Source: an uncultured Clostridia bacterium (GTDB lineage Bacteria; Bacillota; Clostridia; TANB77; CAG-508). Taken from it: a DNA stretch of 48,582 nucleotides. The notes under the pieces are model-generated. The model saw only the letters and a list, made by a program, of their open reading frames with translations. It made no database searches and had not been told where the DNA came from. This document shows positions 1-48,582 of this stretch, in pieces. The position numbers were made by a program, and so were the translations under genes. The DNA lies in assembly GCA_934122385.1 (NCBI GenBank), contig CAKOWP010000003.1, positions 1-48,582 on the forward strand, in the 5' to 3' direction. Numbering within the stretch: position 1 is the stretch's first letter; each line of letters starts with the position of its first letter.

Positions 1-201
1 AAAGATAAAAAAAGTGATTTCAGAAAATTATGGATAACAAGAATTAATGCTGCTGCAAGAATGAATGGAACAACATACAGCAAAATGATAGCTGGTCTTA
101 AAAAAGCTAATGTTACAATAAACAGAAAAATGTTAGCTGAAATTGCAGTTAGTGATCCAAAAGCATTTGCAGAAATAGCTGAAATAGCAAAAAAAGCATA
201 A
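1..201 (+). CDS. rplT: 50S ribosomal protein L20, C-terminal fragment (start lies upstream of the window)
   Basis: Frame 1 is open from base 1 to TAA at 199-201: ...[58 protein letters not shown], a typical L20 C-terminus. It is absent from the ORF track because no start codon lies in the window. Confidence 0.85.
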
Positions 202-222
202 TTAAACATGTAAAATAAAAAA

Positions 223-263
223 CGTTTAAATCCAATATAACAAAGGATTTAAGCGCTTTTTTT
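223..263. terminator. Bidirectional intrinsic terminator between rplT and spoVAE
   Basis: Stem CGTTTAAATCC (223-233) pairs with GGATTTAAGCG (245-255) with 1 mismatch. An A-run lies upstream and T7 downstream. It sits between convergent genes. Confidence 0.6.
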
Positions 264-654
264 ATTGTTTTTTCATTTTTGGCTTAGAAATCAAAGAAGC
301 CAAATATCCAAAAAATACAGCAGCAGCAATTCCACCAGCAGCAGCTTTAACACCACCAGTAAAAGCACCAACTAAGCCAGTTTCTTTAACGCCTTCAATA
401 GCACCTTTTGCTAAATTATAACCGAAACCTGTAAGGGGAACAGTAGCACCTGCACCAGCAAAATCAACCACATATTTATAAATACCAAGACCGCCTAAAA
501 TACAGCCTGTAGTTACAAAAATAACTAAAATTCTAGCAGGGGTAAGTCTTGTTTTATCAATTAAAATTTGACCAATTACACAAATAATTCCTCCAACAAC
601 AAAGCACTTTAAAAGCGACATCCAATTAAAAACATTCATCCAATTTATATCCAT
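262..654 (-). CDS. spoVAE: Stage V sporulation protein AE (SpoVAEB-like small membrane protein)
   Basis: Polytopic Gly-rich membrane protein, paralogous to the upstream SpoVAC-like ORF (shared ...FAGAGxxVPxTGF... block). It is the third gene in the canonical spoVAC-AD-AE order. The ATG at 654 follows AGGAG by 8 nt, whereas the track start (GTG 663) overlaps the RBS. Confidence 0.75.
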   Translation of the reverse strand: MDINWMNVFNWMSLLKCFVVGGIICVIGQILIDKTRLTPARILVIFVTTGCILGGLGIYKYVVDFAGAGATVPLTGFGYNLAKGAIEGVKETGLVGAFTGGVKAAAGGIAAAVFFGYLASLISKPKMKKQ

Positions 655-675
655 ATTATACACTCCTAATACATA

Positions 676-1677
676 TTAAAGTTCTATACTAATAGCGTGG
701 GCAATTCCGGGAATAGATTCGCCTTGTTGAGAACTTGTTGAATTCATTAATGCACCAGTTGCAATTAATAATAATTTTTTTATTTTCTTTTCTCGTAACT
801 GCTTAAATAAATAACCGGAAAATACAGTACCACAACAAGCACAGCCACTACCGCCGGAATGGGTATCTTGAGTGGCTTTATCAAAAATTAAAACTCCACA
901 GTCATTATAATTAGATTTTATATTATACCCTTGAGCTTTAGCAATATCTATAGCAAGTTCTTTACCGATATGACCTAAATCACCACTTATAATGGCATCA
1001 TAGTAGCTGGGATTTCTACCAGTATCTTTAAAATGAGTAATTAAAGTATCAGCAAAAGCTGGAGCCATAGCTGCACCCATGTTATTCGCATCTTTTATAC
1101 CCATATCAACTATTTTTCCAGGGGTGATATGCGTGATATAAGGTCCATTTCCATTTTTTGAAATTATTGCAGCACCACTACCAGTAACAGTCCACTGAGC
1201 TGTAGGAGGCCTTTGATTTCCAAGCTCTAGAGGAAATCTGAATTGTTTTTCTGCACTACAGAAGTGACTAGAAGTTGCACATAATGCATTTTCGGCAAAA
1301 CTTTCTACAGCTATTGCTGATAATGACATAGATTCAACAAATGTTGAGCAAGCACCGAAAACACCAAAAAAGGGTATATTCAATTCGCGAAGACCAAAAC
1401 TAGAAGAAATACATTGATTTAAAAGGTCACCTGCAAAACAACAGTCAATTTTATCTGATGGAATTCCTGATTTACTAATTACTGTATTTACAGTTTCTTT
1501 TATGATTTTGCTTTCGGCCTTTTCCCATGTTTTTTCACCCCAAAATTCATCATCTAAAGTTTGGTCAAAATATTTAGATAATGGACCTTGAGATTCTTTA
1601 GGACCAACAATAGAAGCACATTCTGTAATTGTTGGTGGCATATTAAATTTTATAGTTTGTTTTCCTATCTTTTCCAA
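676..1677 (-). CDS. spoVAD: Stage V sporulation protein AD
   Basis: Thiolase/KAS-III-like protein with a SpoVAD-type N-terminus (GKQTIKFNMPPTI...GPKESQGPL) and FGVFGACST, lying between SpoVAC and SpoVAE. The likely start is TTG 1677, 8-9 nt after AAGGAG. The track start 1701 (also TTG) is the alternative. Confidence 0.8.
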   Translation of the reverse strand: MEKIGKQTIKFNMPPTITECASIVGPKESQGPLSKYFDQTLDDEFWGEKTWEKAESKIIKETVNTVISKSGIPSDKIDCCFAGDLLNQCISSSFGLRELNIPFFGVFGACSTFVESMSLSAIAVESFAENALCATSSHFCSAEKQFRFPLELGNQRPPTAQWTVTGSGAAIISKNGNGPYITHITPGKIVDMGIKDANNMGAAMAPAFADTLITHFKDTGRNPSYYDAIISGDLGHIGKELAIDIAKAQGYNIKSNYNDCGVLIFDKATQDTHSGGSGCACCGTVFSGYLFKQLREKKIKKLLLIATGALMNSTSSQQGESIPGIAHAISIEL

Positions 1678-1741
1678 AAAATCAACTCCTTTTTTCGACA
1701 AAATTATGAGACAAAATTGGACTGTCTCACTTGTCTCGTGT

Positions 1742-2206
1742 TTAAACTAGGGTCATAGTTTGAGTATTGAAAATTAAATATACAATACCTACAATTATAG
1801 AAGCAGATATTCCAAATACGAGAACTGGACCTGCAACTGTAAACATTTTTCCACCGACACCCATTACATAACCTTCTGACTTATATTCCATAGCTGGTGA
1901 AACTATTGAGTTTGCAAAACCTGTAATTGGAACTAAAGAACCAGCACCTGCAAATTTACCAATTTTGTTAAAAATATTAAGACCTGTTAAAAATGCAGAA
2001 ATAGCAATTAATATTATAGATACTATTGTTCCGGATAGATTTTGATCAAAACCTCTTTCTTTACAAATGTTCATTATTATTTGACCAATTGTACAAATTA
2101 ATCCACCAACCCAGAAAGCATTAAAACAATTCTTCCAAATAGGGGAATTAGGGGACTTTTTATTAACATAGTCTTGATATGTTTGTTTTGTTTCAATAGG
2201 ATTCAT
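1742..2206 (-). CDS. spoVAC: Stage V sporulation protein AC
   Basis: 154-aa 4-TM protein with the SpoVAC-type motifs FWVGGLICTIGQ and KFAGAGSLVPITGFANS. First gene of the spoVA C/D/E triplet. Confidence 0.8.
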   Translation of the reverse strand: MNPIETKQTYQDYVNKKSPNSPIWKNCFNAFWVGGLICTIGQIIMNICKERGFDQNLSGTIVSIILIAISAFLTGLNIFNKIGKFAGAGSLVPITGFANSIVSPAMEYKSEGYVMGVGGKMFTVAGPVLVFGISASIIVGIVYLIFNTQTMTLV

Positions 2207-2427
2207 TAATTATCACCCTTTCTATTTAAATCAATTAAAAATGTTAAATCTAAATCTACAAAATATTCTGATATTTTATTTCCATTTATTTTTGCTCTTT
2301 GCTCTAAAACTTTTACACTTGATAGATAATCTATTGTTTTTGAAGCTTCTTCTATAGCTTTTACAATTGCATCTTTCCATGATGTTTCAGATGAACCTGT
2401 TATTATTAAGTGTTTTTCTATATCCAT
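2206..2427 (-). CDS. Dodecin-family small protein
   Basis: 73 aa. The pattern ITGSSETSWKDAIVKAIEEASKTI...V...EYFVDLDLTF matches the dodecin signature (vGsS..S.edAi..Ai..AskT...eY.V.l.v.F). Its stop overlaps the spoVAC start. Confidence 0.5.
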   Translation of the reverse strand: MDIEKHLIITGSSETSWKDAIVKAIEEASKTIDYLSSVKVLEQRAKINGNKISEYFVDLDLTFLIDLNRKGDN

Positions 2428-2533
2428 ACTAAACCTCCTAAAAATTCATTTACAAATATTTTTTCCGCTTTTAGAAAATTTATGCAAAAATTTTCTGGTT
2501 TTTTAATATGTATATATAATTGATTTGCAAGAT

Positions 2534-2891
2534 GCATTATTGAGAGTTAGTTATTGTTTAGGATTATGTTCTTTTGATTGGAGTGAAAGATAGAAAATCT
2601 TAAATAAAAAATGAGGGATGTTCACAAAAAAATGTATATGTTTTGATAATTTTATGATTTTATTACGCAACATAAGAATTTCTAAAATATATTTATGGCA
2701 CCCTTCCACTTTGTGAACTCTTTCCATAAATCTTTTTAAGAAATTCTAATATTGCTTAAATACATTTTAAAATTATCAAAACATATACATTTTTTTCTGA
2801 GTGAAAGAGGCTCATATTTTTATTCTAGATTTTCTTTTTGAACGCAATGAATAGAATATAATCCTAAACAATAGCTAACTCTCAATAATGC
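2534..2891 (+). repeat. Long foldback element, copy A (diverged, no clear termini)
   Basis: 358-bp imperfect palindrome. The outer arm GCATTATTGAGAGTTAGTTATTGTTTAGGATTAT (2534-2567) pairs with 2858-2891 at 33/34. The interior shares blocks with copies B, C and D (GAAAATCTTAAATAAAAAA, ACGCAACATAAGAATTTCTAAAAT, TTTCCATAAAT, AAGAAATTCTAATATTGCT). Orientation is defined relative to copy B. Confidence 0.8.
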
Positions 2892-2996
2892 TCCTACACA
2901 CTAATTATTATAAAAAGTGCATTGCCAAAAAACAAAAAAAGATATATAATCAATAAAAAATAAAGACATGTATTATGAGAAAGGAAAAATATTAAA

Positions 2997-4295
2997 ATGA
3001 TAGACAAAGCAAGAGAAATAGCGTTAAAAGCACTATATAAAATAGATAAAGAACAAGCATATTCAAATATAGTATTAAATGATGAAATAAAACAAAACAG
3101 GGACAAAATAAATGACAAAGATATAGGACTGATATCAGAAATAGTATATGGAGTAACAACTTGGAAACTCACAATAGATGAGATTATAAAAAAATATTCA
3201 AAAATAAGACTAAAAAAAATATCACCATGGATATTGAATATATTGAGAATGGGGACATACCAAATAATTTTTTTAGACAAAATTCCAAAATCAGCTGCAG
3301 TAAATGAGAGTGTAAATTTGGCAAAAAGATATGGACATGCTTCAAGCTCTAATTTTACAAATGCAATTTTGAGAAAGATAGAAAAAGAAGATTATGAAGA
3401 ATTTTTTCGAATAAAAGATGATGTGGAAAGAATATCAAAAACAACTTCAATGCCTGTATGGATAATAGAAGAATTAATGAAAAACAATACAATAGAAGAA
3501 GTTGAAGAAATATGTAAAAATTTAAATTTGAGACCAGAAATAATTATAAGAATTAATAAATTAAAGACTACGAAAGAAGAAATAATGCGAAAACTAGAAG
3601 ATGCAAACATTGAATATAGAGAAATTCCAAATATGGAAGATTTTTTAGTATTAAATAAAATAAAAAATATTGAAAATTTAAGCCTTTTTAAAGAAGGATT
3701 ATTTACAGTTCAAGATACATCAGCAGGTCTAACGGCAATTGTTTTGAACCCACAGGAAGATGATAATGTGTTAGATGCATGTTCTGCACCAGGTGGAAAA
3801 ACTACATATATTGCTGAATTAATGCATAATAAAGGAAAAATTGAAGCATGGGATATACATGAACATAGAACAAAATTGGTAGAAAAAAATGCTGAAAGAT
3901 TAGGAATAAAAATAATAAATACAGATGTAAAAAATTCGGCAGAATATGAAGAAAAATATAAAGAAAAGTTTGATAGAATTTTATTAGATGTTCCTTGTAT
4001 GGGGATAGGTGTTATAAAAAGAAAACCAGATATAAAATGGCAAAGAAAAAAAGAGGACATAGAAGAAATTAGCCAGTTGCAAAGAAAAATATTAGAAAAT
4101 TGCTCTAAATATCTAAAAAAAGGAGAATATCTTGTTTATTCAACTTGTAGTATTTTAAAAGAAGAAAATGAAGATGTTGTAAATGATTTCATAAAAAATA
4201 ATAACAATTTTGAAATTGTAAAAAATGGGTTATTTAATATAAAACCAGACAAAGAAAAAGATGGATTTTTTATTTGTAAATTACATAAAAAATAA
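2997..4295 (+). CDS. rsmB: 16S rRNA (cytosine967-C5)-methyltransferase RsmB (NusB-like N-domain plus SAM methyltransferase)
   Basis: N-terminal NusB-like region. SAM site VLDACSAPGGKT and catalytic DVPCMG...YSTCS motifs typical of the RsmB/Sun family. Confidence 0.85.
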   Translation: MIDKAREIALKALYKIDKEQAYSNIVLNDEIKQNRDKINDKDIGLISEIVYGVTTWKLTIDEIIKKYSKIRLKKISPWILNILRMGTYQIIFLDKIPKSAAVNESVNLAKRYGHASSSNFTNAILRKIEKEDYEEFFRIKDDVERISKTTSMPVWIIEELMKNNTIEEVEEICKNLNLRPEIIIRINKLKTTKEEIMRKLEDANIEYREIPNMEDFLVLNKIKNIENLSLFKEGLFTVQDTSAGLTAIVLNPQEDDNVLDACSAPGGKTTYIAELMHNKGKIEAWDIHEHRTKLVEKNAERLGIKIINTDVKNSAEYEEKYKEKFDRILLDVPCMGIGVIKRKPDIKWQRKKEDIEEISQLQRKILENCSKYLKKGEYLVYSTCSILKEENEDVVNDFIKNNNNFEIVKNGLFNIKPDKEKDGFFICKLHKK

Positions 4296-4373
4296 AGTCT
4301 GAAACACTTTAAAAATATTGTTACAGAAATATTACAAGAATATTATATTTATATGACAAATATACCAAAACTA

Positions 4374-4401
4374 TTGACTTTTTTGCTAAAAACGGTAAAA
4401 T
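4374..4401 (+). promoter_or_regulatory. Candidate sigma-A promoter of the pilus operon
   Basis: TTGACT (4374-4379), a 16-nt spacer, then TAAAAT (4396-4401), about 70 nt upstream of the pilMN start. Confidence 0.35.
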
Positions 4402-4471
4402 TAAATAGAAATATGTATTATATTTTTACGTGTAATTTATAAAAATTATAGAATAAAACGAAGGAGAAGAG

Positions 4472-6097
4472 ATGTCAACTTGTTTAGGATTATATATAGA
4501 ACAAAACCTAATTAAATATGCAAAAGTTTCAAAAGACAGAGACCAAATAAAAGTAGAATCTTTTGGTGTAAAGTTTTATGATAATCTTGATCAAACAATA
4601 AAACAAATTGTCGAAGAAACATATAGTTATAGAACCCCAATTAGCATAAATTTGTCTGAAGAGATGTACAATTTTTTCCAGGTATTTGCTTTATTAAATA
4701 AAAAGGATTTACCTAAAGCAATAAAGACGGAATTCGAAGCTTATTGTGGCGATAAAAATTATAACCCAAATGTTTTTGAAACAAGATATGCAATTACTCC
4801 GGATACACAGGAAAAGGAAAGATTAAAAGTAATACACATAAGTGAAAATAAAATTGAATTAAATAAAAAAATACAAAAATTTAGTTCATATAGATTGCAA
4901 AATATAATACCAATATCAATGGCAATATCAGATATTACTAAATTTGAGCCAAAAGAAAATTGCTTGATTGTAAATATAGAGGAAAGTACAACTATAACAA
5001 CAATTTTAGATCAAAACATATATGATATCAAAACATTAGATATAGGTAGCCAAGAAATATTGGACAGAATTAATGTAAAAGAGAATTCTTATCAAAAGGC
5101 ATATGAAATATGCAAAGAAACAACAATTTACACTTCAGAAGGAAAAGAACTTACAGAGGAAGAAACTGGCTACTTGGAAGACATAATGCCAACATTATAT
5201 GATATTTTAGGACAGATAAGGAAAATAATAAATGACAGCATGGATAAGATTGAAAAAGTATATATTACTGGAACAGGAGCTTTGATAAACAATATAGATT
5301 TATATTTTGAAGAATACTTAGAAAATGTACACTGCGAAATATTAAAGCCTAGTTTTATAAAAATATCACCTGAAATAAATATAAAAGATTATGTTGAAGT
5401 TAATTCAGCTATATCTTTAGCACTTAGTGGATTAGGACAAGGGATTGCTGGAATGAACTTCAAGAAAACAAGCTTAATGGATAAATTACCAGATATATTA
5501 AAAATGGAAGTTGGCGGAAAGAAGAAGACAACAAAAGAAGATAAAAAATTAAAAAGTAATTTGTTTACAATTGATTTCAATGTACCATTAGATAAAATAG
5601 AAAAGGCGTTATTAAGAAGTTCGATAGGAATATTAATATTGTTTATAGTTTATTCTTCATTTGCAAGTTTAATAAATAAACAAATAGAACTAAAAAAAGA
5701 ACAAGCACAAGAATCAATAAATAACACAAATTCACAAATAGCATTAGTTAATAATGATATTCAAAGTGCACAAAATAAAACTAGTGAATATACAAGTAAA
5801 ATAAATAATTTAGACGAAATTAATAAAAAATTACAAGAAAATAATAGATTAAAAAAATCAATACCAAATTTGTTAAACAAATTAATGTATGTTATGCCAA
5901 ATGAAGTTCAGCTAACATCTATACAAAACACAACATCAACACATATAGAAATACAGGCTCAATCAAAAAGTTATGCGCAATTAGGATATTTAACAGCTAG
6001 CATAAAAACAAATGGAATACTTACAAATGTTATTTCTACTTCTGGACAGAAAGAGAATAATATAGTTACAATAAAGATAGAAGGTGATTTACCATGA
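4472..6097 (+). CDS. pilM: Type IV pilus assembly protein, PilM-PilN fusion
   Basis: N-terminal ~330 aa is actin-like ATPase-fold PilM-like (LGLYIE..., VYITGTGALINN). A TM helix (SSIGILILFIVYSSFASLI) and coiled-coil/PilN-like C-domain follow. First gene of the pil cluster. Confidence 0.7.
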   Translation: MSTCLGLYIEQNLIKYAKVSKDRDQIKVESFGVKFYDNLDQTIKQIVEETYSYRTPISINLSEEMYNFFQVFALLNKKDLPKAIKTEFEAYCGDKNYNPNVFETRYAITPDTQEKERLKVIHISENKIELNKKIQKFSSYRLQNIIPISMAISDITKFEPKENCLIVNIEESTTITTILDQNIYDIKTLDIGSQEILDRINVKENSYQKAYEICKETTIYTSEGKELTEEETGYLEDIMPTLYDILGQIRKIINDSMDKIEKVYITGTGALINNIDLYFEEYLENVHCEILKPSFIKISPEINIKDYVEVNSAISLALSGLGQGIAGMNFKKTSLMDKLPDILKMEVGGKKKTTKEDKKLKSNLFTIDFNVPLDKIEKALLRSSIGILILFIVYSSFASLINKQIELKKEQAQESINNTNSQIALVNNDIQSAQNKTSEYTSKINNLDEINKKLQENNRLKKSIPNLLNKLMYVMPNEVQLTSIQNTTSTHIEIQAQSKSYAQLGYLTASIKTNGILTNVISTSGQKENNIVTIKIEGDLP

Positions 6098-6807
6098 AAA
6101 AATTATTATTAAGCATATTAACTGTTTTAGTTATTATATTAACAGCTATTACTATGATAAAAGGTTTAAAGATTGGTAATATCAATATCTTAGGAATAAT
6201 GGAAATGAAACAGAAAAATGAAGAATTAGATACAACGGTTAAGGAAGCAACAAAATTGGCTAGTACTGATTATCAAAAAAGAATAGATGACTTGAATGAT
6301 GCTGTTAAAAAATTAGAAACAGAAAAAACAAGTTATGAAGATAGAGTTAATGTTAGTACAGAAAACAATGTAGAAGCAGCAAATCAAACTTATGAAAATA
6401 TGATAGAATTCCTATTAGTAAGAATAGAAAACCATGCAAAAACAGAAGGCGTATCAATGAACATGGTTGTAACTCGTAGCTCATCTGGAGCAGAAAATGT
6501 TTACAATCTTAACTTCACTGCAACAGGAAGTTATGTTGGAATAGAAGAATTTGTAACAGATATAGAAGATGATTCAAGATTAGGTTATAAAATCGAAGAA
6601 TTTAAAATGAATTCTTCTTCAGAAGGTGGAGATACAGTACAAGCAACTTTTGTATGCAAAGATATAAAAATAGAAGGAATTTCTTCTAACGCAGCAAGCA
6701 CTTCAACAACTACAGGTATGACAAATACAACGTCTTCAGGAAGTATTGGAGACACAAACACAACGAGTAGTACATCAAATACAACAACTAACAATACTAC
6801 AAAATAA
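6094..6807 (+). CDS. pilO: Type IV pilus assembly protein PilO-like, with Ser/Thr/Asn-rich C-terminal tail
   Basis: N-terminal TM, a coiled coil, then a PilO-like block YNLNFTATGSYVGIEEFVTDIE. Overlaps the pilMN stop (ATGA). The tail is TSTTTGMTNTTSSGSIGDTNTTSSTSNTTTNNTTK. Confidence 0.55.
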   Translation: MKKLLLSILTVLVIILTAITMIKGLKIGNINILGIMEMKQKNEELDTTVKEATKLASTDYQKRIDDLNDAVKKLETEKTSYEDRVNVSTENNVEAANQTYENMIEFLLVRIENHAKTEGVSMNMVVTRSSSGAENVYNLNFTATGSYVGIEEFVTDIEDDSRLGYKIEEFKMNSSSEGGDTVQATFVCKDIKIEGISSNAASTSTTTGMTNTTSSGSIGDTNTTSSTSNTTTNNTTK

Positions 6808-6824
6808 GAAAAGGAGGGAATAAG

Positions 6825-7271
6825 ATGAAAAAAGATATAATAAAAGAAATAATAATAATTTTACTATTAACTCTAGCTATTATATTAATATTAGGTGTAT
6901 TATTATATGAATTTGTGCCAACAAATAAAATAATACCTGAAAAAGTATCTTATACAACTCCGGAAAATGTTAGAGAAGATTTGCAAGCAGCAGAAAATGC
7001 TGGTGATGATAATATAGTTGTAACTTATCAAATCAATGCTACAGATTTAAGCAATTACAAAAAAATCAATGAATATGTACCAGGAAAAAAGAACCCGTTT
7101 GAATCTGTAGAAAGTAATGAAACAACAGAAGATGGAAGTACGGATGCTTCAAACTCACAAGGTGGTACAACTTCAGAAAACACAACAGGGTCAAGTACTG
7201 ACACTAAGACAAATACAAATACAAGTTCAAATTCGGGAACAAGTTATTTGCCTGATAAAGGAACTAAATAA
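6825..7271 (+). CDS. Single-pass membrane protein of unknown function in the pilus operon (Ser/Thr-rich tail)
   Basis: Strong RBS (AAGGAGGGA). One N-terminal TM helix. No motif I recognise. Low-complexity T/S/N C-terminus similar to the PilO tail. Confidence 0.5.
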   Translation: MKKDIIKEIIIILLLTLAIILILGVLLYEFVPTNKIIPEKVSYTTPENVREDLQAAENAGDDNIVVTYQINATDLSNYKKINEYVPGKKNPFESVESNETTEDGSTDASNSQGGTTSENTTGSSTDTKTNTNTSSNSGTSYLPDKGTK

Positions 7272-7354
7272 ATAATTAGTTATTAACATTATATTTATTT
7301 TTATAAATATAGTATATATATATTATATCAAAAGAAAAAGGAGGGAAAAACATA

Positions 7355-7588
7355 ATGAAAAAAGAGCAAAAAGGTATAACACTAGTTGCATTAGTAATTA
7401 CAATAATCATTCTATTAATTTTAGCTGGTATTTCAATTGCTACATTAAGTGGAAGTGGATTATTTGGAAAGGCTAAACAAGCTCAACAAAAATCTGAAAA
7501 TGCACAAGGTATTGAAAACAATACATTGGTAGAATATGAAAACTGGATGGATAACTATTTAGCAGAACCAAAAACAACAAAAAAATAA
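7355..7588 (+). CDS. Short type IV pilin-like protein (77-aa precursor, likely major subunit)
   Basis: Class III-type signal MKKEQKG|ITLVALVITIIILLILAGISIATL. Strong RBS AAAGGAGGG. Its own terminator follows directly (7603-7636). Position +5 is Ala, not Glu. Confidence 0.65.
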   Translation: MKKEQKGITLVALVITIIILLILAGISIATLSGSGLFGKAKQAQQKSENAQGIENNTLVEYENWMDNYLAEPKTTKK

Positions 7589-7602
7589 TTAAAAAACTAA
7601 TA

Positions 7603-7636
7603 GGCATATGCATATACAAATGTATATGCCTTTTAT
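7603..7636 (+). terminator. Intrinsic terminator/attenuator after the pilin gene
   Basis: 10-bp stem GGCATATGCA/TGTATATGCC (one G.T pair), 8-nt loop, followed by TTTTAT. Confidence 0.6.
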
Positions 7637-7665
7637 AAAAAATAAACATAGAAAAGGATACAAAG

Positions 7666-8472
7666 ATGGATATATTTTTTTATATAATAATATTTTTAAT
7701 GGGAATAACTTTTGGAAGCTTTTATACTTTAGCAGTATATAGAATACCAAAAGGAGAGGACATAACACATACACATTCATATTGTCCAAAATGTAATCAT
7801 AAATTAAATATATTAGATTTAATACCACTATTTAGTTATATATTTTTAGGTGGAAAATGTAGATATTGTAAGCAAAAAATAAGACCAAGATATTTTATAT
7901 TAGAAGCAATATCAGGAATATTTTTTGTAGTAATTGCATATCTAACAAAATTAAGCATTTACAATTTACAACCAGAAGTAATTATTGAATATATATTTTT
8001 TATTTTGTATTTTACATTTATAATATTAATGGCAGGAATAGACAAAGAATATAGAACAATAAATAAACCAGTATTAATGTATGGGGTTATAATTTCCATT
8101 ATGTATATAGTATATCTATACATAATAGAAAAAACTAGTATATATAGATATGCTATATATTTAGCATTATTTCTTATCCTTTTATTAATAGATACAATTA
8201 ACTTAAAAAAATATGCAAAGAACAGTTACATATATTCAGTATTAATGGTAATTGTGATAATGGCGATATTCACAGGAGAATATGTAACGATTAATACAAT
8301 ATTAGCAACACTTATATTTATATCAGCATATTTAATTGATAAAAGATTGAAACATTCAAAAAGTAGAAAAACTACAGAACAATTTTATCCACAGTTAAGA
8401 CTTGGATTATATTTATCAATATTTAATGTAATTTCTACAATTGTAGTTTTAGGCGTTTGTAGATTTGTGTAA
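7666..8472 (+). CDS. pilD: Prepilin peptidase (A24 family) PilD-like, divergent
   Basis: N-terminal CPKC...CRYC zinc-finger pair and polytopic membrane body. First Asp motif candidate is LMAGIDKEYRTI. No GxGD motif found by eye. Confidence 0.65.
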   Translation: MDIFFYIIIFLMGITFGSFYTLAVYRIPKGEDITHTHSYCPKCNHKLNILDLIPLFSYIFLGGKCRYCKQKIRPRYFILEAISGIFFVVIAYLTKLSIYNLQPEVIIEYIFFILYFTFIILMAGIDKEYRTINKPVLMYGVIISIMYIVYLYIIEKTSIYRYAIYLALFLILLLIDTINLKKYAKNSYIYSVLMVIVIMAIFTGEYVTINTILATLIFISAYLIDKRLKHSKSRKTTEQFYPQLRLGLYLSIFNVISTIVVLGVCRFV

Positions 8473-8495
8473 AAAATAGAGAGGATGGACTACAT

Positions 8496-8927
8496 ATGTA
8501 TATAAAAGGAGAAAAAGGATTAACAGGCATTGATATAGCAATTTCTATAATTATAATAACTATTTTTATATCTGTATTGGCAAATTTAATAATGAACATA
8601 AATCTGAACTCTGAAAAAACAAAAAGAATGGAGATTGCAACAGCATATGCTGTACAAGAGATAGAACAATTAAAAGCAAAGGGATATGTTGATGAATATA
8701 ACAACAAGGGAGTAGATAAAAAGGATATTATTTCAGAAAAAGATATTATGGATGACGATAACAACTTTACAGGGTATAGCAAGACAACAACAATAAAAGA
8801 TTATGTGTTAATAAAAAACGATAAATCAAAACAAAAGAATGTACTAAAAGAATTAACAGTAACAGTATCTTTTAAGTTAGGAAATATTACTGAAAATATA
8901 GATATATCAACATATATTACGGATTAA
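8496..8927 (+). CDS. Pilin-like (minor pilin candidate) protein
   Basis: N-terminus MYIKGEKG|LTGIDIAISIIIITIFISVL has a short basic leader, Gly, then a hydrophobic helix. Position +5 is Asp. Confidence 0.45.
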   Translation: MYIKGEKGLTGIDIAISIIIITIFISVLANLIMNINLNSEKTKRMEIATAYAVQEIEQLKAKGYVDEYNNKGVDKKDIISEKDIMDDDNNFTGYSKTTTIKDYVLIKNDKSKQKNVLKELTVTVSFKLGNITENIDISTYITD

Positions 8928-8943
8928 TGGAGGAAGTAAATAG

Positions 8944-9402
8944 GTGAAAAATAATAGAGGAATTACACTTACATCTTTAATTATATATGTTATAGGTATG
9001 GTTATAGTAGTTAGCTTGATCGCAACATTGACAACATTTTTTTATAAGAATGTTAATGTTGATAATATAAGCAAAGATACTACACAATATACTAAATTTT
9101 CTAATTTATTTTTAAAGGAAATAAATAAAAAAGATAATGATGTTATTGAGTGTAAAACAATAGAAGAAGATGGACAAAAGGTAAGCTATATAATTTTTTC
9201 TGATGGAAATCAATATACATACAAAGCTGAAAATAAATCAGTTTATAAAAATAATATTAAAATTTGTAAAGATGTTGAAGAATGCGAATTTTCTTATATT
9301 TATATAGATTCGACATATCAAATAAAAATAAATTTTAAAACATCAAGTGTAAATATGACAGGAGACAATGCAATTGTATATAGTATGAAAAACGGTCAAT
9401 AA
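8944..9402 (+). CDS. Pilin-like (minor pilin candidate) protein
   Basis: GTG start after GGAGGA. N-terminus (V)KNNRG|ITLTSLIIYVIGMVIVVSLIATL. Position +5 is Ser. Confidence 0.45.
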   Translation: MKNNRGITLTSLIIYVIGMVIVVSLIATLTTFFYKNVNVDNISKDTTQYTKFSNLFLKEINKKDNDVIECKTIEEDGQKVSYIIFSDGNQYTYKAENKSVYKNNIKICKDVEECEFSYIYIDSTYQIKINFKTSSVNMTGDNAIVYSMKNGQ

Positions 9403-9470
9403 AAAAGACGTTAATAACATTTGCATCTATCATTTAATAAAAAAGAAATAATAAAGGAGTGAAATTTATT

Positions 9471-11108
9471 ATGGAAATGAAAAGAAGATTACCAATTGGG
9501 GTTGAATTAGTTAAAAGAGGAGTTGTTACAGAACAAGACATAGAAAGTGCTTTAGAATATCAAAGAAGCAATCCAAATATGAAACTTGGAGATATTTTAC
9601 ATACTTTAAGCGTATGTGATGCAGAAAAATTAATCCAAAGCATAGGAGAAATACTAGGTGAAAAAGCTGTTTTATTAACATCAGGAACTTTAAAAGTAAA
9701 ACCGACAGATTATTTATCTTTGGAGGTTTGTAAAAAATATAAGTGCATTCCATTTGAGGTCAATGGAAGTAAAATAAAAGTATGTTTTTCAGATAAATCA
9801 GTCTCAGGAAAAACAGATTCAGTAAAAATGCAATTATTAAATAAAGGACTTGTTATGGAACAATACATAACATTTGAAAAAGACATAGAAAAGATACTTT
9901 CATCTTTAGAAGGAATGGCATCAAGCGATATAACAAAAACATCTTCTTCAGGAACAATAATTGAATTAGTTGATAGTATTATTAGAACAGGAATTGAAAA
10001 AAGAGCAAGTGATATACATATTGAACCATTAGCAAATGAAATAAGAGTTAGATATAGAATAGATGGTGAATTATTTACAGCAGCTAAAATAGCAAAAGAA
10101 AAACAACAACAAATAGTAGGAAGATTAAAAGCAATTTCAAATATGCATCAAGAAAAACAAGAAGCACAAGACGGTAGAATTTTAATGTATGATGATTATA
10201 ATATCCGTGTTTCATCACAGCCAAATGTATGTGGGGAAAAATTCGTTTTAAGACTTTTAAAGAAAAATGAAGACATAAGAAATATATTTGAATTAGGTTA
10301 TCCAGGAACAGAAGAAGATTTAAAGAAAAGTTTTAACAAGAAAAATAGCATAACAATAATTGCTGCTCCAACTGGTGCCGGAAAAACAACAACATTATAT
10401 AGTATTATAGATTATCTTAATTCACCAGAGATAAATATTACAACAATAGAAGACCCAGTAGAAATTAGAATTGATGGTTTAAACCAAATTGAAATAGGAA
10501 ATAAATCAACATTTTCAGGAGCCTTAAGAACTGTTTTAAGACAAGACCCTGATATGATATTATTAGGAGAAATTCGTGACCAAGAAACAGCTGAAATTGC
10601 TATACAAGCAGGACAAACAGGACATTATGTGTTATCAACAATACATACAATAGACGCAATAGAAGTTATAAACAGAATGAGAAAAATGGGACTATCAGAC
10701 TATGATATTTCAAGTACACTGGCAACAGCTGTATCACAAAGACTTGTAAGAAGAATATGCCCAGACTGTAGAAGAGAAAGAGAATATACAAAACAAGAAA
10801 AAGATGAAATGACAAAAATTGCAGAAAAATATGGAAAAACAATAGACTTTACTGGTAAAAAAACATATGATGCTGTTGGATGTAAAAAATGCAATAATAT
10901 AGGATATTATGGAAGAATAGGAATTTTTGAGATTTTAGATATTACAGATGAAATAAAAGAACTTATTGTAAAAGGTGCGTCAACAATTGAGATAAGAAAA
11001 AAGGCATTAGAGCAAAACTATAGACCATTAGTTGTAGACGGAATAGACAAAATATTGAATGGAGAAACAACTTTTGAAGAATTAAATAGACAATTAATTT
11101 TATATTAG
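9471..11108 (+). CDS. pilB: Type IV pilus assembly ATPase PilB (GspE family)
   Basis: T2SSE N-domain, Walker A APTGAGKTT, Walker B/Asp box DPDMILLGEIRD, His box GHYVLSTIHT, tetracysteine CPDC...CKKC. ATG 9471 lies 11 nt after AAGGAG, whereas the track start GTG 9459 overlaps the RBS. Confidence 0.9.
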   Translation: MEMKRRLPIGVELVKRGVVTEQDIESALEYQRSNPNMKLGDILHTLSVCDAEKLIQSIGEILGEKAVLLTSGTLKVKPTDYLSLEVCKKYKCIPFEVNGSKIKVCFSDKSVSGKTDSVKMQLLNKGLVMEQYITFEKDIEKILSSLEGMASSDITKTSSSGTIIELVDSIIRTGIEKRASDIHIEPLANEIRVRYRIDGELFTAAKIAKEKQQQIVGRLKAISNMHQEKQEAQDGRILMYDDYNIRVSSQPNVCGEKFVLRLLKKNEDIRNIFELGYPGTEEDLKKSFNKKNSITIIAAPTGAGKTTTLYSIIDYLNSPEINITTIEDPVEIRIDGLNQIEIGNKSTFSGALRTVLRQDPDMILLGEIRDQETAEIAIQAGQTGHYVLSTIHTIDAIEVINRMRKMGLSDYDISSTLATAVSQRLVRRICPDCRREREYTKQEKDEMTKIAEKYGKTIDFTGKKTYDAVGCKKCNNIGYYGRIGIFEILDITDEIKELIVKGASTIEIRKKALEQNYRPLVVDGIDKILNGETTFEELNRQLILY

Positions 11109-11129
11109 GATAAAGGGAGGAAACTTGTT

Positions 11130-12236
11130 ATGAATATGGACAAGATTTTAGATATAGCAATTGAAAAGGATGCATCAGATGTGCACTTAATTGCAGGAAA
11201 TAAACCAATGCTTAGAATTTCTAGGGAATTGAAACCAATAGAAGAAATGGAAGTCTTAACACCAGAAGATATGAACGAAATGTATGACTATTTGGTAAGA
11301 GGAAATGTTGATAAAGACGAAGTTTTTAATACAACAAGGAAATTAGATACATCATATGAGCATAAAGGAATACGTTTAAGAGTAAACATATCATTATCAG
11401 ATGATGTTCCACTATGTACATTAAGACTTATAAAAAATACATTACCACCATATGAATCACTTGGATTACCAGATATTATAAGAAGAATGACATATCAACC
11501 ACAAGGGTTAATATTGGTAACAGGAAAAACAAACTCTGGTAAAAGTACAACATTAAATGCTTTAATAAATGAAATAAATGAAACACAAAATAAAAAAATA
11601 TTAACACTAGAAAACCCAGTTGAATTTAAACATCATTCAAAAAAATCATTAATAGTTCAAAAAGAAATAGGAAAAGGTAGAGACAGTTTAACATTTAGTG
11701 ATGGTGTAAAAAATTCTTTAAGAGAGGACTGTGATATTCTAGTAATAGGAGAGATTAGAGACAAAGTAACAATGGAAGCTGCAATCGAAATGGCAGAATC
11801 AGGACACTTGGTTGTAGGAACATTACATACAAAATCATGTGCAGAAACAATAGACAGAATGATAAACTTCTATGAAGTTAGAGACCAAGCAAGTATAAAA
11901 TATCTATTATCTTCATTATTAAAATTAGTTGTATCACAAAGATTATTACCAGGAAGAGATGGTAAATTAGTTTTAGTTCCAGAAGTAATGGTTGTAGATA
12001 ATATAGTTGCAGGAATTATAAGAAAAGAAAAAATAAGTGTATCAGAAATAGAAGATGCTATACAAAGTTCAGACAAAGGAAGCATAGGACTAATTAACTC
12101 TATTGCATCATTATTTGTAAATGATAAAATAACATTAGAACAAGCAAAAGCACAAATTGAAGAGAAAAATATCGAAGTATTAAATAGAACAATAATGCAA
12201 ATGAAAATAAGAAGAGATAGTAATAGACAACAATAA
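11130..12236 (+). CDS. pilT: Twitching-motility retraction ATPase PilT
   Basis: 368 aa with ASDVHL, Walker A GKTNSGKST, DCDILVIGEIRD and GHLVVGTLHT. No N-terminal GspE N-domain. Confidence 0.85.
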   Translation: MNMDKILDIAIEKDASDVHLIAGNKPMLRISRELKPIEEMEVLTPEDMNEMYDYLVRGNVDKDEVFNTTRKLDTSYEHKGIRLRVNISLSDDVPLCTLRLIKNTLPPYESLGLPDIIRRMTYQPQGLILVTGKTNSGKSTTLNALINEINETQNKKILTLENPVEFKHHSKKSLIVQKEIGKGRDSLTFSDGVKNSLREDCDILVIGEIRDKVTMEAAIEMAESGHLVVGTLHTKSCAETIDRMINFYEVRDQASIKYLLSSLLKLVVSQRLLPGRDGKLVLVPEVMVVDNIVAGIIRKEKISVSEIEDAIQSSDKGSIGLINSIASLFVNDKITLEQAKAQIEEKNIEVLNRTIMQMKIRRDSNRQQ

Positions 12237-12255
12237 AAAGTAGGAGGTGATAATT

Positions 12256-13596
12256 GTGCCTACATATATGTACAAGGCTGTAACTAGTTCTGGACTAGTT
12301 ATAAGAAATAGGGTAGAAGCTGGAAGCAAACAAAATTTACTTAGAACATTAAAAGAAAATGATTTAATGCCAATAACTATAGAACAAGTTGCATATTCAG
12401 CTAAAAAGAAAAAAACTAAAAAGAAAAACATAAAAGACATAGAAGAAATAATGAAAAATGTAAATACAACTCAAATAAATACAAAAAAACAATCAACATT
12501 AAAAGAAAAAATAAATATGTATTTATCAAAAACAGAAAAAGTTACAAGCAGGGATTTAGTTATATTTACACAAAACTTCTATTTATTAAAAAAAGCAAAC
12601 TTTAACAATATACATGCTCTAAATACTATAATAGGAAGTACAGAAAACGTTACATTTAAAGGTGTATTGGAAGATATTTTGGCTGGTGTTGAAGCAGGTG
12701 AAAATATGTATACAACAATGGAATATTATTCAGATATATTTCCATTTATATACATAAATATGATAAAAGTAGGAGAATTATCAGGTTCTCTTACAAATTC
12801 GCTTGAACAAGCTGTTACTTACTTAGATTCTACAGAAGTATTGAACAAAAAAATAAGAGGAATACTTATTCCAAACATTGCTCAATTTGTATTGCTAATG
12901 GTTATGCTAGTTGTAGGAACACTAGTAGCAATACCAGCAATTCAAAATGTTTATACAGAAATGGGTTCAACAGATACGTTACCAGCTGTAACATTATGGT
13001 TTCAAAAGTTTTTGAATGGTGTAATAAAATTTTGGTATATACCAGTATCGATTATAGTGGCAGCAGTTGCTGGAATAATATTTTATATAAATACACCTAA
13101 AGGTAAATATAATTTTGATTATTTTAAATACAAAATGCCAGTATTTGGACAATTAATATTCTCATTAGATTTTTCAAGATTAATGAAAGCTATGCTTTTA
13201 AACTTAGAGAATGGAATGAGAATTCAAGAGGCAATTGAAGTAAGTAAAAATGTTGTACAAAACTATGTAATGCTTTCAATTATAGAAACATCTATAAATA
13301 ACATATTAATAGGTGATTCTTGGATAGAGCCATTTGAAAAATCAGGACTTGCAAAATCAATGATAACTGAAATGCTTAAAATTGGTATGCAAACAGACTT
13401 GAATGAAATGATTGCAAAATTAGTAGAATATATGGATATGGATATAGATAATATAATGCAGAAAATTGTAAAGGTTCTTCCTGAGGTAACTTACTTAATT
13501 GTTGGTGTGGTTCTAATATTCTTCGTATTAGTTGTACTTGCACCTTGTATCCAAGTTTATATGGGTGGTTTCTTATTCTCTGCAGCTGGAGTATAA
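12256..13596 (+). CDS. pilC: Type IV pilus platform protein PilC (GspF family)
   Basis: Two GspF-type repeats and 3 TM helices. N-terminus (V)PTYMYKAVTSSG resembles the PilC consensus. GTG 12256 lies 8 nt after AGGAGG; the track start is 12247. Confidence 0.85.
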   Translation: MPTYMYKAVTSSGLVIRNRVEAGSKQNLLRTLKENDLMPITIEQVAYSAKKKKTKKKNIKDIEEIMKNVNTTQINTKKQSTLKEKINMYLSKTEKVTSRDLVIFTQNFYLLKKANFNNIHALNTIIGSTENVTFKGVLEDILAGVEAGENMYTTMEYYSDIFPFIYINMIKVGELSGSLTNSLEQAVTYLDSTEVLNKKIRGILIPNIAQFVLLMVMLVVGTLVAIPAIQNVYTEMGSTDTLPAVTLWFQKFLNGVIKFWYIPVSIIVAAVAGIIFYINTPKGKYNFDYFKYKMPVFGQLIFSLDFSRLMKAMLLNLENGMRIQEAIEVSKNVVQNYVMLSIIETSINNILIGDSWIEPFEKSGLAKSMITEMLKIGMQTDLNEMIAKLVEYMDMDIDNIMQKIVKVLPEVTYLIVGVVLIFFVLVVLAPCIQVYMGGFLFSAAGV

Positions 13597-13641
13597 ATGT
13601 CTCATTGAATGTCCCATTAGGGACGGTTCTGTTTGAGACAT
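13597..13641 (+). repeat. Short GGGAC hairpin repeat, copy r1
   Basis: ATGTCTCATTGAATGTCCCATTAGGGACGGTTCTGTTTGAGACAT begins on the base after the pilC stop. The stem ATGTCTCA/TGAGACAT encloses GTCCC-ATTA-GGGAC. It shares the 22-nt block GGGACGGTTCTGTTTGAGACAT with r2 (28778) and r3 (38987, inverted). Confidence 0.8.
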
Positions 13642-13654
13642 TTGACTACCCAAA

Positions 13655-13846
13655 GTTCCTAAAAGATATAAATTTTTATATTTTTTAGTTCAATACACAA
13701 CATAAGAATTTCTAAAATAAATTGATGAATCTTTTTCACTTAGTCCTCACTTCGTTCGACGTGAACGTTTTTCATAAATTTATTTAAGAAATACTAATAT
13801 TGTTTCAATCACATAAAAAATGTAAAAATTTATATCTTTTAGGGAC
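13655..13846 (+). repeat. Foldback element, copy D (core module in different outer arms)
   Basis: 26-bp outer stem GTTCCTAAAAGATATAAATTTTTATA / TGTAAAAATTTATATCTTTTAGGGAC (two T.G pairs). It encloses CAATACACAACATAAGAATTTCTAAAATAAATTGATGAA...CACTTAGTCCTCACTTCGTTCGACGTGAACG...CATAAATTTATTTAAGAAATACTAATATTGTTTCAATCAC, homologous to the cores of B and C. Confidence 0.8.
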
Positions 13847-13893
13847 TATAGTGAAATGTATAACATTCTAATAGATTATTAAGAAGGTGTAAA

Positions 13894-14784
13894 ATGAAAA
13901 TTGGAATTGATTTAGGTGGAAGTCATATAGCAATAGGTGTTATTGATGATAAAGGATATATAGTAGAGAAAATAGAAAAAAGACTGTTATCTAAAGACAA
14001 GAAAAATATAAAAGAAACAATAGAGAATTATATAATAAAAAATACAAATGAATTGATGTCAAAATATAAAATAAAAGAGATAGGAATAGCTGTGCCAGGA
14101 ACAATAAAAGATGGTATTATTTTAAAATCTGTAAATTTGGGAGTCTCAAATTATAATATTATAGATAATTTAAAAAAAGAAATAAATTTGCCTATAAAGA
14201 TTAGAAATGATGCTAAATGTGCAGCTATTGCTGAAAATAAAATAGGAGCTTTAAAAGATTATAGTAGAAGTATTTTTTTAACTTTGGGCACAGGAATAGG
14301 TGGAGCTGTTATAATTAATAATAAATTACTTGATACGGGCGAACTACCTGGATGTGAATTTGGACATGTTATTATTCAAAAAGATGGATTAAAATGTAAT
14401 TGTGGAAAAAATGGATGTTTTGAAAAATATGCTTCAATGAAAGCATTAAAAACAAATTTGAGACAAGTATTAGGAGTTGACGAAAAAACTAGAGGACAGG
14501 AATTGTTGGATATTATTAGAAAAAATCCGGATAACGAAGAATTAAATAAGGTAATTGATGAATATATTGAATATTTAAGCATAGGACTATCAAATCTGAT
14601 AAATATATTTGAGCCAGAAGCTATAGGAATAGGCGGAAGTTTTGTATATTTTTCTGATGTTTTACTTGATAAGTTAATAAAGAATATCATAAAGAAACAA
14701 TATTTATTTAATAAAAGGGAAAGATTAATAATAATACCAGCGGCTCTTGGAAATGATGCAGGTATGATAGGAGCTTGCCAATAA
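13894..14784 (+). CDS. glk: ROK-family glucokinase
   Basis: N-terminal IGIDLGGSHI, LGTGIGGAV, and the ROK zinc motif GHVIIQKDGLKCNCGKNGCFEKYAS. Confidence 0.8.
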   Translation: MKIGIDLGGSHIAIGVIDDKGYIVEKIEKRLLSKDKKNIKETIENYIIKNTNELMSKYKIKEIGIAVPGTIKDGIILKSVNLGVSNYNIIDNLKKEINLPIKIRNDAKCAAIAENKIGALKDYSRSIFLTLGTGIGGAVIINNKLLDTGELPGCEFGHVIIQKDGLKCNCGKNGCFEKYASMKALKTNLRQVLGVDEKTRGQELLDIIRKNPDNEELNKVIDEYIEYLSIGLSNLINIFEPEAIGIGGSFVYFSDVLLDKLIKNIIKKQYLFNKRERLIIIPAALGNDAGMIGACQ

Positions 14785-14837
14785 AAGAGATAAAGCTCTT
14801 AAAGCTGAGTTGGAAACTATGAAAGGAATGAAATTAT

Positions 14838-15764
14838 ATGGACGAAAATGTAAAAAAAGCAACTAGACAGAGCTATGGGGAGGCGTTACTAGAATTAGGA
14901 AAAGAAAATAAAAATGTAGTTGTATTTGATGCAGATTTATCAACAGCAACAAAAACAAATTTATTTGCTAAAGAATTTCCAGACAGATTTTTTGATATGG
15001 GAATTGCTGAACAAAATATGATTTCAACAGCAGCAGGAATGGCAACTTGTGGGAAGATTGCATATGCAAGTACATTTGCTGTATTCGCAGCAGGAAGAGC
15101 ATATGACCAAATTCGAAATAGTGTATGTTATCCAAAATTAAATGTTAAAATATGTGCAACTCATGCAGGTATAACTGTTGGAGAAGATGGTGCAACACAT
15201 CAGATGTTAGAAGACATTTCTATGATGAGAACTTTACCTAATATGACTGTTATATCAACATCAGATGATATAGAAACAAAATGGGCTGTTAAAGAAATTA
15301 GTAAAATAAATGGACCTGTATATTTACGCTTATCAAGACTTGCGACTCCTGTAATTTATAATGAAAACCAAAAATTTGAAATTGGAAAGGCGATTCAAAT
15401 TGGTGATGGTACAGATGCTACAATTTTTGCAACAGGAGTAACTGTTAGTGAAGCTATAAAAGCACAAGAACAGTTAAAAGAAAATGGCATAGATGTGAGA
15501 GTTGTTGATATTCATACAATAAAGCCAATTGATAGAGATATTATTATTAAATGTGCTAAAGAAACTAAAAAATTAATTTCCATTGAAGACCATAATGTTA
15601 TTGGTGGACTTGGTTCTGCAATTTCAGAAGTTTTGACTGATGAGTGCCCAACAAAGTTAATAAGATTAGGTATTAATGATACTTTTGGTAAGTCAGGAAA
15701 TGCTGTTGAATTGATGGAATATTTTGGGATTATTGCTGAAAGAATAATAGAAAATGTAAAATAA
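14838..15764 (+). CDS. Transketolase, C-terminal subunit (pyrimidine-binding plus C-terminal domains)
   Basis: 308 aa with ATRQSYGEALLELG, FDMGIAEQNMISTAAGMA and HAGITVGEDGATHQ, typical of split transketolase subunit B. No N-terminal (TPP-binding) subunit gene is adjacent. Confidence 0.85.
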   Translation: MDENVKKATRQSYGEALLELGKENKNVVVFDADLSTATKTNLFAKEFPDRFFDMGIAEQNMISTAAGMATCGKIAYASTFAVFAAGRAYDQIRNSVCYPKLNVKICATHAGITVGEDGATHQMLEDISMMRTLPNMTVISTSDDIETKWAVKEISKINGPVYLRLSRLATPVIYNENQKFEIGKAIQIGDGTDATIFATGVTVSEAIKAQEQLKENGIDVRVVDIHTIKPIDRDIIIKCAKETKKLISIEDHNVIGGLGSAISEVLTDECPTKLIRLGINDTFGKSGNAVELMEYFGIIAERIIENVK

Positions 15765-15770
15765 TTTAGA

Positions 15771-15806
15771 TAGTACTTACTTGTAAAAGTGAGTACTGTT
15801 TTTGTA
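15771..15806 (+). terminator. Intrinsic terminator after the transketolase subunit gene
   Basis: Stem AGTACTTAC/GTGAGTACT (one T.G pair) followed by GTTTTTGT. Confidence 0.5.
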
Positions 15807-15809
15807 TGC

Positions 15810-16248
15810 AAGTTGCCACCCTAAGGGTTATTTATATTTGATATTGTACCTATTTGATTGAAGTGAAAAATAGAAAATCTTAAATAAAAAACTGAGGAAT
15901 GCTCACAAAAGAAATGTATATATGTATATGATTTGAAACATTTTCTCGGTTCAATACGCAACATAAGAATTTCTAAAATAAATTGATGGATAATTCCACT
16001 TAGTCCTCGCTTCGCTCGACGTGAACGCTTTCCATAAATTTATTCAAGAAATTCTAATATTGCTCCAATCACATTCGAAAAGTTTAAAATCATATACATA
16101 TATACATTTCTGCCCTAAGTGAGAGAGGCTCAGTTTTGTATTTTAGATTTTCTTTTTAAATGTAATGAACAGGGTACAATATCAAATATATATAACCCTT
16201 AAGATGGCAACTTTTACATAAAAATTTTTTAAGTCTGTGAATTGTAAC
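15810..16248 (+). mobile_element. Long foldback element, copy B (MITE-like, left terminus missing)
   Basis: Arms AAGTTGCCACCCTAAGGGTTATTTATATTTGATATTGTACC (15810-) and GGTACAATATCAAATATATATAACCCTTAAGATGGCAACTT (-16213). The right end continues to ...CTGTGAATTGTAAC (16248), matching the copy C terminus. The interior is near-identical to the reverse complement of copy C (3 differences in a 135-nt stretch I compared). Confidence 0.85.
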
Positions 16249-16387
16249 AAAAATGTAAAGAATTTCTAGTGAAATTTTAGTGAAAACTATTGCAAAATTA
16301 GTAGATTATTGATATTATTTAGGAGATAAAAAATAAACAATTTTAATGGAAGAATATAGCAAAATTTAATGAGGAGAAGAATTAAAA

Positions 16388-17074
16388 ATGATAGAATTTA
16401 GAAATGTATCAAAAACATACGACACAGGAACAAAAGCTGTAAAAAATGCAAACTTTGTAATAGACAAAGGAGAATTTGCATTTTTAGTAGGAACATCAGG
16501 AAGCGGAAAATCAACACTAATAAAACTAATATTAAAAGAAGAAGAACCAACATCAGGAAATATCATAATAAATGGAAAAGACACAACATTCTTAAAACAA
16601 AGTAGAGTACCATATTTAAGAAGAAGTATGGGAGTTGTGTTCCAAGACTTTAGACTATTACCAGACAAAACAGTATATGACAATGTAGCATATGCAATGT
16701 ACATAGTTAGAGCAACACCAAGACATATAAGAAGGCAAGTACCAATGGTTTTATCTTTAGTAGGCTTAAGTGGAAAAGCAAAAATGTATCCAAATGAATT
16801 ATCAGGTGGAGAGCAACAAAGAGTTGCATTAGCAAGAGCTCTAGTAAATAACCCATCAATGTTGATAGCAGACGAACCAACAGGAAACTTAGACCCAGAT
16901 ACAGCTTGGGACATTATGAATTTATTAAATGAAATAAACATGAGAGGAACAACAGTAGTAGTAGCAACACATGCAAAAGATATAGTAGATAAAATGAAAA
17001 AAAGAGTAATACACATAGAAAAAGGCAGCATTGTAAGAGATGATAAAAAAGGTGGTTATGATAGTGAAATATAA
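16388..17074 (+). CDS. ftsE: Cell-division ABC transporter ATP-binding protein FtsE
   Basis: Walker A GTSGSGKST, signature LSGGEQQRV, Walker B LIADEPTGNLD. Followed by an overlapping FtsX gene. Confidence 0.9.
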   Translation: MIEFRNVSKTYDTGTKAVKNANFVIDKGEFAFLVGTSGSGKSTLIKLILKEEEPTSGNIIINGKDTTFLKQSRVPYLRRSMGVVFQDFRLLPDKTVYDNVAYAMYIVRATPRHIRRQVPMVLSLVGLSGKAKMYPNELSGGEQQRVALARALVNNPSMLIADEPTGNLDPDTAWDIMNLLNEINMRGTTVVVATHAKDIVDKMKKRVIHIEKGSIVRDDKKGGYDSEI

Positions 17075-17960
17075 TATATTTGGATATTTAATTGGAGAAG
17101 GATTTAGTAATGTTTTTAAAAACAAAAAATCAACAGGAGCATCATTGATGATAATGTGTGCTACAATGATAATATTTGGAATATTTCTAATTCTTGGAGA
17201 AAATATAAATCATTTTGTAGATGAAATAAAATCTGAACAAGGATTTCAAGTTTTTTTGAATAAGGATGCAACAGATGAAGAAATTCAGAAAGTCGGAGAA
17301 GAAATAAGGGCATTGGATGGAGTAAGCACAGCAGATTATAAAGATAAAGAATACGCTTTAAATACAATGAAAGAAAAATTAGGAGATAGGGCAGAATTAA
17401 TTGAAGGCTATGGACCAGACTATTTCCCACCATCTTATGTTGTTACATTAACAGACTTAAATATGAGTAAAGATGTACAAAATAAAATAATGGAATTCGA
17501 TAATGTTACTAAAATTACAAGTAGTGACCAAACTGTATCAACATTATTAGGACTAGCAAGAGGAATTAAACTTGTTACTGGAATAATTTTAGCATTATTA
17601 ATAGTAATATCAATATTTATAATATCAAACACAATAAAATTAACAGTACATGCAAGAAGAAAAGAAATTTCAATTATGAAGTATGTTGGTGCAACTAACA
17701 ACTTTATAAGATGGCCATTTATAGTTGAGGGTATGATAATAGGAATATTTGCAAGTATAATCTCAATTGTTATAGTAGGTGGAGCATATAGTTTATTTGC
17801 AGAACAAGCGGTAAATGCACAATTTATGCAAGCTATAAATATGAGTTTAGTTGGATTTAAAGATATGATATCTTCAATAATATTTGTGTATATGTTATTA
17901 GGAATTGGAATTGGTGCACTAGGAAGTGTAATTTCAATGAGAAAATATTTAAAAGTATAG
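17064..17960 (+). CDS. ftsX: Cell-division permease-like protein FtsX
   Basis: N-terminus KYNIFGYLIGEGFSNVFKNK, a TM helix, a ~100-aa extracellular loop, then 3 TM helices (FtsX topology). GTG 17064 lies 8 nt after AAGGTGG; alternative starts are 17040 and 17058. Overlaps the ftsE stop. Confidence 0.8.
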   Translation: MKYNIFGYLIGEGFSNVFKNKKSTGASLMIMCATMIIFGIFLILGENINHFVDEIKSEQGFQVFLNKDATDEEIQKVGEEIRALDGVSTADYKDKEYALNTMKEKLGDRAELIEGYGPDYFPPSYVVTLTDLNMSKDVQNKIMEFDNVTKITSSDQTVSTLLGLARGIKLVTGIILALLIVISIFIISNTIKLTVHARRKEISIMKYVGATNNFIRWPFIVEGMIIGIFASIISIVIVGGAYSLFAEQAVNAQFMQAINMSLVGFKDMISSIIFVYMLLGIGIGALGSVISMRKYLKV

Positions 17961-18056
17961 TTTTAGATTTGTAAAATAACACAAGATTTGGCATCCAAAA
18001 TTTTGAAAAAATTTTGGATGATGATGAGCGAACGGAGTGAGCGAAAGGGGAGAAAC

Positions 18057-19268
18057 ATGCGCAAGGGTTTATCAATAATATTAATCTTAATAATTTGTTT
18101 TGTTACAACATTTGCGTATGCTGAAGACAATGACACAAACAATACAACAGACCTACAAACGCAAAGAAGTGATTTGCAGAATCAATTAGACGAAGCAAAC
18201 GGACAATTAGATAATGTTCAAAGCAATTTATCAGAAAACCTACAACAAGTAGAAAAACTAGATAACAAAATAGAAACGGCAGAACAAGAGTTGTCAGAAC
18301 AAGAAAGTAAAATTACAGAATTAAAAAATAATATTGAAGAAATAGAAAGTGAACTAAATGATGTAACAGATAAATATGATAGACAAGTTGAACTTTTTAA
18401 AAACAGAATGGTGGCAATTTATGAATCTGGAGACACAAAATACCTAGATGTTTTGCTAAGGTCAAGAAGTATTTCAGATTTTTTATCTAGTTATTATATA
18501 ATAACAGAGTTGACACAAATTGATGAAGATTTGTTAACAGATTTGGAAACAAAGAAAAAGACAATAGATTTATCTAAACAAAAACTAGAAAATGAAAAAG
18601 AAGAATTAGCAACAATAGTAGAAAATCAAACAAGAACAACAAGAACCTTACAAAATACAAAAAAAATGAGAGAGAGTTTTATAGCAAAACTTTCTGATGA
18701 AGAAAAAGATTTACAAAGCAAAATTGACGAAATTAATGTACAATATGAAGAAGTAAATAAACAAATTTTAGCATTAGCTCAAGATGGAATAGATACTGCA
18801 TATATTGGAGGAGAACTTGCATGGCCAGTTCCTGGATATACAAGAATTACATCAAAATATGCAATGAGAGTTCATCCAATAACAGGACAATACAAGCTTC
18901 ATACAGGTGTTGACATAGGTGCACCAGAGGGAGCAAATTTTGTTGCAGCAAATGATGGAATAGTAACAAAGGCAGGACTTAATGCAGCATATGGAAATAT
19001 GGTAATAATAGACCATGGTGGAGGAGTTTCAACATTATATGCACATGGCTCAGAAATTTTAGTTGAAGTTGGACAAACTGTGAAAAGAGGAGACGCTATT
19101 TTGAAAGTAGGTTCAACTGGATATTCAACAGGGCCACATGCTCATTTTGAAGTTAGAATTAATGGTGTGCCAACTGATCCGTTGCCATATATAACAAATG
19201 GCTTAATACCAGGTGAAAATAATGACAGTGATAGTGATAATAATACTATTACAAATAATACAAATTAA
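18057..19268 (+). CDS. Coiled-coil M23 (LytM) peptidase, EnvC/PcsB-like, paralog 1
   Basis: Signal peptide MRKGLSIILILIICFVTTFAYA after a GGGGAG RBS (the track start 17988 is unlikely). Long coiled coil. M23 motifs HTGVDIGA and GPHAHFEV. Confidence 0.8.
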   Translation: MRKGLSIILILIICFVTTFAYAEDNDTNNTTDLQTQRSDLQNQLDEANGQLDNVQSNLSENLQQVEKLDNKIETAEQELSEQESKITELKNNIEEIESELNDVTDKYDRQVELFKNRMVAIYESGDTKYLDVLLRSRSISDFLSSYYIITELTQIDEDLLTDLETKKKTIDLSKQKLENEKEELATIVENQTRTTRTLQNTKKMRESFIAKLSDEEKDLQSKIDEINVQYEEVNKQILALAQDGIDTAYIGGELAWPVPGYTRITSKYAMRVHPITGQYKLHTGVDIGAPEGANFVAANDGIVTKAGLNAAYGNMVIIDHGGGVSTLYAHGSEILVEVGQTVKRGDAILKVGSTGYSTGPHAHFEVRINGVPTDPLPYITNGLIPGENNDSDSDNNTITNNTN

Positions 19269-19356
19269 TCAAAAATGATGGGAACAAATAAAACATTAGA
19301 AAAATAAACTTTATAGTTTATTTTCTTATGTGAAAAAATAAAGAGGAGAGAAACAT

Positions 19357-20625
19357 ATGAAAAATATATGTCAAAAAATTACAGGAACTTTATTAGCAAC
19401 AATAATTTTAGCAAGTACAAATATATCGTTAGCTGTTACTCAGTCAGAAATAAATAAACAAAAAGCACAACAAAATCAGATAAGTAATCAAATAGACGAA
19501 GCACAAGAAAAACAAAGAGAAGTAGAAAATCAAAAATCAGAAACTATGAAACAAGTTGAGTCTATTAGTTCGCAAATAGACAGTTATGAAAGCCAAATAA
19601 GTGATTTAGATAATCAAATAGCTCAATCTAATGAAAAAATAAAGGAACAAGAAAAAAAATTGGCGCAAGCAGAGGAAGATTATAAAAATCAAGAAGAACT
19701 AATAAAACAAAGAATGGTTGCAATATATGTATCTGGTGACACTTCTTATTTAGATGTATTATTAAGTTCAAAAAATTTAAGTGACTTTATTTCTAGTTAT
19801 TATCTAGTTTCAGAAGTTACACAAATGGATGCAGACTTACTTGAAAAAATACAAAAACAAAAAGAAGAAATAGAAACAGCTAAAAAAGAGATAGAAACAA
19901 ATAAAGAACAATTAACAACTGCAAAATCAAGTAAAGAAAGTGTATCTGCAGAACTAAAAACTGCTAAATCAGAAAAAGACAAATATGTTGCTCAATTGTC
20001 TGACCAAGAAAAAGAATTGGAGCAAGAAATACAAGAATTAAAACAAGCAAATGCTAAAATGGATAGCGAAATTAAAGCTAATGAGACAAAATATAAGAAA
20101 CAATTGGAAGAATTAGCAAGACAAGAAAATGAAAAAAATAATAGTAATAATAGTAATAAAAACAATGGAAATAAAAATAATGGAAGTAATAATGCTACTC
20201 CAACAGGTTCAGGATATTTTATGAGACCGGTAAGTGGTGGCTCAATATCAACAAATGGATATTATTCAAGTGGAAAATTCCATGGAGCAATAGATTATGC
20301 GGTTTCATTAGGAACCCCTGTATATGCAGCAGCAGCAGGTGTTGTAATGTCTACAGCTAATTTAAGTGGAAGCTATGGTACATATGTTGTTATAAGACAT
20401 GCAAATGGAATGCAATCATATTATGGACATGGTACATATGGTTCAATATGTGTATCTCCTGGACAAACAGTAAGCAAAGGTCAACAAATAATGCTTAGTG
20501 GTAGTACAGGAAATTCAAGTGGACCACATTTACATTTTGAATTAAGAGTTTCACCATATAGTTACAATGGTTATGCTACTGGATATGGACAAGATTCAAG
20601 AGTTAATCCTGCAAATTATATGTAA
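19357..20625 (+). CDS. Coiled-coil M23 (LytM) peptidase, EnvC/PcsB-like, paralog 2
   Basis: Signal peptide, coiled coil sharing RMVAIY(E/V)SGDT.YLDVLL with paralog 1, an Asn-rich linker, and M23 motifs HGAIDYA and GPHLHFEL. Confidence 0.8.
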   Translation: MKNICQKITGTLLATIILASTNISLAVTQSEINKQKAQQNQISNQIDEAQEKQREVENQKSETMKQVESISSQIDSYESQISDLDNQIAQSNEKIKEQEKKLAQAEEDYKNQEELIKQRMVAIYVSGDTSYLDVLLSSKNLSDFISSYYLVSEVTQMDADLLEKIQKQKEEIETAKKEIETNKEQLTTAKSSKESVSAELKTAKSEKDKYVAQLSDQEKELEQEIQELKQANAKMDSEIKANETKYKKQLEELARQENEKNNSNNSNKNNGNKNNGSNNATPTGSGYFMRPVSGGSISTNGYYSSGKFHGAIDYAVSLGTPVYAAAAGVVMSTANLSGSYGTYVVIRHANGMQSYYGHGTYGSICVSPGQTVSKGQQIMLSGSTGNSSGPHLHFELRVSPYSYNGYATGYGQDSRVNPANYM

Positions 20626-20715
20626 AAGAACATACATAAAATAAAAAAATATTAATATTTTAATATAGAGCGGATAGATATTCCGCTCAAAATTTATGAA
20701 AGGTGTAGGTAGAAA

Positions 20716-21918
20716 ATGAAAAAGGAGAAAAAGTATCAAATTTATAAAATTATAATGATAGTTGCAATAGCTGTATTTATCACATTTATGGTTACATCAT
20801 TATCATTATATACTTATTTTGTTAAAAATCCTGTATCAGTAAGTTCTAGTAATACAAGCAAAAGTCTAAGTAGTAAATTAGCAAGATATAAAGAAATAAT
20901 AAATCAATACTACTTAGGAGATGTAGACGAGACAAAACTTGAAGAAGGTGCTATAAAAGGTTATATTGAAGGCTTAGGCGATCCATATACGGAATATATT
21001 TCTAAAGAAGATATGGATAGTTATTTAGATGATACTATGGGAAATTTTGTTGGTATAGGAATATATATGATAAAAAATACACAATATGATAGAATCCAAG
21101 TATTATCAACAATAAAAGGTGGACCAGCAGAAAAAGCAGGAATTCAAGCAGGAGACTTAATAATATCTGTTGATGGTGTTGAATATAAAGCAGATGATAT
21201 GACAACAGCATCAAATAATATAAAAGGTGAAGAAGGAACAAAGGTTACTGTAGAGTTATTAAGAGGTGCAGAAACTGTTAAATATGAATTAACGAGAGAA
21301 AAAGTAAAAGTTAATCAAGTTGAAGGAAAAGTAATTTCAAATAATATAGGATATATAAAATTTACATCATTTGACGAAACAACAGCAGAAGATTTTAAAG
21401 CAAAATATGAAGAACTATCTAAGCAAAACATAAAATCATTAATTATAGATTTAAGAAATAATGGTGGAGGAATTGTTGACCAAGCTTTAGAGATAGCAGA
21501 TTATATGACAGATAAAGATTCAGTTCTATTATATGAAGTTGACAAAAACAATAAAGAAACTGTAAAAAAAGCAAAAGAAGATCCAATAATTAATATGCCA
21601 ATAATTATATTAACAAATGAAAACACAGCAAGTGCTTCAGAAATTTTGGCAGGAGCATTAAAAGACTTGGGTAAAGCAAAAACAGTCGGAACAACAACAT
21701 ATGGAAAAGGTGTAATACAACAAATTCTAAAACTTAATGATGGAAGTGGGTTGAAAATAACAATTGAAGAATATCAAACTCCAAATAAAAATAAAATCAA
21801 CAAAGTTGGAATTGAACCAGATGAGAAGGTAGAATTACCAGATAGTGTAAGTAATCCTTTAAATGTTAAAGAAAGTGAAGATACTCAACTTCAAAAAGCA
21901 ATAGAAATGTTAAAATAA
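20716..21918 (+). CDS. ctpA: Carboxy-terminal processing protease (S41 family)
   Basis: N-terminal TM anchor, PDZ region (GGPAEKAGIQAGDLIISVDG), S41 motifs DLRNNGGG, TASASEILAG and TYGKG. Confidence 0.85.
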   Translation: MKKEKKYQIYKIIMIVAIAVFITFMVTSLSLYTYFVKNPVSVSSSNTSKSLSSKLARYKEIINQYYLGDVDETKLEEGAIKGYIEGLGDPYTEYISKEDMDSYLDDTMGNFVGIGIYMIKNTQYDRIQVLSTIKGGPAEKAGIQAGDLIISVDGVEYKADDMTTASNNIKGEEGTKVTVELLRGAETVKYELTREKVKVNQVEGKVISNNIGYIKFTSFDETTAEDFKAKYEELSKQNIKSLIIDLRNNGGGIVDQALEIADYMTDKDSVLLYEVDKNNKETVKKAKEDPIINMPIIILTNENTASASEILAGALKDLGKAKTVGTTTYGKGVIQQILKLNDGSGLKITIEEYQTPNKNKINKVGIEPDEKVELPDSVSNPLNVKESEDTQLQKAIEMLK

Positions 21919-21999
21919 ATAATAAGAGTTATAACTTTTAGGTAATAAAAATATAAAAGTAAGAATATTAACTAGTAATAATTTAGAAAGGTTAGAAAA

Positions 22000-22596
22000 A
22001 TGAATTTAGCAAATAAATTAACAATTTTTAGAATAATACTTGTACCAATAATGGTCATAATACCATTTTTAGGAATACAAGGAGATGTATGTGGAATACC
22101 AATATCATGCTTAATTATAGATTTGATATTTATAATAGCATCACTAACAGACAAATTAGATGGATATATAGCAAGAAGTAGAAATCAAGTAACAACATTT
22201 GGAAAATTTTTAGATCCATTAGCAGATAAAATTTTAGTATTAACAGCAATGATTATGCTGGTAGAAATGGGAAGATTACCAGCTTGGATACCAGTAATAG
22301 TACTGGCTAGAGAATTTATTGTTTCTGGATATAGATTAATCGCCGTAGAAAAAGGCGGAAAAGTAATAGCTGCATCAGTATGGGGAAAAATGAAAACAGT
22401 TACACAAATGATAGCTATAATATTAGCATTTGTTGATATAAATGCATTTGGAAAGTGCTTTACAGGAGAATTAACAGGAATTTCATTAGGTTTAAATTTA
22501 GTAGTTACTTTGATGATGATAATTCAAACAATAGCAACGATATTCTCTGGATATGAGTATTTAAAAGATGGAAAAGAATTATTTAAAGATTGCTAA
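22000..22596 (+). CDS. pgsA: CDP-diacylglycerol--glycerol-3-phosphate 3-phosphatidyltransferase
   Basis: N-terminal NLANKLTIFRI and the CDP-alcohol phosphotransferase motif DKLDGYIARSRNQVTTFGKFLDPLADK. Confidence 0.85.
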   Translation: MNLANKLTIFRIILVPIMVIIPFLGIQGDVCGIPISCLIIDLIFIIASLTDKLDGYIARSRNQVTTFGKFLDPLADKILVLTAMIMLVEMGRLPAWIPVIVLAREFIVSGYRLIAVEKGGKVIAASVWGKMKTVTQMIAIILAFVDINAFGKCFTGELTGISLGLNLVVTLMMIIQTIATIFSGYEYLKDGKELFKDC

Positions 22597-22661
22597 ATGT
22601 AATAAAAGGTAGAGAAAAATAAAATTTTATGGCCGTTTTGAATAAAGTTATAACAAAAAGC

Positions 22662-22690
22662 TTGACAAATTCAAAAAACTGGCTTAATAT
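22662..22690 (+). promoter_or_regulatory. Candidate sigma-A promoter of greA with a structured ~130-nt leader
   Basis: TTGACA (22662-22667), a 17-nt spacer, then TAATAT (22685-22690). The leader contains an 11-bp hairpin TTAATGTCCTA/TAGGGCATTAA at about 22703-22731, followed by a T-run. Confidence 0.4.
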
Positions 22691-22824
22691 AGTATAAGTT
22701 TTAATGTCCTATTTAATATATAGGGCATTAATGTTAATATAATATTATTTTTTTTTATATTTAATGCACATGAAAAGTTATAGTATAAAATTAGTGCATA
22801 AATAAAAATATGGAGGTTGTAAAA

Positions 22825-23301
22825 ATGGAAGAAAAAGAAGTAATCCTTACACAAGAGGGATATGATAATTTAGATAAAGAATTAAATTACTTAAAAACAG
22901 AAAAAAGATCTGAAATTGCAGAAAGAATTAAAGTTGCATTAGGATTTGGAGATTTATCAGAAAATTCAGAATATGACGAAGCAAAAAATGCTCAAGCAGA
23001 AAATGAAGTTAAAATAGCTGAATTAGAAAACAAATTAAGACATGCAAAAATTATTGATGAAAAAGAAATTGATACTGATACAGTTCAAGTAGGAAATACT
23101 GTAAAAGTATTAGATATTGAATTTGATGAGGAAGTAGAATATACAATAGTTGGTTCTACTGAAGTTGATTTAGCTGAAAATAAAATTTCTAATGAATCAC
23201 CTTTAGGGGCAGCTCTTTTAGGTGCTAAGAAAAAACAAACTGTTGAAGTTAATGCACCAGCTGGAATTATGAAATATAAAATATTAGATATTACAAAATA
23301 G
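22825..23301 (+). CDS. greA: Transcription elongation factor GreA
   Basis: [25 protein letters not shown]...[14 protein letters not shown] (Gre coiled-coil tip) and a C-terminal FKBP-like domain. ATG 22825 follows GGAGG by 8 nt. Confidence 0.9.
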
Positions 23302-23302
23302 A

Positions 23303-23342
23303 AAATCGGAAATAGGGACTTATCTCTATTTCCGATTTTTTC
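23303..23342. terminator. Bidirectional terminator between greA and deoD
   Basis: Stem AAAATCGGAAATAG/CTATTTCCGATTTT flanked by A- and T-runs, between convergent genes. Confidence 0.7.
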
Positions 23343-23343
23343 T

Positions 23344-24066
23344 CTAAATTTTTATAGCAGAATCTAATGCAAGTTTTATCATATTATTTAAACCTGTTTG
23401 ACGTTCTTCAGGTGTTGCAATATCTTTAATAAATTTTGAATCTACAACACTCATTAAGCAAGAAGCTTTTTTATTCAACAATTTAGCATTATAAAATAAA
23501 GCAAAAGCTTCCATTTCAGCAGCAACAGGATTAAAGTTATCAGGTATTCTATCTAAAAATTTATTAACATCAGTCATATAAACATCAAAACAATCAGTAC
23601 AAACAGTATTACCTGAAACAATATTTAAACTAGATTCCTTAGCTGTATTTTTAATTATAGAGTTAAGTTCATCATTAGAAGAAACTGTATGACAATTATC
23701 ATTATTTAAAGTTAAAGCGTAATTACTTTCTGAAAAAACATTTTCACTCAAAATAATATCAAATAATTTAAGTTCTGGTTTGTATCCTCCACAAGAACCT
23801 ATTCTAATAATATTTTCTACATCATAAAATTTAAATAATTCATATGTATAAATACCAACACTTGGCATTCCCATGCCATGGGCCATTACTGTTAATTCTT
23901 TTCCTTTGTAAGTGCCTGTATATGCATACATACCTCTAACTTGATTTACAAGTTTGCAATTTTCCATAAAATTTTCTGCTATATATTTTGCTCTTAATGG
24001 GTCTCCAGGCATTACAACTGTTTTTGCAATATCTTCTTTATTTGCTTCATTATGTGGTGTTGACAT
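23344..24066 (-). CDS. deoD: Purine nucleoside phosphorylase, DeoD type
   Basis: STPHNEA..IAKTVVMPGDPLRAKYIAENF, HGMGMPS and AAEMEAFAL, characteristic of hexameric PNP. Confidence 0.85.
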   Translation of the reverse strand: MSTPHNEANKEDIAKTVVMPGDPLRAKYIAENFMENCKLVNQVRGMYAYTGTYKGKELTVMAHGMGMPSVGIYTYELFKFYDVENIIRIGSCGGYKPELKLFDIILSENVFSESNYALTLNNDNCHTVSSNDELNSIIKNTAKESSLNIVSGNTVCTDCFDVYMTDVNKFLDRIPDNFNPVAAEMEAFALFYNAKLLNKKASCLMSVVDSKFIKDIATPEERQTGLNNMIKLALDSAIKI

Positions 24067-24213
24067 ATAAAATTCCTCCTTTGTTTTTTAATATTATATC
24101 ATATAAAAATAAAAAAGCAATTATAGTAAAAAAATATTGCAAAAAATAGTAAGTTATGATATAAAATAAATTAAAGAAAAATAAGCTAATTACAAAAGAA
24201 CAGAGGTGAAATT

Positions 24214-24948
24214 ATGATAAAAGCTTATGCAAAATCAGATAAAGGAAAAGTAAGAGAAACAAACGAAGACTATTTTTATATTTCAAATTCACTAGACCAA
24301 GTGCAATTATACATATTAGCTGACGGAATGGGCGGATACAATGGAGGAGAAATAGCAAGCAAGTTAGCTGTAGAGACAGCAAAAAATTATATAGAAAATA
24401 ATTTTAAAGATATCGAAAAAGATAAAGATAGCATAATTCAATTATTAGGAAGCAGTATGGAATATGCAAATATGGTTGTATATGAAAAGGCGAAAGCAAC
24501 ACCAGAATTACAAGGAATGGGAACAACTTTAGAAATTTGTTTAATCTATAATAATAAAGTATATATAGGACACGTAGGAGATAGTAGAGTATATAGAATA
24601 CGTAAGCAATTTATACGAAAATTAACACAAGACCATAGTTATGTTCAAAAATTAGTAAAAGAAGGAACTATAACAAAAGAACAAGCAGTACATCATCCTC
24701 AAAAAAATATGTTAATGAAGGCATTAGGATGCAATGCATTTGTAGAACCAGATGTAATGGTAAAAGGATTTTTAAAAGATGATATTTTAATTATGTGTTC
24801 AGATGGTTTAACAAACTTAGTAGAGCAAGAAACATTATATGAAATGGCAACAAAAAATATAGAGCAAGCAACAAAAGATTTGGTGGAACTTGCAAAAGAT
24901 AGAGGCGGATATGACAACATAACAGTTGTTATTATAAAAAATATATAA
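24214..24948 (+). CDS. stp: PP2C-family Ser/Thr protein phosphatase
   Basis: NEDYF, LADGMGG, CSDGLTN and GGYDNITVV motifs. Directly upstream of the PASTA kinase gene. Confidence 0.85.
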   Translation: MIKAYAKSDKGKVRETNEDYFYISNSLDQVQLYILADGMGGYNGGEIASKLAVETAKNYIENNFKDIEKDKDSIIQLLGSSMEYANMVVYEKAKATPELQGMGTTLEICLIYNNKVYIGHVGDSRVYRIRKQFIRKLTQDHSYVQKLVKEGTITKEQAVHHPQKNMLMKALGCNAFVEPDVMVKGFLKDDILIMCSDGLTNLVEQETLYEMATKNIEQATKDLVELAKDRGGYDNITVVIIKNI

Positions 24949-24997
24949 CTGCTTACATTATGGCTTAAAAGCAATGTGATAAAAAGGAGAGAGAAGT

Positions 24998-26965
24998 ATG
25001 AATTTAGAAGGTAGGATTCTAGGTAACAGATACGAGATTATTGAAAAAGTAGGCAATGGAGGAATGGCTACAGTATATAAAGCAACAGACTTGGTTTTAA
25101 AAAGATATGTTGCAGTAAAAGTACTAAGAGATGAATTTACAACAGACGAAGAATTTATAAAAAGATTCGAAACAGAAGCACAATCAGCTGCAAGATTAGT
25201 ACATCCTAATATAGTTTCAATATTTGATGTTGGGGTAGATAATGGTATTTATTATATAGTAATGGAATTAATAAAAGGAAAAACTCTAAAAGAAATAATT
25301 GTTGAAGAAAGAGGACCACTTCCTTGGAAATGGTCAGTAAATGTAGCAATTCAAATAGCATCTGCTTTAGAGATGGCACATAAAAACAACATAATACATA
25401 GAGATATCAAACCACATAATATAATAATAACTGAAGATGGAATAGCAAAAGTTACAGATTTTGGAATAGCAAAGGCTGTATCAAATTCAACAATTACAGC
25501 ATTTGGAACTACAATTGGCTCAGTACATTATTTTTCACCAGAACATGCTAGAGGTGGATACACAGATGCAAAATCTGACTTATATTCATTAGGAGTTGTA
25601 ATGTATGAAATGGTAACAGGTAAAGTTCCATTTGATGCTGATACACCTGTTTCTGTTGCATTAAAACATATGCAAGAAGAACCAGTACCACCAATTGAAA
25701 TGAATCCACATCTTCCAGAAGCAGTAAATAAAATAATATTAAAAGCATTGAAAAAAGACCCAATGTATAGATATCAAACTGCAACTGAATTATTAGAAGA
25801 TTTAAGAATGGCATTAAAAAATCCATCAGGAGATTTTGTTGAAGAAGAGGATTATGATCCAACAGCAAAAACACAAAAAATATCAACACAAGATGTTGAG
25901 AAAATGCAAAAAAGAAATAATAAAAAAGAAAATAAACTAGTAACATTTATAAAAAATCATAAAGTACTAAGTTCTTTTATAGGTTTAATATTATTGTTCT
26001 GTATAGCATTTGGTGGAACAATGTTAGTATTGAATTTAACTAACCCAAAAGAAGTTGAAATGCCTAATATAGTTGGACTTACAAAAGATGAAGCTCAACA
26101 AAGAATAGAAGGAGCTAAACTCAAATTTGAAGTTGCATCAGAAGAATATAATAAAGATGTAGAAGAAAATCATGTTATAAGCCAAGATCCAACATATGTA
26201 GAAGGATATAACAAAGTAAAAGAAGGAAGTACTGTAAAGGTTGTTTTAAGTAAAGGTACAGAAAAAACAAAAGTTCCAAAGGTTATTGGGATGTCACAAG
26301 AAGATGCTGTTACAGCAATTGAAGATGCAAAATTAAAAGCTGAAATCGTTGAAGAAACAAGTAAAAAAGTTCAAGAAGGATATGTAATTAGTCAAGAGAC
26401 TGATGCAAATACAGAAGTAGATGCTGGAGAAACTGTAAAAATTCATGTAAGTACAGGTGTTGAAAAGGCAACAGTTCCTGGAGTGGTTGGAAAATCACAA
26501 GATGAGGCTAAAAAAACTCTTCAAGATTTAGGTTTTGTTGTTACTGTAACAACTGCAGAGGATAGTTCTAAAGACAATGGAGTTGTTTTGAAACAAAGCT
26601 TAGATGAGGGTAAATCTGTAGAAAAAGGTTCAGCTATTACTATTACTGTAAATAAATTGGCAGAAATAAAAACAGTTCCTATAAAGGTTAATGTGAAATC
26701 ATTACTTGATGGTAACATATATGAGACATCATCTGGAAATGAAACAGAAGAAGATAAAAAAGTAAAAAATGTAAAATTGGAAGTTAAAGTTGGAGATGAT
26801 ACAATTTATTCTCAAACTGTAAAAGCTTCTGAGACATCAATATCAGTAGGAAATGCTAAAGGTTCTGGAACTACAACTGTTAAAGTATATATAGATGGAG
26901 TTCTAAAAAATGATGGTGGATATTCTTTAGTATATAGTAATGTTAATTCTTATACAGCAGAATAA
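24998..26965 (+). CDS. prkC: Ser/Thr protein kinase with PASTA repeats (PrkC)
   Basis: Hanks kinase motifs GNGGMATVY, HRDIKPHNI and DFGIAK. A TM helix, then three PASTA-like repeats (VPNIVGL.., VPKVIGM.., VPGVVGK..) and a C-terminal beta-rich extension. Confidence 0.9.
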   Translation: MNLEGRILGNRYEIIEKVGNGGMATVYKATDLVLKRYVAVKVLRDEFTTDEEFIKRFETEAQSAARLVHPNIVSIFDVGVDNGIYYIVMELIKGKTLKEIIVEERGPLPWKWSVNVAIQIASALEMAHKNNIIHRDIKPHNIIITEDGIAKVTDFGIAKAVSNSTITAFGTTIGSVHYFSPEHARGGYTDAKSDLYSLGVVMYEMVTGKVPFDADTPVSVALKHMQEEPVPPIEMNPHLPEAVNKIILKALKKDPMYRYQTATELLEDLRMALKNPSGDFVEEEDYDPTAKTQKISTQDVEKMQKRNNKKENKLVTFIKNHKVLSSFIGLILLFCIAFGGTMLVLNLTNPKEVEMPNIVGLTKDEAQQRIEGAKLKFEVASEEYNKDVEENHVISQDPTYVEGYNKVKEGSTVKVVLSKGTEKTKVPKVIGMSQEDAVTAIEDAKLKAEIVEETSKKVQEGYVISQETDANTEVDAGETVKIHVSTGVEKATVPGVVGKSQDEAKKTLQDLGFVVTVTTAEDSSKDNGVVLKQSLDEGKSVEKGSAITITVNKLAEIKTVPIKVNVKSLLDGNIYETSSGNETEEDKKVKNVKLEVKVGDDTIYSQTVKASETSISVGNAKGSGTTTVKVYIDGVLKNDGGYSLVYSNVNSYTAE

Positions 26966-27012
26966 AAATATTTTTATGGAGGTATGTTAGTCGACCTAAC
27001 ACAAAATGAAAA

Positions 27013-27300
27013 ATGAAATTTGGGTTATCAGAAAGAACATATAATGCAATAAAAAAAGTAATAGAAAATAATTCTAAGTATACATTTAAATTATTTGGCT
27101 CTAGAGCAAAGGGAACATTTAAAAATAATTCAGATATTGATTTAGCAATATTTGAAAATGTTGATAGAAAAAATGAATATAAAATAAGAAATGAAATAGA
27201 CGAATTAGATATTATTTATAAAGTTGATTTGGTTTTTATAAATAATAATACAAAAAAAGAATTATTGGAATCAATAAAAACGGAAGGAGTTGATTTCTAA
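27013..27300 (+). CDS. Minimal nucleotidyltransferase (MNT), antitoxin-like partner of the HEPN protein
   Basis: 95 aa with the GSRAKGTFKNNSDIDLAI (GSx10DxD) pol-beta-type NTase motif. The stop overlaps the next start (TAATG). Confidence 0.75.
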   Translation: MKFGLSERTYNAIKKVIENNSKYTFKLFGSRAKGTFKNNSDIDLAIFENVDRKNEYKIRNEIDELDIIYKVDLVFINNNTKKELLESIKTEGVDF

Positions 27301-27686
27301 TGAAAAGATTTGAAGAAAGAAAAGAAGATTTAAAAAAAGCAGCAACTAAATTAAATGAAGCATTAAATGGAGAAGCATCAGAGTTAGAAATTGACGGAAC
27401 ATTGTATAGATTTGAATTTACATTTGAACTTGCATGGAAAACAATGAAAGACTGTTTGGAAAATCAAGGGATAGTTGGAAAAATAGGAGGTCCAAGGGAA
27501 ATATTAAAAGAAGCTTTTTCAGCGGGTCTGATAGAAGATGGAGAAGTATGGATGGATATGATGCTTTCAAGAAATGAATTATCACATCTGTATGATGAAG
27601 AAACTTCAAGAGAAATATATGATGATATAAAAGAAAAATATATTTTAGAAATAAATAAATTAGTTCAAAAATTAGATAATATATAA
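27300..27686 (+). CDS. HEPN-domain protein (HI0074 / NTase substrate-binding family), toxin-like
   Basis: 128 aa with FEFTFELAWKTMKDCLE, typical of the HI0074 family, and an Rx4HxY motif in SRNELSHLY. Confidence 0.7.
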   Translation: MKRFEERKEDLKKAATKLNEALNGEASELEIDGTLYRFEFTFELAWKTMKDCLENQGIVGKIGGPREILKEAFSAGLIEDGEVWMDMMLSRNELSHLYDEETSREIYDDIKEKYILEINKLVQKLDNI

Positions 27687-27777
27687 GAACTATAAAAAGC
27701 GGTGGAGTAATACTTCATCGCTTTACCTTAGTATAAATTTTACTCTATATTTTAATAACAAAAAATTTAAATAGAAA

Positions 27778-27806
27778 TTGAAAAAATAAAAATATAATGT
27801 TATAAT
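27778..27806 (+). promoter_or_regulatory. Candidate sigma-A promoter of rsgA-rpe
   Basis: TTGAAA (27778-27783), a 17-nt spacer, then TATAAT (27801-27806). Confidence 0.4.
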
Positions 27807-27863
27807 CAGAAAGAAGAATTTAATAAAAAATACATTGTTGTTTTATAAAATATTGGAGGAATA

Positions 27864-28778
27864 ATGCAAGGGTTAATAATAGAAAATATATCAAATTTAT
27901 ACAAAATAAAAACAGAAAAAGGAACATATGAAGCAAATGCACGAGGAAAATTCAAAAAAGAAGAAATAACACCAGTAGTTGGAGACAAAGTAGAAATACA
28001 AATATTAGACGAAGAGAACAAAAAAGCTGTAATAGAAGAAATACAAGAAAGAACAACTTATATAAAAAGACCCAAAATGAGCAATATAACTCAACTTATA
28101 CTGGTGGTATCAAGTAAAAATCCTAAACCAGATTTATTACTATTAGATAAGCAATTAGTATTTGCGGAATTTTTAGGAATAAAACCAATAATAGTTTTAA
28201 ATAAAACAGACCTTGATAAAAAGAAAGAGTTTGAAAAAATAAAAGAAGTATATCAAAATATAGGCTATACAGTTATAGAAACGATAGCCAAAGACTTAGA
28301 AGAAATACCGGAAAAAAATGAAATGCATTCAGTAGGTATTCATAATTTAGAAAAAAATTTACAAGGAAATATAAATGCGTTTTCAGGAAATTCAGGAGTT
28401 GGAAAATCGACATTAATAAATGCAATTTTTAAAGATACAATAACACAAGAAGGAGAAATTAGCCAAAGAAACAAAAAAGGTAAAAACACAACAACTTCAA
28501 CAAAATTGTATGAAATAGACGAAAATACATATATTGCCGATACTCCAGGATTTTCAACATTTGATATATCTGAAATAGAATATAGAGAATTGGACAAATA
28601 TTTTAAAGAATTTAAGCCATTATTAGAAAATTGTGAGTTTGTTGGATGTACTCATATAAAAGAAGAAAATTGTGGAATAAAACAAGCTTTGCAACAGGGA
28701 AAAATAGATAGTGGTAGATATGAAAGATTTTGTAAAATTTATGAAGAATTAAAAGAAAAAGATAAGTACAAGTATTAA
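27864..28778 (+). CDS. rsgA: Ribosome small-subunit-dependent GTPase A
   Basis: N-terminal OB-fold region, circularly permuted GTPase motifs (VLNKTDL before GNSGVGKSTLIN, DTPGF), and C-terminal zinc motif CEFVGCTHIKEENC. Confidence 0.9.
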   Translation: MQGLIIENISNLYKIKTEKGTYEANARGKFKKEEITPVVGDKVEIQILDEENKKAVIEEIQERTTYIKRPKMSNITQLILVVSSKNPKPDLLLLDKQLVFAEFLGIKPIIVLNKTDLDKKKEFEKIKEVYQNIGYTVIETIAKDLEEIPEKNEMHSVGIHNLEKNLQGNINAFSGNSGVGKSTLINAIFKDTITQEGEISQRNKKGKNTTTSTKLYEIDENTYIADTPGFSTFDISEIEYRELDKYFKEFKPLLENCEFVGCTHIKEENCGIKQALQQGKIDSGRYERFCKIYEELKEKDKYKY

Positions 28779-28821
28779 TGTCTCATTGGGGACGGTTCTG
28801 TTTGAGACATCGGTTCCAAAA
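28778..28821 (+). repeat. Short GGGAC hairpin repeat, copy r2
   Basis: ATGTCTCATTGGGGACGGTTCTGTTTGAGACATCGGTTCCAAAA. The first A is the last base of the rsgA stop codon. A 33-nt block is identical to inverted copy r3. Confidence 0.8.
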
Positions 28822-28847
28822 ACGACAAATGAAACGGAGGAAATAAA

Positions 28848-29507
28848 ATGGTAGAAGTATCAACATCAATACTTTCAGTAAAAAAAGGAGAAGAATCACA
28901 AACATTTTTTGCACTAGAAAAAGCCAAAACGGACTATTTCCATATAGATGTTATGGATGGAAAATTTGTAGAAAAAGACACATATAGAAAAATGTTAGAA
29001 TATGCATCATATATAAAAAGAATATCAAATTTACCATTAGATATACACTTAATGGTGGAAGATGTAAATTCAGCAATAGATGACTTTTTGGCAGTTGAAC
29101 CTAACATAATCACATTTCATTATGAGGCTTGCAAAGATAAAGAAGAAGTTATGCAAATAATTAACAAAATAAAAGATAATCATTGTAGAGTTGGCTTAAG
29201 CATTAAACCAGAAACAAAAATTGAGGAAATATATGAATTTTTGCCATATATTCATATGTGTTTGATAATGACTGTAGAACCAGGAAAAGGTGGACAAACT
29301 CTTTTAACTGATATGGTTGATAAAATTTCAAAATTAAAAAAATATATTGAAGAAAACAATATAGAAATTGATATAGAAGCAGATGGTGGAATAAATTTAA
29401 AAACAGCTGAGGCTGTAAAAGAAGCTGGAGCAAATATATTAGTTTCTGGTACAGCTATTTTAATCGCAAAAGATTATAAAACTATAATAGACGAACTAAA
29501 ATGCTAA
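28848..29507 (+). CDS. rpe: Ribulose-phosphate 3-epimerase
   Basis: SILS...HIDVMDGKFV, DIHLMV, MTVEPGKGGQ and EADGGIN motifs. Conserved position after rsgA. Confidence 0.9.
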   Translation: MVEVSTSILSVKKGEESQTFFALEKAKTDYFHIDVMDGKFVEKDTYRKMLEYASYIKRISNLPLDIHLMVEDVNSAIDDFLAVEPNIITFHYEACKDKEEVMQIINKIKDNHCRVGLSIKPETKIEEIYEFLPYIHMCLIMTVEPGKGGQTLLTDMVDKISKLKKYIEENNIEIDIEADGGINLKTAEAVKEAGANILVSGTAILIAKDYKTIIDELKC

Positions 29508-29580
29508 TTTGTTAAAAATTAATTTATATAACAAATTTATATAAAAATTGTTTCATAAATGGAAAAATATTGCAATATAA

Positions 29581-29609
29581 AAAATGGAGATATAAAAATC
29601 TCCATTTTT
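29581..29609. terminator. Bidirectional terminator between rpe and the minus-strand membrane-protein gene
   Basis: Stem AAAATGGAGAT/ATCTCCATTTT with flanking A- and T-runs. Confidence 0.65.
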
Positions 29610-29622
29610 AGCGTTTTTCTTT

Positions 29623-30855
29623 TTATTTGTTTTCATCAATTTTTTCAACTTCTGTAACTTCTACTTTATCAGAAGATTTTTTTGTTTTATTAGGAATGAT
29701 AGCAGTTAATAAAATTCCTAATCCGAATATTGCAATTAATAATGAAATAATTGCACCAATATAAGGAATTTTTGTTAATAATGAGATAACAATAGCAGTC
29801 ACAATTAACATACCAAAAATTCCAGACTTTTTATTAATTTTCAATTTATTACATACATAGTTATTAGCAAAAATTGTAAACAATGATGTAGAAACAACTA
29901 ATGCTAAAATATATAATGATAATATAACTAAAGAAATACTACTTGTTAATTGTAATAATATTAAAATTATACAAGCAACAGGTATAGCAATTAAACCAAG
30001 TAATCCTTTACCAAACACCTTTAAAGAACCTTTTCCAATATATGATTCTGTATTATTTAAGAATTTAGGAGCTAACCATAAACATAGTAACCATACTATT
30101 AATACAAAGGCAATGAAACTACCTAAACTTAATATGTAATCAGCTACAATTGATCTAACTGATTGCTTTGAAGAATCAGAATTATTTTTATAATTTACAG
30201 TTCCGTTTACAGATCCTTCTGGAATAGAAGCTTCATTTTTAGAAGAATACTCTAAATTACCGTAAATAACTCCATTTGAATTTTCGACTGTATTGAAATT
30301 TAATGATGAGCAGTTTACAAAAGCATTTCTTCCAACTGTTCCATTTACATTTAATGTATCACAATTTGCTTTTAAATCTCTATAAACATAACCTTTTGAA
30401 ATAGTTAAAGTATTTGCTAGTGCATAAGCATCATAAACAACACCTTTTATTTCTACAGAATTTGCCATAACAAATAGGTTATTAAAGATATAAGCTTCAT
30501 CGTTTACAATCAAATTTTTTGCCATAATAAAGGCATCTCCACCAATTTGTGAATTGATAGTGACGGTATCAGCGCATACAAAAAGATTTCCATCTACAAT
30601 ATAATCTATAGTGACGTTATCTCCTGTAAGATATACATCACTTTTTTTGTAAGAGTCTTCTTGTGCTTGTGCATTTGCATTTGATTCTGTTGCATTTATT
30701 TCTGTAGAATTTGTATCTACTGGAGTTGTTTCAGATTCTTCTGAAATTGGGACTGCTGTAGATTCATCTTCATTATCCGCAAAAACAAATGTAGAAGAAA
30801 ACAATAATGCAATAATAAGAAAAACTAAAATGATTTTTGTTTTGTTTTTTGTCAT
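29623..30855 (-). CDS. Membrane protein with signal peptide, bactofilin-like beta-helix repeat region and C-terminal polytopic domain
   Basis: Start MTKNKTKIILVFLIIALLFSSTFVFA follows AAAGGAGG. Repeats of the type GDNVTIDYIVDGNLFV..DTVTINSQIGGDAFI..NLIVNDEAYI.. resemble polymer-forming cytoskeletal (bactofilin) beta-helix turns. Four to five TM helices at the C-terminus. Confidence 0.5.
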   Translation of the reverse strand: MTKNKTKIILVFLIIALLFSSTFVFADNEDESTAVPISEESETTPVDTNSTEINATESNANAQAQEDSYKKSDVYLTGDNVTIDYIVDGNLFVCADTVTINSQIGGDAFIMAKNLIVNDEAYIFNNLFVMANSVEIKGVVYDAYALANTLTISKGYVYRDLKANCDTLNVNGTVGRNAFVNCSSLNFNTVENSNGVIYGNLEYSSKNEASIPEGSVNGTVNYKNNSDSSKQSVRSIVADYILSLGSFIAFVLIVWLLCLWLAPKFLNNTESYIGKGSLKVFGKGLLGLIAIPVACIILILLQLTSSISLVILSLYILALVVSTSLFTIFANNYVCNKLKINKKSGIFGMLIVTAIVISLLTKIPYIGAIISLLIAIFGLGILLTAIIPNKTKKSSDKVEVTEVEKIDENK

Positions 30856-30960
30856 TACAAAACCTCCTTTAAAAAATTTTTTATATGCTAAAATCATATA
30901 TCTTTAGTAGGTTTTTGTCAATTCTTTTAGAGTAATTTTTTTGACAATTCTTTTATAGTA

Positions 30961-31433
30961 GTTACAATTCATAGCCTTAGAAAATTTTTGAGTGTAAGTT
31001 GCCACCTTAAGGGTTATATATATTTGATATTGTATCCTATTCATTACGTTTAAAAAGAAAATCTAAAATACAAAACTGAGCCTCTCTCACTCAGACAAGA
31101 ATGTATATATGTATATGATTTTAAACTTTTCGAGTGTAATTGAAGCAATATTAGAATTTCTTAAATAAATTTATGGAAAGCGTTCACGTCGAGCGAAGCG
31201 AGGACTAAGTGGAATAAGCCATCAATTTATTTTAGAAATTCTTATGTTGCGTATTGAACCGAGAAAATGTTTCAAATCATATACATATATACATTTCTTT
31301 TGTGAGTATTCCTCAGTTATTTATTTAAGATTTTCTATTTTTCACTTCAATCAAACGGATACAATATCAAATATATATAACCCTTAAGGTGGCGACTTAC
31401 ACACAAAAACTTCCTAAGGCTGTGAATTGCAAC
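30961..31433 (-). mobile_element. Long foldback element, copy C (complete, MITE-like, with 8-bp target-site duplication)
   Basis: 473 bp. Termini are GTTACAATTCATAGCC... and ...GGCTGTGAATTGCAAC. The terminal 77 nt of the two arms are complementary at 71/77. Flanked by TTATAGTA at 30953-30960 and 31434-31441. Inverted relative to copy B. No ORF. Confidence 0.85.
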
Positions 31434-31532
31434 TTATAGTAAATTTTTTTGACAATATTTCAAAATTATGTTAATATAATAAGTGTATACAAAATTTTAG
31501 TAAATACAAAATTTTAAAGGATGTTGATTTAA

Positions 31533-31802
31533 ATGGATGAAAAAAAATGTATAGAATATTATTTTGATTCTAAACAATATAATAAAAAAGAAATATTGGA
31601 AAATATTGAAAAAGAAAAAAGTGAATTTCCAAAGCAAAAATTTGATGTAAATATTACATTAAATAAATATGGAATATATATTGTTAGATTAGAATGTAAA
31701 AATAATAAAATCGCTGTAGTAAAGCGTAATAGAAAAATTAAACAAAATAAAGTAACTGTATATGGAAAATATAAAGAAACAAAAACATATGCACCAATAT
31801 AA
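31533..31802 (+). CDS. Hypothetical small protein (89 aa)
   Basis: ORF with a plausible RBS (AAAGGATG) and a candidate promoter TTGACA-17-TAATAT at 31449-31477. No recognisable motif. Confidence 0.4.
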   Translation: MDEKKCIEYYFDSKQYNKKEILENIEKEKSEFPKQKFDVNITLNKYGIYIVRLECKNNKIAVVKRNRKIKQNKVTVYGKYKETKTYAPI

Positions 31803-31880
31803 AGCGCGAAATTTGTCGAACGATTTTTCTTGATTTTGTAAAAGAACTATGTTAATATGTATTTAACTGGTTCTTTTTTT

Positions 31881-31918
31881 TATATATTAGGAAAGTTATG
31901 CAACTTTCCTAATATATA
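31881..31918. repeat. Perfect 17-bp hairpin TATATATTAGGAAAGTT-ATGC-AACTTTCCTAATATATA
   Basis: Perfect inverted repeat with a 4-nt loop. The apex AAGTTATGCAACTT recurs as AAGTTATGTAACTT at 39494-39507. Confidence 0.7.
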
Positions 31919-31961
31919 AAATTACATTGCACAGAAAATTTATTTCATAAATTTTCGCGCA

Positions 31962-32052
31962 CGAACAAATTTACTGAAAATTTCAATTTTATTGAATATG
32001 ATAAAAAGTAGAGTTAAGACTGAAAATTGAAAATTTTCAGATTTGTTCGTAT
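31962..32052. repeat. ~90-nt imperfect hairpin in the 550-bp intergenic region
   Basis: CGAACAAATTTACTGAAAATTTCAATTTT ... AAAATTGAAAATTTTCAGATTTGTTCG. The arms are complementary apart from two single-base bulges. Confidence 0.6.
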
Positions 32053-32350
32053 AGGAAGTCCAGAGAACTGTTATTAATGTTCTCTTTTGTTCTAAGATTT
32101 AATTCAAACAGCTTAGTAAGGCAAAAATTTTATTTCTTAAATGTAATAGTTCAAGTAAATCCAAAAAGTAAGATATGGAAGGAGAAAACAAAAATAAAAT
32201 TTTAAAATATTTATATTGAAAAAAGATAAAAAATAATGTATGATAGTACCATAATCTAGGGCACAATCATAAATAAATTTAATTATTAAAAATAAAGTTT
32301 TATTTATGATTATATATATGTTAAAATGTGCAAAAAAGGAATGGGATGAG

Positions 32351-33925
32351 ATGAAATCAAAATACTTTAAGTATGTATTTGTAGCTTTTGCTATAGCGAT
32401 AATGATTTTTGCGGTTGTAAAAATCAAAAATGATGAACAAAAAAAGGAAGAAACACCAAAGGAAGCAACACAAGATGAAAAACCAGAGGTAACAGAGCTA
32501 AAGTTGGGGGTAGCATTATTTGATAGTATAAATCCAATATTAAGCAAAAATAAAAATGTTCAAAATATATCAAAAATAATATTTGAACCATTAGTAACTC
32601 TTACTAGTGATTACAAAATAGAGATGTGTTTAGCTAAAGAATGTGTAAAACAAAATGAAACCACATATCTAATAAAATTAAGAAATGACAGAAAATGGGC
32701 AGATGGACAAAAATTTACAGCAGATGATGTTCAATTTACAATAGATAGATTAAAAGATTCTGATACAATTTATTCAGCAAATGTACAAAATGTAACAACT
32801 GTTGAAGTTGTAGATGCTGAAACATTAAGAATTACACTAAATCAAGAAGTTCCATTTTTTGAATATAACTTGACTTTTCCAATTTTATCTAGTAAGTATT
32901 ATAGTGACAAAGAATTTACAGCAGATATAGTTCCTGTTGGAACGGGAATGTATAAAGTTAGCGATGTTCAAGATTCTACATTGATATTAAATAAGAATGA
33001 ATATTACCCAGAAGCGGATGAATTGAAGTTAGATAAAATTACTATAACAACATATCCAAGTATAGGAGAATTATATAACTCGTTTAAAACGGGAAGTATT
33101 GATTTAATTAGTACCGAAAATAGTAACTTAAAAGAGTATATTGGAACAATAGGATATCAAGTCAAAGAAATGAAAGGTAGAGAGCATGACTTTATTGCAT
33201 TTAATACACAAAATGAAATTTTATCACAATTAAATGTTAGAAAGGCAATTTGCTATTCAATCGATAAATCAAATATTGTTTCAAGTGTATATGGAGATAA
33301 TTATTATACATCAAGTTTTCCATTAGATTATGGAAATTGGATATATCAAGAACAAGATTCAAGTGCTGGATATAATCTGGAACAAGCAAAACAAATTTTA
33401 GTAGATGATGGGTGGAGCTATAAGTACAAATATTGGCAAAAAACGGTGAATTATAGAACACAGAGAATTTTATTAAATTTTGTTGTAAAATCAAGTGATA
33501 CAAGCAGAGTATCAGCAGCTGAAAATATAAAAGCGCAATTGCAAAATCAAGGATTTAGAATAAACTTAATAAAAGCAAATGATGCTCAATATCAAAATTA
33601 TATAGCAAATAAAAATTATGATTTAATATTATGCAGTATGAATTTATCTGTAAGCCCAAACTTATCAACATTTTTTGGAAGTAATAATTTAGCAAATTAC
33701 ACAAATGAAGAAGTTACAAATATAATTAATGAGGTTAAAAATTTAAGCGATGAAGATAAACTAAAACAAGATTACAAAAGATTAAGTGAAATTTATAAGA
33801 ATGATATGCCATATTTAAGTTTATATAATAATAAATACACAGTTGCATATAGTACAGGATTAGCTGGAACTTTAGAGCCAAACTGGTTTAATCAATTTTA
33901 TAATATAAAAGATTGGCATAAATAA
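32351..33925 (+). CDS. ABC-transporter family-5 (peptide/nickel-type) solute-binding protein, membrane-anchored, with no adjacent permease or ATPase genes
   Basis: N-terminal TM anchor MKSKYFKYVFVAFAIAIMIFAVV. SBP family-5-like blocks (KWADGQKFTADDVQFTIDRLKD, VGTGMYKV). Start chosen at ATG 32351; the track start is 32306. Confidence 0.65.
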   Translation: MKSKYFKYVFVAFAIAIMIFAVVKIKNDEQKKEETPKEATQDEKPEVTELKLGVALFDSINPILSKNKNVQNISKIIFEPLVTLTSDYKIEMCLAKECVKQNETTYLIKLRNDRKWADGQKFTADDVQFTIDRLKDSDTIYSANVQNVTTVEVVDAETLRITLNQEVPFFEYNLTFPILSSKYYSDKEFTADIVPVGTGMYKVSDVQDSTLILNKNEYYPEADELKLDKITITTYPSIGELYNSFKTGSIDLISTENSNLKEYIGTIGYQVKEMKGREHDFIAFNTQNEILSQLNVRKAICYSIDKSNIVSSVYGDNYYTSSFPLDYGNWIYQEQDSSAGYNLEQAKQILVDDGWSYKYKYWQKTVNYRTQRILLNFVVKSSDTSRVSAAENIKAQLQNQGFRINLIKANDAQYQNYIANKNYDLILCSMNLSVSPNLSTFFGSNNLANYTNEEVTNIINEVKNLSDEDKLKQDYKRLSEIYKNDMPYLSLYNNKYTVAYSTGLAGTLEPNWFNQFYNIKDWHK

Positions 33926-33944
33926 AAAAATTTTTAAAAATGTA

Positions 33945-33974
33945 TTGACAAAAACAAGTGTTTAGTGATATAAA
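33945..33974 (+). promoter_or_regulatory. Candidate recA promoter with an overlapping degenerate LexA (Cheo-type) box
   Basis: TTGACA (33945-33950) and TG-extended TATAAA (33969-33974). Between them lies the palindromic AAAC-AAGT-GTTT (33952-33963), which resembles GAAC-N4-GTTC. Confidence 0.35.
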
Positions 33975-34018
33975 GTAGTTATCAAACAAAAGTTCAATAT
34001 TTTAAGGAGGAAATAACA

Positions 34019-35080
34019 ATGGCAGAAAATACAGAAAAGAAAAAGGCTCTAGAAGCAGCAATGAGTCAAATAGAAAAACAATTTGGAAAAGGTTCAGTAA
34101 TGAAACTTGGAGAATTTAAAGCAATGGAAATAGAAGCAATTCCAACAGGAGCATTAAGCCTAGATATGGCTTTAGGTATAGGAGGAGTTCCTAGAGGAAG
34201 AATTATAGAAGTATTTGGACCTGAATCATCAGGTAAAACAACATTAGCATTACATGTTGTAGCAGAAGCACAAAAAATGGGAGGAGAAGCAGCATTTATA
34301 GATGCAGAACATGCTTTAGATCCAGTATATGCAAAAAAATTAGGTGTAGATATAGATAACTTAATAGTATCTCAACCAGATACAGGAGAACAAGCTCTTG
34401 AAATAACAGAAAGCCTAATAAGAAGTGGAGCATTAGATGTAATAGTAGTCGACTCTGTTGCAGCATTAGTTCCAAAGGCAGAAATTGACGGAGACATGGG
34501 AGACTCTCATATGGGACTTCAAGCAAGATTAATGTCACAAGCATTAAGAAAATTAGCAGGAGCAATAAACAAAACAAAAACAGTATTAATATTTATTAAC
34601 CAATTAAGAGAAAAAATAGGGGTAATGTTTGGAAACCCAGAAACGACAACAGGTGGTAGAGCATTAAAATTCTATGCATCAGTAAGACTTGATATAAGAA
34701 AAATAGAAAACATTAAACAAGATGGAGAAGTTAAAGGAAACAGAGTTAGAGTAAAAGTTATAAAAAATAAAGTCGCTCCACCATTTAGAGAGGCTGAATT
34801 CGATATTGTCTATGGAGAAGGAATTTCTAAAGCAGGAAATATCTTAGACATGGCTGTAAATATGGACATTATAGAAAAAAGTGGTTCATGGTTTAGCTAT
34901 GATGGAAATAGAATTGGTCAAGGTAGAGAAAATGTTAAGAAATACTTAAAAGAAAATCCAGAAATTTTAGCAGATGTTGAGCAAAAAGTTAGAGCAAACT
35001 TTGCTAAAGCATTTCAAGATAGTCTAGGTGAAGAATTACCAGAAGTTGATGAAGATGGCGAGTTTGAAGACGATGAGTAG
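34019..35080 (+). CDS. recA: Recombinase RecA
   Basis: Canonical RecA sequence: [22 protein letters not shown], Walker [19 protein letters not shown], and an acidic C-terminal tail. Confidence 0.95.
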
Positions 35081-35151
35081 AAAAATGTCGAAAAATAGGA
35101 AATTCAACCTACTTGAAAAAATTTATTTATAGAATAATAAAAAATCACTTG

Positions 35152-35203
35152 AAAAGCATAGAAAATTATGATAAAATACATACATAATTTATCTATGCTT
35201 TTA
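35152..35203 (+). terminator. Intrinsic terminator after recA
   Basis: Long stem AAAAGCATAGAAAATTATG / CATAATTTATCTATGCTTTT (one bulge), ending in a T-run. Confidence 0.6.
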
Positions 35204-35343
35204 TGTATGGATAAATCGTTTTTTCTAAATAATATTTTTTCATAGACATTTTGTATCATTATAAAGTTTATTCAATAAATTTTAGAAAGGATTTAGAAAA
35301 TTATAAATATTCTTAAATTATTCTGGGAAAGGAGGAAAACAAT

Positions 35344-35862
35344 ATGGATAACAAAGAACTTTTAGAAATATTGGACCAAAGATTCAATAAAATTGATGAA
35401 AAATTTGACAAGATAGATGAAAAATTTGACAAGATAGATGAAAAATTTGACAAGATAGATGAAAGACTTGACAAAATGGATGAAAGACTTGATAAAATGG
35501 ATGAAAGATTTGACAAGATGGATGAAAGACTTGATAAGATGGATGGACAATTTGGTGAAATTGATCAAAAATTCAAAGAATTCAATGACAAAATGGATAA
35601 AGGATTTAAAGAAGTAAATGACAGAATGGATAAAGGATTCAGAGAAATCAATGACAAAGTTGATAAAGGATTTGAAGATATCAATAATAGATTAGATGTA
35701 TTAACAAATTCTAATTTAGCACAAATTCTTAATGCCCAAACCCGAAACACAAAAGAAATAACTGATAAACTAGACAGATACATAGTTAAAAATGAAAGAG
35801 ACCATAAAAAATTTGAATATGAAATTGCTGATACAAAAATGAAATTAAAATTTGCAAGATAG
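35344..35862 (+). CDS. Tandem-repeat coiled-coil protein of unknown function
   Basis: Strong RBS GGAAAGGAGGA. Ten heptads of type D(E/Q)(K/R)(F/L)DK(I/M), then three 11-residue units ND(K/R)(M/V)DKGF(K/R/E)(E/D)(V/I), then a non-repetitive ~60-aa C-terminus. No TM helix or signal peptide. Confidence 0.6.
   Translation: MDNKELLEILDQRFNKIDEKFDKIDEKFDKIDEKFDKIDERLDKMDERLDKMDERFDKMDERLDKMDGQFGEIDQKFKEFNDKMDKGFKEVNDRMDKGFREINDKVDKGFEDINNRLDVLTNSNLAQILNAQTRNTKEITDKLDRYIVKNERDHKKFEYEIADTKMKLKFAR
35374..35682 (+). repeat. Coding tandem repeats: 10 x 21 bp followed by 3 x 33 bp
   Basis: Three identical copies of GATGAAAAATTTGACAAGATA (35395-35457). GATGAAAGACTTGA(C/T)AA(A/G)ATG variants run to 35541. 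33-bp units of the AATGACAAAATGGATAAAGGATTTAAAGAAGTA type run from 35584 to 35682. Confidence 0.85.
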
Positions 35863-35913
35863 AATATTATATTAAAAGCATAGATAGATTATATAGAAGA
35901 TAGGAAGTAGCAA

Positions 35914-36360
35914 ATGTATACAATAGAAGAATTTGATAAAGGGAAAACAAAAATATTAAAATTCATACTTTACAAAAAAAGAAGTGAAAATGAAGTAAGA
36001 CGAAAATTTGAAAAAGAACTAGATGAAAATATGTTAGAAGACATAATCGAATATTTAAAAGAAGCAAAATATATAGACGATGGCGAATATATAAGAAGAA
36101 CAGTAAACAATTTTATGATATTAAAGAATTTATCAATAAAAGAATTAAAATATAAACTTCTGGCAAAAGGCCTAAATAAAAATGATATTGAAGATTATAT
36201 TTATGAAAATAAAGAAGAATTAGAAGAATATGAGATAAAATCAATATCAAATATAATATATAAAAAATCGCTATCTATGGAACAAGATGAAATAAAACAA
36301 TATTTATTAAAAAAAGGTTATAAATCAGAAAATATAAGTAAAGCAATTGAAGAACAATAA
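35914..36360 (+). CDS. recX: RecA regulator RecX
   Basis: 148 aa of three-helix repeats. YLKEAKYIDDGEYIRRTVNNF and LLKKGYKSENISKAIEE match the RecX repeat pattern. Located just downstream of recA. Confidence 0.7.
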   Translation: MYTIEEFDKGKTKILKFILYKKRSENEVRRKFEKELDENMLEDIIEYLKEAKYIDDGEYIRRTVNNFMILKNLSIKELKYKLLAKGLNKNDIEDYIYENKEELEEYEIKSISNIIYKKSLSMEQDEIKQYLLKKGYKSENISKAIEEQ

Positions 36361-36421
36361 AATATATCTAAATAAAATAGTTCAAAAAAAACATTATATA
36401 AGTAAAAATAAGGAGAAAACA

Positions 36422-37168
36422 ATGTCAATATTAACACTAGAAACAAAAAAATATTCAATAAAAATAGATAATTTTGAAGGACCATTAGACTTATTATGCT
36501 ATCTAATAGACAAAAATAAAATGAACATTTATGATGTAAATTTAACAGAAATAACAAATCAATATATAGAATATTTAAATGCAATGGAAGAAATGAATTT
36601 AGAAATTGCAAGTGAATTTATAGTTATGGCATCAACATTGTTATATTTAAAATCTAAAAACTTGTTACCAAAACAAGAAGAGGAAGAAGAGGAAATAACA
36701 GAAGAAGAACTTATTAGAAGAATAATTGAGTACAAAAAATTCAAAGAAATAAGCAAAGTTCTTAAGGAAAATTATATTATATTTGCAAATAGATTTTATA
36801 AAGGACAAGAAGAAATAAAATTGCCAAAGCAAAAGTTGGAAAAAGATTATGGTCCCGAAAAAATACCAGATGTATATAAACAATTGGTAGAACGAAATAG
36901 TGTTAAAATAAATCAAAATGCTAAAAATATTGAAAAAATTGCATTAGTCGATAAATATACTGTTGCTGATAAAGTAAAAGAAATGTATAAAGTTTTAGCT
37001 AAACAAAAGAGATTTGTGTTTAATAAGTTATTTCCAATAAAAAAACGTGAAAAACAAGAAGTTGTAACAGCTTTTAGTGGTTTGCTTGAGTTATCTAGAA
37101 GAAACAAAGTAGAAACAAGTCAGGAAGAAATTTTTGGAGATATAACGGTTGAAGAAAAGAAAAAATGA
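36422..37168 (+). CDS. scpA: Segregation and condensation protein A (kleisin)
   Basis: YSIKIDNFEGPLDLLCYLIDKNKMNIYDVNLTEITNQYIEYL is the conserved ScpA N-terminus. ATG 36422 follows AAGGAG; the track start is 36347. Confidence 0.85.
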   Translation: MSILTLETKKYSIKIDNFEGPLDLLCYLIDKNKMNIYDVNLTEITNQYIEYLNAMEEMNLEIASEFIVMASTLLYLKSKNLLPKQEEEEEEITEEELIRRIIEYKKFKEISKVLKENYIIFANRFYKGQEEIKLPKQKLEKDYGPEKIPDVYKQLVERNSVKINQNAKNIEKIALVDKYTVADKVKEMYKVLAKQKRFVFNKLFPIKKREKQEVVTAFSGLLELSRRNKVETSQEEIFGDITVEEKKK

Positions 37169-37213
37169 GAATAAGATTATTGTGGGAAGATATAGTTGGA
37201 TTTGGAGAAAAAA

Positions 37214-37765
37214 ATGAAGAAAATTACATTTAATTATAAAGAAAATATTGAATATCAAAAAGTAAAAGATAAGGTTAGAGCCGTTATTTTAAATAAAGAT
37301 GGAAGAGCGCTTTTAGTAAAATATGCTGGTTTATATATGTTGCCTGGTGGAAAAATAGATGAAAATGAGACAGAAAAGGAAGCATTAAGAAGAGAAATAT
37401 TAGAAGAATCAGGAATAGATATATTTTTGGATACTGATATAGAAGATGCAGAACCATTTTTGGAAATCAAAACATATAATCAAAAATATTATGATAGAAA
37501 AGCTGATAAGAAAATAAATAGAGTAAGGAAAACATCTTTTTACGCATTGGAAACGAATCAAGAAATAAAAATTGAAAATCAAAAATTGTCAGAGAGTGAA
37601 AGAAAGAATAAACATTCTATTGAATTTGAGAATTTATCTGTAATAGAATATAGGGTTCAAAATAATCAAACAGATAATTTTAGAAAAGAAATATTTGATA
37701 GAGAAATTTTAACAGCATTAAAAGAATATTGTAATTACAAAGAGTCCAAAGAAAAACAAAGGTAA
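37214..37765 (+). CDS. Nudix hydrolase
   Basis: Nudix box GGKIDENETEKEALRREILEESGI (Gx5Ex7REUxEExGU). ATG 37214 follows GGAG; the track start is TTG 37196. Confidence 0.8.
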   Translation: MKKITFNYKENIEYQKVKDKVRAVILNKDGRALLVKYAGLYMLPGGKIDENETEKEALRREILEESGIDIFLDTDIEDAEPFLEIKTYNQKYYDRKADKKINRVRKTSFYALETNQEIKIENQKLSESERKNKHSIEFENLSVIEYRVQNNQTDNFRKEIFDREILTALKEYCNYKESKEKQR

Positions 37766-37840
37766 TAAATTTGAATATAAAAGTTTAAATAAATTAAAAA
37801 AGGAAAAACTAATAATATTACTTAAAAAGAGGGTGATATA

Positions 37841-38473
37841 TTGGTTTTTCTTTTTATAATTTTAATGATAATAATTATGTTTATAACAATAAAAATAAAA
37901 TTTGAAATACAAAATCTAAAAATATCAACAAATGAAAAACCACATTTAAATAAAAAATATCAAATAAAAATAGTAATATATACATTAGGATTTATACCAA
38001 TTTTAAAAATAAAATTAAATAACAAAAAAATAAAGAAAATAATAAATAATCAAAGAATTAAAGAAAAAATAAAACAACAAGAAACTAAAATAATAGAAAA
38101 CAAAGCAAATATTGATAAGGAATTAATAACATCACTAAAAAATATAAAAACAGAAATAAAAGAAATAAATTTAAAAATAAGAATAGGAACAGAAAACGCA
38201 TCATTAACAGCATTTACAATACCCGTTATAAGTACCTTTATAGCAATGTTTTTAAGCAAACAAATAAAAAAATACAATGACAAACAAGTATTTTTAGTAG
38301 AGCCTGTATATCTTGATAAAAATTTATTAAATATAGAAATTTCAAGTATATTTCAAATAAAAATGATACATATTATAAATACAATATGTATCGTAAATAA
38401 GAAAAGGAAAGGTGATAAAAATGAGCGAACATCCAATAGAAGGTCTTATGACTACGGCTATGAACAGTATTAA
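37841..38473 (+). CDS. ytfI: Sporulation membrane protein YtfI-like (DUF2953-like)
   Basis: TTG start after GAGGGTGA. N-terminal TM helix, Lys/Ile-rich body. Lies directly upstream of, and overlaps, a ytfJ/gerW homolog as in other spore formers. The call rests mostly on context. Confidence 0.45.
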   Translation: MVFLFIILMIIIMFITIKIKFEIQNLKISTNEKPHLNKKYQIKIVIYTLGFIPILKIKLNNKKIKKIINNQRIKEKIKQQETKIIENKANIDKELITSLKNIKTEIKEINLKIRIGTENASLTAFTIPVISTFIAMFLSKQIKKYNDKQVFLVEPVYLDKNLLNIEISSIFQIKMIHIINTICIVNKKRKGDKNERTSNRRSYDYGYEQY

Positions 38474-38972
38474 AGATATGATAGATGTAAATACAATAAT
38501 TGGCGAACCTATAGAAACATCAAATAATATAGCAATAATACCAATATCAAAAGTATCTTTTGGATTTGCTGCAGGTGGTAGTGAATTTAAAGGTGAGACA
38601 ATTGATGAATATAAAAAAGTAGAGAAGGAAGAGCAAATACAATATAGATTACCATTTGGAGGTGGTTCTGGTGCAGGAGTTACAATTAACCCAGTTGCAT
38701 TTTTGGTAATTCAAGAAAATAATATAAAACTTATGCCAGTATGCCATTCTTCTAGTCTAGATAGGCTTTTAGATTATGTTCCAGATTTAATGGAAAAGAC
38801 AAACAATATGATGAATAGAATTGTTAGTAATAAAAAAGAAGAAACAGAAAAAATTCTTAAGGAAATGAAAAAAAGAAATACTAACAATATTAATAATGTT
38901 AAAGAAGAAGTAGAAGAAATAAAAAGTGAAGTTAATAATATTAATTCAGAAAATAATAATCAGGATGACTAA
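38421..38972 (+). CDS. ytfJ: Sporulation protein YtfJ (GerW family) with Asn/Glu-rich C-terminal extension
   Basis: HPIEGLMTTAMNSIKDMIDVNTIIGEPIE...IIPISKVSFGFAAGGSEF...PFGGGSGAGVTINPVAFLVI is the GerW/YtfJ signature. ATG 38421 follows AAAGGTGA. Confidence 0.8.
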   Translation: MSEHPIEGLMTTAMNSIKDMIDVNTIIGEPIETSNNIAIIPISKVSFGFAAGGSEFKGETIDEYKKVEKEEQIQYRLPFGGGSGAGVTINPVAFLVIQENNIKLMPVCHSSSLDRLLDYVPDLMEKTNNMMNRIVSNKKEETEKILKEMKKRNTNNINNVKEEVEEIKSEVNNINSENNNQDD

Positions 38973-38986
38973 TAAAATATGTAAAA

Positions 38987-39048
38987 AATGTCTCTTTTGG
39001 AACCGATGTCTCAAACAGAACCGTCCCGAAAGAGACATTCTTTTTTTT
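38987..39048 (-). repeat. Short GGGAC hairpin repeat, copy r3 (inverted), doubling as the ytfJ terminator
   Basis: The plus strand reads AATGTCTCTTT-TGGAACCGATGTCTCAAACAGAACCGTCCCG-AAAGAGACATT followed by CT8. The reverse complement shares 33 identical nt with r2. Confidence 0.8.
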
Positions 39049-39073
39049 GTCGAAAACTTCTATAAAATCGACA
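39048..39073 (+). promoter_or_regulatory. Two candidate Spo0A boxes upstream of spoIIAA
   Basis: TGTCGAA at 39048-39054 is a perfect 0A box. ATCGACA at 39067-39073 is the reverse complement TGTCGAT (6/7). Both sit within a direct repeat CGA(C)AAAACTTCTAT, about 100 nt upstream of the spoIIAA start. Confidence 0.5.
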
Positions 39074-39165
39074 AAACTTCTATTTTTTTGCTATTGGAAA
39101 AAACTGGAAAAAGTTTTATAATACATACATAAAAACAAAAGAAAACTAAAAAGGAGAGGACAAGT

Positions 39166-39477
39166 ATGGAATCAAAATTTTATGAAGACAAAAAAATGTT
39201 AGTTTTTAAAATTACAGACGAAATTGATGACTGTAGTGTACAAAAGATAAGGAGGAGAGCTGATTATGAAATTGAAAGATATATGCCTAGAAAAGTTGTA
39301 TTTGATTTTGATAGTGTTACTTTCATGGATAGTGCAGGAATAGGGTTAATAATAGGAAGATACAAATTTGCAAATATGCTTGGAGGAAAATTAGAAGTCG
39401 CAAATTTAACTCAAAGTGTTAGAAAAATATTTGAAATGAGTGGAATTCTAAAATTAATTCCAGTAACTGAATTATAA
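39166..39477 (+). CDS. spoIIAA: Anti-sigma-F factor antagonist SpoIIAA (STAS domain)
   Basis: 103-aa STAS protein with the phosphorylatable-serine motif FMDSAGIGLIIGRYK. First gene of the spoIIAA-AB-sigF operon. Confidence 0.9.
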   Translation: MESKFYEDKKMLVFKITDEIDDCSVQKIRRRADYEIERYMPRKVVFDFDSVTFMDSAGIGLIIGRYKFANMLGGKLEVANLTQSVRKIFEMSGILKLIPVTEL

Positions 39478-39489
39478 TTTTTATATATT

Positions 39490-39511
39490 ATAAAAGTTAT
39501 GTAACTTTTAT
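39490..39511. repeat. 9-bp hairpin in the spoIIAA-spoIIAB spacer
   Basis: ATAAAAGTT-ATGT-AACTTTTAT. The apex is related to the hairpin at 31881-31918. Confidence 0.55.
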
Positions 39512-39543
39512 GACATAAATACATTGAAAGGAAAATATAGATT

Positions 39544-40023
39544 ATGAAAGAACAAGTTGAAAATGAAATGAAATTAGAATTTTTAAATAAAGGAGCAAAT
39601 GAAGCATTTGCAAGAATAACAGTTGCGGCATTTGCATCACAACTAGACCCGACTATTGAAGAATTAGCAGACATAAAAACAGCTGTATCGGAAGCGGTTA
39701 CTAATTGTATAATTCATGCGTACGAAAACAGACAAGGAATAATAAAAATAAATGCACAATTAAAGGGCGATGAAATAATAATTCAAATTTCAGACAATGG
39801 TAAAGGAATAGAAAATGTAGATGTAGCAAAAGAACCATTATACACAACAAAGCCAAATTTAGAAAGGTCAGGAATGGGATTCACAATAATGGAAAGCTTT
39901 ATGGACACTATGAAAGTTGAATCAATTGTTGGATTAGGTACAAAAGTCACATTAACAAAAACAATAAAAAAACAAGATGAGGAAATTGATGAAAGTCAGT
40001 TAACAGCTATAACAAAAGAATAA
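39544..40023 (+). CDS. spoIIAB: Anti-sigma-F factor / serine kinase SpoIIAB
   Basis: GHKL ATPase motifs [11 protein letters not shown] (N box), DNGKGI (G1) and [10 protein letters not shown] (G2). Confidence 0.9.
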
Positions 40024-40042
40024 AATAGAGGTAAGTGTACAT

Positions 40043-40771
40043 ATGTATGAAAATAATATAAATTCAATAAAAAGAGCCCAAGAAGGTGACAAGTTTGAAA
40101 TGGACAGACTTATTAGAGAAAATAATGGGCTCATTTGGAGTATAGTAAAAAGATTTATGAACAGAGGATATGAAGTAGAAGATTTATATCAAATTGGATG
40201 TATAGGATTTATCAAATCAATAAAAAGATTTGATACAAATTTTGAAGTAAAGCTATCAACATATTCAGTACCATACATATTAGGAGAAATAAAAAGATTT
40301 ATAAGAGATGACGGACCTATTAAAGTTAGTAGAAGTATAAAAGAATTGAACACAAAAATAAATGAATTAAAAAGGCATTATTTATTAAATGGAAAAGAAA
40401 TTACTTTAGAACAAATTTGTAAGGAATTAAAGATACAAAAAGAAGATGCTATAATTGCAATGGAATCAACAAATGCAGTTGAATCAATGGATGCAGCAGC
40501 AAATGCTGAAAATAAAGATGGCAAACAAATGACGGTGTTTGATAAAATATCAACAGGAAAAAATGAAGAAGAAATGATTACAAATAGAATGGTTATAAAT
40601 CAATTGATAAATGAATTGCAGGATAGAGATAAAGAAATTATTTTGCTAAGATTTTTTAAAGAAAAAACTCAGACTGAGGTTGCAAAAATTCTTGGGATTA
40701 GTCAGGTGCAAGTTTCTAGAATTGAAAGAAAAGTGTTGAATGAAATGAAATCAAAATTGACATCTGCATAA
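40043..40771 (+). CDS. sigF: RNA polymerase sporulation sigma factor F
   Basis: Sigma-70 regions 2-4 (DLYQIGCIGFIKSIKRFD, YSVPYILGEIKRFIRDD, TQTEVAKILGISQVQVSRIERK). Follows spoIIAB. Confidence 0.9.
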   Translation: MYENNINSIKRAQEGDKFEMDRLIRENNGLIWSIVKRFMNRGYEVEDLYQIGCIGFIKSIKRFDTNFEVKLSTYSVPYILGEIKRFIRDDGPIKVSRSIKELNTKINELKRHYLLNGKEITLEQICKELKIQKEDAIIAMESTNAVESMDAAANAENKDGKQMTVFDKISTGKNEEEMITNRMVINQLINELQDRDKEIILLRFFKEKTQTEVAKILGISQVQVSRIERKVLNEMKSKLTSA

Positions 40772-40792
40772 ATTAAAAATGGAGTGATTATA

Positions 40793-41836
40793 TTGAAAAA
40801 AATTTTAATCTATTTGTTATCATTTATATTAATAATTTTTATAATTCCTGCACTTTTAACCAAACGAACAACATCAACAAGTTCAAAACAAGAAACAGAA
40901 AATCAATTACAGGTTAATAATCAAGAAGAACAGACAACTGAAAATCCAACAGAAACAAGTAATAAAAATACATATAATTATAACAAATATGGAACAATAT
41001 CATTACTACATAAAAAAACTGGAGAAGTTGAACAAGTGAATTTGGACGACTATTTGTGTAATGTTGTATCTGCAGAAATGCCAGCAACATTTGAACTAGA
41101 GGCATTAAAGGCTCAAGCCATAGTTGCAAGAACATATACAATTTATAAAATATTAAATAAAAAACATGATAACGCAGATATATGTGATGACTCAACATGT
41201 TGCCAAGCATGGATTTCAAAAGAAGACAGGTTTGCAAGATGGGAAGAAAACCAAAGAGAAAGTAATTGGCAAAAAATATGCAATGCAGTAAATGATACAT
41301 CAGGAAAAATTATTACATATGAAAATAAACCAATTGATGCATTTTTTCATTCAAATAGTGGTGGAATAACAGAAGTCCCTGTAAATGTATGGGGAGGCAC
41401 AGGATATCCATATTTACAAAGTGTTGAAACATCAGGAGAAGATGCATATACTCAATATTCTTCTGAAGTTGTATTATCACAAGAAGATTTGCTAAATAAG
41501 TTAAAGGAAAAATATGCGGATATTTCAATAGATTTTGCAAATAGTGAAGATATTAAAATTTTAGAATATACAGAAAGTACAAGAGTGAAAACAGTAAAGT
41601 TTGGAAATCACGAGATTTCTGGTGTTGAGGCAAGGACATTATTTGGATTGAAATCTACAAATTTTGATATAACGAGAGATGGTGATAATATTAAATTTTC
41701 TGTTAAAGGTTACGGACATGGTGTTGGAATGAGTCAAACTGGTGCTGATAGTATGGCAAAACAGGGAAGTAGTGCTGAGGATATTATTAAGCATTTTTAT
41801 ACTGGAGTTGTAATTACTGAAGTTAATAAATTGTAG
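40793..41836 (+). CDS. spoIID: Stage II sporulation protein D (lytic transglycosylase)
   Basis: N-terminal TM helix. SpoIID/LytB domain blocks YLCNVVSAEMPATFELEALKAQAIVARTY, FFHSNSGGITE and GHGVGMSQTGA. TTG 40793 lies 8 nt after GGAG; the track start is 40784. Confidence 0.85.
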   Translation: MKKILIYLLSFILIIFIIPALLTKRTTSTSSKQETENQLQVNNQEEQTTENPTETSNKNTYNYNKYGTISLLHKKTGEVEQVNLDDYLCNVVSAEMPATFELEALKAQAIVARTYTIYKILNKKHDNADICDDSTCCQAWISKEDRFARWEENQRESNWQKICNAVNDTSGKIITYENKPIDAFFHSNSGGITEVPVNVWGGTGYPYLQSVETSGEDAYTQYSSEVVLSQEDLLNKLKEKYADISIDFANSEDIKILEYTESTRVKTVKFGNHEISGVEARTLFGLKSTNFDITRDGDNIKFSVKGYGHGVGMSQTGADSMAKQGSSAEDIIKHFYTGVVITEVNKL

Positions 41837-41852
41837 GTAATATGTTATTGAT

Positions 41853-41932
41853 GGTGTAATAGTGTTCCTTGCTCCAATCACATTCAAAACTTATAACATC
41901 ATAGAACCTTTCTTAAGGAACACCATTACACT
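41853..41932 (+). repeat. Foldback-family fragment, copy G
   Basis: An 18-nt inverted repeat GGTGTAATAGTGTTCCTT / AAGGAACACCATTACACT (16/18) encloses GCTCCAATCACATTCAAAACTTATAACATCATA, homologous to GCTCCAATCACATTCGAAAAGTTTAAAATCATA of copy B. Confidence 0.65.
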
Positions 41933-42027
41933 ATAAAAATATTAATGCACAAAAGCAGAATTATAATGTATATTTTTATAAAATCCGGAAATAATTGTAA
42001 TATAAACAAATATTTAAGGAGGATTTT

Positions 42028-42861
42028 ATGAGAAGAAATATTAGAAAAAATAACAAAGATGAAATGAGTATGAGAATAATAAAGTATTCTACAATAGCTG
42101 TTGCAATACTTACAGTAATAGTATTTGTAGTATTAATTTACAGTAAAAAATTAAATGACACTGTAAAAGAAGGAACTTTAACAGGAGAACAATTATCAAG
42201 TATATTAAATAACACATCAAATCAAACAGAAAATACAGAAAGCGCAAGTTCAGAAATTGGAAAAAGTGTAAATGAGATGGCTAATGAATTAAATGCAAAT
42301 AATGCAGTAACAAATAGTTCAAATTCAAATGCAAATGCAACTACTAATAAAAGTACAAAATCAAATAATGTTTTATCAACAAATCAAATAAATAGTAACA
42401 AAATGACTGAATCAAATAGTAAAACAGAAGAAAAGGCTGAAACTAAAAATGTTGAACTAAATTTTGCAAAACCTGTTGAGGGAGATATTGTAAGAGATTT
42501 TGCTGTTGATAGTTTGGTATATTCAGATACTTTACAAGAATGGACAACACATACAGGAATTGATATAAAAGCAGATAAAACAACAGTTGTAAAATCAGCA
42601 GAAGCGGGAATTGTTAAAACTATAAAAAATGACCCCAGATATGGTTTAACAGTAATTGTAGAACATGAGAATGGATTTCAAACAGTATATTCAAATTTGT
42701 TGACATCAGAATTTGTTGTTGAAGGAGAAAAAGTAGAAAAGGGTCAATCACTTGGAACAGTTGGAAATACAGCAGCTTTTGAAATTGCAGATGAACCACA
42801 TCTTCATTTTGAAGTTTTAAAAGATTCAGTTCAAGTTGATCCAAATATATATTTAAAATAG
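42028..42861 (+). CDS. spoIIQ: Membrane-anchored M23 peptidase, SpoIIQ-like
   Basis: N-terminal TM helix, Asn/Ser-rich linker, and an LytM domain with intact HTGIDIKA and EPHLHFEV. Adjacent to spoIID as in some Clostridia. The symbol is inferred from context. Confidence 0.5.
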   Translation: MRRNIRKNNKDEMSMRIIKYSTIAVAILTVIVFVVLIYSKKLNDTVKEGTLTGEQLSSILNNTSNQTENTESASSEIGKSVNEMANELNANNAVTNSSNSNANATTNKSTKSNNVLSTNQINSNKMTESNSKTEEKAETKNVELNFAKPVEGDIVRDFAVDSLVYSDTLQEWTTHTGIDIKADKTTVVKSAEAGIVKTIKNDPRYGLTVIVEHENGFQTVYSNLLTSEFVVEGEKVEKGQSLGTVGNTAAFEIADEPHLHFEVLKDSVQVDPNIYLK

Positions 42862-43092
42862 TTACAGTTCAGTAGGAAAATACCTGAAATACCTGTGAAT
42901 GATATTTTTCATATTTTCTCAGCTTCCCGACATACGTTAACAAATTCTAATGTAAATACTCTAACAATACCCGAAGGCAGGAACCTTTAGAGCATTTACT
43001 TAAGAATTTGTAATACTATTTTGGTCACATTCGAAATATATTCAAAATATCATTCACAGGTATTTCAGGGATTTTTCCTACTGAACTGTAAC
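42861..43092 (+). mobile_element. Short foldback element, copy E (MITE-like)
   Basis: 232 bp. Termini are GTTACAGTTCAGTAGGAAAA... and ...TTTTTCCTACTGAACTGTAAC. Flanked by TTAAAATA (42853-42860) and TTAAAAAA (43093-43100). The first base is the G of the upstream TAG stop codon. Close homolog of copy F (few differences by eye). Confidence 0.85.
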
Positions 43093-43096
43093 TTAA

Positions 43097-43133
43097 AAAA
43101 GTACCTATTATAAAAATAATAGGTACTTTTCTT
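43097..43133 (+). terminator. Intrinsic terminator, displaced from the SpoIIQ-like gene by element E
   Basis: Perfect 12-bp core stem AGTACCTATTAT/ATAATAGGTACT (the full stem AAAAGTACCTATTAT/ATAATAGGTACTTTT spans 43097-43111 and 43116-43130) with a 4-nt loop AAAA, followed by TTTTCTTGATTTTTT. Confidence 0.7.
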
Positions 43134-43160
43134 GATTTTTTCTCTTTTTTGAAGTATAAT
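43132..43160 (+). promoter_or_regulatory. Candidate sigma-A promoter of the AlaRS-like gene
   Basis: TTGATT (43132-43137), a 17-nt spacer, then TATAAT (43155-43160). The ~75-nt leader is too short for a T-box. Confidence 0.45.
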
Positions 43161-43236
43161 TTAAAACATAAAAAATAACAATTTAGAAAAAATTATAGAA
43201 GAATTATCTAAATTATAAGAAAGAGGGAAAAAATAA

Positions 43237-45000
43237 ATGAAGGCAATAGAGATAAGAAATAAATATCTAAACTTTTTTAAAGAACATGGACACGCTGTAA
43301 TACCATCAGCATCATTAATACCAGAAAATGACCCATCAGTACTATTCACAACAGCAGGAATGCAACCATTAGTACCATATTTATTAGGGGAAAAACATCC
43401 ATCAGGAACAAGACTTACAGACTACCAAAAATGTCTAAGAACAAATGACATAGAAGAGGTAGGAGACAACAGACACTTAACATATTTCGAAATGTTAGGA
43501 AACTGGTCATTAGGAGACTATTTCAAAGAAGAATCAATTCAAATGAGTTTTGATTTCTTAACAAAAGAATTACAAATTCCAGTAGAAAAATTATCTGTAA
43601 CAGTATTTGCAGGGGATGACGATTGCCCAAGGGACGAATTAGCAGCAGAATGCTGGAAAAAAGCAGGAATTTTAGATGGACATATTTATTATTATGGAAA
43701 AGACGACAACTGGTGGATAGCAGGAGAAGAAGGCCCATGTGGACCAGATACAGAAATGTTCTATGACACAGGAAAACCAGCATGTGGACCAGACTGTCAA
43801 CCTTCATGTGACTGTGGTAAATATGTTGAAATATGGAACAATGTATTTATGGAATATTTCAAAAGCAAAGATGGAAAATATTCAAAATTAGCTCAAAGAA
43901 ATGTTGATACAGGACTTGGACTAGAAAGAATGACAATGTTATTACAAGGAAAAGAAACACCATTTGATACAGAATTATTCAAACCAGTAATGGACAAACT
44001 ATCAGAATTACAAAAAGTTGATAACATAGAAAGTAGAAGAATCATAGCAGAACACTTACGTTCAAGTATGATGGTAATTAGTGATGGTGGAAGACCAAGC
44101 AATGTTGATAGAGGATATATTTTAAGAAGATTAATTCGTAGAATGGTAAGGCATATGAATAAACTACAAATAAATCTTGATGAAATATCAACATTAATAG
44201 ATATCAATGTTGAAAACTTAAAAGAAATGTATCCAGACTTAGTAAAAAATCAAGAATTGATAAAAAATGTAATAATTGAAGAAAAAAATAAATTTGTAAA
44301 AACACTTGCACATGGTGAAAAAGAATTTGAAAAAGAAATGAATAAAGCTAAAGAACAAGGCAAAACTAAAATAGATGGAAAAGTAGTATTTAAATTATAT
44401 GATACATATGGATTCCCACCAGAAGTTACAAGTGAATTAGCAAAAGAAAACAATATGACTGTTGATATGAAAGAATTTGATGAACTATTTAAAGCACATC
44501 AAGAAAAATCAAGAATGGGTTCAGAACAAAAATTTAAAGGTGGACTAGCAGAACAAAATGACACAACAATCGCATATCATACTGCAACACATTTATTAAA
44601 TGCAGCACTTAAAGTAGTTTTAGGACCAGAAACACATCAAAGAGGTTCAAACATTACAGTAGACAGAATGAGATTTGACTTCAACTGTGACCACAAAATG
44701 ACAGACGAAGAAAAGAAACAAACAGAAGATTTAGTAAATAAATGGATTCAAGATGCAATACCAGTAACAGTAGAAGAAATGAAAAAAGAGGAAGCGGTTA
44801 AATCAGGAGCAGAATGTATGTTTATTGAAAAATATCCTGAAGTTGTAACTGTTTATACAATAGGAGATGTTTCAAAAGAACTATGTGGTGGACCTCATGT
44901 AAAAAATACAAGTGAACTTGGAAAATTTAAAATCAAAAAAGAAGAAGCAAGTTCAGCCGGAGTTAGAAGAATAAAAGCAATTTTGGAAAAAGGGATTTAG
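43237..45000 (+). CDS. alaS: Alanine--tRNA ligase-like protein, short form (587 aa; no beta-barrel subdomain, no C-Ala domain)
   Basis: Class IIc catalytic blocks FTTAGMQP, FEMLGNWSLGDYFK, GPCGPDTEMFYD, VEIWNNVFMEY and DTGLGLERM. tRNA-recognition block PSNVDRGYILRRLIRR. Editing-core HTATH...CGGPH. Ends right after GVRRIKAIL. Confidence 0.75.
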   Translation: MKAIEIRNKYLNFFKEHGHAVIPSASLIPENDPSVLFTTAGMQPLVPYLLGEKHPSGTRLTDYQKCLRTNDIEEVGDNRHLTYFEMLGNWSLGDYFKEESIQMSFDFLTKELQIPVEKLSVTVFAGDDDCPRDELAAECWKKAGILDGHIYYYGKDDNWWIAGEEGPCGPDTEMFYDTGKPACGPDCQPSCDCGKYVEIWNNVFMEYFKSKDGKYSKLAQRNVDTGLGLERMTMLLQGKETPFDTELFKPVMDKLSELQKVDNIESRRIIAEHLRSSMMVISDGGRPSNVDRGYILRRLIRRMVRHMNKLQINLDEISTLIDINVENLKEMYPDLVKNQELIKNVIIEEKNKFVKTLAHGEKEFEKEMNKAKEQGKTKIDGKVVFKLYDTYGFPPEVTSELAKENNMTVDMKEFDELFKAHQEKSRMGSEQKFKGGLAEQNDTTIAYHTATHLLNAALKVVLGPETHQRGSNITVDRMRFDFNCDHKMTDEEKKQTEDLVNKWIQDAIPVTVEEMKKEEAVKSGAECMFIEKYPEVVTVYTIGDVSKELCGGPHVKNTSELGKFKIKKEEASSAGVRRIKAILEKGI

Positions 45001-45130
45001 GGACGTTCCTGAAAATCCCTTTTTCAAGGGAATGGGGGACACTCCTTTAGATTGTAAAATGTTTTGAATTTTAAAAGGAATGTCCCTTTATCCCGATTTG
45101 AAGGGAATTTAAGGAACGTCCCTAAATCCC
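44992..45130. repeat. GGGAC-type 139-bp palindrome, element H
   Basis: Terminal inverted repeat GGGATTTAGGGACGTTCCT(G) / (A)AGGAACGTCCCTAAATCCC at 19/20. The inner pair GGGGACACTCCTTT / AAAGGAATGTCCCT has one mismatch. Four GGGAC/GTCCC motifs. The left arm encodes the last codons and stop of the AlaRS-like ORF. Confidence 0.8.
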
Positions 45131-45154
45131 CTCCGAGAGAAAGGAAAGGTAAAA

Positions 45155-45499
45155 ATGGAAGATTGTTTATTTTGTAAAATAATAAAAGGTGAAATTCCTT
45201 CAACAAAAGTATATGAAGATGATGAAATATTGGCATTTAATGATATAAATCCAGCAGCGCCAATTCATATATTAGTAATTCCTAAAAAACATATAACTTC
45301 ATTAGCACATATGGAAAAAGAAGATGAAACAATTGTTGGAAAAATATATGGAGTTATAAATAAAATAGCAGATGAAAAAGGTTTTAAGGAAAGTGGATAT
45401 AGAGTTATTGTAAATTGTGGAAAAGATGCGGGACAAGAAGTTATGCATTTGCATTTTCATGTTTTAGCAGGTGCTAAATTTGGAGATAAGATAGTATAA
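45155..45499 (+). CDS. hinT: HIT-family (HinT-like) nucleotide-binding protein
   Basis: CLFCKII.GEIP..KVYEDDEILAFNDINP and the histidine triad HLHFHVLAG. Confidence 0.85.
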   Translation: MEDCLFCKIIKGEIPSTKVYEDDEILAFNDINPAAPIHILVIPKKHITSLAHMEKEDETIVGKIYGVINKIADEKGFKESGYRVIVNCGKDAGQEVMHLHFHVLAGAKFGDKIV

Positions 45500-45699
45500 T
45501 TAATTAGGATATATAAAATTAATAAAGCATATAAAATTAATATTGAAATTAGGTATATTGGATATTAGTTTTATAACAGTTATTAGTACATCAGAAAACA
45601 AAAGTTAACATAAAAAAATAAAAATTTGTAAAAAAATTGTAAAATGAACTTTTATATGTTATAATGTAATTAGAGTTTAAAAGTACGGAGGTAAAAGGT

Positions 45700-46374
45700 A
45701 TGTTTGAGAGTAAATATAGTAAAGTATTAACAGTAGTGTTAGTAATAGTAATTATAGCAATAGTTGCACTATTAGGATTTTTATCTTATGATTTTATAAA
45801 AAAATATAATACATCAAAACAAGCATCAGACTTTGTAGAAGAATATCAAGGAAATCTTACAACAAGTGACCAAGGAAATGATACAGTTCAAGAGAATGTT
45901 ACATTAGATGATGCAAATGAAGCACCAATAACAAGTACTAGCACAAGTGGAAATTCAGGAAAGAAAAAATATGAAGGATTTACAGTAGTTGGTACTATGA
46001 AAATTCCTGCAATAAATTTGGAATACCCAATTGTTCAAGAAGTATCAACAAAAGCTTTAGAGAAAGCTTTAATAGCATTGTATCCAAGTGGTGATAATTT
46101 AAATTTACCTGGTAATACAGTTGTTATCGGTCATAATTATAGAAATGGAATGTTTTTCTCTAATTTGAAAAAACTAACTAATGGAGCAAAAATATATGTA
46201 ACTGATTTTAGAGGTAAATCATTAACATATGAAGTTTATAATAAATTTGAGGCTTCTTCAACAGATACATCTTTCTATACTAGAGATACAAACGGGTTAG
46301 CCGAATTAACATTATCAACTTGTACAGATGCAAGTAATGATCAAAGAACAATAATTTTTGCTAAACAAATTTAA
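45700..46374 (+). CDS. Sortase-family transpeptidase
   Basis: N-terminal TM anchor, VIGHNYRNG (catalytic His), LTLSTCTD (TLxTC Cys) and QRTIIFA (Arg). No LPXTG substrate recognised in the window. Confidence 0.75.
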   Translation: MFESKYSKVLTVVLVIVIIAIVALLGFLSYDFIKKYNTSKQASDFVEEYQGNLTTSDQGNDTVQENVTLDDANEAPITSTSTSGNSGKKKYEGFTVVGTMKIPAINLEYPIVQEVSTKALEKALIALYPSGDNLNLPGNTVVIGHNYRNGMFFSNLKKLTNGAKIYVTDFRGKSLTYEVYNKFEASSTDTSFYTRDTNGLAELTLSTCTDASNDQRTIIFAKQI

Positions 46375-46390
46375 TTATATATATAAAAGG

Positions 46391-46418
46391 GCTTACAAGA
46401 AATTGTAGGCTTTTTTCT
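46391..46418 (+). terminator. Intrinsic terminator of the sortase gene
   Basis: Stem GCTTACAA/TTGTAGGC (one T.G pair) followed by TTTTTTCT. That T-tract is the target duplicated by element F. Confidence 0.6.
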
Positions 46419-46652
46419 GTTACAGTTCAGTAAGGAAAATTCCTGAAATACCTGCGAATGATATTTTTCATATTTTCTCAGGTTCCCTACATGATGTTAA
46501 CAAATTCTAATGTAAATACTCTAACAATACCCGAAGGCAGGACCCTTTAGAGCATTTACTTAAGAATTTGTAACATTATTTTGGTCACATTCGAAATATA
46601 TTCAAAATATCATTCGCAGGTATTTCAGGGATTTTCCTTACTGAACTGTAAC
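46419..46652 (+). mobile_element. Short foldback element, copy F (MITE-like, perfect 8-bp target-site duplication)
   Basis: 234 bp. Termini are GTTACAGTTCAGTAAGGAAAA... and ...TTTTCCTTACTGAACTGTAAC. Flanked by TTTTTTCT at 46411-46418 and 46653-46660. Confidence 0.9.
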
Positions 46653-46748
46653 TTTTTTCTTTATAAAATTTGCAGAATTTAAAAAAAATACTTTAAAAAA
46701 ACAAGAAAATGTTATACAATATACGAAAAGTAAAAAAAGGAGAAAGGT

Positions 46749-48435
46749 ATGAACAAAAAATGGCAAATATATGAGGCAGATACAAAAGAAACAAACAGAA
46801 TAGCAGAGAAATATAAAATAAATAAACTGCTAGCATCAATAATTGTAAATAGAAAAATAAAAGATGAAAATATAGAAATATTTTTACATCCAACAAGACA
46901 AAATTTTCATGATCCATTTTTAATGCCAGATATGAATATTGCGGTAGAGAGAATAATAAAAGCAATAGAAAATAACGAAAAAACAATAATATATGGAGAT
47001 TATGATGTAGATGGAATAACAAGTATAACAGTATTAAAAAGCTTTTTAGAAGATAGAGGATTACATGTAGATTCATATATTCCAAACAGATTAGAAGAAG
47101 GATATGGCTTAAACAAACCAGCCATAGAAAAAATAGCACAAGAAAATTACACTTTAATGATAACAGTTGACACAGGAATTTCTGGAATAGAAGAAATCGA
47201 ATATGCAAATTCTTTAGGAATTGAAACGATAGTAACAGACCATCACGAAGTAGGAGATGAATTGCCAAAAGCACTTGCCGTAGTTGATGCAAAAAGAAAA
47301 GACAATCAATATCCTTGCAGAGATTTGGCGGGAGTTGGTGTTGTATTTAAATTAATACAAGCATTGCGGAAAAAAATTAGAATTAGACGAAAAAGAATAC
47401 TTAAAATACTTAGACATTGTGTGTGTTGGAACAATATCAGATATAGTTCCATTAGTTGATGAAAATAGAGTTATAACAAAATTAGGATTATTACTTGTAG
47501 CGCAAACAAAAAATATGGGCCTAAGGTCATTACTAATGTCTTCAGGGTATAAAAATTTGGACTCAACAACTATATCTTTTGGCGTTGCACCAAGAATAAA
47601 TGCATGTGGAAGAATGGGACATGCAGATGAGGCATTGAAACTATTTTTATCAAAAGATATTTACGAAGTAAATGAACTCACAAAGAAATTAAATGATTAT
47701 AATAAAATGAGACAAGAAAAAGAAAAATCAATTTATGAAGATGCAGTAAATCAAATTGAAAAGAACAAGTTATATGAAAATTGTGCAATAGTTGTTGGTG
47801 GAGATAATTGGCATCATGGAGTTATTGGAATTGTATCTTCAAAAATAACAGATTTGTATTTTAAACCAAGTATTTTATTGTGTTATGACAACGAATTAGC
47901 AAAAGGCTCAGGTAGAAGCATTCCAGGTTTTGACTTGCATGATGCATTAATGAAATGCCAAGATACAATTGAAAAATTTGGTGGACACAGTATGGCAATA
48001 GGAATTACAATTAAAAAGGACAATTTTGATAAGTTTGCAAAAGAACTTGAACATATTGCAAAAGATTCAAAAATAGATGAAATTATTCCTATCATAAATG
48101 TTGACGCAAAAATCAATTTAAACGAAGTAAGTAGAGAAACTGTTGAAAGTTTGAAACAACTAGAACCATTTGGTGAAGGAAATAAGACACCAATATTTGC
48201 ATTGAAAAATTTGAAAGTTGATTCTATTAGAAGTTTGTCAGAAGGTAAACATATAAAAATGACTTTAAAAGATGGTAATTCTGTTGTAAATGCAATAGGT
48301 TTTAATTTAGGTTATTTAGCAGATGAATATAGAATTGGTGACAAGATTGATGTTGTTGGAACTTTGGAAATTAATAGTTTTAATGGGGTTGATAGTTTAC
48401 AAATTAATATTAAAGATGTTATGAAGTCAATATAA
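46749..48435 (+). pseudogene. recJ: Single-stranded-DNA exonuclease RecJ, interrupted by a 1-nt frameshift in an A7 run
   Basis: ORF 46749-47459 carries DHH motifs (IIYGDYDVDGITS, TVDTG, IVTDHH, LAGVGVVFKLIQAL). ORF 47419-48435, one base out of frame (+1 relative to the first), continues with VGTISDIVPLVDENR ... GGHSMAIG (DHHA1). The frames join if one A is removed from A7 at 47370-47376, giving ...QALRKKLELDEKEYLKYLDIVCVGTISD.... Confidence 0.8.
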
Positions 48436-48496
48436 AATATTTTAAAAATAATAGAAATATAACTATTCTTTTTATAATAAAAAGAGGGGTGAAAAA

Positions 48497-48582
48497 ATGC
48501 AAGAGAACAATAAAGAAATAACAATACAAGATGTAATATCAAAAAAGAAAGAAACAAGCAGAAGAGTAGATACGAAGTTAAT
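48497..48582 (+). CDS. 5' end of an unidentified ORF running off the window
   Basis: ATG 48497 lies 6-7 nt after GAGGGGTGA. MQENNKEITIQDVISKKKETSRRVDTKL is open to the window end. Too short to identify. Confidence 0.3.
   Translation, partial: MQENNKEITIQDVISKKKETSRRVDTKL

Follow-up and report, generated by a model that had tools for sequence, protein, structure and literature searches.

Intergenic palindromes of an uncultured gut Clostridium include a probable MITE family with ISBst12-type ends

Four of the long palindromes in the intergenic DNA of an uncultured gut Clostridium (B, C, E and F) are MITEs of a single-ORF IS66-family transposase clade with ISBst12-group architecture; A and D are locus-bound palindromes, and G, H and r1–r3 are other repeats. 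We give this reading a probability of about 80%. All of these features lie in a 48,582-nt stretch of one contig, which we refer to as the window. B, C, E and F form a MITE family that is itself new but of a known type: they are 232–473 nt long, within the size range of MITEs (under ~600 bp), have no coding capacity, and carry terminal inverted repeats (TIRs) at both ends (C, E and F) or at the right end only (B). Such repeats are absent from A, D, G and H.

A repeat search of the window recovered a palindrome at every locus listed in a preliminary description of this DNA (Table 1). Each element folds into one long hairpin, with z-scores of -17 to -21 for the DNA folds of the element palindromes (single-stranded DNA: C, -122.6 kcal/mol, z = -21; A, -91.8 kcal/mol, z = -18; F, -69.3 kcal/mol, z = -17). 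The elements occupy 2320 nt, or 4.8% of the window and ~35% of its ~6.6 kb of non-coding DNA, in good agreement with the earlier estimate of ~2.3 kb, 4.7% and one third. As had been described, they contain no ORF, overlapping ORFs by only 1–9 nt at gene ends, and no IS66-type transposase is found in the window (tblastn best E = 2.3).

Within the repeat search, B matches inverted C over 311 nt at 95% and 141 nt at 89% identity, and E matches F at 93–96%. The core CAACATAAGAATTTCTAAAATA... / ...AAGAAATTCTAATATTGC, reported as common to A, B, C and D, was recovered by both repeat search and BLAST, in which D matches it at 89% over 113 nt and A at 91–94% over 35–44 nt. Shared blocks are indeed commoner than chance. 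With at most one mismatch, GTTACARTTCA occurs 11 times in the window against 2.9 expected, a count reached in 0 of 100 shuffles, and seven of the 11 matches coincide exactly with element ends; TCACATTCGAAA occurs four times, in B, E, F and G, with 0.29 occurrences expected. Extending this second block to C was a slight overstatement, as C has only a two-mismatch variant. The terminal GTTACARTTCA and 8-bp duplications ascribed to the elements hold for C, E, F and the right end of B, and A, D and G have neither.

Table 1. Coordinates of the palindromic features of the window and of one autonomous IS from a related genome.
Feature	Position	Strand	Description	Ends and other details
A	2534..2891		358-nt foldback	Without IS-type ends or target duplication
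r1	13597..13645	+	52-nt AATGTC...GGGACGGTTC...GACATT repeat	Nested in loop of pilC terminator hairpin
D	13655..13846		192-nt foldback with B/C core	Without IS-type ends or duplication
B	15798..16248		B/C-type MITE, orientation opposite to C	Right terminus 16238-16248 intact
r2	28777..28830	+	Copy of 52-nt AATGTC...GACATT repeat	Begins at stop codon of upstream gene
C	30961..31433		Full-length B/C-type MITE, 473 nt	GTTACAATTCATAGCC / GGCTGTGAATTGCAAC
r3	38985..39042	-	Copy of 52-nt AATGTC...GACATT repeat	Inverted orientation
G	41834..41963		130-nt indel polymorphism	Without IS-type ends; contains 80-nt palindrome 41853-41932
E	42861..43092		E/F-type MITE, 232 nt	GTTACAGTTCAGTAGGAAAAT / ...CCTACTGAACTGTAAC
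H	44992..45130		GGGACGTTCC-type palindrome	Family separate from MITEs
F	46419..46652		E/F-type MITE, 234 nt	Directly 3' of terminator hairpin
Autonomous IS	L076:4636-6506		1871 bp, one 499-aa ORF	GTTACAGTTCAGTAAGAAAAT / ATTTCTTACTGAACTGTAAC; duplication ATTTTATT

C is flanked by a perfect 8-bp target duplication (TTATAGTA, 8/8, at 30953-30960 and 31434-31441). It is missing from seven of ten conspecific contigs, and the other three hold a 207-nt copy that is internally deleted and inverted. The filled allele also contains a 27-nt tandem duplication, and the empty allele presents no clean single-duplication site; given that additional duplication, the empty allele could be a secondary deletion. 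B is left-truncated: its left terminus is missing and it adjoins the terminator hairpin of the upstream gene. The truncated form recurs in L005 and L010, with its interior inverted, and L008 keeps only GTTACACGATTGTAAC at the junction.

E has a 7/8 duplication (TTAAAATA/TTAAAAAA), and the stop codon of the M23-peptidase gene upstream of it ends on the first base of the element. It is present in all eight syntenic contigs, inverted in one of them (L029). The duplication around F is again perfect (TTTTTTCT, 8/8, at 46411-46418 and 46653-46660). An unexpected observation is that the F site can carry either an F-type or a B/C-type element with identical junctions: in L028, L034 and L089 a 363-nt B/C-type element sits at F's junctions, with F's duplication.

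Beyond the window, the 20-nt E/F terminus was found in 55 stretches of a one-genome-per-species collection, all but one from Clostridia or Clostridium MAGs and one labelled Bacilli, where it caps many unrelated interiors of 60–470 nt. Nineteen full E/F-type copies, at no fewer than 11 sites in two to three species-level MAGs, are 96% identical. Among 20 copies, B/C-type elements and two full IS copies included, the 8-bp duplication matches at 8/8 positions in 13 and at 7/8 in six. Several ‘solo’ ends in the genome scan proved to be 60–240-nt elements with diverged partners, or truncated copies; the first search for partner ends had covered up to 4 kb from each genome-scan match and mostly reached housekeeping genes. 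Seventeen matches to the E/F terminus in viral contigs, all single and unpaired, were judged random. Exact-protein look-up of AlaS and of the 219-aa protein adjoining C returned no record, and the HIT protein and an 89-aa ORF were used as queries in their place.

The B/C-type and E/F-type classes are alike only in ~11–20 nt at their ends, which does not fit the earlier picture of a conserved core within variable outer stems as one design. Instead, the shared core is interior sequence common to the B/C class and the two locus-bound palindromes.

A longer, transposase-bearing element with the same ends, for which a search had been proposed, was found outside the window in related gut Clostridia. 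This partner IS is 1.83–1.87 kb long, with the same 20-nt ends, 8-bp duplications and one IS66-family transposase of 484–504 aa; E/F ends match its ends at 95% over 20–22 nt. The ORF of the copy in Table 1 matches Pfam DDE_Tnp_IS66 (PF03050) at E = 1.6e-23 (score 84 against a cut-off of 23.1) and NCBIfam IS66 (NF033517) at E = 6e-40 over profile positions 3-385 of 387, where its score of 137 falls below the curated 180. It is the single ORF of at least 90 aa inside this IS, which has no tnpA/tnpB accessory ORFs. Searches returned 709 transposase homologues at E ≤ 1e-10, mostly on IS-sized contigs of 1.8–2.3 kb, and metagenome IS copies with transposases down to ~37% identity still have ends of the form GTTACAGTTCAG..., with 8-bp duplications. 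Such duplications were found at the IS copies in L076, L092, L107, L115, L125, L126, L132 and L201-L206, and a 1832-bp IS occupies four distinct loci in long-read contigs with perfect duplications. The nearest annotated plasmid homologues, ‘IS66 family transposase’ genes of Bacillus, Geobacillus and Deinococcus, are only 27% identical.

The match of the B/C class to this IS is shorter. B/C-type ends match known IS ends over only 11–13 nt, and none of 80 metagenome IS loci has an IS with the full B/C-type end GTTACAATTCAYAGCC, which is seen only in mini-elements and solo ends. In a long-read contig, a 46-nt mini-element with B/C-type ends and the TSD AATTAATA lies 19 nt from one IS copy. The MITE interiors have no similarity to the IS interior or UTRs beyond the ends; the MITEs are not simple deletion derivatives of the IS. 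No copy of the IS transposase was seen in the window or in any contig tied to the window's own species, and MAGs usually lose IS contigs; the elements are therefore no more than candidates for present-day mobility in this genome. Mobilisation of B, C, E and F presumably takes place in trans, since the window encodes no transposase. This part of the preliminary description agrees with their TIRs, their 8-bp duplications and the matching IS in related genomes, and it does not carry over to A, D, G, H or r1–r3.

ISBst12 comes from Geobacillus stearothermophilus and ISDge4 from Deinococcus geothermalis. The ISBst12 group of the IS66 family is defined by a single ORF without tnpA/tnpB accessory ORFs, and one of its members, ISDge4, combines the TIRs GTGACTACTCAGCA / GTAACTGCTCAGCA with one transposase and direct repeats of 8 bp (PMC12898284). 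The partner IS resembles the group in its single ORF with a DDE_Tnp_IS66 domain and an N-terminal coiled-coil/DUF6444 region, in its lack of tnpA/tnpB, in its length of 1.83–1.87 kb and in its 8-bp direct repeats; its ends follow a GT(T/A)AC.G.TCAG.A pattern, to be compared with GTAACTGCTCAGCA of ISDge4 and with the GTAA/GT.AC-type inverted ends typical of the group. On its termini, 8-bp duplication and single-ORF transposase, the parent IS is best placed in this group, so that the architecture, earlier held not to be assignable to a described family, has termini that fit one. Unlike the group as described, the partner clade has a divergent transposase (27% identical to its closest annotated plasmid relatives, with an NCBIfam IS66 score under the cut-off) and has spawned a large, diverse set of MITEs; its hosts are uncultured low-GC gut Clostridia, unlike those of the named examples.

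Correia/NEMIS elements, ERIC, RUP and the IS982-derived Cardinium MITE are bacterial MITEs that fold into long hairpins. The window MITEs are like them in being short, non-coding and intergenic, with IS-matching TIRs, a fixed-length duplication, many copies and presence/absence polymorphism. They differ in having IS66/ISBst12-type ends and an 8-bp duplication, in forming palindromes from end to end (up to 473 nt), in placing several unrelated interiors on one end set, and in showing in situ inversion and two classes at the same site.

The remaining palindromes behave differently from these MITEs. The interior of A (~2563-2862) is colinear with the B/C-type interior, and its outer arms of 29–39 nt are unique to the A locus; all ten conspecific contigs carry A, six of them with the entire palindrome inverted. 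D also has locus-specific outer arms, and its spacer holds D in L005, a different palindrome in L008 and L010, and none in L001 and L003. G, first described as an 80-nt fragment at its palindrome, is corrected to the longer indel of Table 1, whose junctions have AATT microhomology only; the segment is present in L089, its site is empty in L028 and L029, and a 35-nt block in it is 86% identical to B. No second copies of the A and D outer arms or of the G segment were found outside the orthologous loci (~1.5 Mb of related DNA for the A and D arms). We conclude that A and D are locus-bound palindromes with a B/C-type interior, whose transposon ends were lost or never present.

These findings bear on the original proposal of a single family under one enzyme. 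If all loci from A to G were one MITE family, A, D and G would be variants with diverged ends, and the 90–300 nt of B/C interior in A and D, the block common to G and B, and the indel polymorphism of G all speak for this. We nevertheless consider it unlikely, since GTTACA termini and a target duplication are both missing from A, D and G, the outer arms of A and D are each confined to one locus within the ~1.5 Mb of related DNA, and A is fixed among the ten conspecific contigs. H and r1–r3 belong to another, 52-nt family of GC-richer palindromes (50–140 nt) that lie just after genes at many loci, like REP/BIME elements, and are unrelated in sequence to the MITEs. Relatives of H occur in L042, L080, L091 and L183-L190, with no match in the L028-L035 contigs.

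A second unexpected observation is in situ inversion, in some strains, of palindromes A, B, C and E. The inversions are seen in consensus contigs, together with that of a further palindrome (L181:11740-11895), and at A the opposite orientations occur in flanking haplotypes that hardly differ. Inversion always takes in the palindrome as a whole, with exchange within the outermost ≤17 nt. An assembly artefact was considered and rejected: flipped copies keep all arm mismatches, at mirrored positions. Perfect arm stretches reach at most ~27–33 nt, and typical final assembly k-mers are assumed to be longer, so k-mers spanning from flank to arm must exist in the reads.

In situ inversion, the opposite orientations at A, and the position of all elements in intergenic DNA upstream of plus-strand genes would also suit invertons, that is, elements flipped by a recombinase as switches for neighbouring genes, with the transposon features incidental. 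This is rather improbable. The outer arms of the flipping elements (A, B, E and L181:11740) are unrelated and hence offer no common recombinase site, and inversion of the whole palindrome with exchange at its extreme ends fits a structure-driven mechanism. Moreover, neither the window nor syntenic annotations contain an invertase, save a Xer-like integrase outside the window, and between B and ftsE lies a promoter region belonging to ftsE itself, which the element-free L001 contig has as well.

Selection for RNA pairing, acting on structured RNA genes or on terminator or stabiliser hairpins, is a very improbable reason for the palindromes. The folds are very stable, E and the r-type repeats begin at or near stop codons, and seven outer-stem base pairs have compensatory double changes in E/F copies; however, the covariation term is tiny (-0.66 kcal/mol), concerns the outer stem only and is explained by arm-to-arm copying. 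There was no Rfam match at the gathering threshold, and at E ≤ 1 three chance-level hits appeared, with mir-1743 (E = 0.28) in the central loop of H and none in the MITEs. A given locus carries either orientation or no element in conspecific strains, and target duplications and IS ends show transposition. The dense intergenic palindromes and the REP-like r-type and H repeats (r1 lying nested in a hairpin loop) would also suit REP/BIME-like elements mobilised by a RAYT, or palindrome-associated elements (PATEs) dependent on a Y1 transposase of the IS200/IS605 type. Either is scarcely credible here, since B, C, E and F have true TIRs and 8-bp duplications, features that Y1-transposase elements do not produce, the ends of these four agree with those of a DDE IS66-type element, and neither the window nor the annotation of any syntenic contig shows a Y1 or RAYT gene.

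For B, C, E and F as IS66-clade MITEs, we propose that a transposase encoded elsewhere in the genome or population would bind the terminal ~11–20 bp (GTTACARTTCA...), move the element and make the 8-bp target duplication. The interior would be free to vary, which would account for the two size classes and for the many classes in related species that are alike only at their ends. Loss of interior from the palindromes may give the series of 16–76-nt mini-elements that keep both ends. As imperfect palindromes over their whole length, the elements would be structurally unstable; their arms would co-evolve, and in situ inversion would most likely arise by polymerase template switching between the arms, a generic palindrome mechanism. 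PMC8604942 describes such switching in inverted repeats as a source of homogenised arms and inverted spacers. The present inversions resemble the rearrangements treated there in lying between the outer ends of imperfect inverted repeats and in the paired arm changes. They differ from that case in concerning transposon-derived palindromes of 230–470 nt in a bacterial chromosome, and in being a common polymorphism between closely related strains.

More speculatively, and with odds we put on the low side, the element ends may allow an element to be inverted in place or swapped for another family member at the same junctions, with the original 8-bp duplication kept. The route might be cleavage by the transposase and subsequent reintegration, or gap repair with a different copy as template, and the swap would be a bacterial counterpart of P-element replacement. 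If true, fixed intergenic sites would be cassette positions whose content and orientation change over the time in which strains diverge.

The assignment names the source of about one third of the non-coding DNA of this region and ties it to a specific transposase clade in an uncultured gut Clostridium. It also links the poorly studied single-ORF ISBst12 branch to a large and diverse MITE population in many uncultured Clostridia, for which no description was found in the literature searched (IS66/ISBst12-derived MITEs, invertons with MITEs, Fusobacterium MITEs). With the 11–20-nt conserved ends and the 8-bp duplication, these elements can be annotated in gut metagenomes, where they break assemblies and create strain-level structural variation. 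Their frequent inversions and the class swap at one site are natural material for the study of palindrome instability in bacteria, and they call for caution with tools that identify ‘invertons’ by their inverted repeats.

The MITE reading holds for four intergenic palindromes of the window, B, C, E and F, and their family can be named: they are MITEs of an insertion sequence (IS) of the IS66 family that resembles ISBst12 and occurs in uncultured gut Clostridia. A repeat search recovered all loci of the preliminary description. C is a copy of the B element in the opposite orientation, with 95% identity along a 311-nt stretch and 89% along another of 141 nt; E matches F at 93-96% identity, and the core blocks common to A, D, B and C were found again by repeat families and sequence comparison. 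Folding gave one long hairpin for each long palindrome (z = -17 to -21 against shuffled controls). The terminal 11-mer GTTACARTTCA occurs 11 times in the window, where 2.9 are expected, and seven of these 11 coincide exactly with element ends. The shared block TCACATTCGAAA occurs four times against 0.29 expected, although C holds only a two-mismatch version. The elements sum to 2320 nt, which amounts to 4.8% of the whole window or ~35% of the non-coding DNA in it, in line with the original estimate.

The 8-bp flanking duplications are real, but neither A nor D has one; both also lack IS-type ends and probably do not belong in the mobile family in which they had been placed. B is not a complete element, its left end being lost, and G, listed as a fragment, is a 130-nt indel without such ends. 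The MITE inference, drawn for the whole set, stands for B, C, E and F. Judged by sequence, A and D are most plausibly palindromes tied to their loci and related to the B/C class, rather than additional mobile classes. Both share a homologous interior with the B/C type (A aligns colinearly with B for ~300 nt, and D shows 89% identity over 113 nt), and their outer arms have no copy away from their own loci in ~1.5 Mb of related sequence.

The GGGAC-type palindromes H and r1-r3, listed beside the MITEs, are distinct repeats unrelated to them. r1-r3 are copies of a 52-nt repeat, AATGTC..GGGGACGGTTC..GACATT (AATGTCtCaTTGGGGACGGTTCTGTTTGAGACATCGGTTCCAAAaGaGACATT), found at no fewer than 12 distinct loci in related contigs, usually directly 3' of a gene; r1 itself lies in the loop of a terminator hairpin whose L005 and L010 counterparts are bare. 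H is a GGGACGTTCC-motif palindrome related to the 52-nt repeat, with relatives in several species. It has no BLAST match in the L028-L035 contigs and is thus another polymorphic repeat family.

A longer element with the same ends and a transposase gene, as the preliminary description had anticipated, was found outside the window, which indeed encodes no IS66-type protein. This 1871-bp IS, in contig L076, consists of a terminus, 311 nt, a 499-aa ORF and an inverted terminus, followed by a repeat of the flanking 8-mer ATTTTATT, with no accessory ORFs inside it. The ORF encodes a DDE transposase of the IS66 family (Pfam E = 1.6e-23, exceeding the gathering score); it matches NCBIfam IS66 over the whole profile at E = 6e-40, with a score under the curated cut-off. 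At E <= 1e-10 it has 709 relatives, chiefly on IS-sized contigs, and in several MAGs contigs break exactly inside the IS ends, as expected of a multicopy repeat. Across 80 metagenome loci, where the IS termini carry clean 8-bp duplications, the termini GTTACAGTTCAG are kept in relatives with transposase identity down to ~37% and grade into GTAACTATTCAGA at ~30-34%. In long-read contigs a 1832-bp copy occupies four distinct loci, with a perfect duplication at each; next to one of them, at a distance of 19 nt, is a 46-nt element whose ends are of the B/C type (GTTACAATTCATAGCC ... GCTGTGAACTGTAAC) and whose duplication is AATTAATA. Contigs L201 and L204, also long-read, have, ~0.9 kb away from one of the IS copies, a pair of bAvd and reverse transcriptase that looks like a diversity-generating retroelement.

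ISDge4, a published element of the ISBst12 group, ends in GTGACTACTCAGCA / GTAACTGCTCAGCA, encodes one transposase only and has a repeat of 8 bp (PMC12898284). Since the partner IS is like it in all three respects, it fits this group within the IS66 family, and the elements, formerly called unassignable, can be assigned to its MITEs. The nearest annotated plasmid homologues of the transposase (Bacillus, Geobacillus, Deinococcus) are only 27% identical, and within the window the MITE match to the IS is confined to the 20-22-nt ends of E and F.

A scan with the 20-nt E/F terminus, using one genome per species, found it in 55 stretches, 14 of them in CAMBEE01, the species-representative MAG. All but one, labelled Bacilli, are in Clostridia or Clostridium MAGs, from guts of human, rabbit, deer and others; carriers include Clostridium sp. 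CAG:575, CAG:343 and UMGS1516. The terminus caps full E/F-type copies (19, at 11 or more sites, 96% identical), mini-versions of 60-76 nt and numerous unrelated interiors (85-300 nt); 8-bp duplications accompany most of these. Mini-elements come in graded sizes (16, 37, 46 and 62-76 nt) that keep both IS-type ends with the interior nearly all gone, a series that fits internal deletion driven by the palindrome. The short palindrome TATATTAGGAAAGTTATGCAACTTTCCTAATATA is found repeatedly between genes and could be the remnant of a heavily deleted MITE, as a similar hairpin in L071 is fused to an E/F-type terminus. In L031, a more distant relative, a right end of B/C type stands alone (GGTCTGTGAACTGCAAC) upstream of alaS, at the position of E in the window's species.

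Contigs coding for identical FtsE, HIT, SpoVAC or 89-aa proteins are from human gut metagenomes; one, L188, comes from assembly ERZ10544646, which underlies CAMBEE01. All ten conspecific contigs have A, six of them in inverted orientation. Opposite orientations occur on almost equal flanking haplotypes (window versus L187; L184 versus L186 and L188), and over the whole palindrome the L187 copy equals the window's copy reverse-complemented, without a difference. A mismatch that tells the arms apart, 18 nt from the end, is reversed too, which places the exchange within the outermost 17 nt or less. B is flipped in L005 and L010, E in L029 and C in L192, L199 and L200. One more palindrome with the core, close to the window but not in it, is flipped as well.

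An assembler artefact is excluded as the source of the flips: flipped copies keep their arm mismatches and perfect stretches are short, so that an assembler needs supporting reads for them. Recombination between strains could mimic recurrence, and only at least one flip per locus can be stated firmly. Because the arms of the flipping elements are unrelated and IS ends are missing from one of these elements, an inversion mechanism driven by structure is favoured on sequence grounds. PMC8604942 describes arm homogenisation and spacer inversion through polymerase template switching between inverted-repeat arms. Such switching would invert the palindromes, and would also account for the seven compensatory pair changes in the E/F copies, all in the outer stem.

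At the C site, seven of the ten conspecific contigs have a 170-nt element-free spacer and three a 207-nt copy, internally deleted and inverted, with identical junctions; in this comparison C is full-length in the window only. The flank is duplicated in tandem there (27 nt, GTCAATTCTTTTAGAGTAATTTTTTT / GACAATTCTTTTATAGTAAATTTTTTT) and C sits inside unit two; element-free alleles have one unit only. Because filled alleles also hold this duplication, the empty allele may be ancestral or a secondary deletion.

At the F site the window, L029, L030, L032 and L033 have the F-type element of 234 nt; L028, L034 and the species-representative MAG have one of B/C type, 363 nt long. Both alleles have identical junctions, the identical duplication TTTTTTCT and nearly identical flanking haplotypes. 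Target duplications at other sites are AT-rich and without consensus, so a second insertion coinciding at this site seems unlikely; end-directed replacement is possible. G is absent from L028 and L029. In L008 and L010 the pilC/ROK spacer that holds D has a different ~170-nt palindrome, in which a TTGCTCCAG...CACTCACATTCG block is similar to B and G. In some strains the transketolase-ftsE interval has extra ORFs without a Pfam match, directly next to where B is inserted.

Positions of palindromes, repeats and neighbouring features
Feature	Contig	Position	Remark
Mini-element	L008	9846-9861	
Mini-element	L091	13274-13310	
Mini-element	L202	11534-11579	
Mini-element	L042	2968-3042	
Mini-element	L048	7875-7938	
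Mini-element	L074	5039-5100	
TATATTAGGAAAGTTATGCAACTTTCCTAATATA palindrome	window	31877-31916	
TATATTAGGAAAGTTATGCAACTTTCCTAATATA palindrome	window	39478-39517	
TATATTAGGAAAGTTATGCAACTTTCCTAATATA palindrome	L031	11210-11250	
Solo B/C-type end	L031	8020-8036	
52-nt repeat	window	13597-13645	r1
52-nt repeat	window	28777-28830	r2
52-nt repeat	window	38985-39042	r3
52-nt repeat	L008	6430	
52-nt repeat	L028	16030-16160	
52-nt repeat	L188	7555	
52-nt repeat	L043, L044, L047, L058, L074, L075		
H family	window	44992-45130	H
H family	L042	4437	
H family	L080	3232	
H family	L091	16508	
H family	L183-L190	around 9.5-10.1 kb	
C-site tandem duplication	window	30914-30960 and 31434-31460	
C-site tandem duplication	L191	2880-2935	
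D-spacer palindrome	L008	6480-6680	window orthologue 13650-13850
D-spacer palindrome	L010	5330-5520	window orthologue 13650-13850
Extra ORFs by B site	L010	7435-9351	638 aa
Extra ORFs by B site	L008	8619-9789	171 + 182 aa
bAvd and reverse transcriptase	L201 and L204	7423-8827	
Small ORF downstream of recA	window	35344-35862	
In-frame tandem repeats	window	35323-35690	21 nt + 33 nt

The window is AT-rich (GC ~27%). It contains housekeeping genes of the chromosome, almost all of them in + orientation: rsmB, type IV pilus genes, a ROK kinase, transketolase, ftsEX, recA, a sigF-type operon, spoIID, alaS and a recJ-like gene. Its host is a low-GC, spore-forming, uncultured gut Clostridium. The small ORF immediately downstream of recA contains in-frame tandem repeats, and its orthologues range from 147 to 187 aa across conspecific contigs, so that repeat number is polymorphic.

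In the searchable literature, which does not extend to ISfinder, we found no description of MITEs from the ISBst12/IS66 group. The kind of element is familiar and the family new; the unusual parts are the same-site class swap at F and the inversion polymorphism.

Follow-up and report, generated by a model that had tools for sequence, protein, structure and literature searches.

The window, by which we mean the whole stretch of 48,582 nucleotides analyzed in this work, has a GC content of 27.5%. A Pfam scan of approximately 40 of its ORFs recovered housekeeping, sporulation, and pilus genes (SpoVA, SpoIID, a spoIIA-type sigma-factor operon, type IV pilus genes, and RecA are among them), and no transposase or RAYT-like gene was detected. 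Because the window carries sporulation genes, its host is a spore-forming member of the Clostridia. The element that concerns us here, copy C, lies between a DUF8173 membrane-protein gene (29623–30855, minus strand) and a divergent ORF of 89 amino acids (31533–31802, plus strand). The features of this intergenic region are the following:

30961–31433, plus strand: copy C, a complete 473-bp foldback MITE of the type I subfamily, from its end-to-end alignment with 22 other two-ended copies
30961–30975, plus strand: left terminal inverted repeat (TIR), GTTACAATTCATAGC (family consensus GTTACAATTCACAGC)
31419–31433, minus strand: right TIR, which reads GTTGCAATTCACAGC on the minus strand
30953–30960, unstranded: left copy of the 8-bp target-site duplication (TSD), TTATAGTA
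31434–31441, unstranded: right copy of the 8-bp TSD, TTATAGTA
31180–31212, plus strand: asymmetric GC-rich apex, GCGTTCACGTCGAGCGAAGCGAGGACTAAGTGG, in its long form with GCGAAGC
30893–30921, minus strand: promoter-like site of the DUF8173 gene (TTGACA, 17 nt, TATGAT), 40 bp left of the element, found by consensus scan
31449–31477, plus strand: promoter-like site of the 89-aa ORF (TTGACA, 17 nt, TAATAT, with an upstream TG), 16 bp right of the element, found by consensus scan

Copy C starts with GTTACAATTCATAGCC (from 30961) and ends with GGCTGTGAATTGCAAC (to 31433), and TTATAGTA abuts both ends. A sequence-only reading of this DNA had described a complete 473-bp foldback element with a perfect 8-bp duplication; we found both exactly as described, with TTATAGTA at 30953–30960 and 31434–31441. 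Given the base composition, the expectation of an identical 8-mer abutting both ends by chance is about 9e-5. The figures given in that reading for the arms were reproduced when we recomputed them: 71 of 77 outer-arm positions are complementary, and all but one of the six mismatches are transitions. The 473 nt, folded as single-stranded DNA, form one long imperfect hairpin of −122.6 kcal/mol, compared with −36.0 ± 4.1 kcal/mol for shuffled versions of copy C (z = −21.3; none of 100 shuffles was as stable). This agrees with the single long hairpin with a GC-rich apex that had been proposed, the apex being located at 31180–31212.

No ORF was found in copy C; its longest stop-free stretches (59–72 codons) are not conserved between copy C and the consensus. 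A search of the window against Rfam 15 gave no match at the gathering threshold, and at a relaxed threshold (E up to 1) the sole match was a nematode snoRNA with E = 0.13.

Both promoter-like sites are intact. Because they are also present in the element-free alleles described below, copy C is placed between two intact divergent promoters, as predicted by the consensus scan. This does not agree with the claim that the insertion separates two promoter-like TTTTTTTGACAAT sequences, since the promoters predicted at 30921–30893 and 31449–31477 are both undisturbed. A third candidate site, composed of TTGACA (30941), 16 nt, and TACAAT (30963–30968), scored 11/12 and reads into the element; its −10 box is inside the left TIR and its −35 box is outside the element. 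The left arm also has an outward-pointing terminator-like hairpin with a T run after it.

The copy C family

A blastn comparison within the 48.6-kb window revealed three relatives of copy C, so that the window has four family members in all:

2511–2912, minus strand: copy A, a 402-bp palindromic relative with 75% identity to C over C positions 69–395
13638–13859, minus strand: copy D, a 222-bp palindrome that has in common with C only the apex-proximal core (C positions 175–299), at 90% identity
15798–16248, minus strand: copy B, of the same subfamily and 93% identical to C; about 24 nt of one terminus are gone, which leaves one TIR and no TSD

The outer arms of copy A are unlike those of C, yet they are complementary to each other, and the family TIR cannot be recognized in them. 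Copy D has outer arms unrelated to those of C, and neither TIR nor TSD. Movement by the TIR/TSD route thus does not extend to all relatives of the core, copies A and D being without the family's TIR and TSD. Copies A, B, and D were found in all the other contigs that we examined: an ortholog of copy A was found in L053, copy B in three of three contigs, and copy D, with an identical 297-bp upstream spacing, in L164 and L177–L179. We searched for presence/absence polymorphism of copies B and D in these contigs and found none.

The search for family members in other genomes was done by scanning one genome per species with a 21-mer of the core. It returned 51 matching stretches, nearly all of them in low-GC gut "Clostridium sp." or Clostridia MAGs (labels include CAG:575, CAG:343, UMGS1516, and a bin from SRR17382094). 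Full-length copy C showed 83%–94% identity with most of these 51 loci. The members of the family are approximately 460–480 bp long, and copies of the same subfamily are about 91% identical to one another. The terminal consensus GTTACAATTCACAGC was found at both ends of 25 copies, with a conserved TIR of 13–15 bp.

Direct repeats of 8 bp flank most of these 25 two-ended copies. They are perfect in nine and match at seven of eight positions in another seven, and all the sequences differ. The duplicated octamers are mostly A+T-rich (TTGAGTAT, TATATTTT, TTATTTTG, ACAAAACC, TTTTATTT, ACAATTTT, TACCATTT, and others); a further copy, L025, has a perfect AAACTGCC repeat at its flanks.

Some insertions lie within a few base pairs of gene ends, and in L028 the duplicated octamer, CAAAATAA, takes in the stop codon of a gene. 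The matching site in L019, which belongs to a different species (about 80% identity), has no element. Related species had copies at differing positions within the same intergenic regions, and L040 has a copy at a place occupied in the window by nothing more than a 42-bp spacer. Among the related genomes compared, the insertion sites were thus species-specific.

The family of copy C is therefore a MITE family: it has TIRs, is non-coding and multi-copy, produces a duplication of fixed length and variable sequence, and occupies sites that differ between species. These observations support the 8-bp flanking repeat as a target-site duplication that is a property of the family as a whole.

Alleles at the copy C locus

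We obtained orthologous contigs from other metagenomes by an exact look-up of the 89-aa ORF product, and additional ones by look-ups of DUF8173 homologs. Three types of allele were found. The element-bearing alleles are those of the window, L001, and L183; the contigs of the last two end inside the element. The L003 type (L003, L010, and L011) has the same junctions, with TTATAGTA on both sides, and 313 bp including the apex are gone. Not all the relatives carry the element: 12 alleles are element-free (L002, L004–L009, L180–L182, L184, and others). The junction and the TSD are identical in the window, L001, L183, and the L003 type, and a junction common to all the element-bearing alleles indicates a single insertion.

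The comparison of the element-free alleles with the window gave a difference of 508 bp, not the 481 bp (473 + 8) that correspond to the element plus one copy of the octamer. In all the element-bearing alleles, a 26/27-bp sequence is present as two tandem units. The second unit is TCTTTTATAGTAAATTTTTTTGACAAT, and the element with the duplicated TTATAGTA lies inside it. The corresponding features in the window are:

30923–30948, unstranded: unit 1 of the 26/27-bp tandem duplication, TCTTTTAGAGTAATTTTTTTGACAAT; the sole unit in the element-free alleles and the outgroup
30949–31456, unstranded: the 508-bp segment absent from the element-free alleles, that is, unit 2 (TCTTTTATAGTA...AATTTTTTTGACAAT) interrupted by the element and the TSD
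30934–30948, unstranded: left 15-bp direct repeat, AATTTTTTTGACAAT, candidate deletion endpoint
31442–31456, unstranded: right 15-bp direct repeat, AATTTTTTTGACAAT, candidate deletion endpoint

The motif TTTTTTTGACAAT, at 30936–30948 and 31444–31456, is part of the longer 15-bp direct repeat AATTTTTTTGACAAT. It does occur on both sides of the element, as had been reported, but the two motifs belong to the two units of the duplication and are not two promoters pushed apart. A related third octamer, TTAGAGTA, is present at 30927–30934. The 8-bp repeat is not accounted for by this local duplication: the octamer is additional to it, given that unit 2 has two identical octamers, one at each end of the element.

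Removal in silico of positions 30949–31456 yielded the empty allele, except for three SNPs. The exact pre-insertion site, with two units, a single TTATAGTA, and the junction GACAATTCTTTTATAGTAAATTTTTTTGACAAT, was absent among the 12 element-free alleles. A metagenome scan for the empty site predicted in the sequence-only reading (...CTTTTATAGTAAATTTTTTTG...) had no match either, but the collection contains only one contig of the locus, so that this negative has next to no weight. The element-free alleles that do exist differ from the window by the 508 bp described above.

In both outgroup lineages the unit is single and the element absent. With the sister lineage L166 as outgroup, 14 derived sites united the L003 type with the empty alleles, four of them within about 300 bp of the element, and no derived site united the two element-bearing alleles. 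In a rooted neighbour-joining tree based on approximately 1.9 kb of flank, the window allele was basal, the L003 type grouped beside one set of empty alleles, and L183 was nested in a second set. Because element-bearing alleles occur on all three main branches of this tree, the empty alleles are best read as the product of repeated deletions (or of recombination), which suggests that they are secondary losses and not pre-insertion sites. The internal deletion in the L003 type is a second sign of the instability of the palindrome.

According to this reading, the element would have entered unit 2 of the tandem duplication, between the two divergent promoters, in a single old event that is common to at least three diverged haplotypes. 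The palindrome would then have been unstable, with one lineage losing the 313 bp internally. The element-free alleles would most simply be 508-bp deletions between the flanking 15-bp direct repeats, by which the one-unit state was restored. Direct repeats around a long palindrome are a classic substrate for deletion.

The tree on which the loss scenario depends could be distorted by recombination between strains, and allele transfer explains the same pattern. A plausible but somewhat unlikely alternative is, accordingly, that the empty alleles are ancestral and were never occupied, and that the allele with the duplication and the MITE reached different strain backgrounds through homologous recombination, no deletion being involved. 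The one-unit, element-free state of the outgroup lineages fits this alternative. So does a derived SNP, some 75 bp to the left of the element, which is common to the window and L183 and absent from the L003 type; this SNP implies a mosaic local history. However, the alternative supposes that the allele was transferred three or more times into diverged backgrounds, with breakpoints no more than a few hundred base pairs from the element, and it has to accommodate the derived sites that join the L003 type to the empty alleles, with none joining the element-bearing ones. The general behavior of repeats that flank a long palindrome also speaks against it, and we prefer secondary loss.

The sequence-only reading had considered this locus the best evidence in the window that the family is mobile or was so recently. 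The rooted comparison points instead to an old insertion with later losses, and under either loss or recombination the locus does not testify to recent transposition. No new insertion confined to a single strain was observed.

Co-variation of the hairpin arms and subfamilies

The co-variation of the arms was analyzed in an alignment of 23 two-ended copies. Of the 150 consensus pairs predicted, 54 had changed on both sides with pairing kept, and 97.4% of the cells were paired. None of 500 shuffles reached the observed values, and when the partners were slid by 1–3 columns, only 12–19 such pairs were counted. The double-sided changes are concentrated in the outer stems (alignment columns 14–87 with 410–483), where they split three subfamilies along the host lineage. 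Type I is found in the species of the window and in its close relatives, the apex of type II is 17 nt shorter, and type III corresponds to a third group.

The identity between subfamilies was 57%–69% in the outer stems, about 83% in the TIRs, and 85%–87% in the inner ~300 bp (columns 98–400, including the apex indel); the copies were chosen through the core 21-mer, which inflates the conservation of the core to some degree. Because nearly the whole element is a hairpin, and because its arms change together between host-specific subfamilies, the complementarity itself appears to be maintained. Several processes could be the cause of the co-variation: selection on a folded intermediate or on a transcript, correction of one arm by the other, or long subterminal protein-binding sites that co-evolve.

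The G-U pairs, counted per cell, were 136, against 34 A-C pairs. The RNA folding energy of the two strands showed no consistent difference (16 of 25 copies favored one strand, by a mean of 3 kcal/mol). The orientation of the element relative to the neighboring genes was not biased either, with 10 opposed and five co-oriented copies between tandem genes. We therefore rejected a strand-specific RNA as unsupported, despite the excess of G-U pairs. The apex motif GCGAAGC, or C-GAGA-G in the short form, was considered as a candidate for an unusually stable mini-hairpin; nearest-neighbor folding of the apex was no better than that of shuffles, which leaves this idea as no more than a lead.

It may be that the hairpin, beyond its 15-bp ends, is the unit under selection, either because a folded or cruciform intermediate allows one arm to be copied from the other, or because a nearly invariant inner module of approximately 300 bp, a structured RNA or DNA that includes the GC-rich apex, was recruited by the host and is carried in a transposon shell. 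We regard this as unlikely. If it were true, the copying of arms through a single strand or a cruciform would explain the approximately 25 outer-stem pairs that changed on both sides between host-specific subfamilies.

Equally doubtful, in our opinion, is the proposal that the hairpin is mainly a structured nucleic acid with a function in the host, of which transposition is only the means of spread and the inner ~300 bp the functional module. It might act as a long double-stranded RNA cut by RNase III, as a terminator or insulator, or as a cruciform bound by a protein. The greater identity of the inner part relative to the outer stems and the complementarity kept by two-sided changes are in line with such a function, as are the outward terminator-like hairpin with its T run in the left arm and the candidate TTGACA-16-TACAAT site that reads into copy C. 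Nevertheless, a functional RNA is at odds with folding energies without strand asymmetry, with an unbiased orientation, and with the absence of an Rfam match; part of the conservation of the core comes from the way the copies were selected; and most strains have a working locus that lacks the element.

Mechanism, significance, and comparison with known elements

According to the mechanism that we propose, a transposase acting in trans would bind both GTTACAATTCACAGC ends. It would cut the target with an 8-bp stagger and join the element to it, and repair of the gaps would generate the 8-bp duplication. Judging from the TIR and TSD footprint, the enzyme is most likely of the DDE type, because a staggered-cut footprint excludes HUH enzymes and serine and tyrosine recombinases. 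The sequence-only reading had recognized a DDE footprint in copy C. The TSD and TIR on which it relied are upheld across the family, in the nine perfect and seven near-perfect duplications among 25 copies; the assignment to DDE is deduced from them, with no partner in the window, the 51 loci, or the collections searched.

It had also been suggested that an autonomous element with the same ends be looked for. The search of the window, the 51 related loci, and the plasmid, phage, and viral collections revealed neither such an element nor a transposase with family ends, and no copy had a transposase gene nearby. We looked in these loci for solo TIRs and widely spaced TIR pairs and obtained three solo matches, none of them adjoining a candidate transposase. 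In L017 the match resembles a short remnant of a terminus; the remaining two, of which one is inside a terminator hairpin, appear to be fortuitous. When the loci were all compared with one another in search of further repeated segments, only orthologous synteny emerged. In the plasmid and phage collections, copy C had no blastn match. The scan of viral contigs with the 15-nt TIR gave 101 single matches, which we attribute to chance because none had further similarity to the element, and the scan with the core 21-mer gave no match.

Taken together, the results are very probably explained by a non-autonomous MITE moved in trans by a transposase that makes an 8-bp stagger, inserted at this locus once and long ago; later losses of the palindrome are the simplest account of the element-free alleles.

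It is very improbable that the element is a hairpin repeat which an HUH-type enzyme moves in single-stranded DNA form (REP/REPIN with RAYT, or an IS200/IS605-derived palindromic element), and not a TIR transposon of the cut-and-paste or copy-in kind. A full-length palindrome with co-varying arms is what hairpin-dependent systems require, and the failure to find a DDE partner fits such a system, but these systems leave no TSD and have no TIRs of the kind seen in copy C, and most of the intact copies are flanked by the 8-bp duplication. REP/REPIN sequences are short palindromes or doublets (about 20–40 bp) that make no target duplication and are associated with RAYT genes. They were excluded because the element has 473 bp, far more than a REP unit, and an 8-bp duplication, and the window has no RAYT-like gene. 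A review of REP systems is given in PMC3184786. IS200/IS605-derived elements have subterminal hairpins, no TIR, and no target duplication, and an origin from them is excluded by the TIR and the 8-bp TSD.

It can hardly be right that the TTATAGTA repeat is part of the 26/27-bp tandem duplication and not a TSD, the element having arrived in another way such as recombination: the extra unit in the element-bearing alleles, the 508-bp difference bounded by 15 bp instead of 481 bp bounded by 8, and the related third octamer TTAGAGTA give it some basis, but a tandem duplication produces one TTA(G/T)AGTA per unit and unit 2 has two, exactly at the ends of the element, and the same 8-bp arrangement is seen, in unrelated sequence and without tandem repeats at the flanks, at 15 other copies.

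These results add a documented MITE family, with its TIR, TSD, subfamilies, and population polymorphism, to the poorly known uncultured gut Clostridia. Copies occur about once per 12 kb in the window, and short-read assemblies break at them; several of the short contigs examined end inside a copy. They adjoin promoters and gene ends, and the presence or absence of a copy can be used as a strain marker. For transposon work in general, an "empty" allele need not be a pre-insertion site, because a long palindrome with short flanking direct repeats can be lost and so mimic one. The co-variation of the arms, together with the conserved core, raises the question of what keeps a full-length hairpin in a TIR transposon.

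A literature search for the TIR string and for similar MITEs found nothing specific to this family, which appears to be undescribed; the kind of element is itself ordinary. The Correia elements of Neisseria and the ERIC/IRU sequences of enterobacteria are abundant intergenic palindromic MITE-like repeats of approximately 100–160 bp that duplicate TA. They can bear promoter- or terminator-like signals and alter the expression of neighboring genes. The copy C family differs from them in its length of about 470 bp and in the duplication of 8 bp of variable sequence.

Among insertion sequences, the "long" clostridial IS6-like group (ISCpe7, ISCbo1, and ISTps1) produces 8-bp duplications (PMC6807381). 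It resembles the copy C family in this and in having hosts in the class Clostridia, and it is only a lead as the source of the family. We rejected a MITE derived from IS6/IS26: the length of the duplication fits, but the GTTACAATTCACAGC termini do not match the classical IS6/IS26 TIR consensus, GGTTCTGTTGCAAA (PMC6807381).

Two described MITEs also resemble the family in structure. The first one, bcr1 of the Bacillus cereus group, has about 155 bp and 5-bp direct repeats, is transcribed, and shows compensatory base-pair changes (PMC3184786). Like the copy C family, it is a non-autonomous element of Firmicutes with a non-conserved distribution, short direct repeats, and compensatory changes; the copy C family differs in its 8-bp duplication and in a hairpin three times longer. 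Long, very stable stem-loops are a classic feature of MITEs. The second, the Chunjie MITEs of the delta-proteobacterium Geobacter uraniireducens, have 178–235 bp, 21-bp TIRs, 9-bp repeats, and folding energies of −98 to −130 kcal/mol (PMC3184786). By description, they are like the copy C family in being A+T-rich and non-coding and in having TIRs, direct repeats of similar length, and a very stable long stem-loop; the copy C family is distinguished by its length of about 470 bp, conserved TIRs of about 15 bp, 8-bp repeats, and its occurrence in Clostridia.

Alleles of copy C and its promoter-like and terminator-like signals

An allele of copy C, the complete 473-bp hairpin-shaped MITE at 30961-31433, has lost about 313 bp of its interior in three related contigs (L003, L010, and L011, at about 2730-2900), at a site orthologous to that in the window. 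The junctions of this allele with the flanking DNA and its target-site duplication (TSD) are identical to those of copy C. The apex is gone from it, together with most of the right arm, and a filler of a few nucleotides, TGTAAC, occupies the deletion junction.

Comparison of window 30961-31037 with L003 and with L183, an element-bearing contig, showed that, of the six mismatches between the arms of copy C, most fall on the left-arm side in the window. At positions 4, 12, 24, 31, and 40, the L003-type left arm has the state of the window right arm, which indicates that the arms of copy C were nearly perfect at insertion. Because three of the window left-arm states (A4, A24, and T40) are identical to the family consensus, the sequence comparison hints that the changes in this arm came by gene conversion from another copy rather than by random mutation.

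Two signals were located at or within the left arm of copy C.

30941-30968, + strand: predicted hybrid promoter-like site, TTGACA - 16 nt - TACAAT (11/12)
31076-31094, - strand: terminator-like hairpin within the left arm of copy C (CTGAGTGAGAGAGGCTCAG, then a T run)

The hybrid site is directed into copy C, with the -35 within the duplicated flank and the -10 within the left terminal inverted repeat (TIR); TACAAT is always present in the family TIR consensus. The terminator-like hairpin is oriented outward from copy C. Its segment is invariant between subfamilies and forms the main asymmetric bulge in the big hairpin of the element.

Gene content at the copy C locus and elsewhere in the window

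In a sister lineage (L166-L173), whose DUF8173 protein is 91-92% identical, a 48-aa gene of the SCIFF family (six-cysteine peptide) occupies the intergenic region that separates the DUF8173 gene from the 89-aa ORF; it is absent from the window's species. The 89-aa ORF is entirely absent in a lineage with an 82%-identical DUF8173 protein.

Elsewhere in the window, RecJ-like domains are divided between two overlapping ORFs (46749-47459 and 47419-48435) in the order DHH, then DHHA1 and RecJ_OB; a frameshift or sequencing error may account for this, or the gene may be genuinely split. Five ORFs at 4472-9402, adjoining prepilin peptidase and T2SSE/T2SSF genes, had no Pfam match at E <= 1e-5, and one of the five had a weak PilN match; all five probably encode divergent pilus assembly proteins or pilins.

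Atypical copies and copy number

Copies A (2511-2912) and D (13638-13859) are palindromes that have the family core in common. The outer arms of these palindromes, though mutually complementary, show no relationship to the arms of copy C, and both copies lack the family TIR and a TSD. They may represent older subfamilies; alternatively, the core may be combining with different shells. An otherwise complete copy at L012 7502-8000 has no recognizable TSD: it lies between inverted, not direct, repeats (GAAGAAAG / CTTTCTTC), and its palindrome reaches 12 bp past the TIRs. Another copy (L023, about 930) is without the left TIR; it adjoins an apparent tRNA gene 3' end (...GGTTCGAGTCC...CACCA).

The short metagenome contigs L001 and L183 both terminate within an element copy, and several of the 8-kb stretches (among L014, L020, L037, L042, and L049) start or stop within one. 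The family therefore probably disrupts short-read assemblies, and MAG-based counts are likely to underestimate its copy number.

Two forms of the apex

The family apex occurs in a long form and in one 17 nt shorter (window 31193-31199; columns 239-256 of A1, the alignment of two-ended copies), the latter with the sequence CACG-AGAG-TG. Standard folding parameters predicted no special stability for either form. The long form has the heptamer GCGAAGC, which is replaced by ACGAAGT, changed on both sides, in L024, L041, and L048 and by GCGAAGT in L031. The GCGAAGC heptamer is reported to form a DNA mini-hairpin of unusual stability.

Follow-up and report, generated by a model that had tools for sequence, protein, structure and literature searches.

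Bacterial MITEs are defined by terminal inverted repeats, a core without a transposase gene, direct-repeat duplications of the target, a size of less than about 400 bp, and the potential to form a long hairpin (Delihas, 2011; PMC3184786). The element that we describe here, which we will term E, has all of these features. It lies at the stop codon of a SpoIIQ-like gene in a stretch of 48,582 nucleotides, part of a gut metagenome scaffold, from an uncultured Clostridia bacterium (we will refer to this whole stretch as the window). Many described MITEs have a known parental insertion sequence; in contrast, none was found for E in the window or in 67 loci.

The Correia elements of Neisseria (CREE/NEMIS) are a natural comparison. 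One account describes them as non-coding inverted repeats of 100–160 bp that are often cotranscribed with neighboring genes, and whose RNA hairpin is bound by RNase III and either cleaved or protected, with altered expression of the adjacent gene (PMC2649163). E is likewise small, non-coding, and built from inverted repeats, but it has an 8-bp duplication, it is 232 bp long, it is a palindrome over almost its full length, and it comes from a Clostridium of ~27% G+C. Correia elements have a TA duplication, 26-bp repeats, and a proteobacterial host; their repeat is not known to be related to that of E.

Within the Firmicutes, the pneumococcal repeats RUP, BOX, and SPRITE and the Bacillus cereus repeat bcr1 are multicopy intergenic hairpin repeats that are frequently found within mRNAs (PMC3049150). 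E resembles them in being small, multicopy, hairpin-forming, and from the same phylum, but its sequence is unrelated to theirs, and BOX is modular and lacks terminal inverted repeats. RUP and bcr1 are regarded as MITEs, and the target duplications in this group are of the TA type or TTTAT. E is also distinct from REPIN/RAYT elements and from elements derived from IS200/IS605, which produce no target duplication and have single-strand hairpin ends, whereas E has 8-bp duplications and true terminal inverted repeats.

Three other systems bear comparison with the two orientations in which the core of E occurs among related strains. In chloroplast genomes, short non-coding segments that lie between the inverted repeats of hairpin loops flip repeatedly and homoplasiously. 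In bacteria, template switching at quasipalindromes corrects imperfect palindromes towards symmetry. These two processes match what we describe below for E, namely a core that is flipped and arms that differ in paired positions, although they act on ordinary hairpins and E is a transposable element. The cwpV and flgB switches of Clostridioides difficile consist of ~150–200 bp between inverted repeats and also exist in two orientations, between which they are flipped by RecV. These switches are single-copy, lack target duplications, contain an orientation-dependent promoter or terminator, and need a tyrosine recombinase; E, in contrast, is multicopy with 8-bp target duplications.

E is a not previously known member of an ordinary kind of bacterial insertion, and the less usual part is the flipped core in some related strains. 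The best explanation overall, which we consider highly probable, is that E is a MITE that landed on the stop codon, ahead of the terminator, with an 8-bp duplication, and that its core was later inverted in place.

Anatomy of element E and its relatives

E runs from G42861 to C43092 on the forward strand. The initial annotation, which had placed a 232-bp element there that begins on the G of the TAG stop codon (42859–42861), is correct in every base and coordinate. The left arm (42861–42908, forward strand, 48 nt, tip GTTACAGTTCA) and the right arm (43044–43092, reverse strand, 49 nt) are terminal inverted repeats that enclose an asymmetric core of ~135 bp (42909–43043, forward strand), which is an imperfect palindrome in itself. 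The arms are 100% complementary over the outer 21 nt and 90% over the next 41 nt, with 26–28 nt of perfect arm-to-arm identity, and alignment of the full segment with its reverse complement gives 77% identity. The RNA of the region is predicted to fold very stably (minimum free energy of −117 kcal/mol, versus −41 ± 4 for shuffled sequences, z = −18). There are no open reading frames of 40 or more amino acids within 42861–43092. Given its small size, the lack of a sizeable open reading frame, the terminal inverted repeats, the constant 8-bp duplication, and the dispersed copies, E is by structure a bacterial MITE, or non-autonomous inverted-repeat transposon.

To the left, E is flanked by the 8-bp sequence TTAAAATA (42853–42860), which includes the TA of the stop codon, and to the right by TTAAAAAA (43093–43100), which differs by one T>A change. 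The 7/8 match had been read as a target duplication, with the caveat that it might be a coincidence of low-complexity flanks. This caveat falls because the 8-bp rule holds across the family: 8 of the 11 full copies have perfect 8-bp flanking duplications and the other 3 match at 7/8. From base composition, we estimate the chance of a 7/8 match between unrelated A/T-rich 8-mers at ~0.002–0.02. Judging from these flanks, E is bordered by a genuine target duplication, one copy of which later underwent a single substitution.

We searched for an exact 23-nt arm pattern in 185,579 species-representative genomes. The pattern was found in only three MAGs (CAMBEE01, CAKOUU01, and MNRS01; two from uncultured Clostridium/Clostridia and Clostridium sp. 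28_17), in at least 11 stretches, all of them ~233-bp copies (at least five in each of two MAGs and one in the third). The copies in the MAGs are 93–97% identical. Of ten copies beyond E and F, nine have the 8-bp flanking duplication and one is half-deleted. The truncated copy in contig L022 is a simple half-deletion, and no insertion sequence lies beside it. A blastn comparison with plasmids and phages gave no match to the family, and neither did searches of viral contigs with the arm and core patterns; no Rfam family matches E at the gathering score. Plant miRNA hairpins, which appeared under an E-value threshold only, were far below the family threshold, and we rejected them as generic hairpin similarity. 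We also looked for a cognate autonomous element, and no pair of tips encloses an open reading frame in the window or in the 67 loci. E adds a well-delimited, lineage-restricted MITE family, with an 8-bp duplication and ~48-nt arms, to a little-studied lineage of uncultured gut Clostridia.

The family is multicopy within the window alone (48.6 kb), which contains E and a second copy, F (46419–46652, 234 bp, forward strand). F shares 94% identity with E, and a perfect 8-bp duplication, TTTTTTCT, borders it on both sides (46411–46660 with flanks). Its insertion point is within the T-tract that belongs to the terminator of a sortase gene. In related strains, the F site is always occupied, by one of two element types: some strains have a different, longer foldback element there, within the same duplication. 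Because E and F each have their own matching 8-bp duplication, we rejected the idea that they are the ends of a composite transposon around the alaS-HIT-sortase block. The window also contains a longer foldback element (30961–31433, 473 bp, forward strand; 30953–31441 with flanks) within a perfect 8-bp duplication, TTATAGTA. It shares with E only the tips of ~11 nt (GTTACAATTCA...TGAATTGCAAC), which suggest that it was probably moved by the same transposase.

The host gene, its stop codon, and its terminator

The gene that E abuts (42028–42861, forward strand) encodes a membrane-anchored M23/LytM peptidase. The translation has a hydrophobic segment at residues 19–38, presumably the N-terminal anchor, and an M23 domain at residues 174–272 (PF01551, 4.9e-25). 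Directly upstream lies spoIID (an equivalog match to TIGR02870, 1.7e-101), and the spoIIAA-spoIIAB-sigF operon (spoIIAB/sigF-type genes) is also upstream. The best matches of the protein among PDB sequences include SpoIIQ of Bacillus (3UZ0 and 3TUF). So, the gene has the membrane anchor, the LytM/M23 domain, and the adjacency to spoIID in a sporulation cluster that are features of spoIIQ. However, the protein scores only 62 bits against the curated SpoIIQ model NF053738, which was built on Bacillus-type SpoIIQ and has a cut-off of 250 bits. Because the score is under the cut-off, a fair label on the basis of the matches is "SpoIIQ-like" only.

The insertion left the protein unchanged. The initial annotation had left two options for the gene before the insertion, namely that it already ended at this position or that it ran four codons longer, and had proposed a comparison with orthologous 3' ends in relatives that lack the element. 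In these relatives, the gene stops at the same codon, with TAA. Also, the C-terminus reads ...PN(I/M)YLK in 120 of the 120 closest homologs (78–100% identity), those from element-less relatives included. Therefore, the gene ended here before the insertion, and the first option is the one that holds. The sequence ...TTAAAATA(A/G) is present in every ortholog, whether the element is there or not, and from this the left flank is the ancestral target, and the right copy is the one that gained the T>A change. We reconstruct the pre-insertion sequence as ...TTA AAA TAG TACC..., with the stop codon abutting a 12-bp terminator stem. The first base of E, a G, completes the TAG stop codon. Both tips of the element start with G (or with A in L017 and L026), so the stop codon is rebuilt as TAG or TAA in either orientation of the element. 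This illustrates how a MITE can land on a stop codon and leave the protein unchanged: its own first base remakes the stop.

The intrinsic terminator of the SpoIIQ-like gene (43097–43140, forward strand) has a perfect 15-bp stem (43097–43111 paired with 43116–43130), a 4-nt loop, and the tail CTTGATTTTT. It begins 5 nt past E, as had been noted, and shares 4 nt with the end of the right duplication. The 12-bp core stem in the initial description corresponds to the stem that is left in the reconstructed empty site; the T>A change in the right duplication extends it from 12 to 15 bp. This stem is the only terminator-like site in 41800–43300 (shuffled sequences give 0.2), with none between 42861 and 43097. 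A reasonable inference from this arrangement is that the whole foldback would be transcribed within the 3' UTR, as far as the stem at 43097–43130. Downstream of E is alaS, a short gene identified by profile matches (43237–45000, forward strand), which is preceded by a predicted promoter-like site (TTGATT-17-TATAAT, 43132–43160, forward strand) that is only a 10/12 match to the consensus. Promoter-like matches are not in excess in the region (7, versus 9.7 expected from shuffled sequences), and the sole match within E is weak (9/12).

We retrieved ~55 contigs with the SpoIIQ-like gene or close homologs of it. Of these, ~40 have alaS downstream (with 92–100% identity of the SpoIIQ-like protein), and all of them carry E at the same position and with the same flanks, TTAAAATA and TTAAAAAA. 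The contigs without E (L008–L016, L034, L058, and L065–L067) have a TAA stop codon, a different terminator, and other downstream DNA, which usually leads to rny; orthologs without E exist at 80–93% identity. An exact empty site, with the same flanks on both sides, was not found among the ~55 contigs; look-ups by exact protein gave either E with alaS downstream or a different downstream context. If spoIIQ were joined to the alaS-side terminator, the empty site would read ...TATATTTAAAATAGTAYCTATTAT..., and in sequencing reads the junction would appear as ...TTAAAATAGTAYCTATTAT... A scan of metagenomes for the reconstructed junction TATATTTAAAAWARTAYCTATTAT gave only chance matches, in four unrelated contigs. 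Two contigs, L008 and L058, were considered as exact empty sites and rejected: they are mosaics, with divergence that begins inside the gene (30–300 nt ahead of the stop codon) and with DNA of the rny-linked arrangement downstream. From this distribution, the insertion of E is old and is fixed in the lineage that has alaS downstream.

Inversion of the core and paired changes on the arms

The core of E is reversed in 7 of ~35 related contigs (L005, L006, L017, L018, L051, L055, and L059). The flipped contigs keep the position of E and both flanks, the mutated right duplication TTAAAAAA included. Indeed, the T>A change in the right copy is common to all of the related contigs, whichever way the core is oriented. 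As independent insertions would each give a perfect duplication, the shared mutated duplication indicates a single insertion that was followed by inversion in situ. Both orientations also occur beside genes that encode identical SpoIIQ-like proteins, and this is true for three different proteins (P0004, in L007 versus the flipped L005 and L006; P0006, in L045–L049 and L053 versus the flipped L051; and P0015, in L056, L057, and L062 versus the flipped L055 and L059). Another orthologous site has opposite orientations in two MAG species (L024 versus L022).

The markers in the outer arms partly stay with the flank. For L005, a flip of the core only leaves 2–3 differences, versus 6–7 for a flip of the whole element, with about one indel marker per arm to tell the two apart. 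Some of the flipped alleles, such as L051, are uninformative as to which of the two occurred. Together, the conserved flanks and these markers indicate that the core was inverted in situ, putatively through exchange of one arm with the other. The orientations may also be old alleles that recombination has carried from strain to strain. We considered whether the flips might be assembly artefacts. This seems unlikely because the 26–28 nt of perfect arm identity is shorter than the k-mers of the assemblers and because the contigs come from several studies and assemblers.

Another feature of the family is that differences between copies tend to come in pairs, one on each arm. E has AGTAGG/CCTACT where F has AGTAAGG/CCTTACT, and E has CCTGTGAAT/ATTCACAGG (42892–42900 and 43052–43060) where F has CCTGCGAAT/ATTCGCAGG. 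These paired differences between E and F had been reported in the initial annotation, and our comparison of the sequences shows that they are real. Similarly, a diverged copy (L013b) has ~10 arm positions that are changed relative to the consensus, on both sides, and CCCCG/CGGGG is present on the two arms of the F-site copies in L045 and L055. At the E site, the arms are alike in the window and unlike in some strains, such as L002 (AGTAAGG versus AGTAGGA). Arm-to-arm exchange or homogenization would explain these patterns better than selection on an RNA hairpin does, and this exchange or template switching would be the process that also inverts the core. A single transposase that recognizes the two ends jointly would produce paired changes as well.

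Proposed course of events and competing explanations

We propose that E was mobilized by a DDE-type transposase that was supplied in trans and that made staggered cuts, 8 bp apart, at the target. E would have integrated into TTAAAATA, which includes the TA of the stop codon, between the open reading frame and the terminator. The end base of the element (G or A) would have remade the stop codon as TAG or TAA, with the same protein. Later, the right copy of the duplication would have acquired its T>A change and the terminator its longer stem. Also later, the two arms would have exchanged with each other and so inverted the core in place, on at least one occasion and probably on several. Such exchange, or template switching from arm to arm, would meanwhile keep the arms alike, hence the paired differences between E and F. 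Transcripts would extend across the complete foldback, as part of the 3' UTR, and end at the terminator. By analogy with Correia elements, the resulting RNA hairpin of ~100 bp would be a substrate for double-strand RNases and could alter mRNA stability. If this is true, then E would affect a gene that is needed for engulfment during sporulation.

The two orientations of the core raise the question of whether E is instead a phase-variable inverton, in which a site-specific recombinase flips the core and so changes the expression of spoIIQ or alaS. Indeed, both orientations are found at one site among strains with identical SpoIIQ-like proteins, and again at a second orthologous site, and a ~135-bp core between inverted repeats resembles known clostridial switches. 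We nevertheless consider this quite improbable, because E is multicopy with 8-bp target duplications, which are absent from invertons. Promoter-like matches are no more frequent than in shuffled sequences, the only one inside E is a 9/12 match, and a strong terminator stands between E and alaS. Also, there is no recombinase gene among the neighbors that we scanned, and the perfect identity between the arms is long enough for recombination or template switching to take place with no enzyme specific to the task. An even less probable explanation is that the flanking 8-mers are not a duplication at all and that E marks the junction of a recombination between two copies at different loci, by which the alaS block came to adjoin spoIIQ. 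Synteny does break at the 3' end of spoIIQ, beyond which relatives that lack E continue into rny or other genes; there is no alaS-linked empty site in the data; and the duplication at E is 7/8 rather than 8/8. However, this explanation needs a 7/8 match of unrelated A/T-rich 8-mers, which by our estimate above is a rare event, and three copies in the family are also at 7/8. Furthermore, the mosaic contigs L008 and L058 start to diverge within the gene and not at the boundary of the element.

It is also conceivable that the foldback is native to the gene, as a selected, structured 3' UTR or regulatory RNA, and that the paired arm changes are compensatory mutations. The extremely stable fold, and the fact that the positions that changed on both sides keep their pairing, would fit. 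This seems the most doubtful of these explanations, as near-identical copies are present at unrelated loci, including F, which lies after a terminator, where little transcription is expected; no Rfam family is matched at the gathering score; and orthologs at 80–93% identity lack E. Moreover, both orientations of the core are tolerated, which speaks against the core having a role that depends strongly on its sequence. Insertion of a MITE with later inversion of its core accounts better for these observations. A broader view would be that E, F, and the longer foldbacks with GTTACA(G/A)TT tips form an undescribed group that homes to the A/T tract at the foot of terminator hairpins, has flipping cores, and has members that succeed one another at a single 8-bp target, the F site being an example. 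Its members would be interchangeable, orientation-variable 3'-end modules, possibly with a hairpin-dependent rather than a cut-and-paste mechanism. We regard this as a speculative possibility, somewhat less remote than an inverton but still unlikely.

The interest of the locus lies chiefly in the in-place inversion of E and in the F site, where one insertion site is re-used by different elements. The inversion also has a practical side, in that a foldback MITE with a flipping core can pass for a phase-variable inverton in metagenome surveys. Finally, foldbacks of the E type break assemblies: at least five related contigs end inside E.

Alternative occupants of the F site

In the strain comparison, the site of F (46411-46660), which is the second copy of the E family in the window, was found to have three alternative occupants, all at exactly the same position and all with the TTTTTTCT duplication. 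The short E/F-type element occupies this site in the window and in four contigs from relatives (L045, L046, L055, and L057). In other strains, the site holds a foldback of 363-471 bp from the same family as the longer foldback at 30961-31433 of the window, and in a third strain group this longer element is left-truncated, with a length of about 312 bp. (The F-site loci are L002:9341-9703, L005:9402-9872, and L017:9346-9816, along with those in L056 and L035/L036/L044, which are given by contig only.) The short and longer types have only their tips of about 10 nt in common, and both are present among strains whose SpoIIQ-like proteins are identical. One site could have been targeted repeatedly, or one element could have been replaced by another.

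For 4 of the 11 copies (E; F; L019:7370-7604; and L027:174-407), a terminator-like hairpin is present at the insertion site, on either strand: the 8-bp target is the A/T tract at the hairpin's foot, or the target overlaps the 3' arm of the hairpin. The elements may prefer such targets, or the pattern may simply mirror the content of short A/T-rich intergenic regions.

E-type copies and possible relics in relatives

An E-type copy lies between sigF and spoIID in a lineage of 80% identity (L013:3630-3830). Its core is 95% identical to positions 42-190 of E. Its arms depart from E symmetrically, with ATTATTATAATAA on both sides instead of GTGAATG, and it is without the GTTACAG tips. This copy is a further example of arm changes that are mirrored on both sides. 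At L008:1380-1405, a right tip stands directly against a left tip with zero spacing (GGTGAACTGTAAC joined to GTTATAGTTCGC), and the same sequence is found in L066/L067. The junction could derive from two truncated elements, or it could be what is left of tandem copies.

The spoIID stop codon and the gene downstream of E

A 130-bp insertion with a hairpin, distinct from E, lies on the stop codon of spoIID (41833-41962). The gene ends in ...AAATTG TAG GTAATATG... in the window and L005, and in ...AAATTA TAA TGTATA... in L002 and L045. The end of the protein is kept (TTA TAA to TTG TAG), as it is at E. At almost the same spot, the L035 group carries a third foldback that is about 469 bp long.

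The gene 3' of E (43237-45000) encodes a short alanine--tRNA ligase (587 aa, PRK01584 type). In L017 (6217-7974), alaS is split, giving one ORF of 245 aa and another of 334 aa. The adjacency of spoIIQ and alaS is lineage-specific, with rny downstream in other lineages. Between alaS and the HIT gene is an inverted repeat with 57-nt arms (44992-45130); this spacer is shorter by 55 bp in L002.

Nested foldbacks and other repeats in the window

Four foldback elements in the window are nested (2534-2891, 13654-13847, 15798-16248, and 30961-31433), with inner layers that are repeated under differing outer arms. The innermost ...CAACATAAGAATTTCTAAAATAAATTGATG... module is found in all four, and the left tip has been lost from the copy at 15798-16248. 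A repeat that contains GGGACGGTTCTGTTTGAGACAT is present at three intergenic sites (13607-13641, 28777-28827, and 38989-39040). Tandem coding repeats of 21 nt and 33 nt are located at 35323-35690, within the ORF at 35344-35862.

What the first reader, a model, noticed from the sequence alone, without database searches (positions are those of the whole stretch)
46411..46660. Copy F: foldback element with a perfect TTTTTTCT duplication, inserted into the U-tract of the sortase terminator
Seen directly: ...GCTTACAAGAAATTGTAGGC TTTTTTCT | GTTACAGTTCAG ... CTGAACTGTAAC | TTTTTTCT TTATAAAA.
The target was the T-tract of an intrinsic terminator. The duplication leaves the terminator intact upstream of the element.
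F and E share orientation, termini and nearly all sequence. Together with copy C there are three independent insertions with 8-bp duplications and GTTACARTTCA ends, all in AT-rich targets next to terminators or promoters.
This supports a single transposition mechanism with a preference for T/A-rich intergenic sites.
Basis: partly seen in the sequence, partly recalled or inferred. Interest (0 to 1): 0.7.

Follow-up and report, generated by a model that had tools for sequence, protein, structure and literature searches.

The report
Small foldback transposon after sortase terminator
The 234-bp palindromic insert behind the sortase gene is a real non-coding miniature transposon (MITE) from an undescribed family in uncultured gut Clostridia; that is ordinary in kind, but related strains carry three different members of the family at this same 8-bp site.

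Summary
Window 46419-46652 is a 234-bp near-perfect foldback with 58-nt terminal inverted repeats. It is flanked by a perfect TTTTTTCT duplication (46411-18 and 46653-60), and the left copy is the T-tract of the sortase terminator.

It is a MITE:
- It has no ORF above 33 aa and no Rfam match.
- It is 94% identical to copy E (42861-43092).
- It shares GTTACARTTYA tips with the 473-bp copy C (30961-31433).
- At 22 distinct two-ended sites in nine gut Clostridia MAGs, about 17 have perfect 8-bp duplications of differing sequence. Chance gives 5e-4 per site.
- A sister lineage carries the unoccupied, single-copy target.

Targets are AT-richer than non-coding background (13% vs 25% GC). Closeness to hairpins is no greater than for random intergenic positions.

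No autonomous partner or transposase was found, so the transposase family is inferred only (8-bp staggered cut).

Unexpected findings:
- The same TTTTTTCT site holds the 234-bp type, a 363-bp type, a 161-bp type, deletion derivatives or a 23-bp remnant in closely related strains.
- Copy E is inverted in place in one strain.
- The arms show paired (concerted) substitutions.

Verdict: a new member of a known kind, of moderate interest.

The parts
46385..46418 (+). Intrinsic-terminator-like hairpin of the sortase gene (AAAAGGGCTTACAA-GAAA-TTGTAGGCTTTT) plus its T-tract. The last 8 nt are the left target-site duplication.
   Evidence: RNA fold -14.6 kcal/mol, z = -4.6. The sister lineage keeps the hairpin, with a G-C to A-T compensatory pair (GAACTTACAAGAAATTGTAGGTTC). 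The simple consensus scan did not flag it because it has fewer than 3 G-C pairs outside G-T.
46411..46418 (.). Left copy of the 8-bp target-site duplication, TTTTTTCT
46419..46652 (+). Copy F: 234-bp non-coding foldback MITE (F-type subfamily). Terminal inverted repeats at 46419-46476 and 46595-46652; GC-rich apical region around 46520-46550.
   Evidence: It is 93-97% identical to copies at 10+ other sites in other MAGs.
46653..46660 (.). Right copy of the 8-bp target-site duplication, TTTTTTCT
46692..46720 (+). Promoter-like site upstream of recJ (TTTAAA-17-TACAAT), downstream of the insertion and untouched by it
   Evidence: consensus match only
42861..43092 (+). Copy E: F-type MITE, 232 bp, with flanks TTAAAATA/TTAAAAAA. 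Its first G completes the TAG stop codon of the M23 peptidase gene. It lies just 5' of that gene's terminator hairpin.
30961..31433 (+). Copy C: large-type MITE, 473 bp, with a perfect TTATAGTA duplication (30953-60 and 31434-41), between divergent genes
15798..16248 (-). Large-type copy, 95% identical to C over 311 nt. It has one intact tip (GTTACAATTCAC at 16237-16248, minus strand) and the other tip is missing.

Best explanation
Copy F is a miniature inverted-repeat transposable element (MITE): a 234-bp non-coding foldback.

Inferred mechanism: a transposase supplied in trans recognised the roughly 11-25-bp terminal sequences (GTTACARTTYA...). It made cuts staggered by 8 bp in the target, and gap repair duplicated TTTTTTCT.

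Shown history of the site: the target was the T-tract of the sortase terminator. The insertion happened after the split from the lineage whose sortase is 78-84% identical, and before the split of the 92%-identical lineage, which keeps a 23-bp F-type remnant. It has been inherited vertically since.

Position and effect: the left duplicate preserves hairpin plus UUUUUUCU, and the recJ promoter lies downstream of the element. The element therefore sits in a transcriptionally quiet gap and is probably near-neutral.

Family: it has at least three subfamilies that share little more than their tips (the 234-bp F-type and a 161-bp type share only 19-nt termini; a 363-473-bp large type shares about 11 nt plus a loosely similar ~25 nt and a short 72-83% internal stretch with F). 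Many internal-deletion derivatives of 16-141 bp still carry 8-bp duplications.

Transposase identity: inferred only. Bacterial families known to give 8-bp duplications include IS256, IS6/IS26, ISL3, IS1595 and IS66 (own knowledge). Published IS256-family behaviour (8-bp, A/T-rich targets; PMC7780238) fits best, but this was not demonstrated.
For: - TSDs: about 17 of 22 distinct two-ended sites have perfect 8-bp duplications, each of different sequence, and the rest match 6-7/8. The chance rate is 5.4e-4 per site.
- Conserved tips: present across size classes from 16 bp to 473 bp.
- Minimal unit: a 75-bp copy consisting only of the two arms has a perfect TGAAAATT duplication (L064).
- No coding capacity and no Rfam family.
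- Unoccupied orthologous target: a single copy of the 8-mer region in the sister lineage, GTAGGTTCTTTTGTTTAT against the predicted GTAGGCTTTTTTCTTTAT.
- Distribution: multi-copy in nine gut Clostridia MAG assemblies.
- Targets are AT-rich.
Against: - No autonomous element with these ends, and no transposase gene next to any copy, was found in 559 kb of fetched loci, in GTDB representative genomes, in IMG/VR or in PLSDB. These were exact-pattern scans, so a diverged parent would be missed, and repeats often fall outside MAG bins.
- The exact empty site within the F-bearing lineage was not found.
- The 'empty' alleles of site C also lack a 27-bp unit, so they are not clean empty sites.
- The IS256 subterminal TGTAAA motif is absent from F-type arms.
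Confidence: 0.85

Rival explanations
1. Repeated occupancy of one site means the elements are exchanged in place rather than only inserted. One ancestral insertion fixed the tips and the duplication. Later the whole body was swapped for other family members, either by transposase-mediated end-to-end recombination (as in IS26 targeted-conservative reactions or P-element replacement) or by gene conversion primed on the shared tips. This complements the MITE reading rather than excluding it.
For: - The same TTTTTTCT site carries several alleles in strains whose flanks differ by <1-4%: the F-type (234 bp), the large type (363 bp, in three independent assemblies L015, L019, L055), an 89-bp derivative of the large type (L087, L090), a 161-bp third type (L091-L099) and a 23-bp F-type remnant (L100-L104).
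- F-type is ancestral by flank phylogeny.
- A second orthologous site, ATTTTATC, carries an F-type copy in L003 and a 39-bp large-type mini in L030.
- No empty allele was seen in any F-lineage contig.
- Paired substitutions in both arms (4 pairs) and an in-place inversion of E in L016 show that recombination acts inside these elements.
Against: - Homology between subfamilies is only 6-19 nt at each tip, too short for ordinary RecA recombination.
- Precise excision of a foldback by slippage between its duplications, followed by re-insertion at a hot spot, gives the same picture.
- Inter-strain recombination is rife (incongruent left and right flank distances).
- No donor locus was identified.
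Confidence: 0.3
2. The element is kept because its hairpin works as a structured RNA or DNA signal (an extra terminator or insulator, a small RNA, or a protein-binding cruciform). On this reading the compensatory substitutions reflect selection on the structure.
For: - Four base pairs have double, pair-preserving changes among very similar copies.
- Foldback energy is extreme.
- The element followed by its T-rich duplicate would resemble a giant terminator.
- About half of the sites abut terminator-like hairpins.
Against: - No Rfam match.
- One-sided changes give G.U-type pairs about as often as A.C-type mismatches (about 8 vs 5 pairs), so no transcribed strand is favoured.
- E is tolerated in both orientations.
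- Internal deletions down to 16-89 bp, and three unrelated bodies, are tolerated at the same place.
- Hairpin proximity equals background.
- Arm-to-arm conversion explains the paired changes, and the inverted copy is the one with two of them.
Confidence: 0.07
3. It is a REP/REPIN-like or IS200/IS605-type palindromic element (moved by a HUH/RAYT enzyme), or a cassette of a site-specific recombinase (integron attC-like: GTTACAG...CTGTAAC).
For: It is palindromic, intergenic, multi-copy and often next to terminators. The tips loosely recall the integron core GTTRRRY. One site is occupied repeatedly.
Against: - HUH-mobilised elements make no target duplications and have no terminal inverted repeats at the cut sites. 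Here 8-bp duplications of variable sequence flank nearly every copy.
- GTTACAG does not fit GTTRRRY (sequence).
- The 20 listed sites share no core sequence.
- A tyrosine recombinase near a GTTACAGTTCAGTAAC motif in L003 and L030 turned out to sit beside a 16-bp remnant with its own 7/8 duplication.
Confidence: 0.03

Closest known systems
Bacterial MITEs in general (e.g. Correia/nemis of Neisseria, RUP of Streptococcus pneumoniae, ERIC/IRU, MITEAba12 of Acinetobacter; PMC6382973 listed; the others from own knowledge)
   Same: Small size (<500 bp), non-coding, terminal inverted repeats, target-site duplication, multi-copy, intergenic, often beside terminators or promoters, size variants produced by internal deletion.
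   Different: - The duplication is 8 bp (Correia, RUP and ERIC give TA; MITEAba12 gives 9 bp).
- The whole body is a foldback rather than only short end repeats.
- No sequence similarity to anything in Rfam, PLSDB or IMG/VR.
- No parent IS was identified.
- Several subfamilies share only 11-19-nt tips.
IS256 family insertion sequences (e.g. ISCth4 of Clostridium thermocellum; PMC7780238)
   Same: 8-bp duplications, a preference for A/T-rich targets, and presence in Clostridia. Some large-type arms contain TGTAAA/TGTAAG about 30-37 nt from the tip.
   Different: No IS256-like transposase was found in any fetched locus. F-type arms lack the subterminal TGTAAA motif. The tips start GTTACA. The relationship is an untested lead.
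IS6/IS26 family (IS257, IS1216; PMC6952201 listed)
   Same: 8-bp duplications, and common in Firmicutes. The family has a 'targeted conservative' mode that reacts with an existing copy of the same ends, which could in principle give same-site exchange.
   Different: The tip similarity (GTTCTGTTGCA vs GTTACAGTTCA) is weak and needs gaps, and it rests on a recalled sequence. No transposase was found. IS26-type MITEs are not a known phenomenon.
Eukaryotic foldback elements, hAT/P-type MITEs, and P-element 'replacement' (own knowledge; hAT MITE with 8-bp TSD in PMC3517528, P-like MITE BuT5 in PMC3698922)
   Same: Long inverted arms that make up most of the element, 8-bp duplications, and replacement of one element by another at the identical site with the same duplication.
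   Different: A different domain of life, no sequence or tip similarity (hAT tips are YARNG), and the mechanism in bacteria is unknown.

Membership tests
MITE (non-autonomous DDE-type DNA transposon) | Small size (tens to a few hundred bp) and no coding capacity | tested here: met
   234 bp; longest ORF 33 aa
MITE (non-autonomous DDE-type DNA transposon) | Terminal inverted repeats | tested here: met
   58-nt arms, 93% complementary; tips conserved in all copies
MITE (non-autonomous DDE-type DNA transposon) | Target-site duplications of fixed length and variable sequence | tested here: met
   8 bp; about 17 of 22 sites perfect, the rest 6-7/8; chance rate 5.4e-4
MITE (non-autonomous DDE-type DNA transposon) | Multiple dispersed copies, with insertion polymorphism or an empty orthologous site | tested here: met
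   40+ loci in nine MAGs. The sister lineage has a single-copy unoccupied target. The exact empty allele within the same lineage was not found.
MITE (non-autonomous DDE-type DNA transposon) | An autonomous IS with matching ends that supplies the transposase | tested here: inconclusive
   None found in genome contigs (3 exact-pattern scans), viral contigs, PLSDB or the fetched loci. ISfinder could not be searched. MAGs tend to lose IS copies.
IS256-family derivative | 8-bp (8-9) duplication in A/T-rich targets | tested here: met
   family property from PMC7780238
IS256-family derivative | Subterminal TGTAAA motif in each end | tested here: not met
   Absent from the 58-nt arms of F (sequence). 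Present only as TGTAAA/TGTAAG/TGCAAG in some large-type arms.
IS256-family derivative | IS256/Mutator-type transposase with the same ends | tested here: inconclusive
   tblastn with a recalled IS256 transposase against all fetched DNA gave no hit. Whole genomes were not available.
REP/REPIN or IS200/IS605 palindrome-associated elements | No target duplication; mobilised by a HUH (RAYT/TnpA) enzyme acting on subterminal hairpins | tested here: not met
   8-bp duplications flank nearly every copy
Integron attC or other site-specific recombination cassette | Conserved core (GTTRRRY/RYYYAAC) and a common attachment sequence at every site | tested here: not met
   GTTACAG does not fit the core. No shared flanking motif at the 14 sites tabulated per position, and the 20 listed duplications all differ in sequence.
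Known structured RNA family | Match to an Rfam covariance model | tested here: not met
   No hit at gathering threshold in the window. Only chance-level miRNA-hairpin hits at E <= 10.

The most novel reading that the evidence does not exclude
Members of this family are exchanged in place. Once a pair of tips and an 8-bp duplication are installed at a site, the whole body can be replaced by a different subfamily, inverted, or homogenised between arms without disturbing the duplication. This would imply a bacterial element-for-element replacement reaction at transposon ends, either transposase-mediated or repair templated by microhomology. It would be driven by a transposase that has no recognisable autonomous copy in any of about 185,000 representative genomes.
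Probability: 0.25. Interest if true: 0.6.

Novelty: new member of a known kind. Interest (0 to 1): 0.4.

Why it matters
In itself this is one more bacterial MITE family, found in small, AT-rich, uncultured human-gut Clostridia. It is useful for three practical reasons:
- It explains contig breaks and possible mis-joins in these MAGs.
- It gives strain markers.
- It warns annotators that these palindromes are neither terminators nor RNAs.

The more interesting point is population-level. A single 8-bp site shows an allelic series of three subfamilies, deletion derivatives and a remnant, and there is also an in-place inversion and concerted arm evolution. If this reflects true in-place exchange rather than a hot spot, it would be a simple natural system for studying how transposon ends recombine with each other in bacteria.

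Tried and rejected
1. Rfam at gathering and permissive thresholds gave nothing meaningful.
2. PLSDB blastn with F, with C and with the bare arms gave no hits or only chance hits.
3. IMG/VR scans with both tip patterns gave zero hits.
4. Candidate long elements were checked. Tip-like pairs 1.4-3.8 kb apart (L006 5281-7912, L079 4211-5628, L003 3654-5882 and others) enclose housekeeping genes (SASP, HPF, RecO, Era, an ABC transporter) and have no flank duplication, so they are chance pairs or solo ends.
5. A tyrosine recombinase next to GTTACAGTTCAGTAAC in L003 and L030 looked like a possible mobiliser. The motif is a 16-bp deletion remnant with its own 7/8 duplication.
6. tblastn with a recalled IS256 transposase against all fetched DNA gave nothing.
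7. The exact empty-site scan of JGI metagenomes gave zero hits. A left-flank scan showed that the collection mostly holds the sister lineage.
8. The terminator-preference hypothesis was rejected by a random non-coding control.
9. The RNA-selection reading of the compensatory pairs was not favoured, because G.U and A.C one-sided changes are about equal.
10. Literature searches for a described equivalent found none.

Full report
OBSERVATION

The sortase gene (45700-46374; Pfam Sortase) is followed by a hairpin, AAAAGGGCTTACAA-GAAA-TTGTAGGCTTTT. This hairpin folds at -14.6 kcal/mol with z = -4.6. Next comes TTTTTTCT (46411-18), then a 234-bp element (46419-46652), then TTTTTTCT again (46653-60).

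The element's arms are 58 nt long and 93% complementary. The whole element is close to a perfect foldback: -69.3 kcal/mol as DNA, z = -16.8. It has no ORF longer than 33 aa and matches no Rfam family. The window has 27.5% GC.

COPIES IN THE WINDOW

- Copy E (42861-43092) is 94.4% identical to F and co-oriented. Its flanks are TTAAAATA/TTAAAAAA.
- The 473-bp copy C (30961-31433) shares only the tips and a loosely similar ~25 nt with F. It has a perfect TTATAGTA duplication.
- A further large-type copy lies at 15798-16248 on the minus strand, with one tip lost.
- The tip 12-mer occurs 6 times in the window, against 0.58 expected.

COPIES ELSEWHERE

Three exact-pattern scans of one-genome-per-species GTDB contigs found the family only in nine uncultured gut Clostridium/Clostridia MAG assemblies. 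I counted 22 distinct sites where both tips are present. They include full F-type copies (233-235 bp), 244- and 336-bp variants, 75- and 141-bp deletion derivatives, 470-473-bp large-type copies and a 49-bp mini.

About 17 of the 22 have a perfect 8-bp direct repeat, each of different sequence. The others match 6-7 of 8. Random AT-rich positions at the same spacing give 8/8 with P = 5.4e-4, and unrelated palindromes in the window have no flank repeats.

A 75-bp copy made only of the two arms still has a perfect duplication (L064). The roughly 25-35-nt ends are therefore sufficient for transposition.

EMPTY SITE

The exact predicted empty site was absent from the JGI metagenome collection. A scan for the left flank and look-ups by flanking proteins showed two things.

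First, every contig of the lineage with GGCTTTTTTCT carries an element. Second, the sister lineage (sortase 78-84% identical) carries GTAGGTTCTTTTGTTTAT. That sequence is colinear with the predicted GTAGGCTTTTTTCTTTAT (15/18 identical), has one copy of the 8-mer, and has no element. Its hairpin shows a G-C to A-T compensatory pair, which supports a functional terminator.

For site C, the 'empty' alleles lack the element plus a 27-bp unit bounded by AATTTTTTTGACAAT repeats. They are therefore not clean empty sites.

TARGET CHOICE

The 8-mers have 13% GC, against 25% in non-ORF DNA of the same loci (P = 3e-4). There is no positional consensus.

About half of the reconstructed targets touch a terminator-like hairpin. 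Random non-coding positions fold just as well: mean -8.7 vs -8.2 kcal/mol, p = 0.48. The data support a preference for AT-rich DNA, or survival of insertions there. They do not support a specific attraction to terminators or promoters.

WHAT IT IS

F meets every structural criterion of a MITE. The mechanism is inferred. A transposase acting in trans binds the GTTACARTTYA-type ends, cuts the target with an 8-bp stagger, and repair duplicates the 8-mer.

The left duplicate keeps the terminator's U-tract, and the recJ promoter-like site (46692-46720) lies beyond the right duplicate. The insertion therefore sits in a quiet gap.

TRANSPOSASE SEARCH

No autonomous partner was found. No element longer than 500 bp with these ends exists in the fetched loci. 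Tip-like pairs kilobases apart enclose housekeeping genes. PLSDB and IMG/VR gave nothing. A recalled IS256 transposase gave no tblastn hit.

The published properties of the IS256 family (8-bp, A/T-rich duplications; subterminal TGTAAA; PMC7780238) fit only in part. The motif is missing from F-type arms.

UNEXPECTED HISTORY OF THE SITE

Look-ups with sortase variants and HIT show the following alleles at the identical TTTTTTCT site:
- the F-type (window, L012/13, L016/17/85, L020, L021);
- a 363-bp large-type element (L015/84, L019/88, L055; three independent assemblies);
- an 89-bp internal-deletion derivative of the large type (L087, L090);
- a 161-bp third subfamily that shares only 19-nt tips with F (L091-L099);
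- a 23-bp F-type remnant (L100-L104).

Flank distances place the window (3.8% away) and L020 (2% away), both F-type, outside a <1% cluster that contains both F-type and large-type alleles. The 92%-identical lineage keeps an F-type remnant. F-type is therefore ancestral at this site, and the other two bodies are later replacements.

A second orthologous site (ATTTTATC) holds an F-type copy in L003 and a 39-bp large-type mini in L030.

Two readings remain open. One is precise excision followed by repeated hot-spot insertion. The other is direct in-place exchange through the shared tips. I could not decide between them.

OTHER DYNAMICS

Copy E is inverted in place in one strain (L016), with E-specific central SNPs retained. 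This rests on one contig.

Among 19 distinct F-type sequences, four stem pairs show double, pair-preserving substitutions. Two of these are in the inverted copy. One-sided changes give G.U-type and A.C-type outcomes about equally often. This points to arm-to-arm conversion at the DNA level rather than selection on an RNA.

VERDICT

The claimed preference for terminators and promoters does not exceed background, and no cognate transposase could be identified.

In kind this is a new, undescribed MITE family, which is a known class of element. The same-site allelic series is the only feature that a mobile-DNA specialist would find surprising.

Noticed in passing
window 46749-48435 (frameshift at about 47365-47385, GCATTGCGGAAAAAAATTAGAA): recJ is split into two overlapping ORFs (236 + 338 aa) by an A7 run, and a +1 shift (loss of one A) would restore a continuous RecJ. 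The same split is present in every strain and lineage examined, including the distant sister lineage. It is therefore conserved and not an assembly error. It may reflect transcriptional slippage, programmed frameshifting or a two-piece RecJ.
   Followed up: partly
window 42853-42861: Copy E overlaps the stop codon of the M23 peptidase gene: the TAG is made of TA from the target plus the first G of the element. E lies between the stop codon and the gene's terminator hairpin (43100-43135).
   Followed up: partly
L016 767-999 (orthologous to window 42861-43092): Copy E is inverted in place in one strain, with identical flanks and E-specific central SNPs. That copy also carries two compensatory double substitutions in its arms. 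Seen in a single contig only.
   Followed up: yes
L015/L019/L055/L084/L088 (363 bp), L087/L090 (89 bp), L091-L099 (161 bp), L100-L104 (23-bp remnant); all orthologous to window 46411-46660: Three different subfamilies, a deletion derivative and a remnant occupy the identical TTTTTTCT site in closely related strains.
   Followed up: yes
L055 (metagenome contig OIYY01002830.1): The contig joins the sortase-site large-type element to the reverse-complemented left flank of the transketolase-site element (window ~15764-15800). This is either a real ~30-kb inversion between two inverted copies or an assembly chimera through the repeat.
   Followed up: no
window 44992-45130, and L015 2901-3001: A GC-rich palindromic repeat (GGGATTTAGGGACGTTCC...) directly follows alaS. 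Other strains carry a different GC-rich palindrome at the same place. alaS itself is only 585-587 aa and ends at the tRNA_SAD domain.
   Followed up: no
window 13595-13641, 28777-28827, 38989-39039: There is another short repeat family (AATGTCTCATTGGGGACGGTTCTGTTTGAGACAT...), placed right after gene ends. It looks like a REP-like terminator palindrome unrelated to the MITE.
   Followed up: no
window 2534-2891 and 13654-13847: These foldback repeats share the inner modules of the large-type MITE (e.g. ...ACAACATAAGAATTTCTAAAATAAATTGATG...GTGAACGC...). They have different outer arms and no GTTACA tips or flank duplications, which suggests modular or nested composition of the large type.
   Followed up: partly
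window 30897-31533 compared with L042-L051: The promoter region between the DUF8173 gene and the 89-aa gene contains a 27-bp duplicated unit with TTGACAAT boxes. Alleles without copy C also lack one unit, and L043/L050/L051 carry a 214-bp internal-deletion derivative of C.
   Followed up: partly
L014, L018, L052-L060 (sortase-recJ spacer of the sister lineage); window 31877-31916 and 39478-39517: A small palindrome (ATATACTAGGAAAGTTATRCAACTTTCCTAGTATAT) is variably present in one or two copies in the sister lineage's spacer. Related sequences occur twice in the window, so this is another mobile or unstable short repeat.
   Followed up: no
window 35323-35690: There are tandem 21-nt and 33-nt coding repeats (10 and 3 copies) inside ORF 35344-35862.
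   Followed up: no
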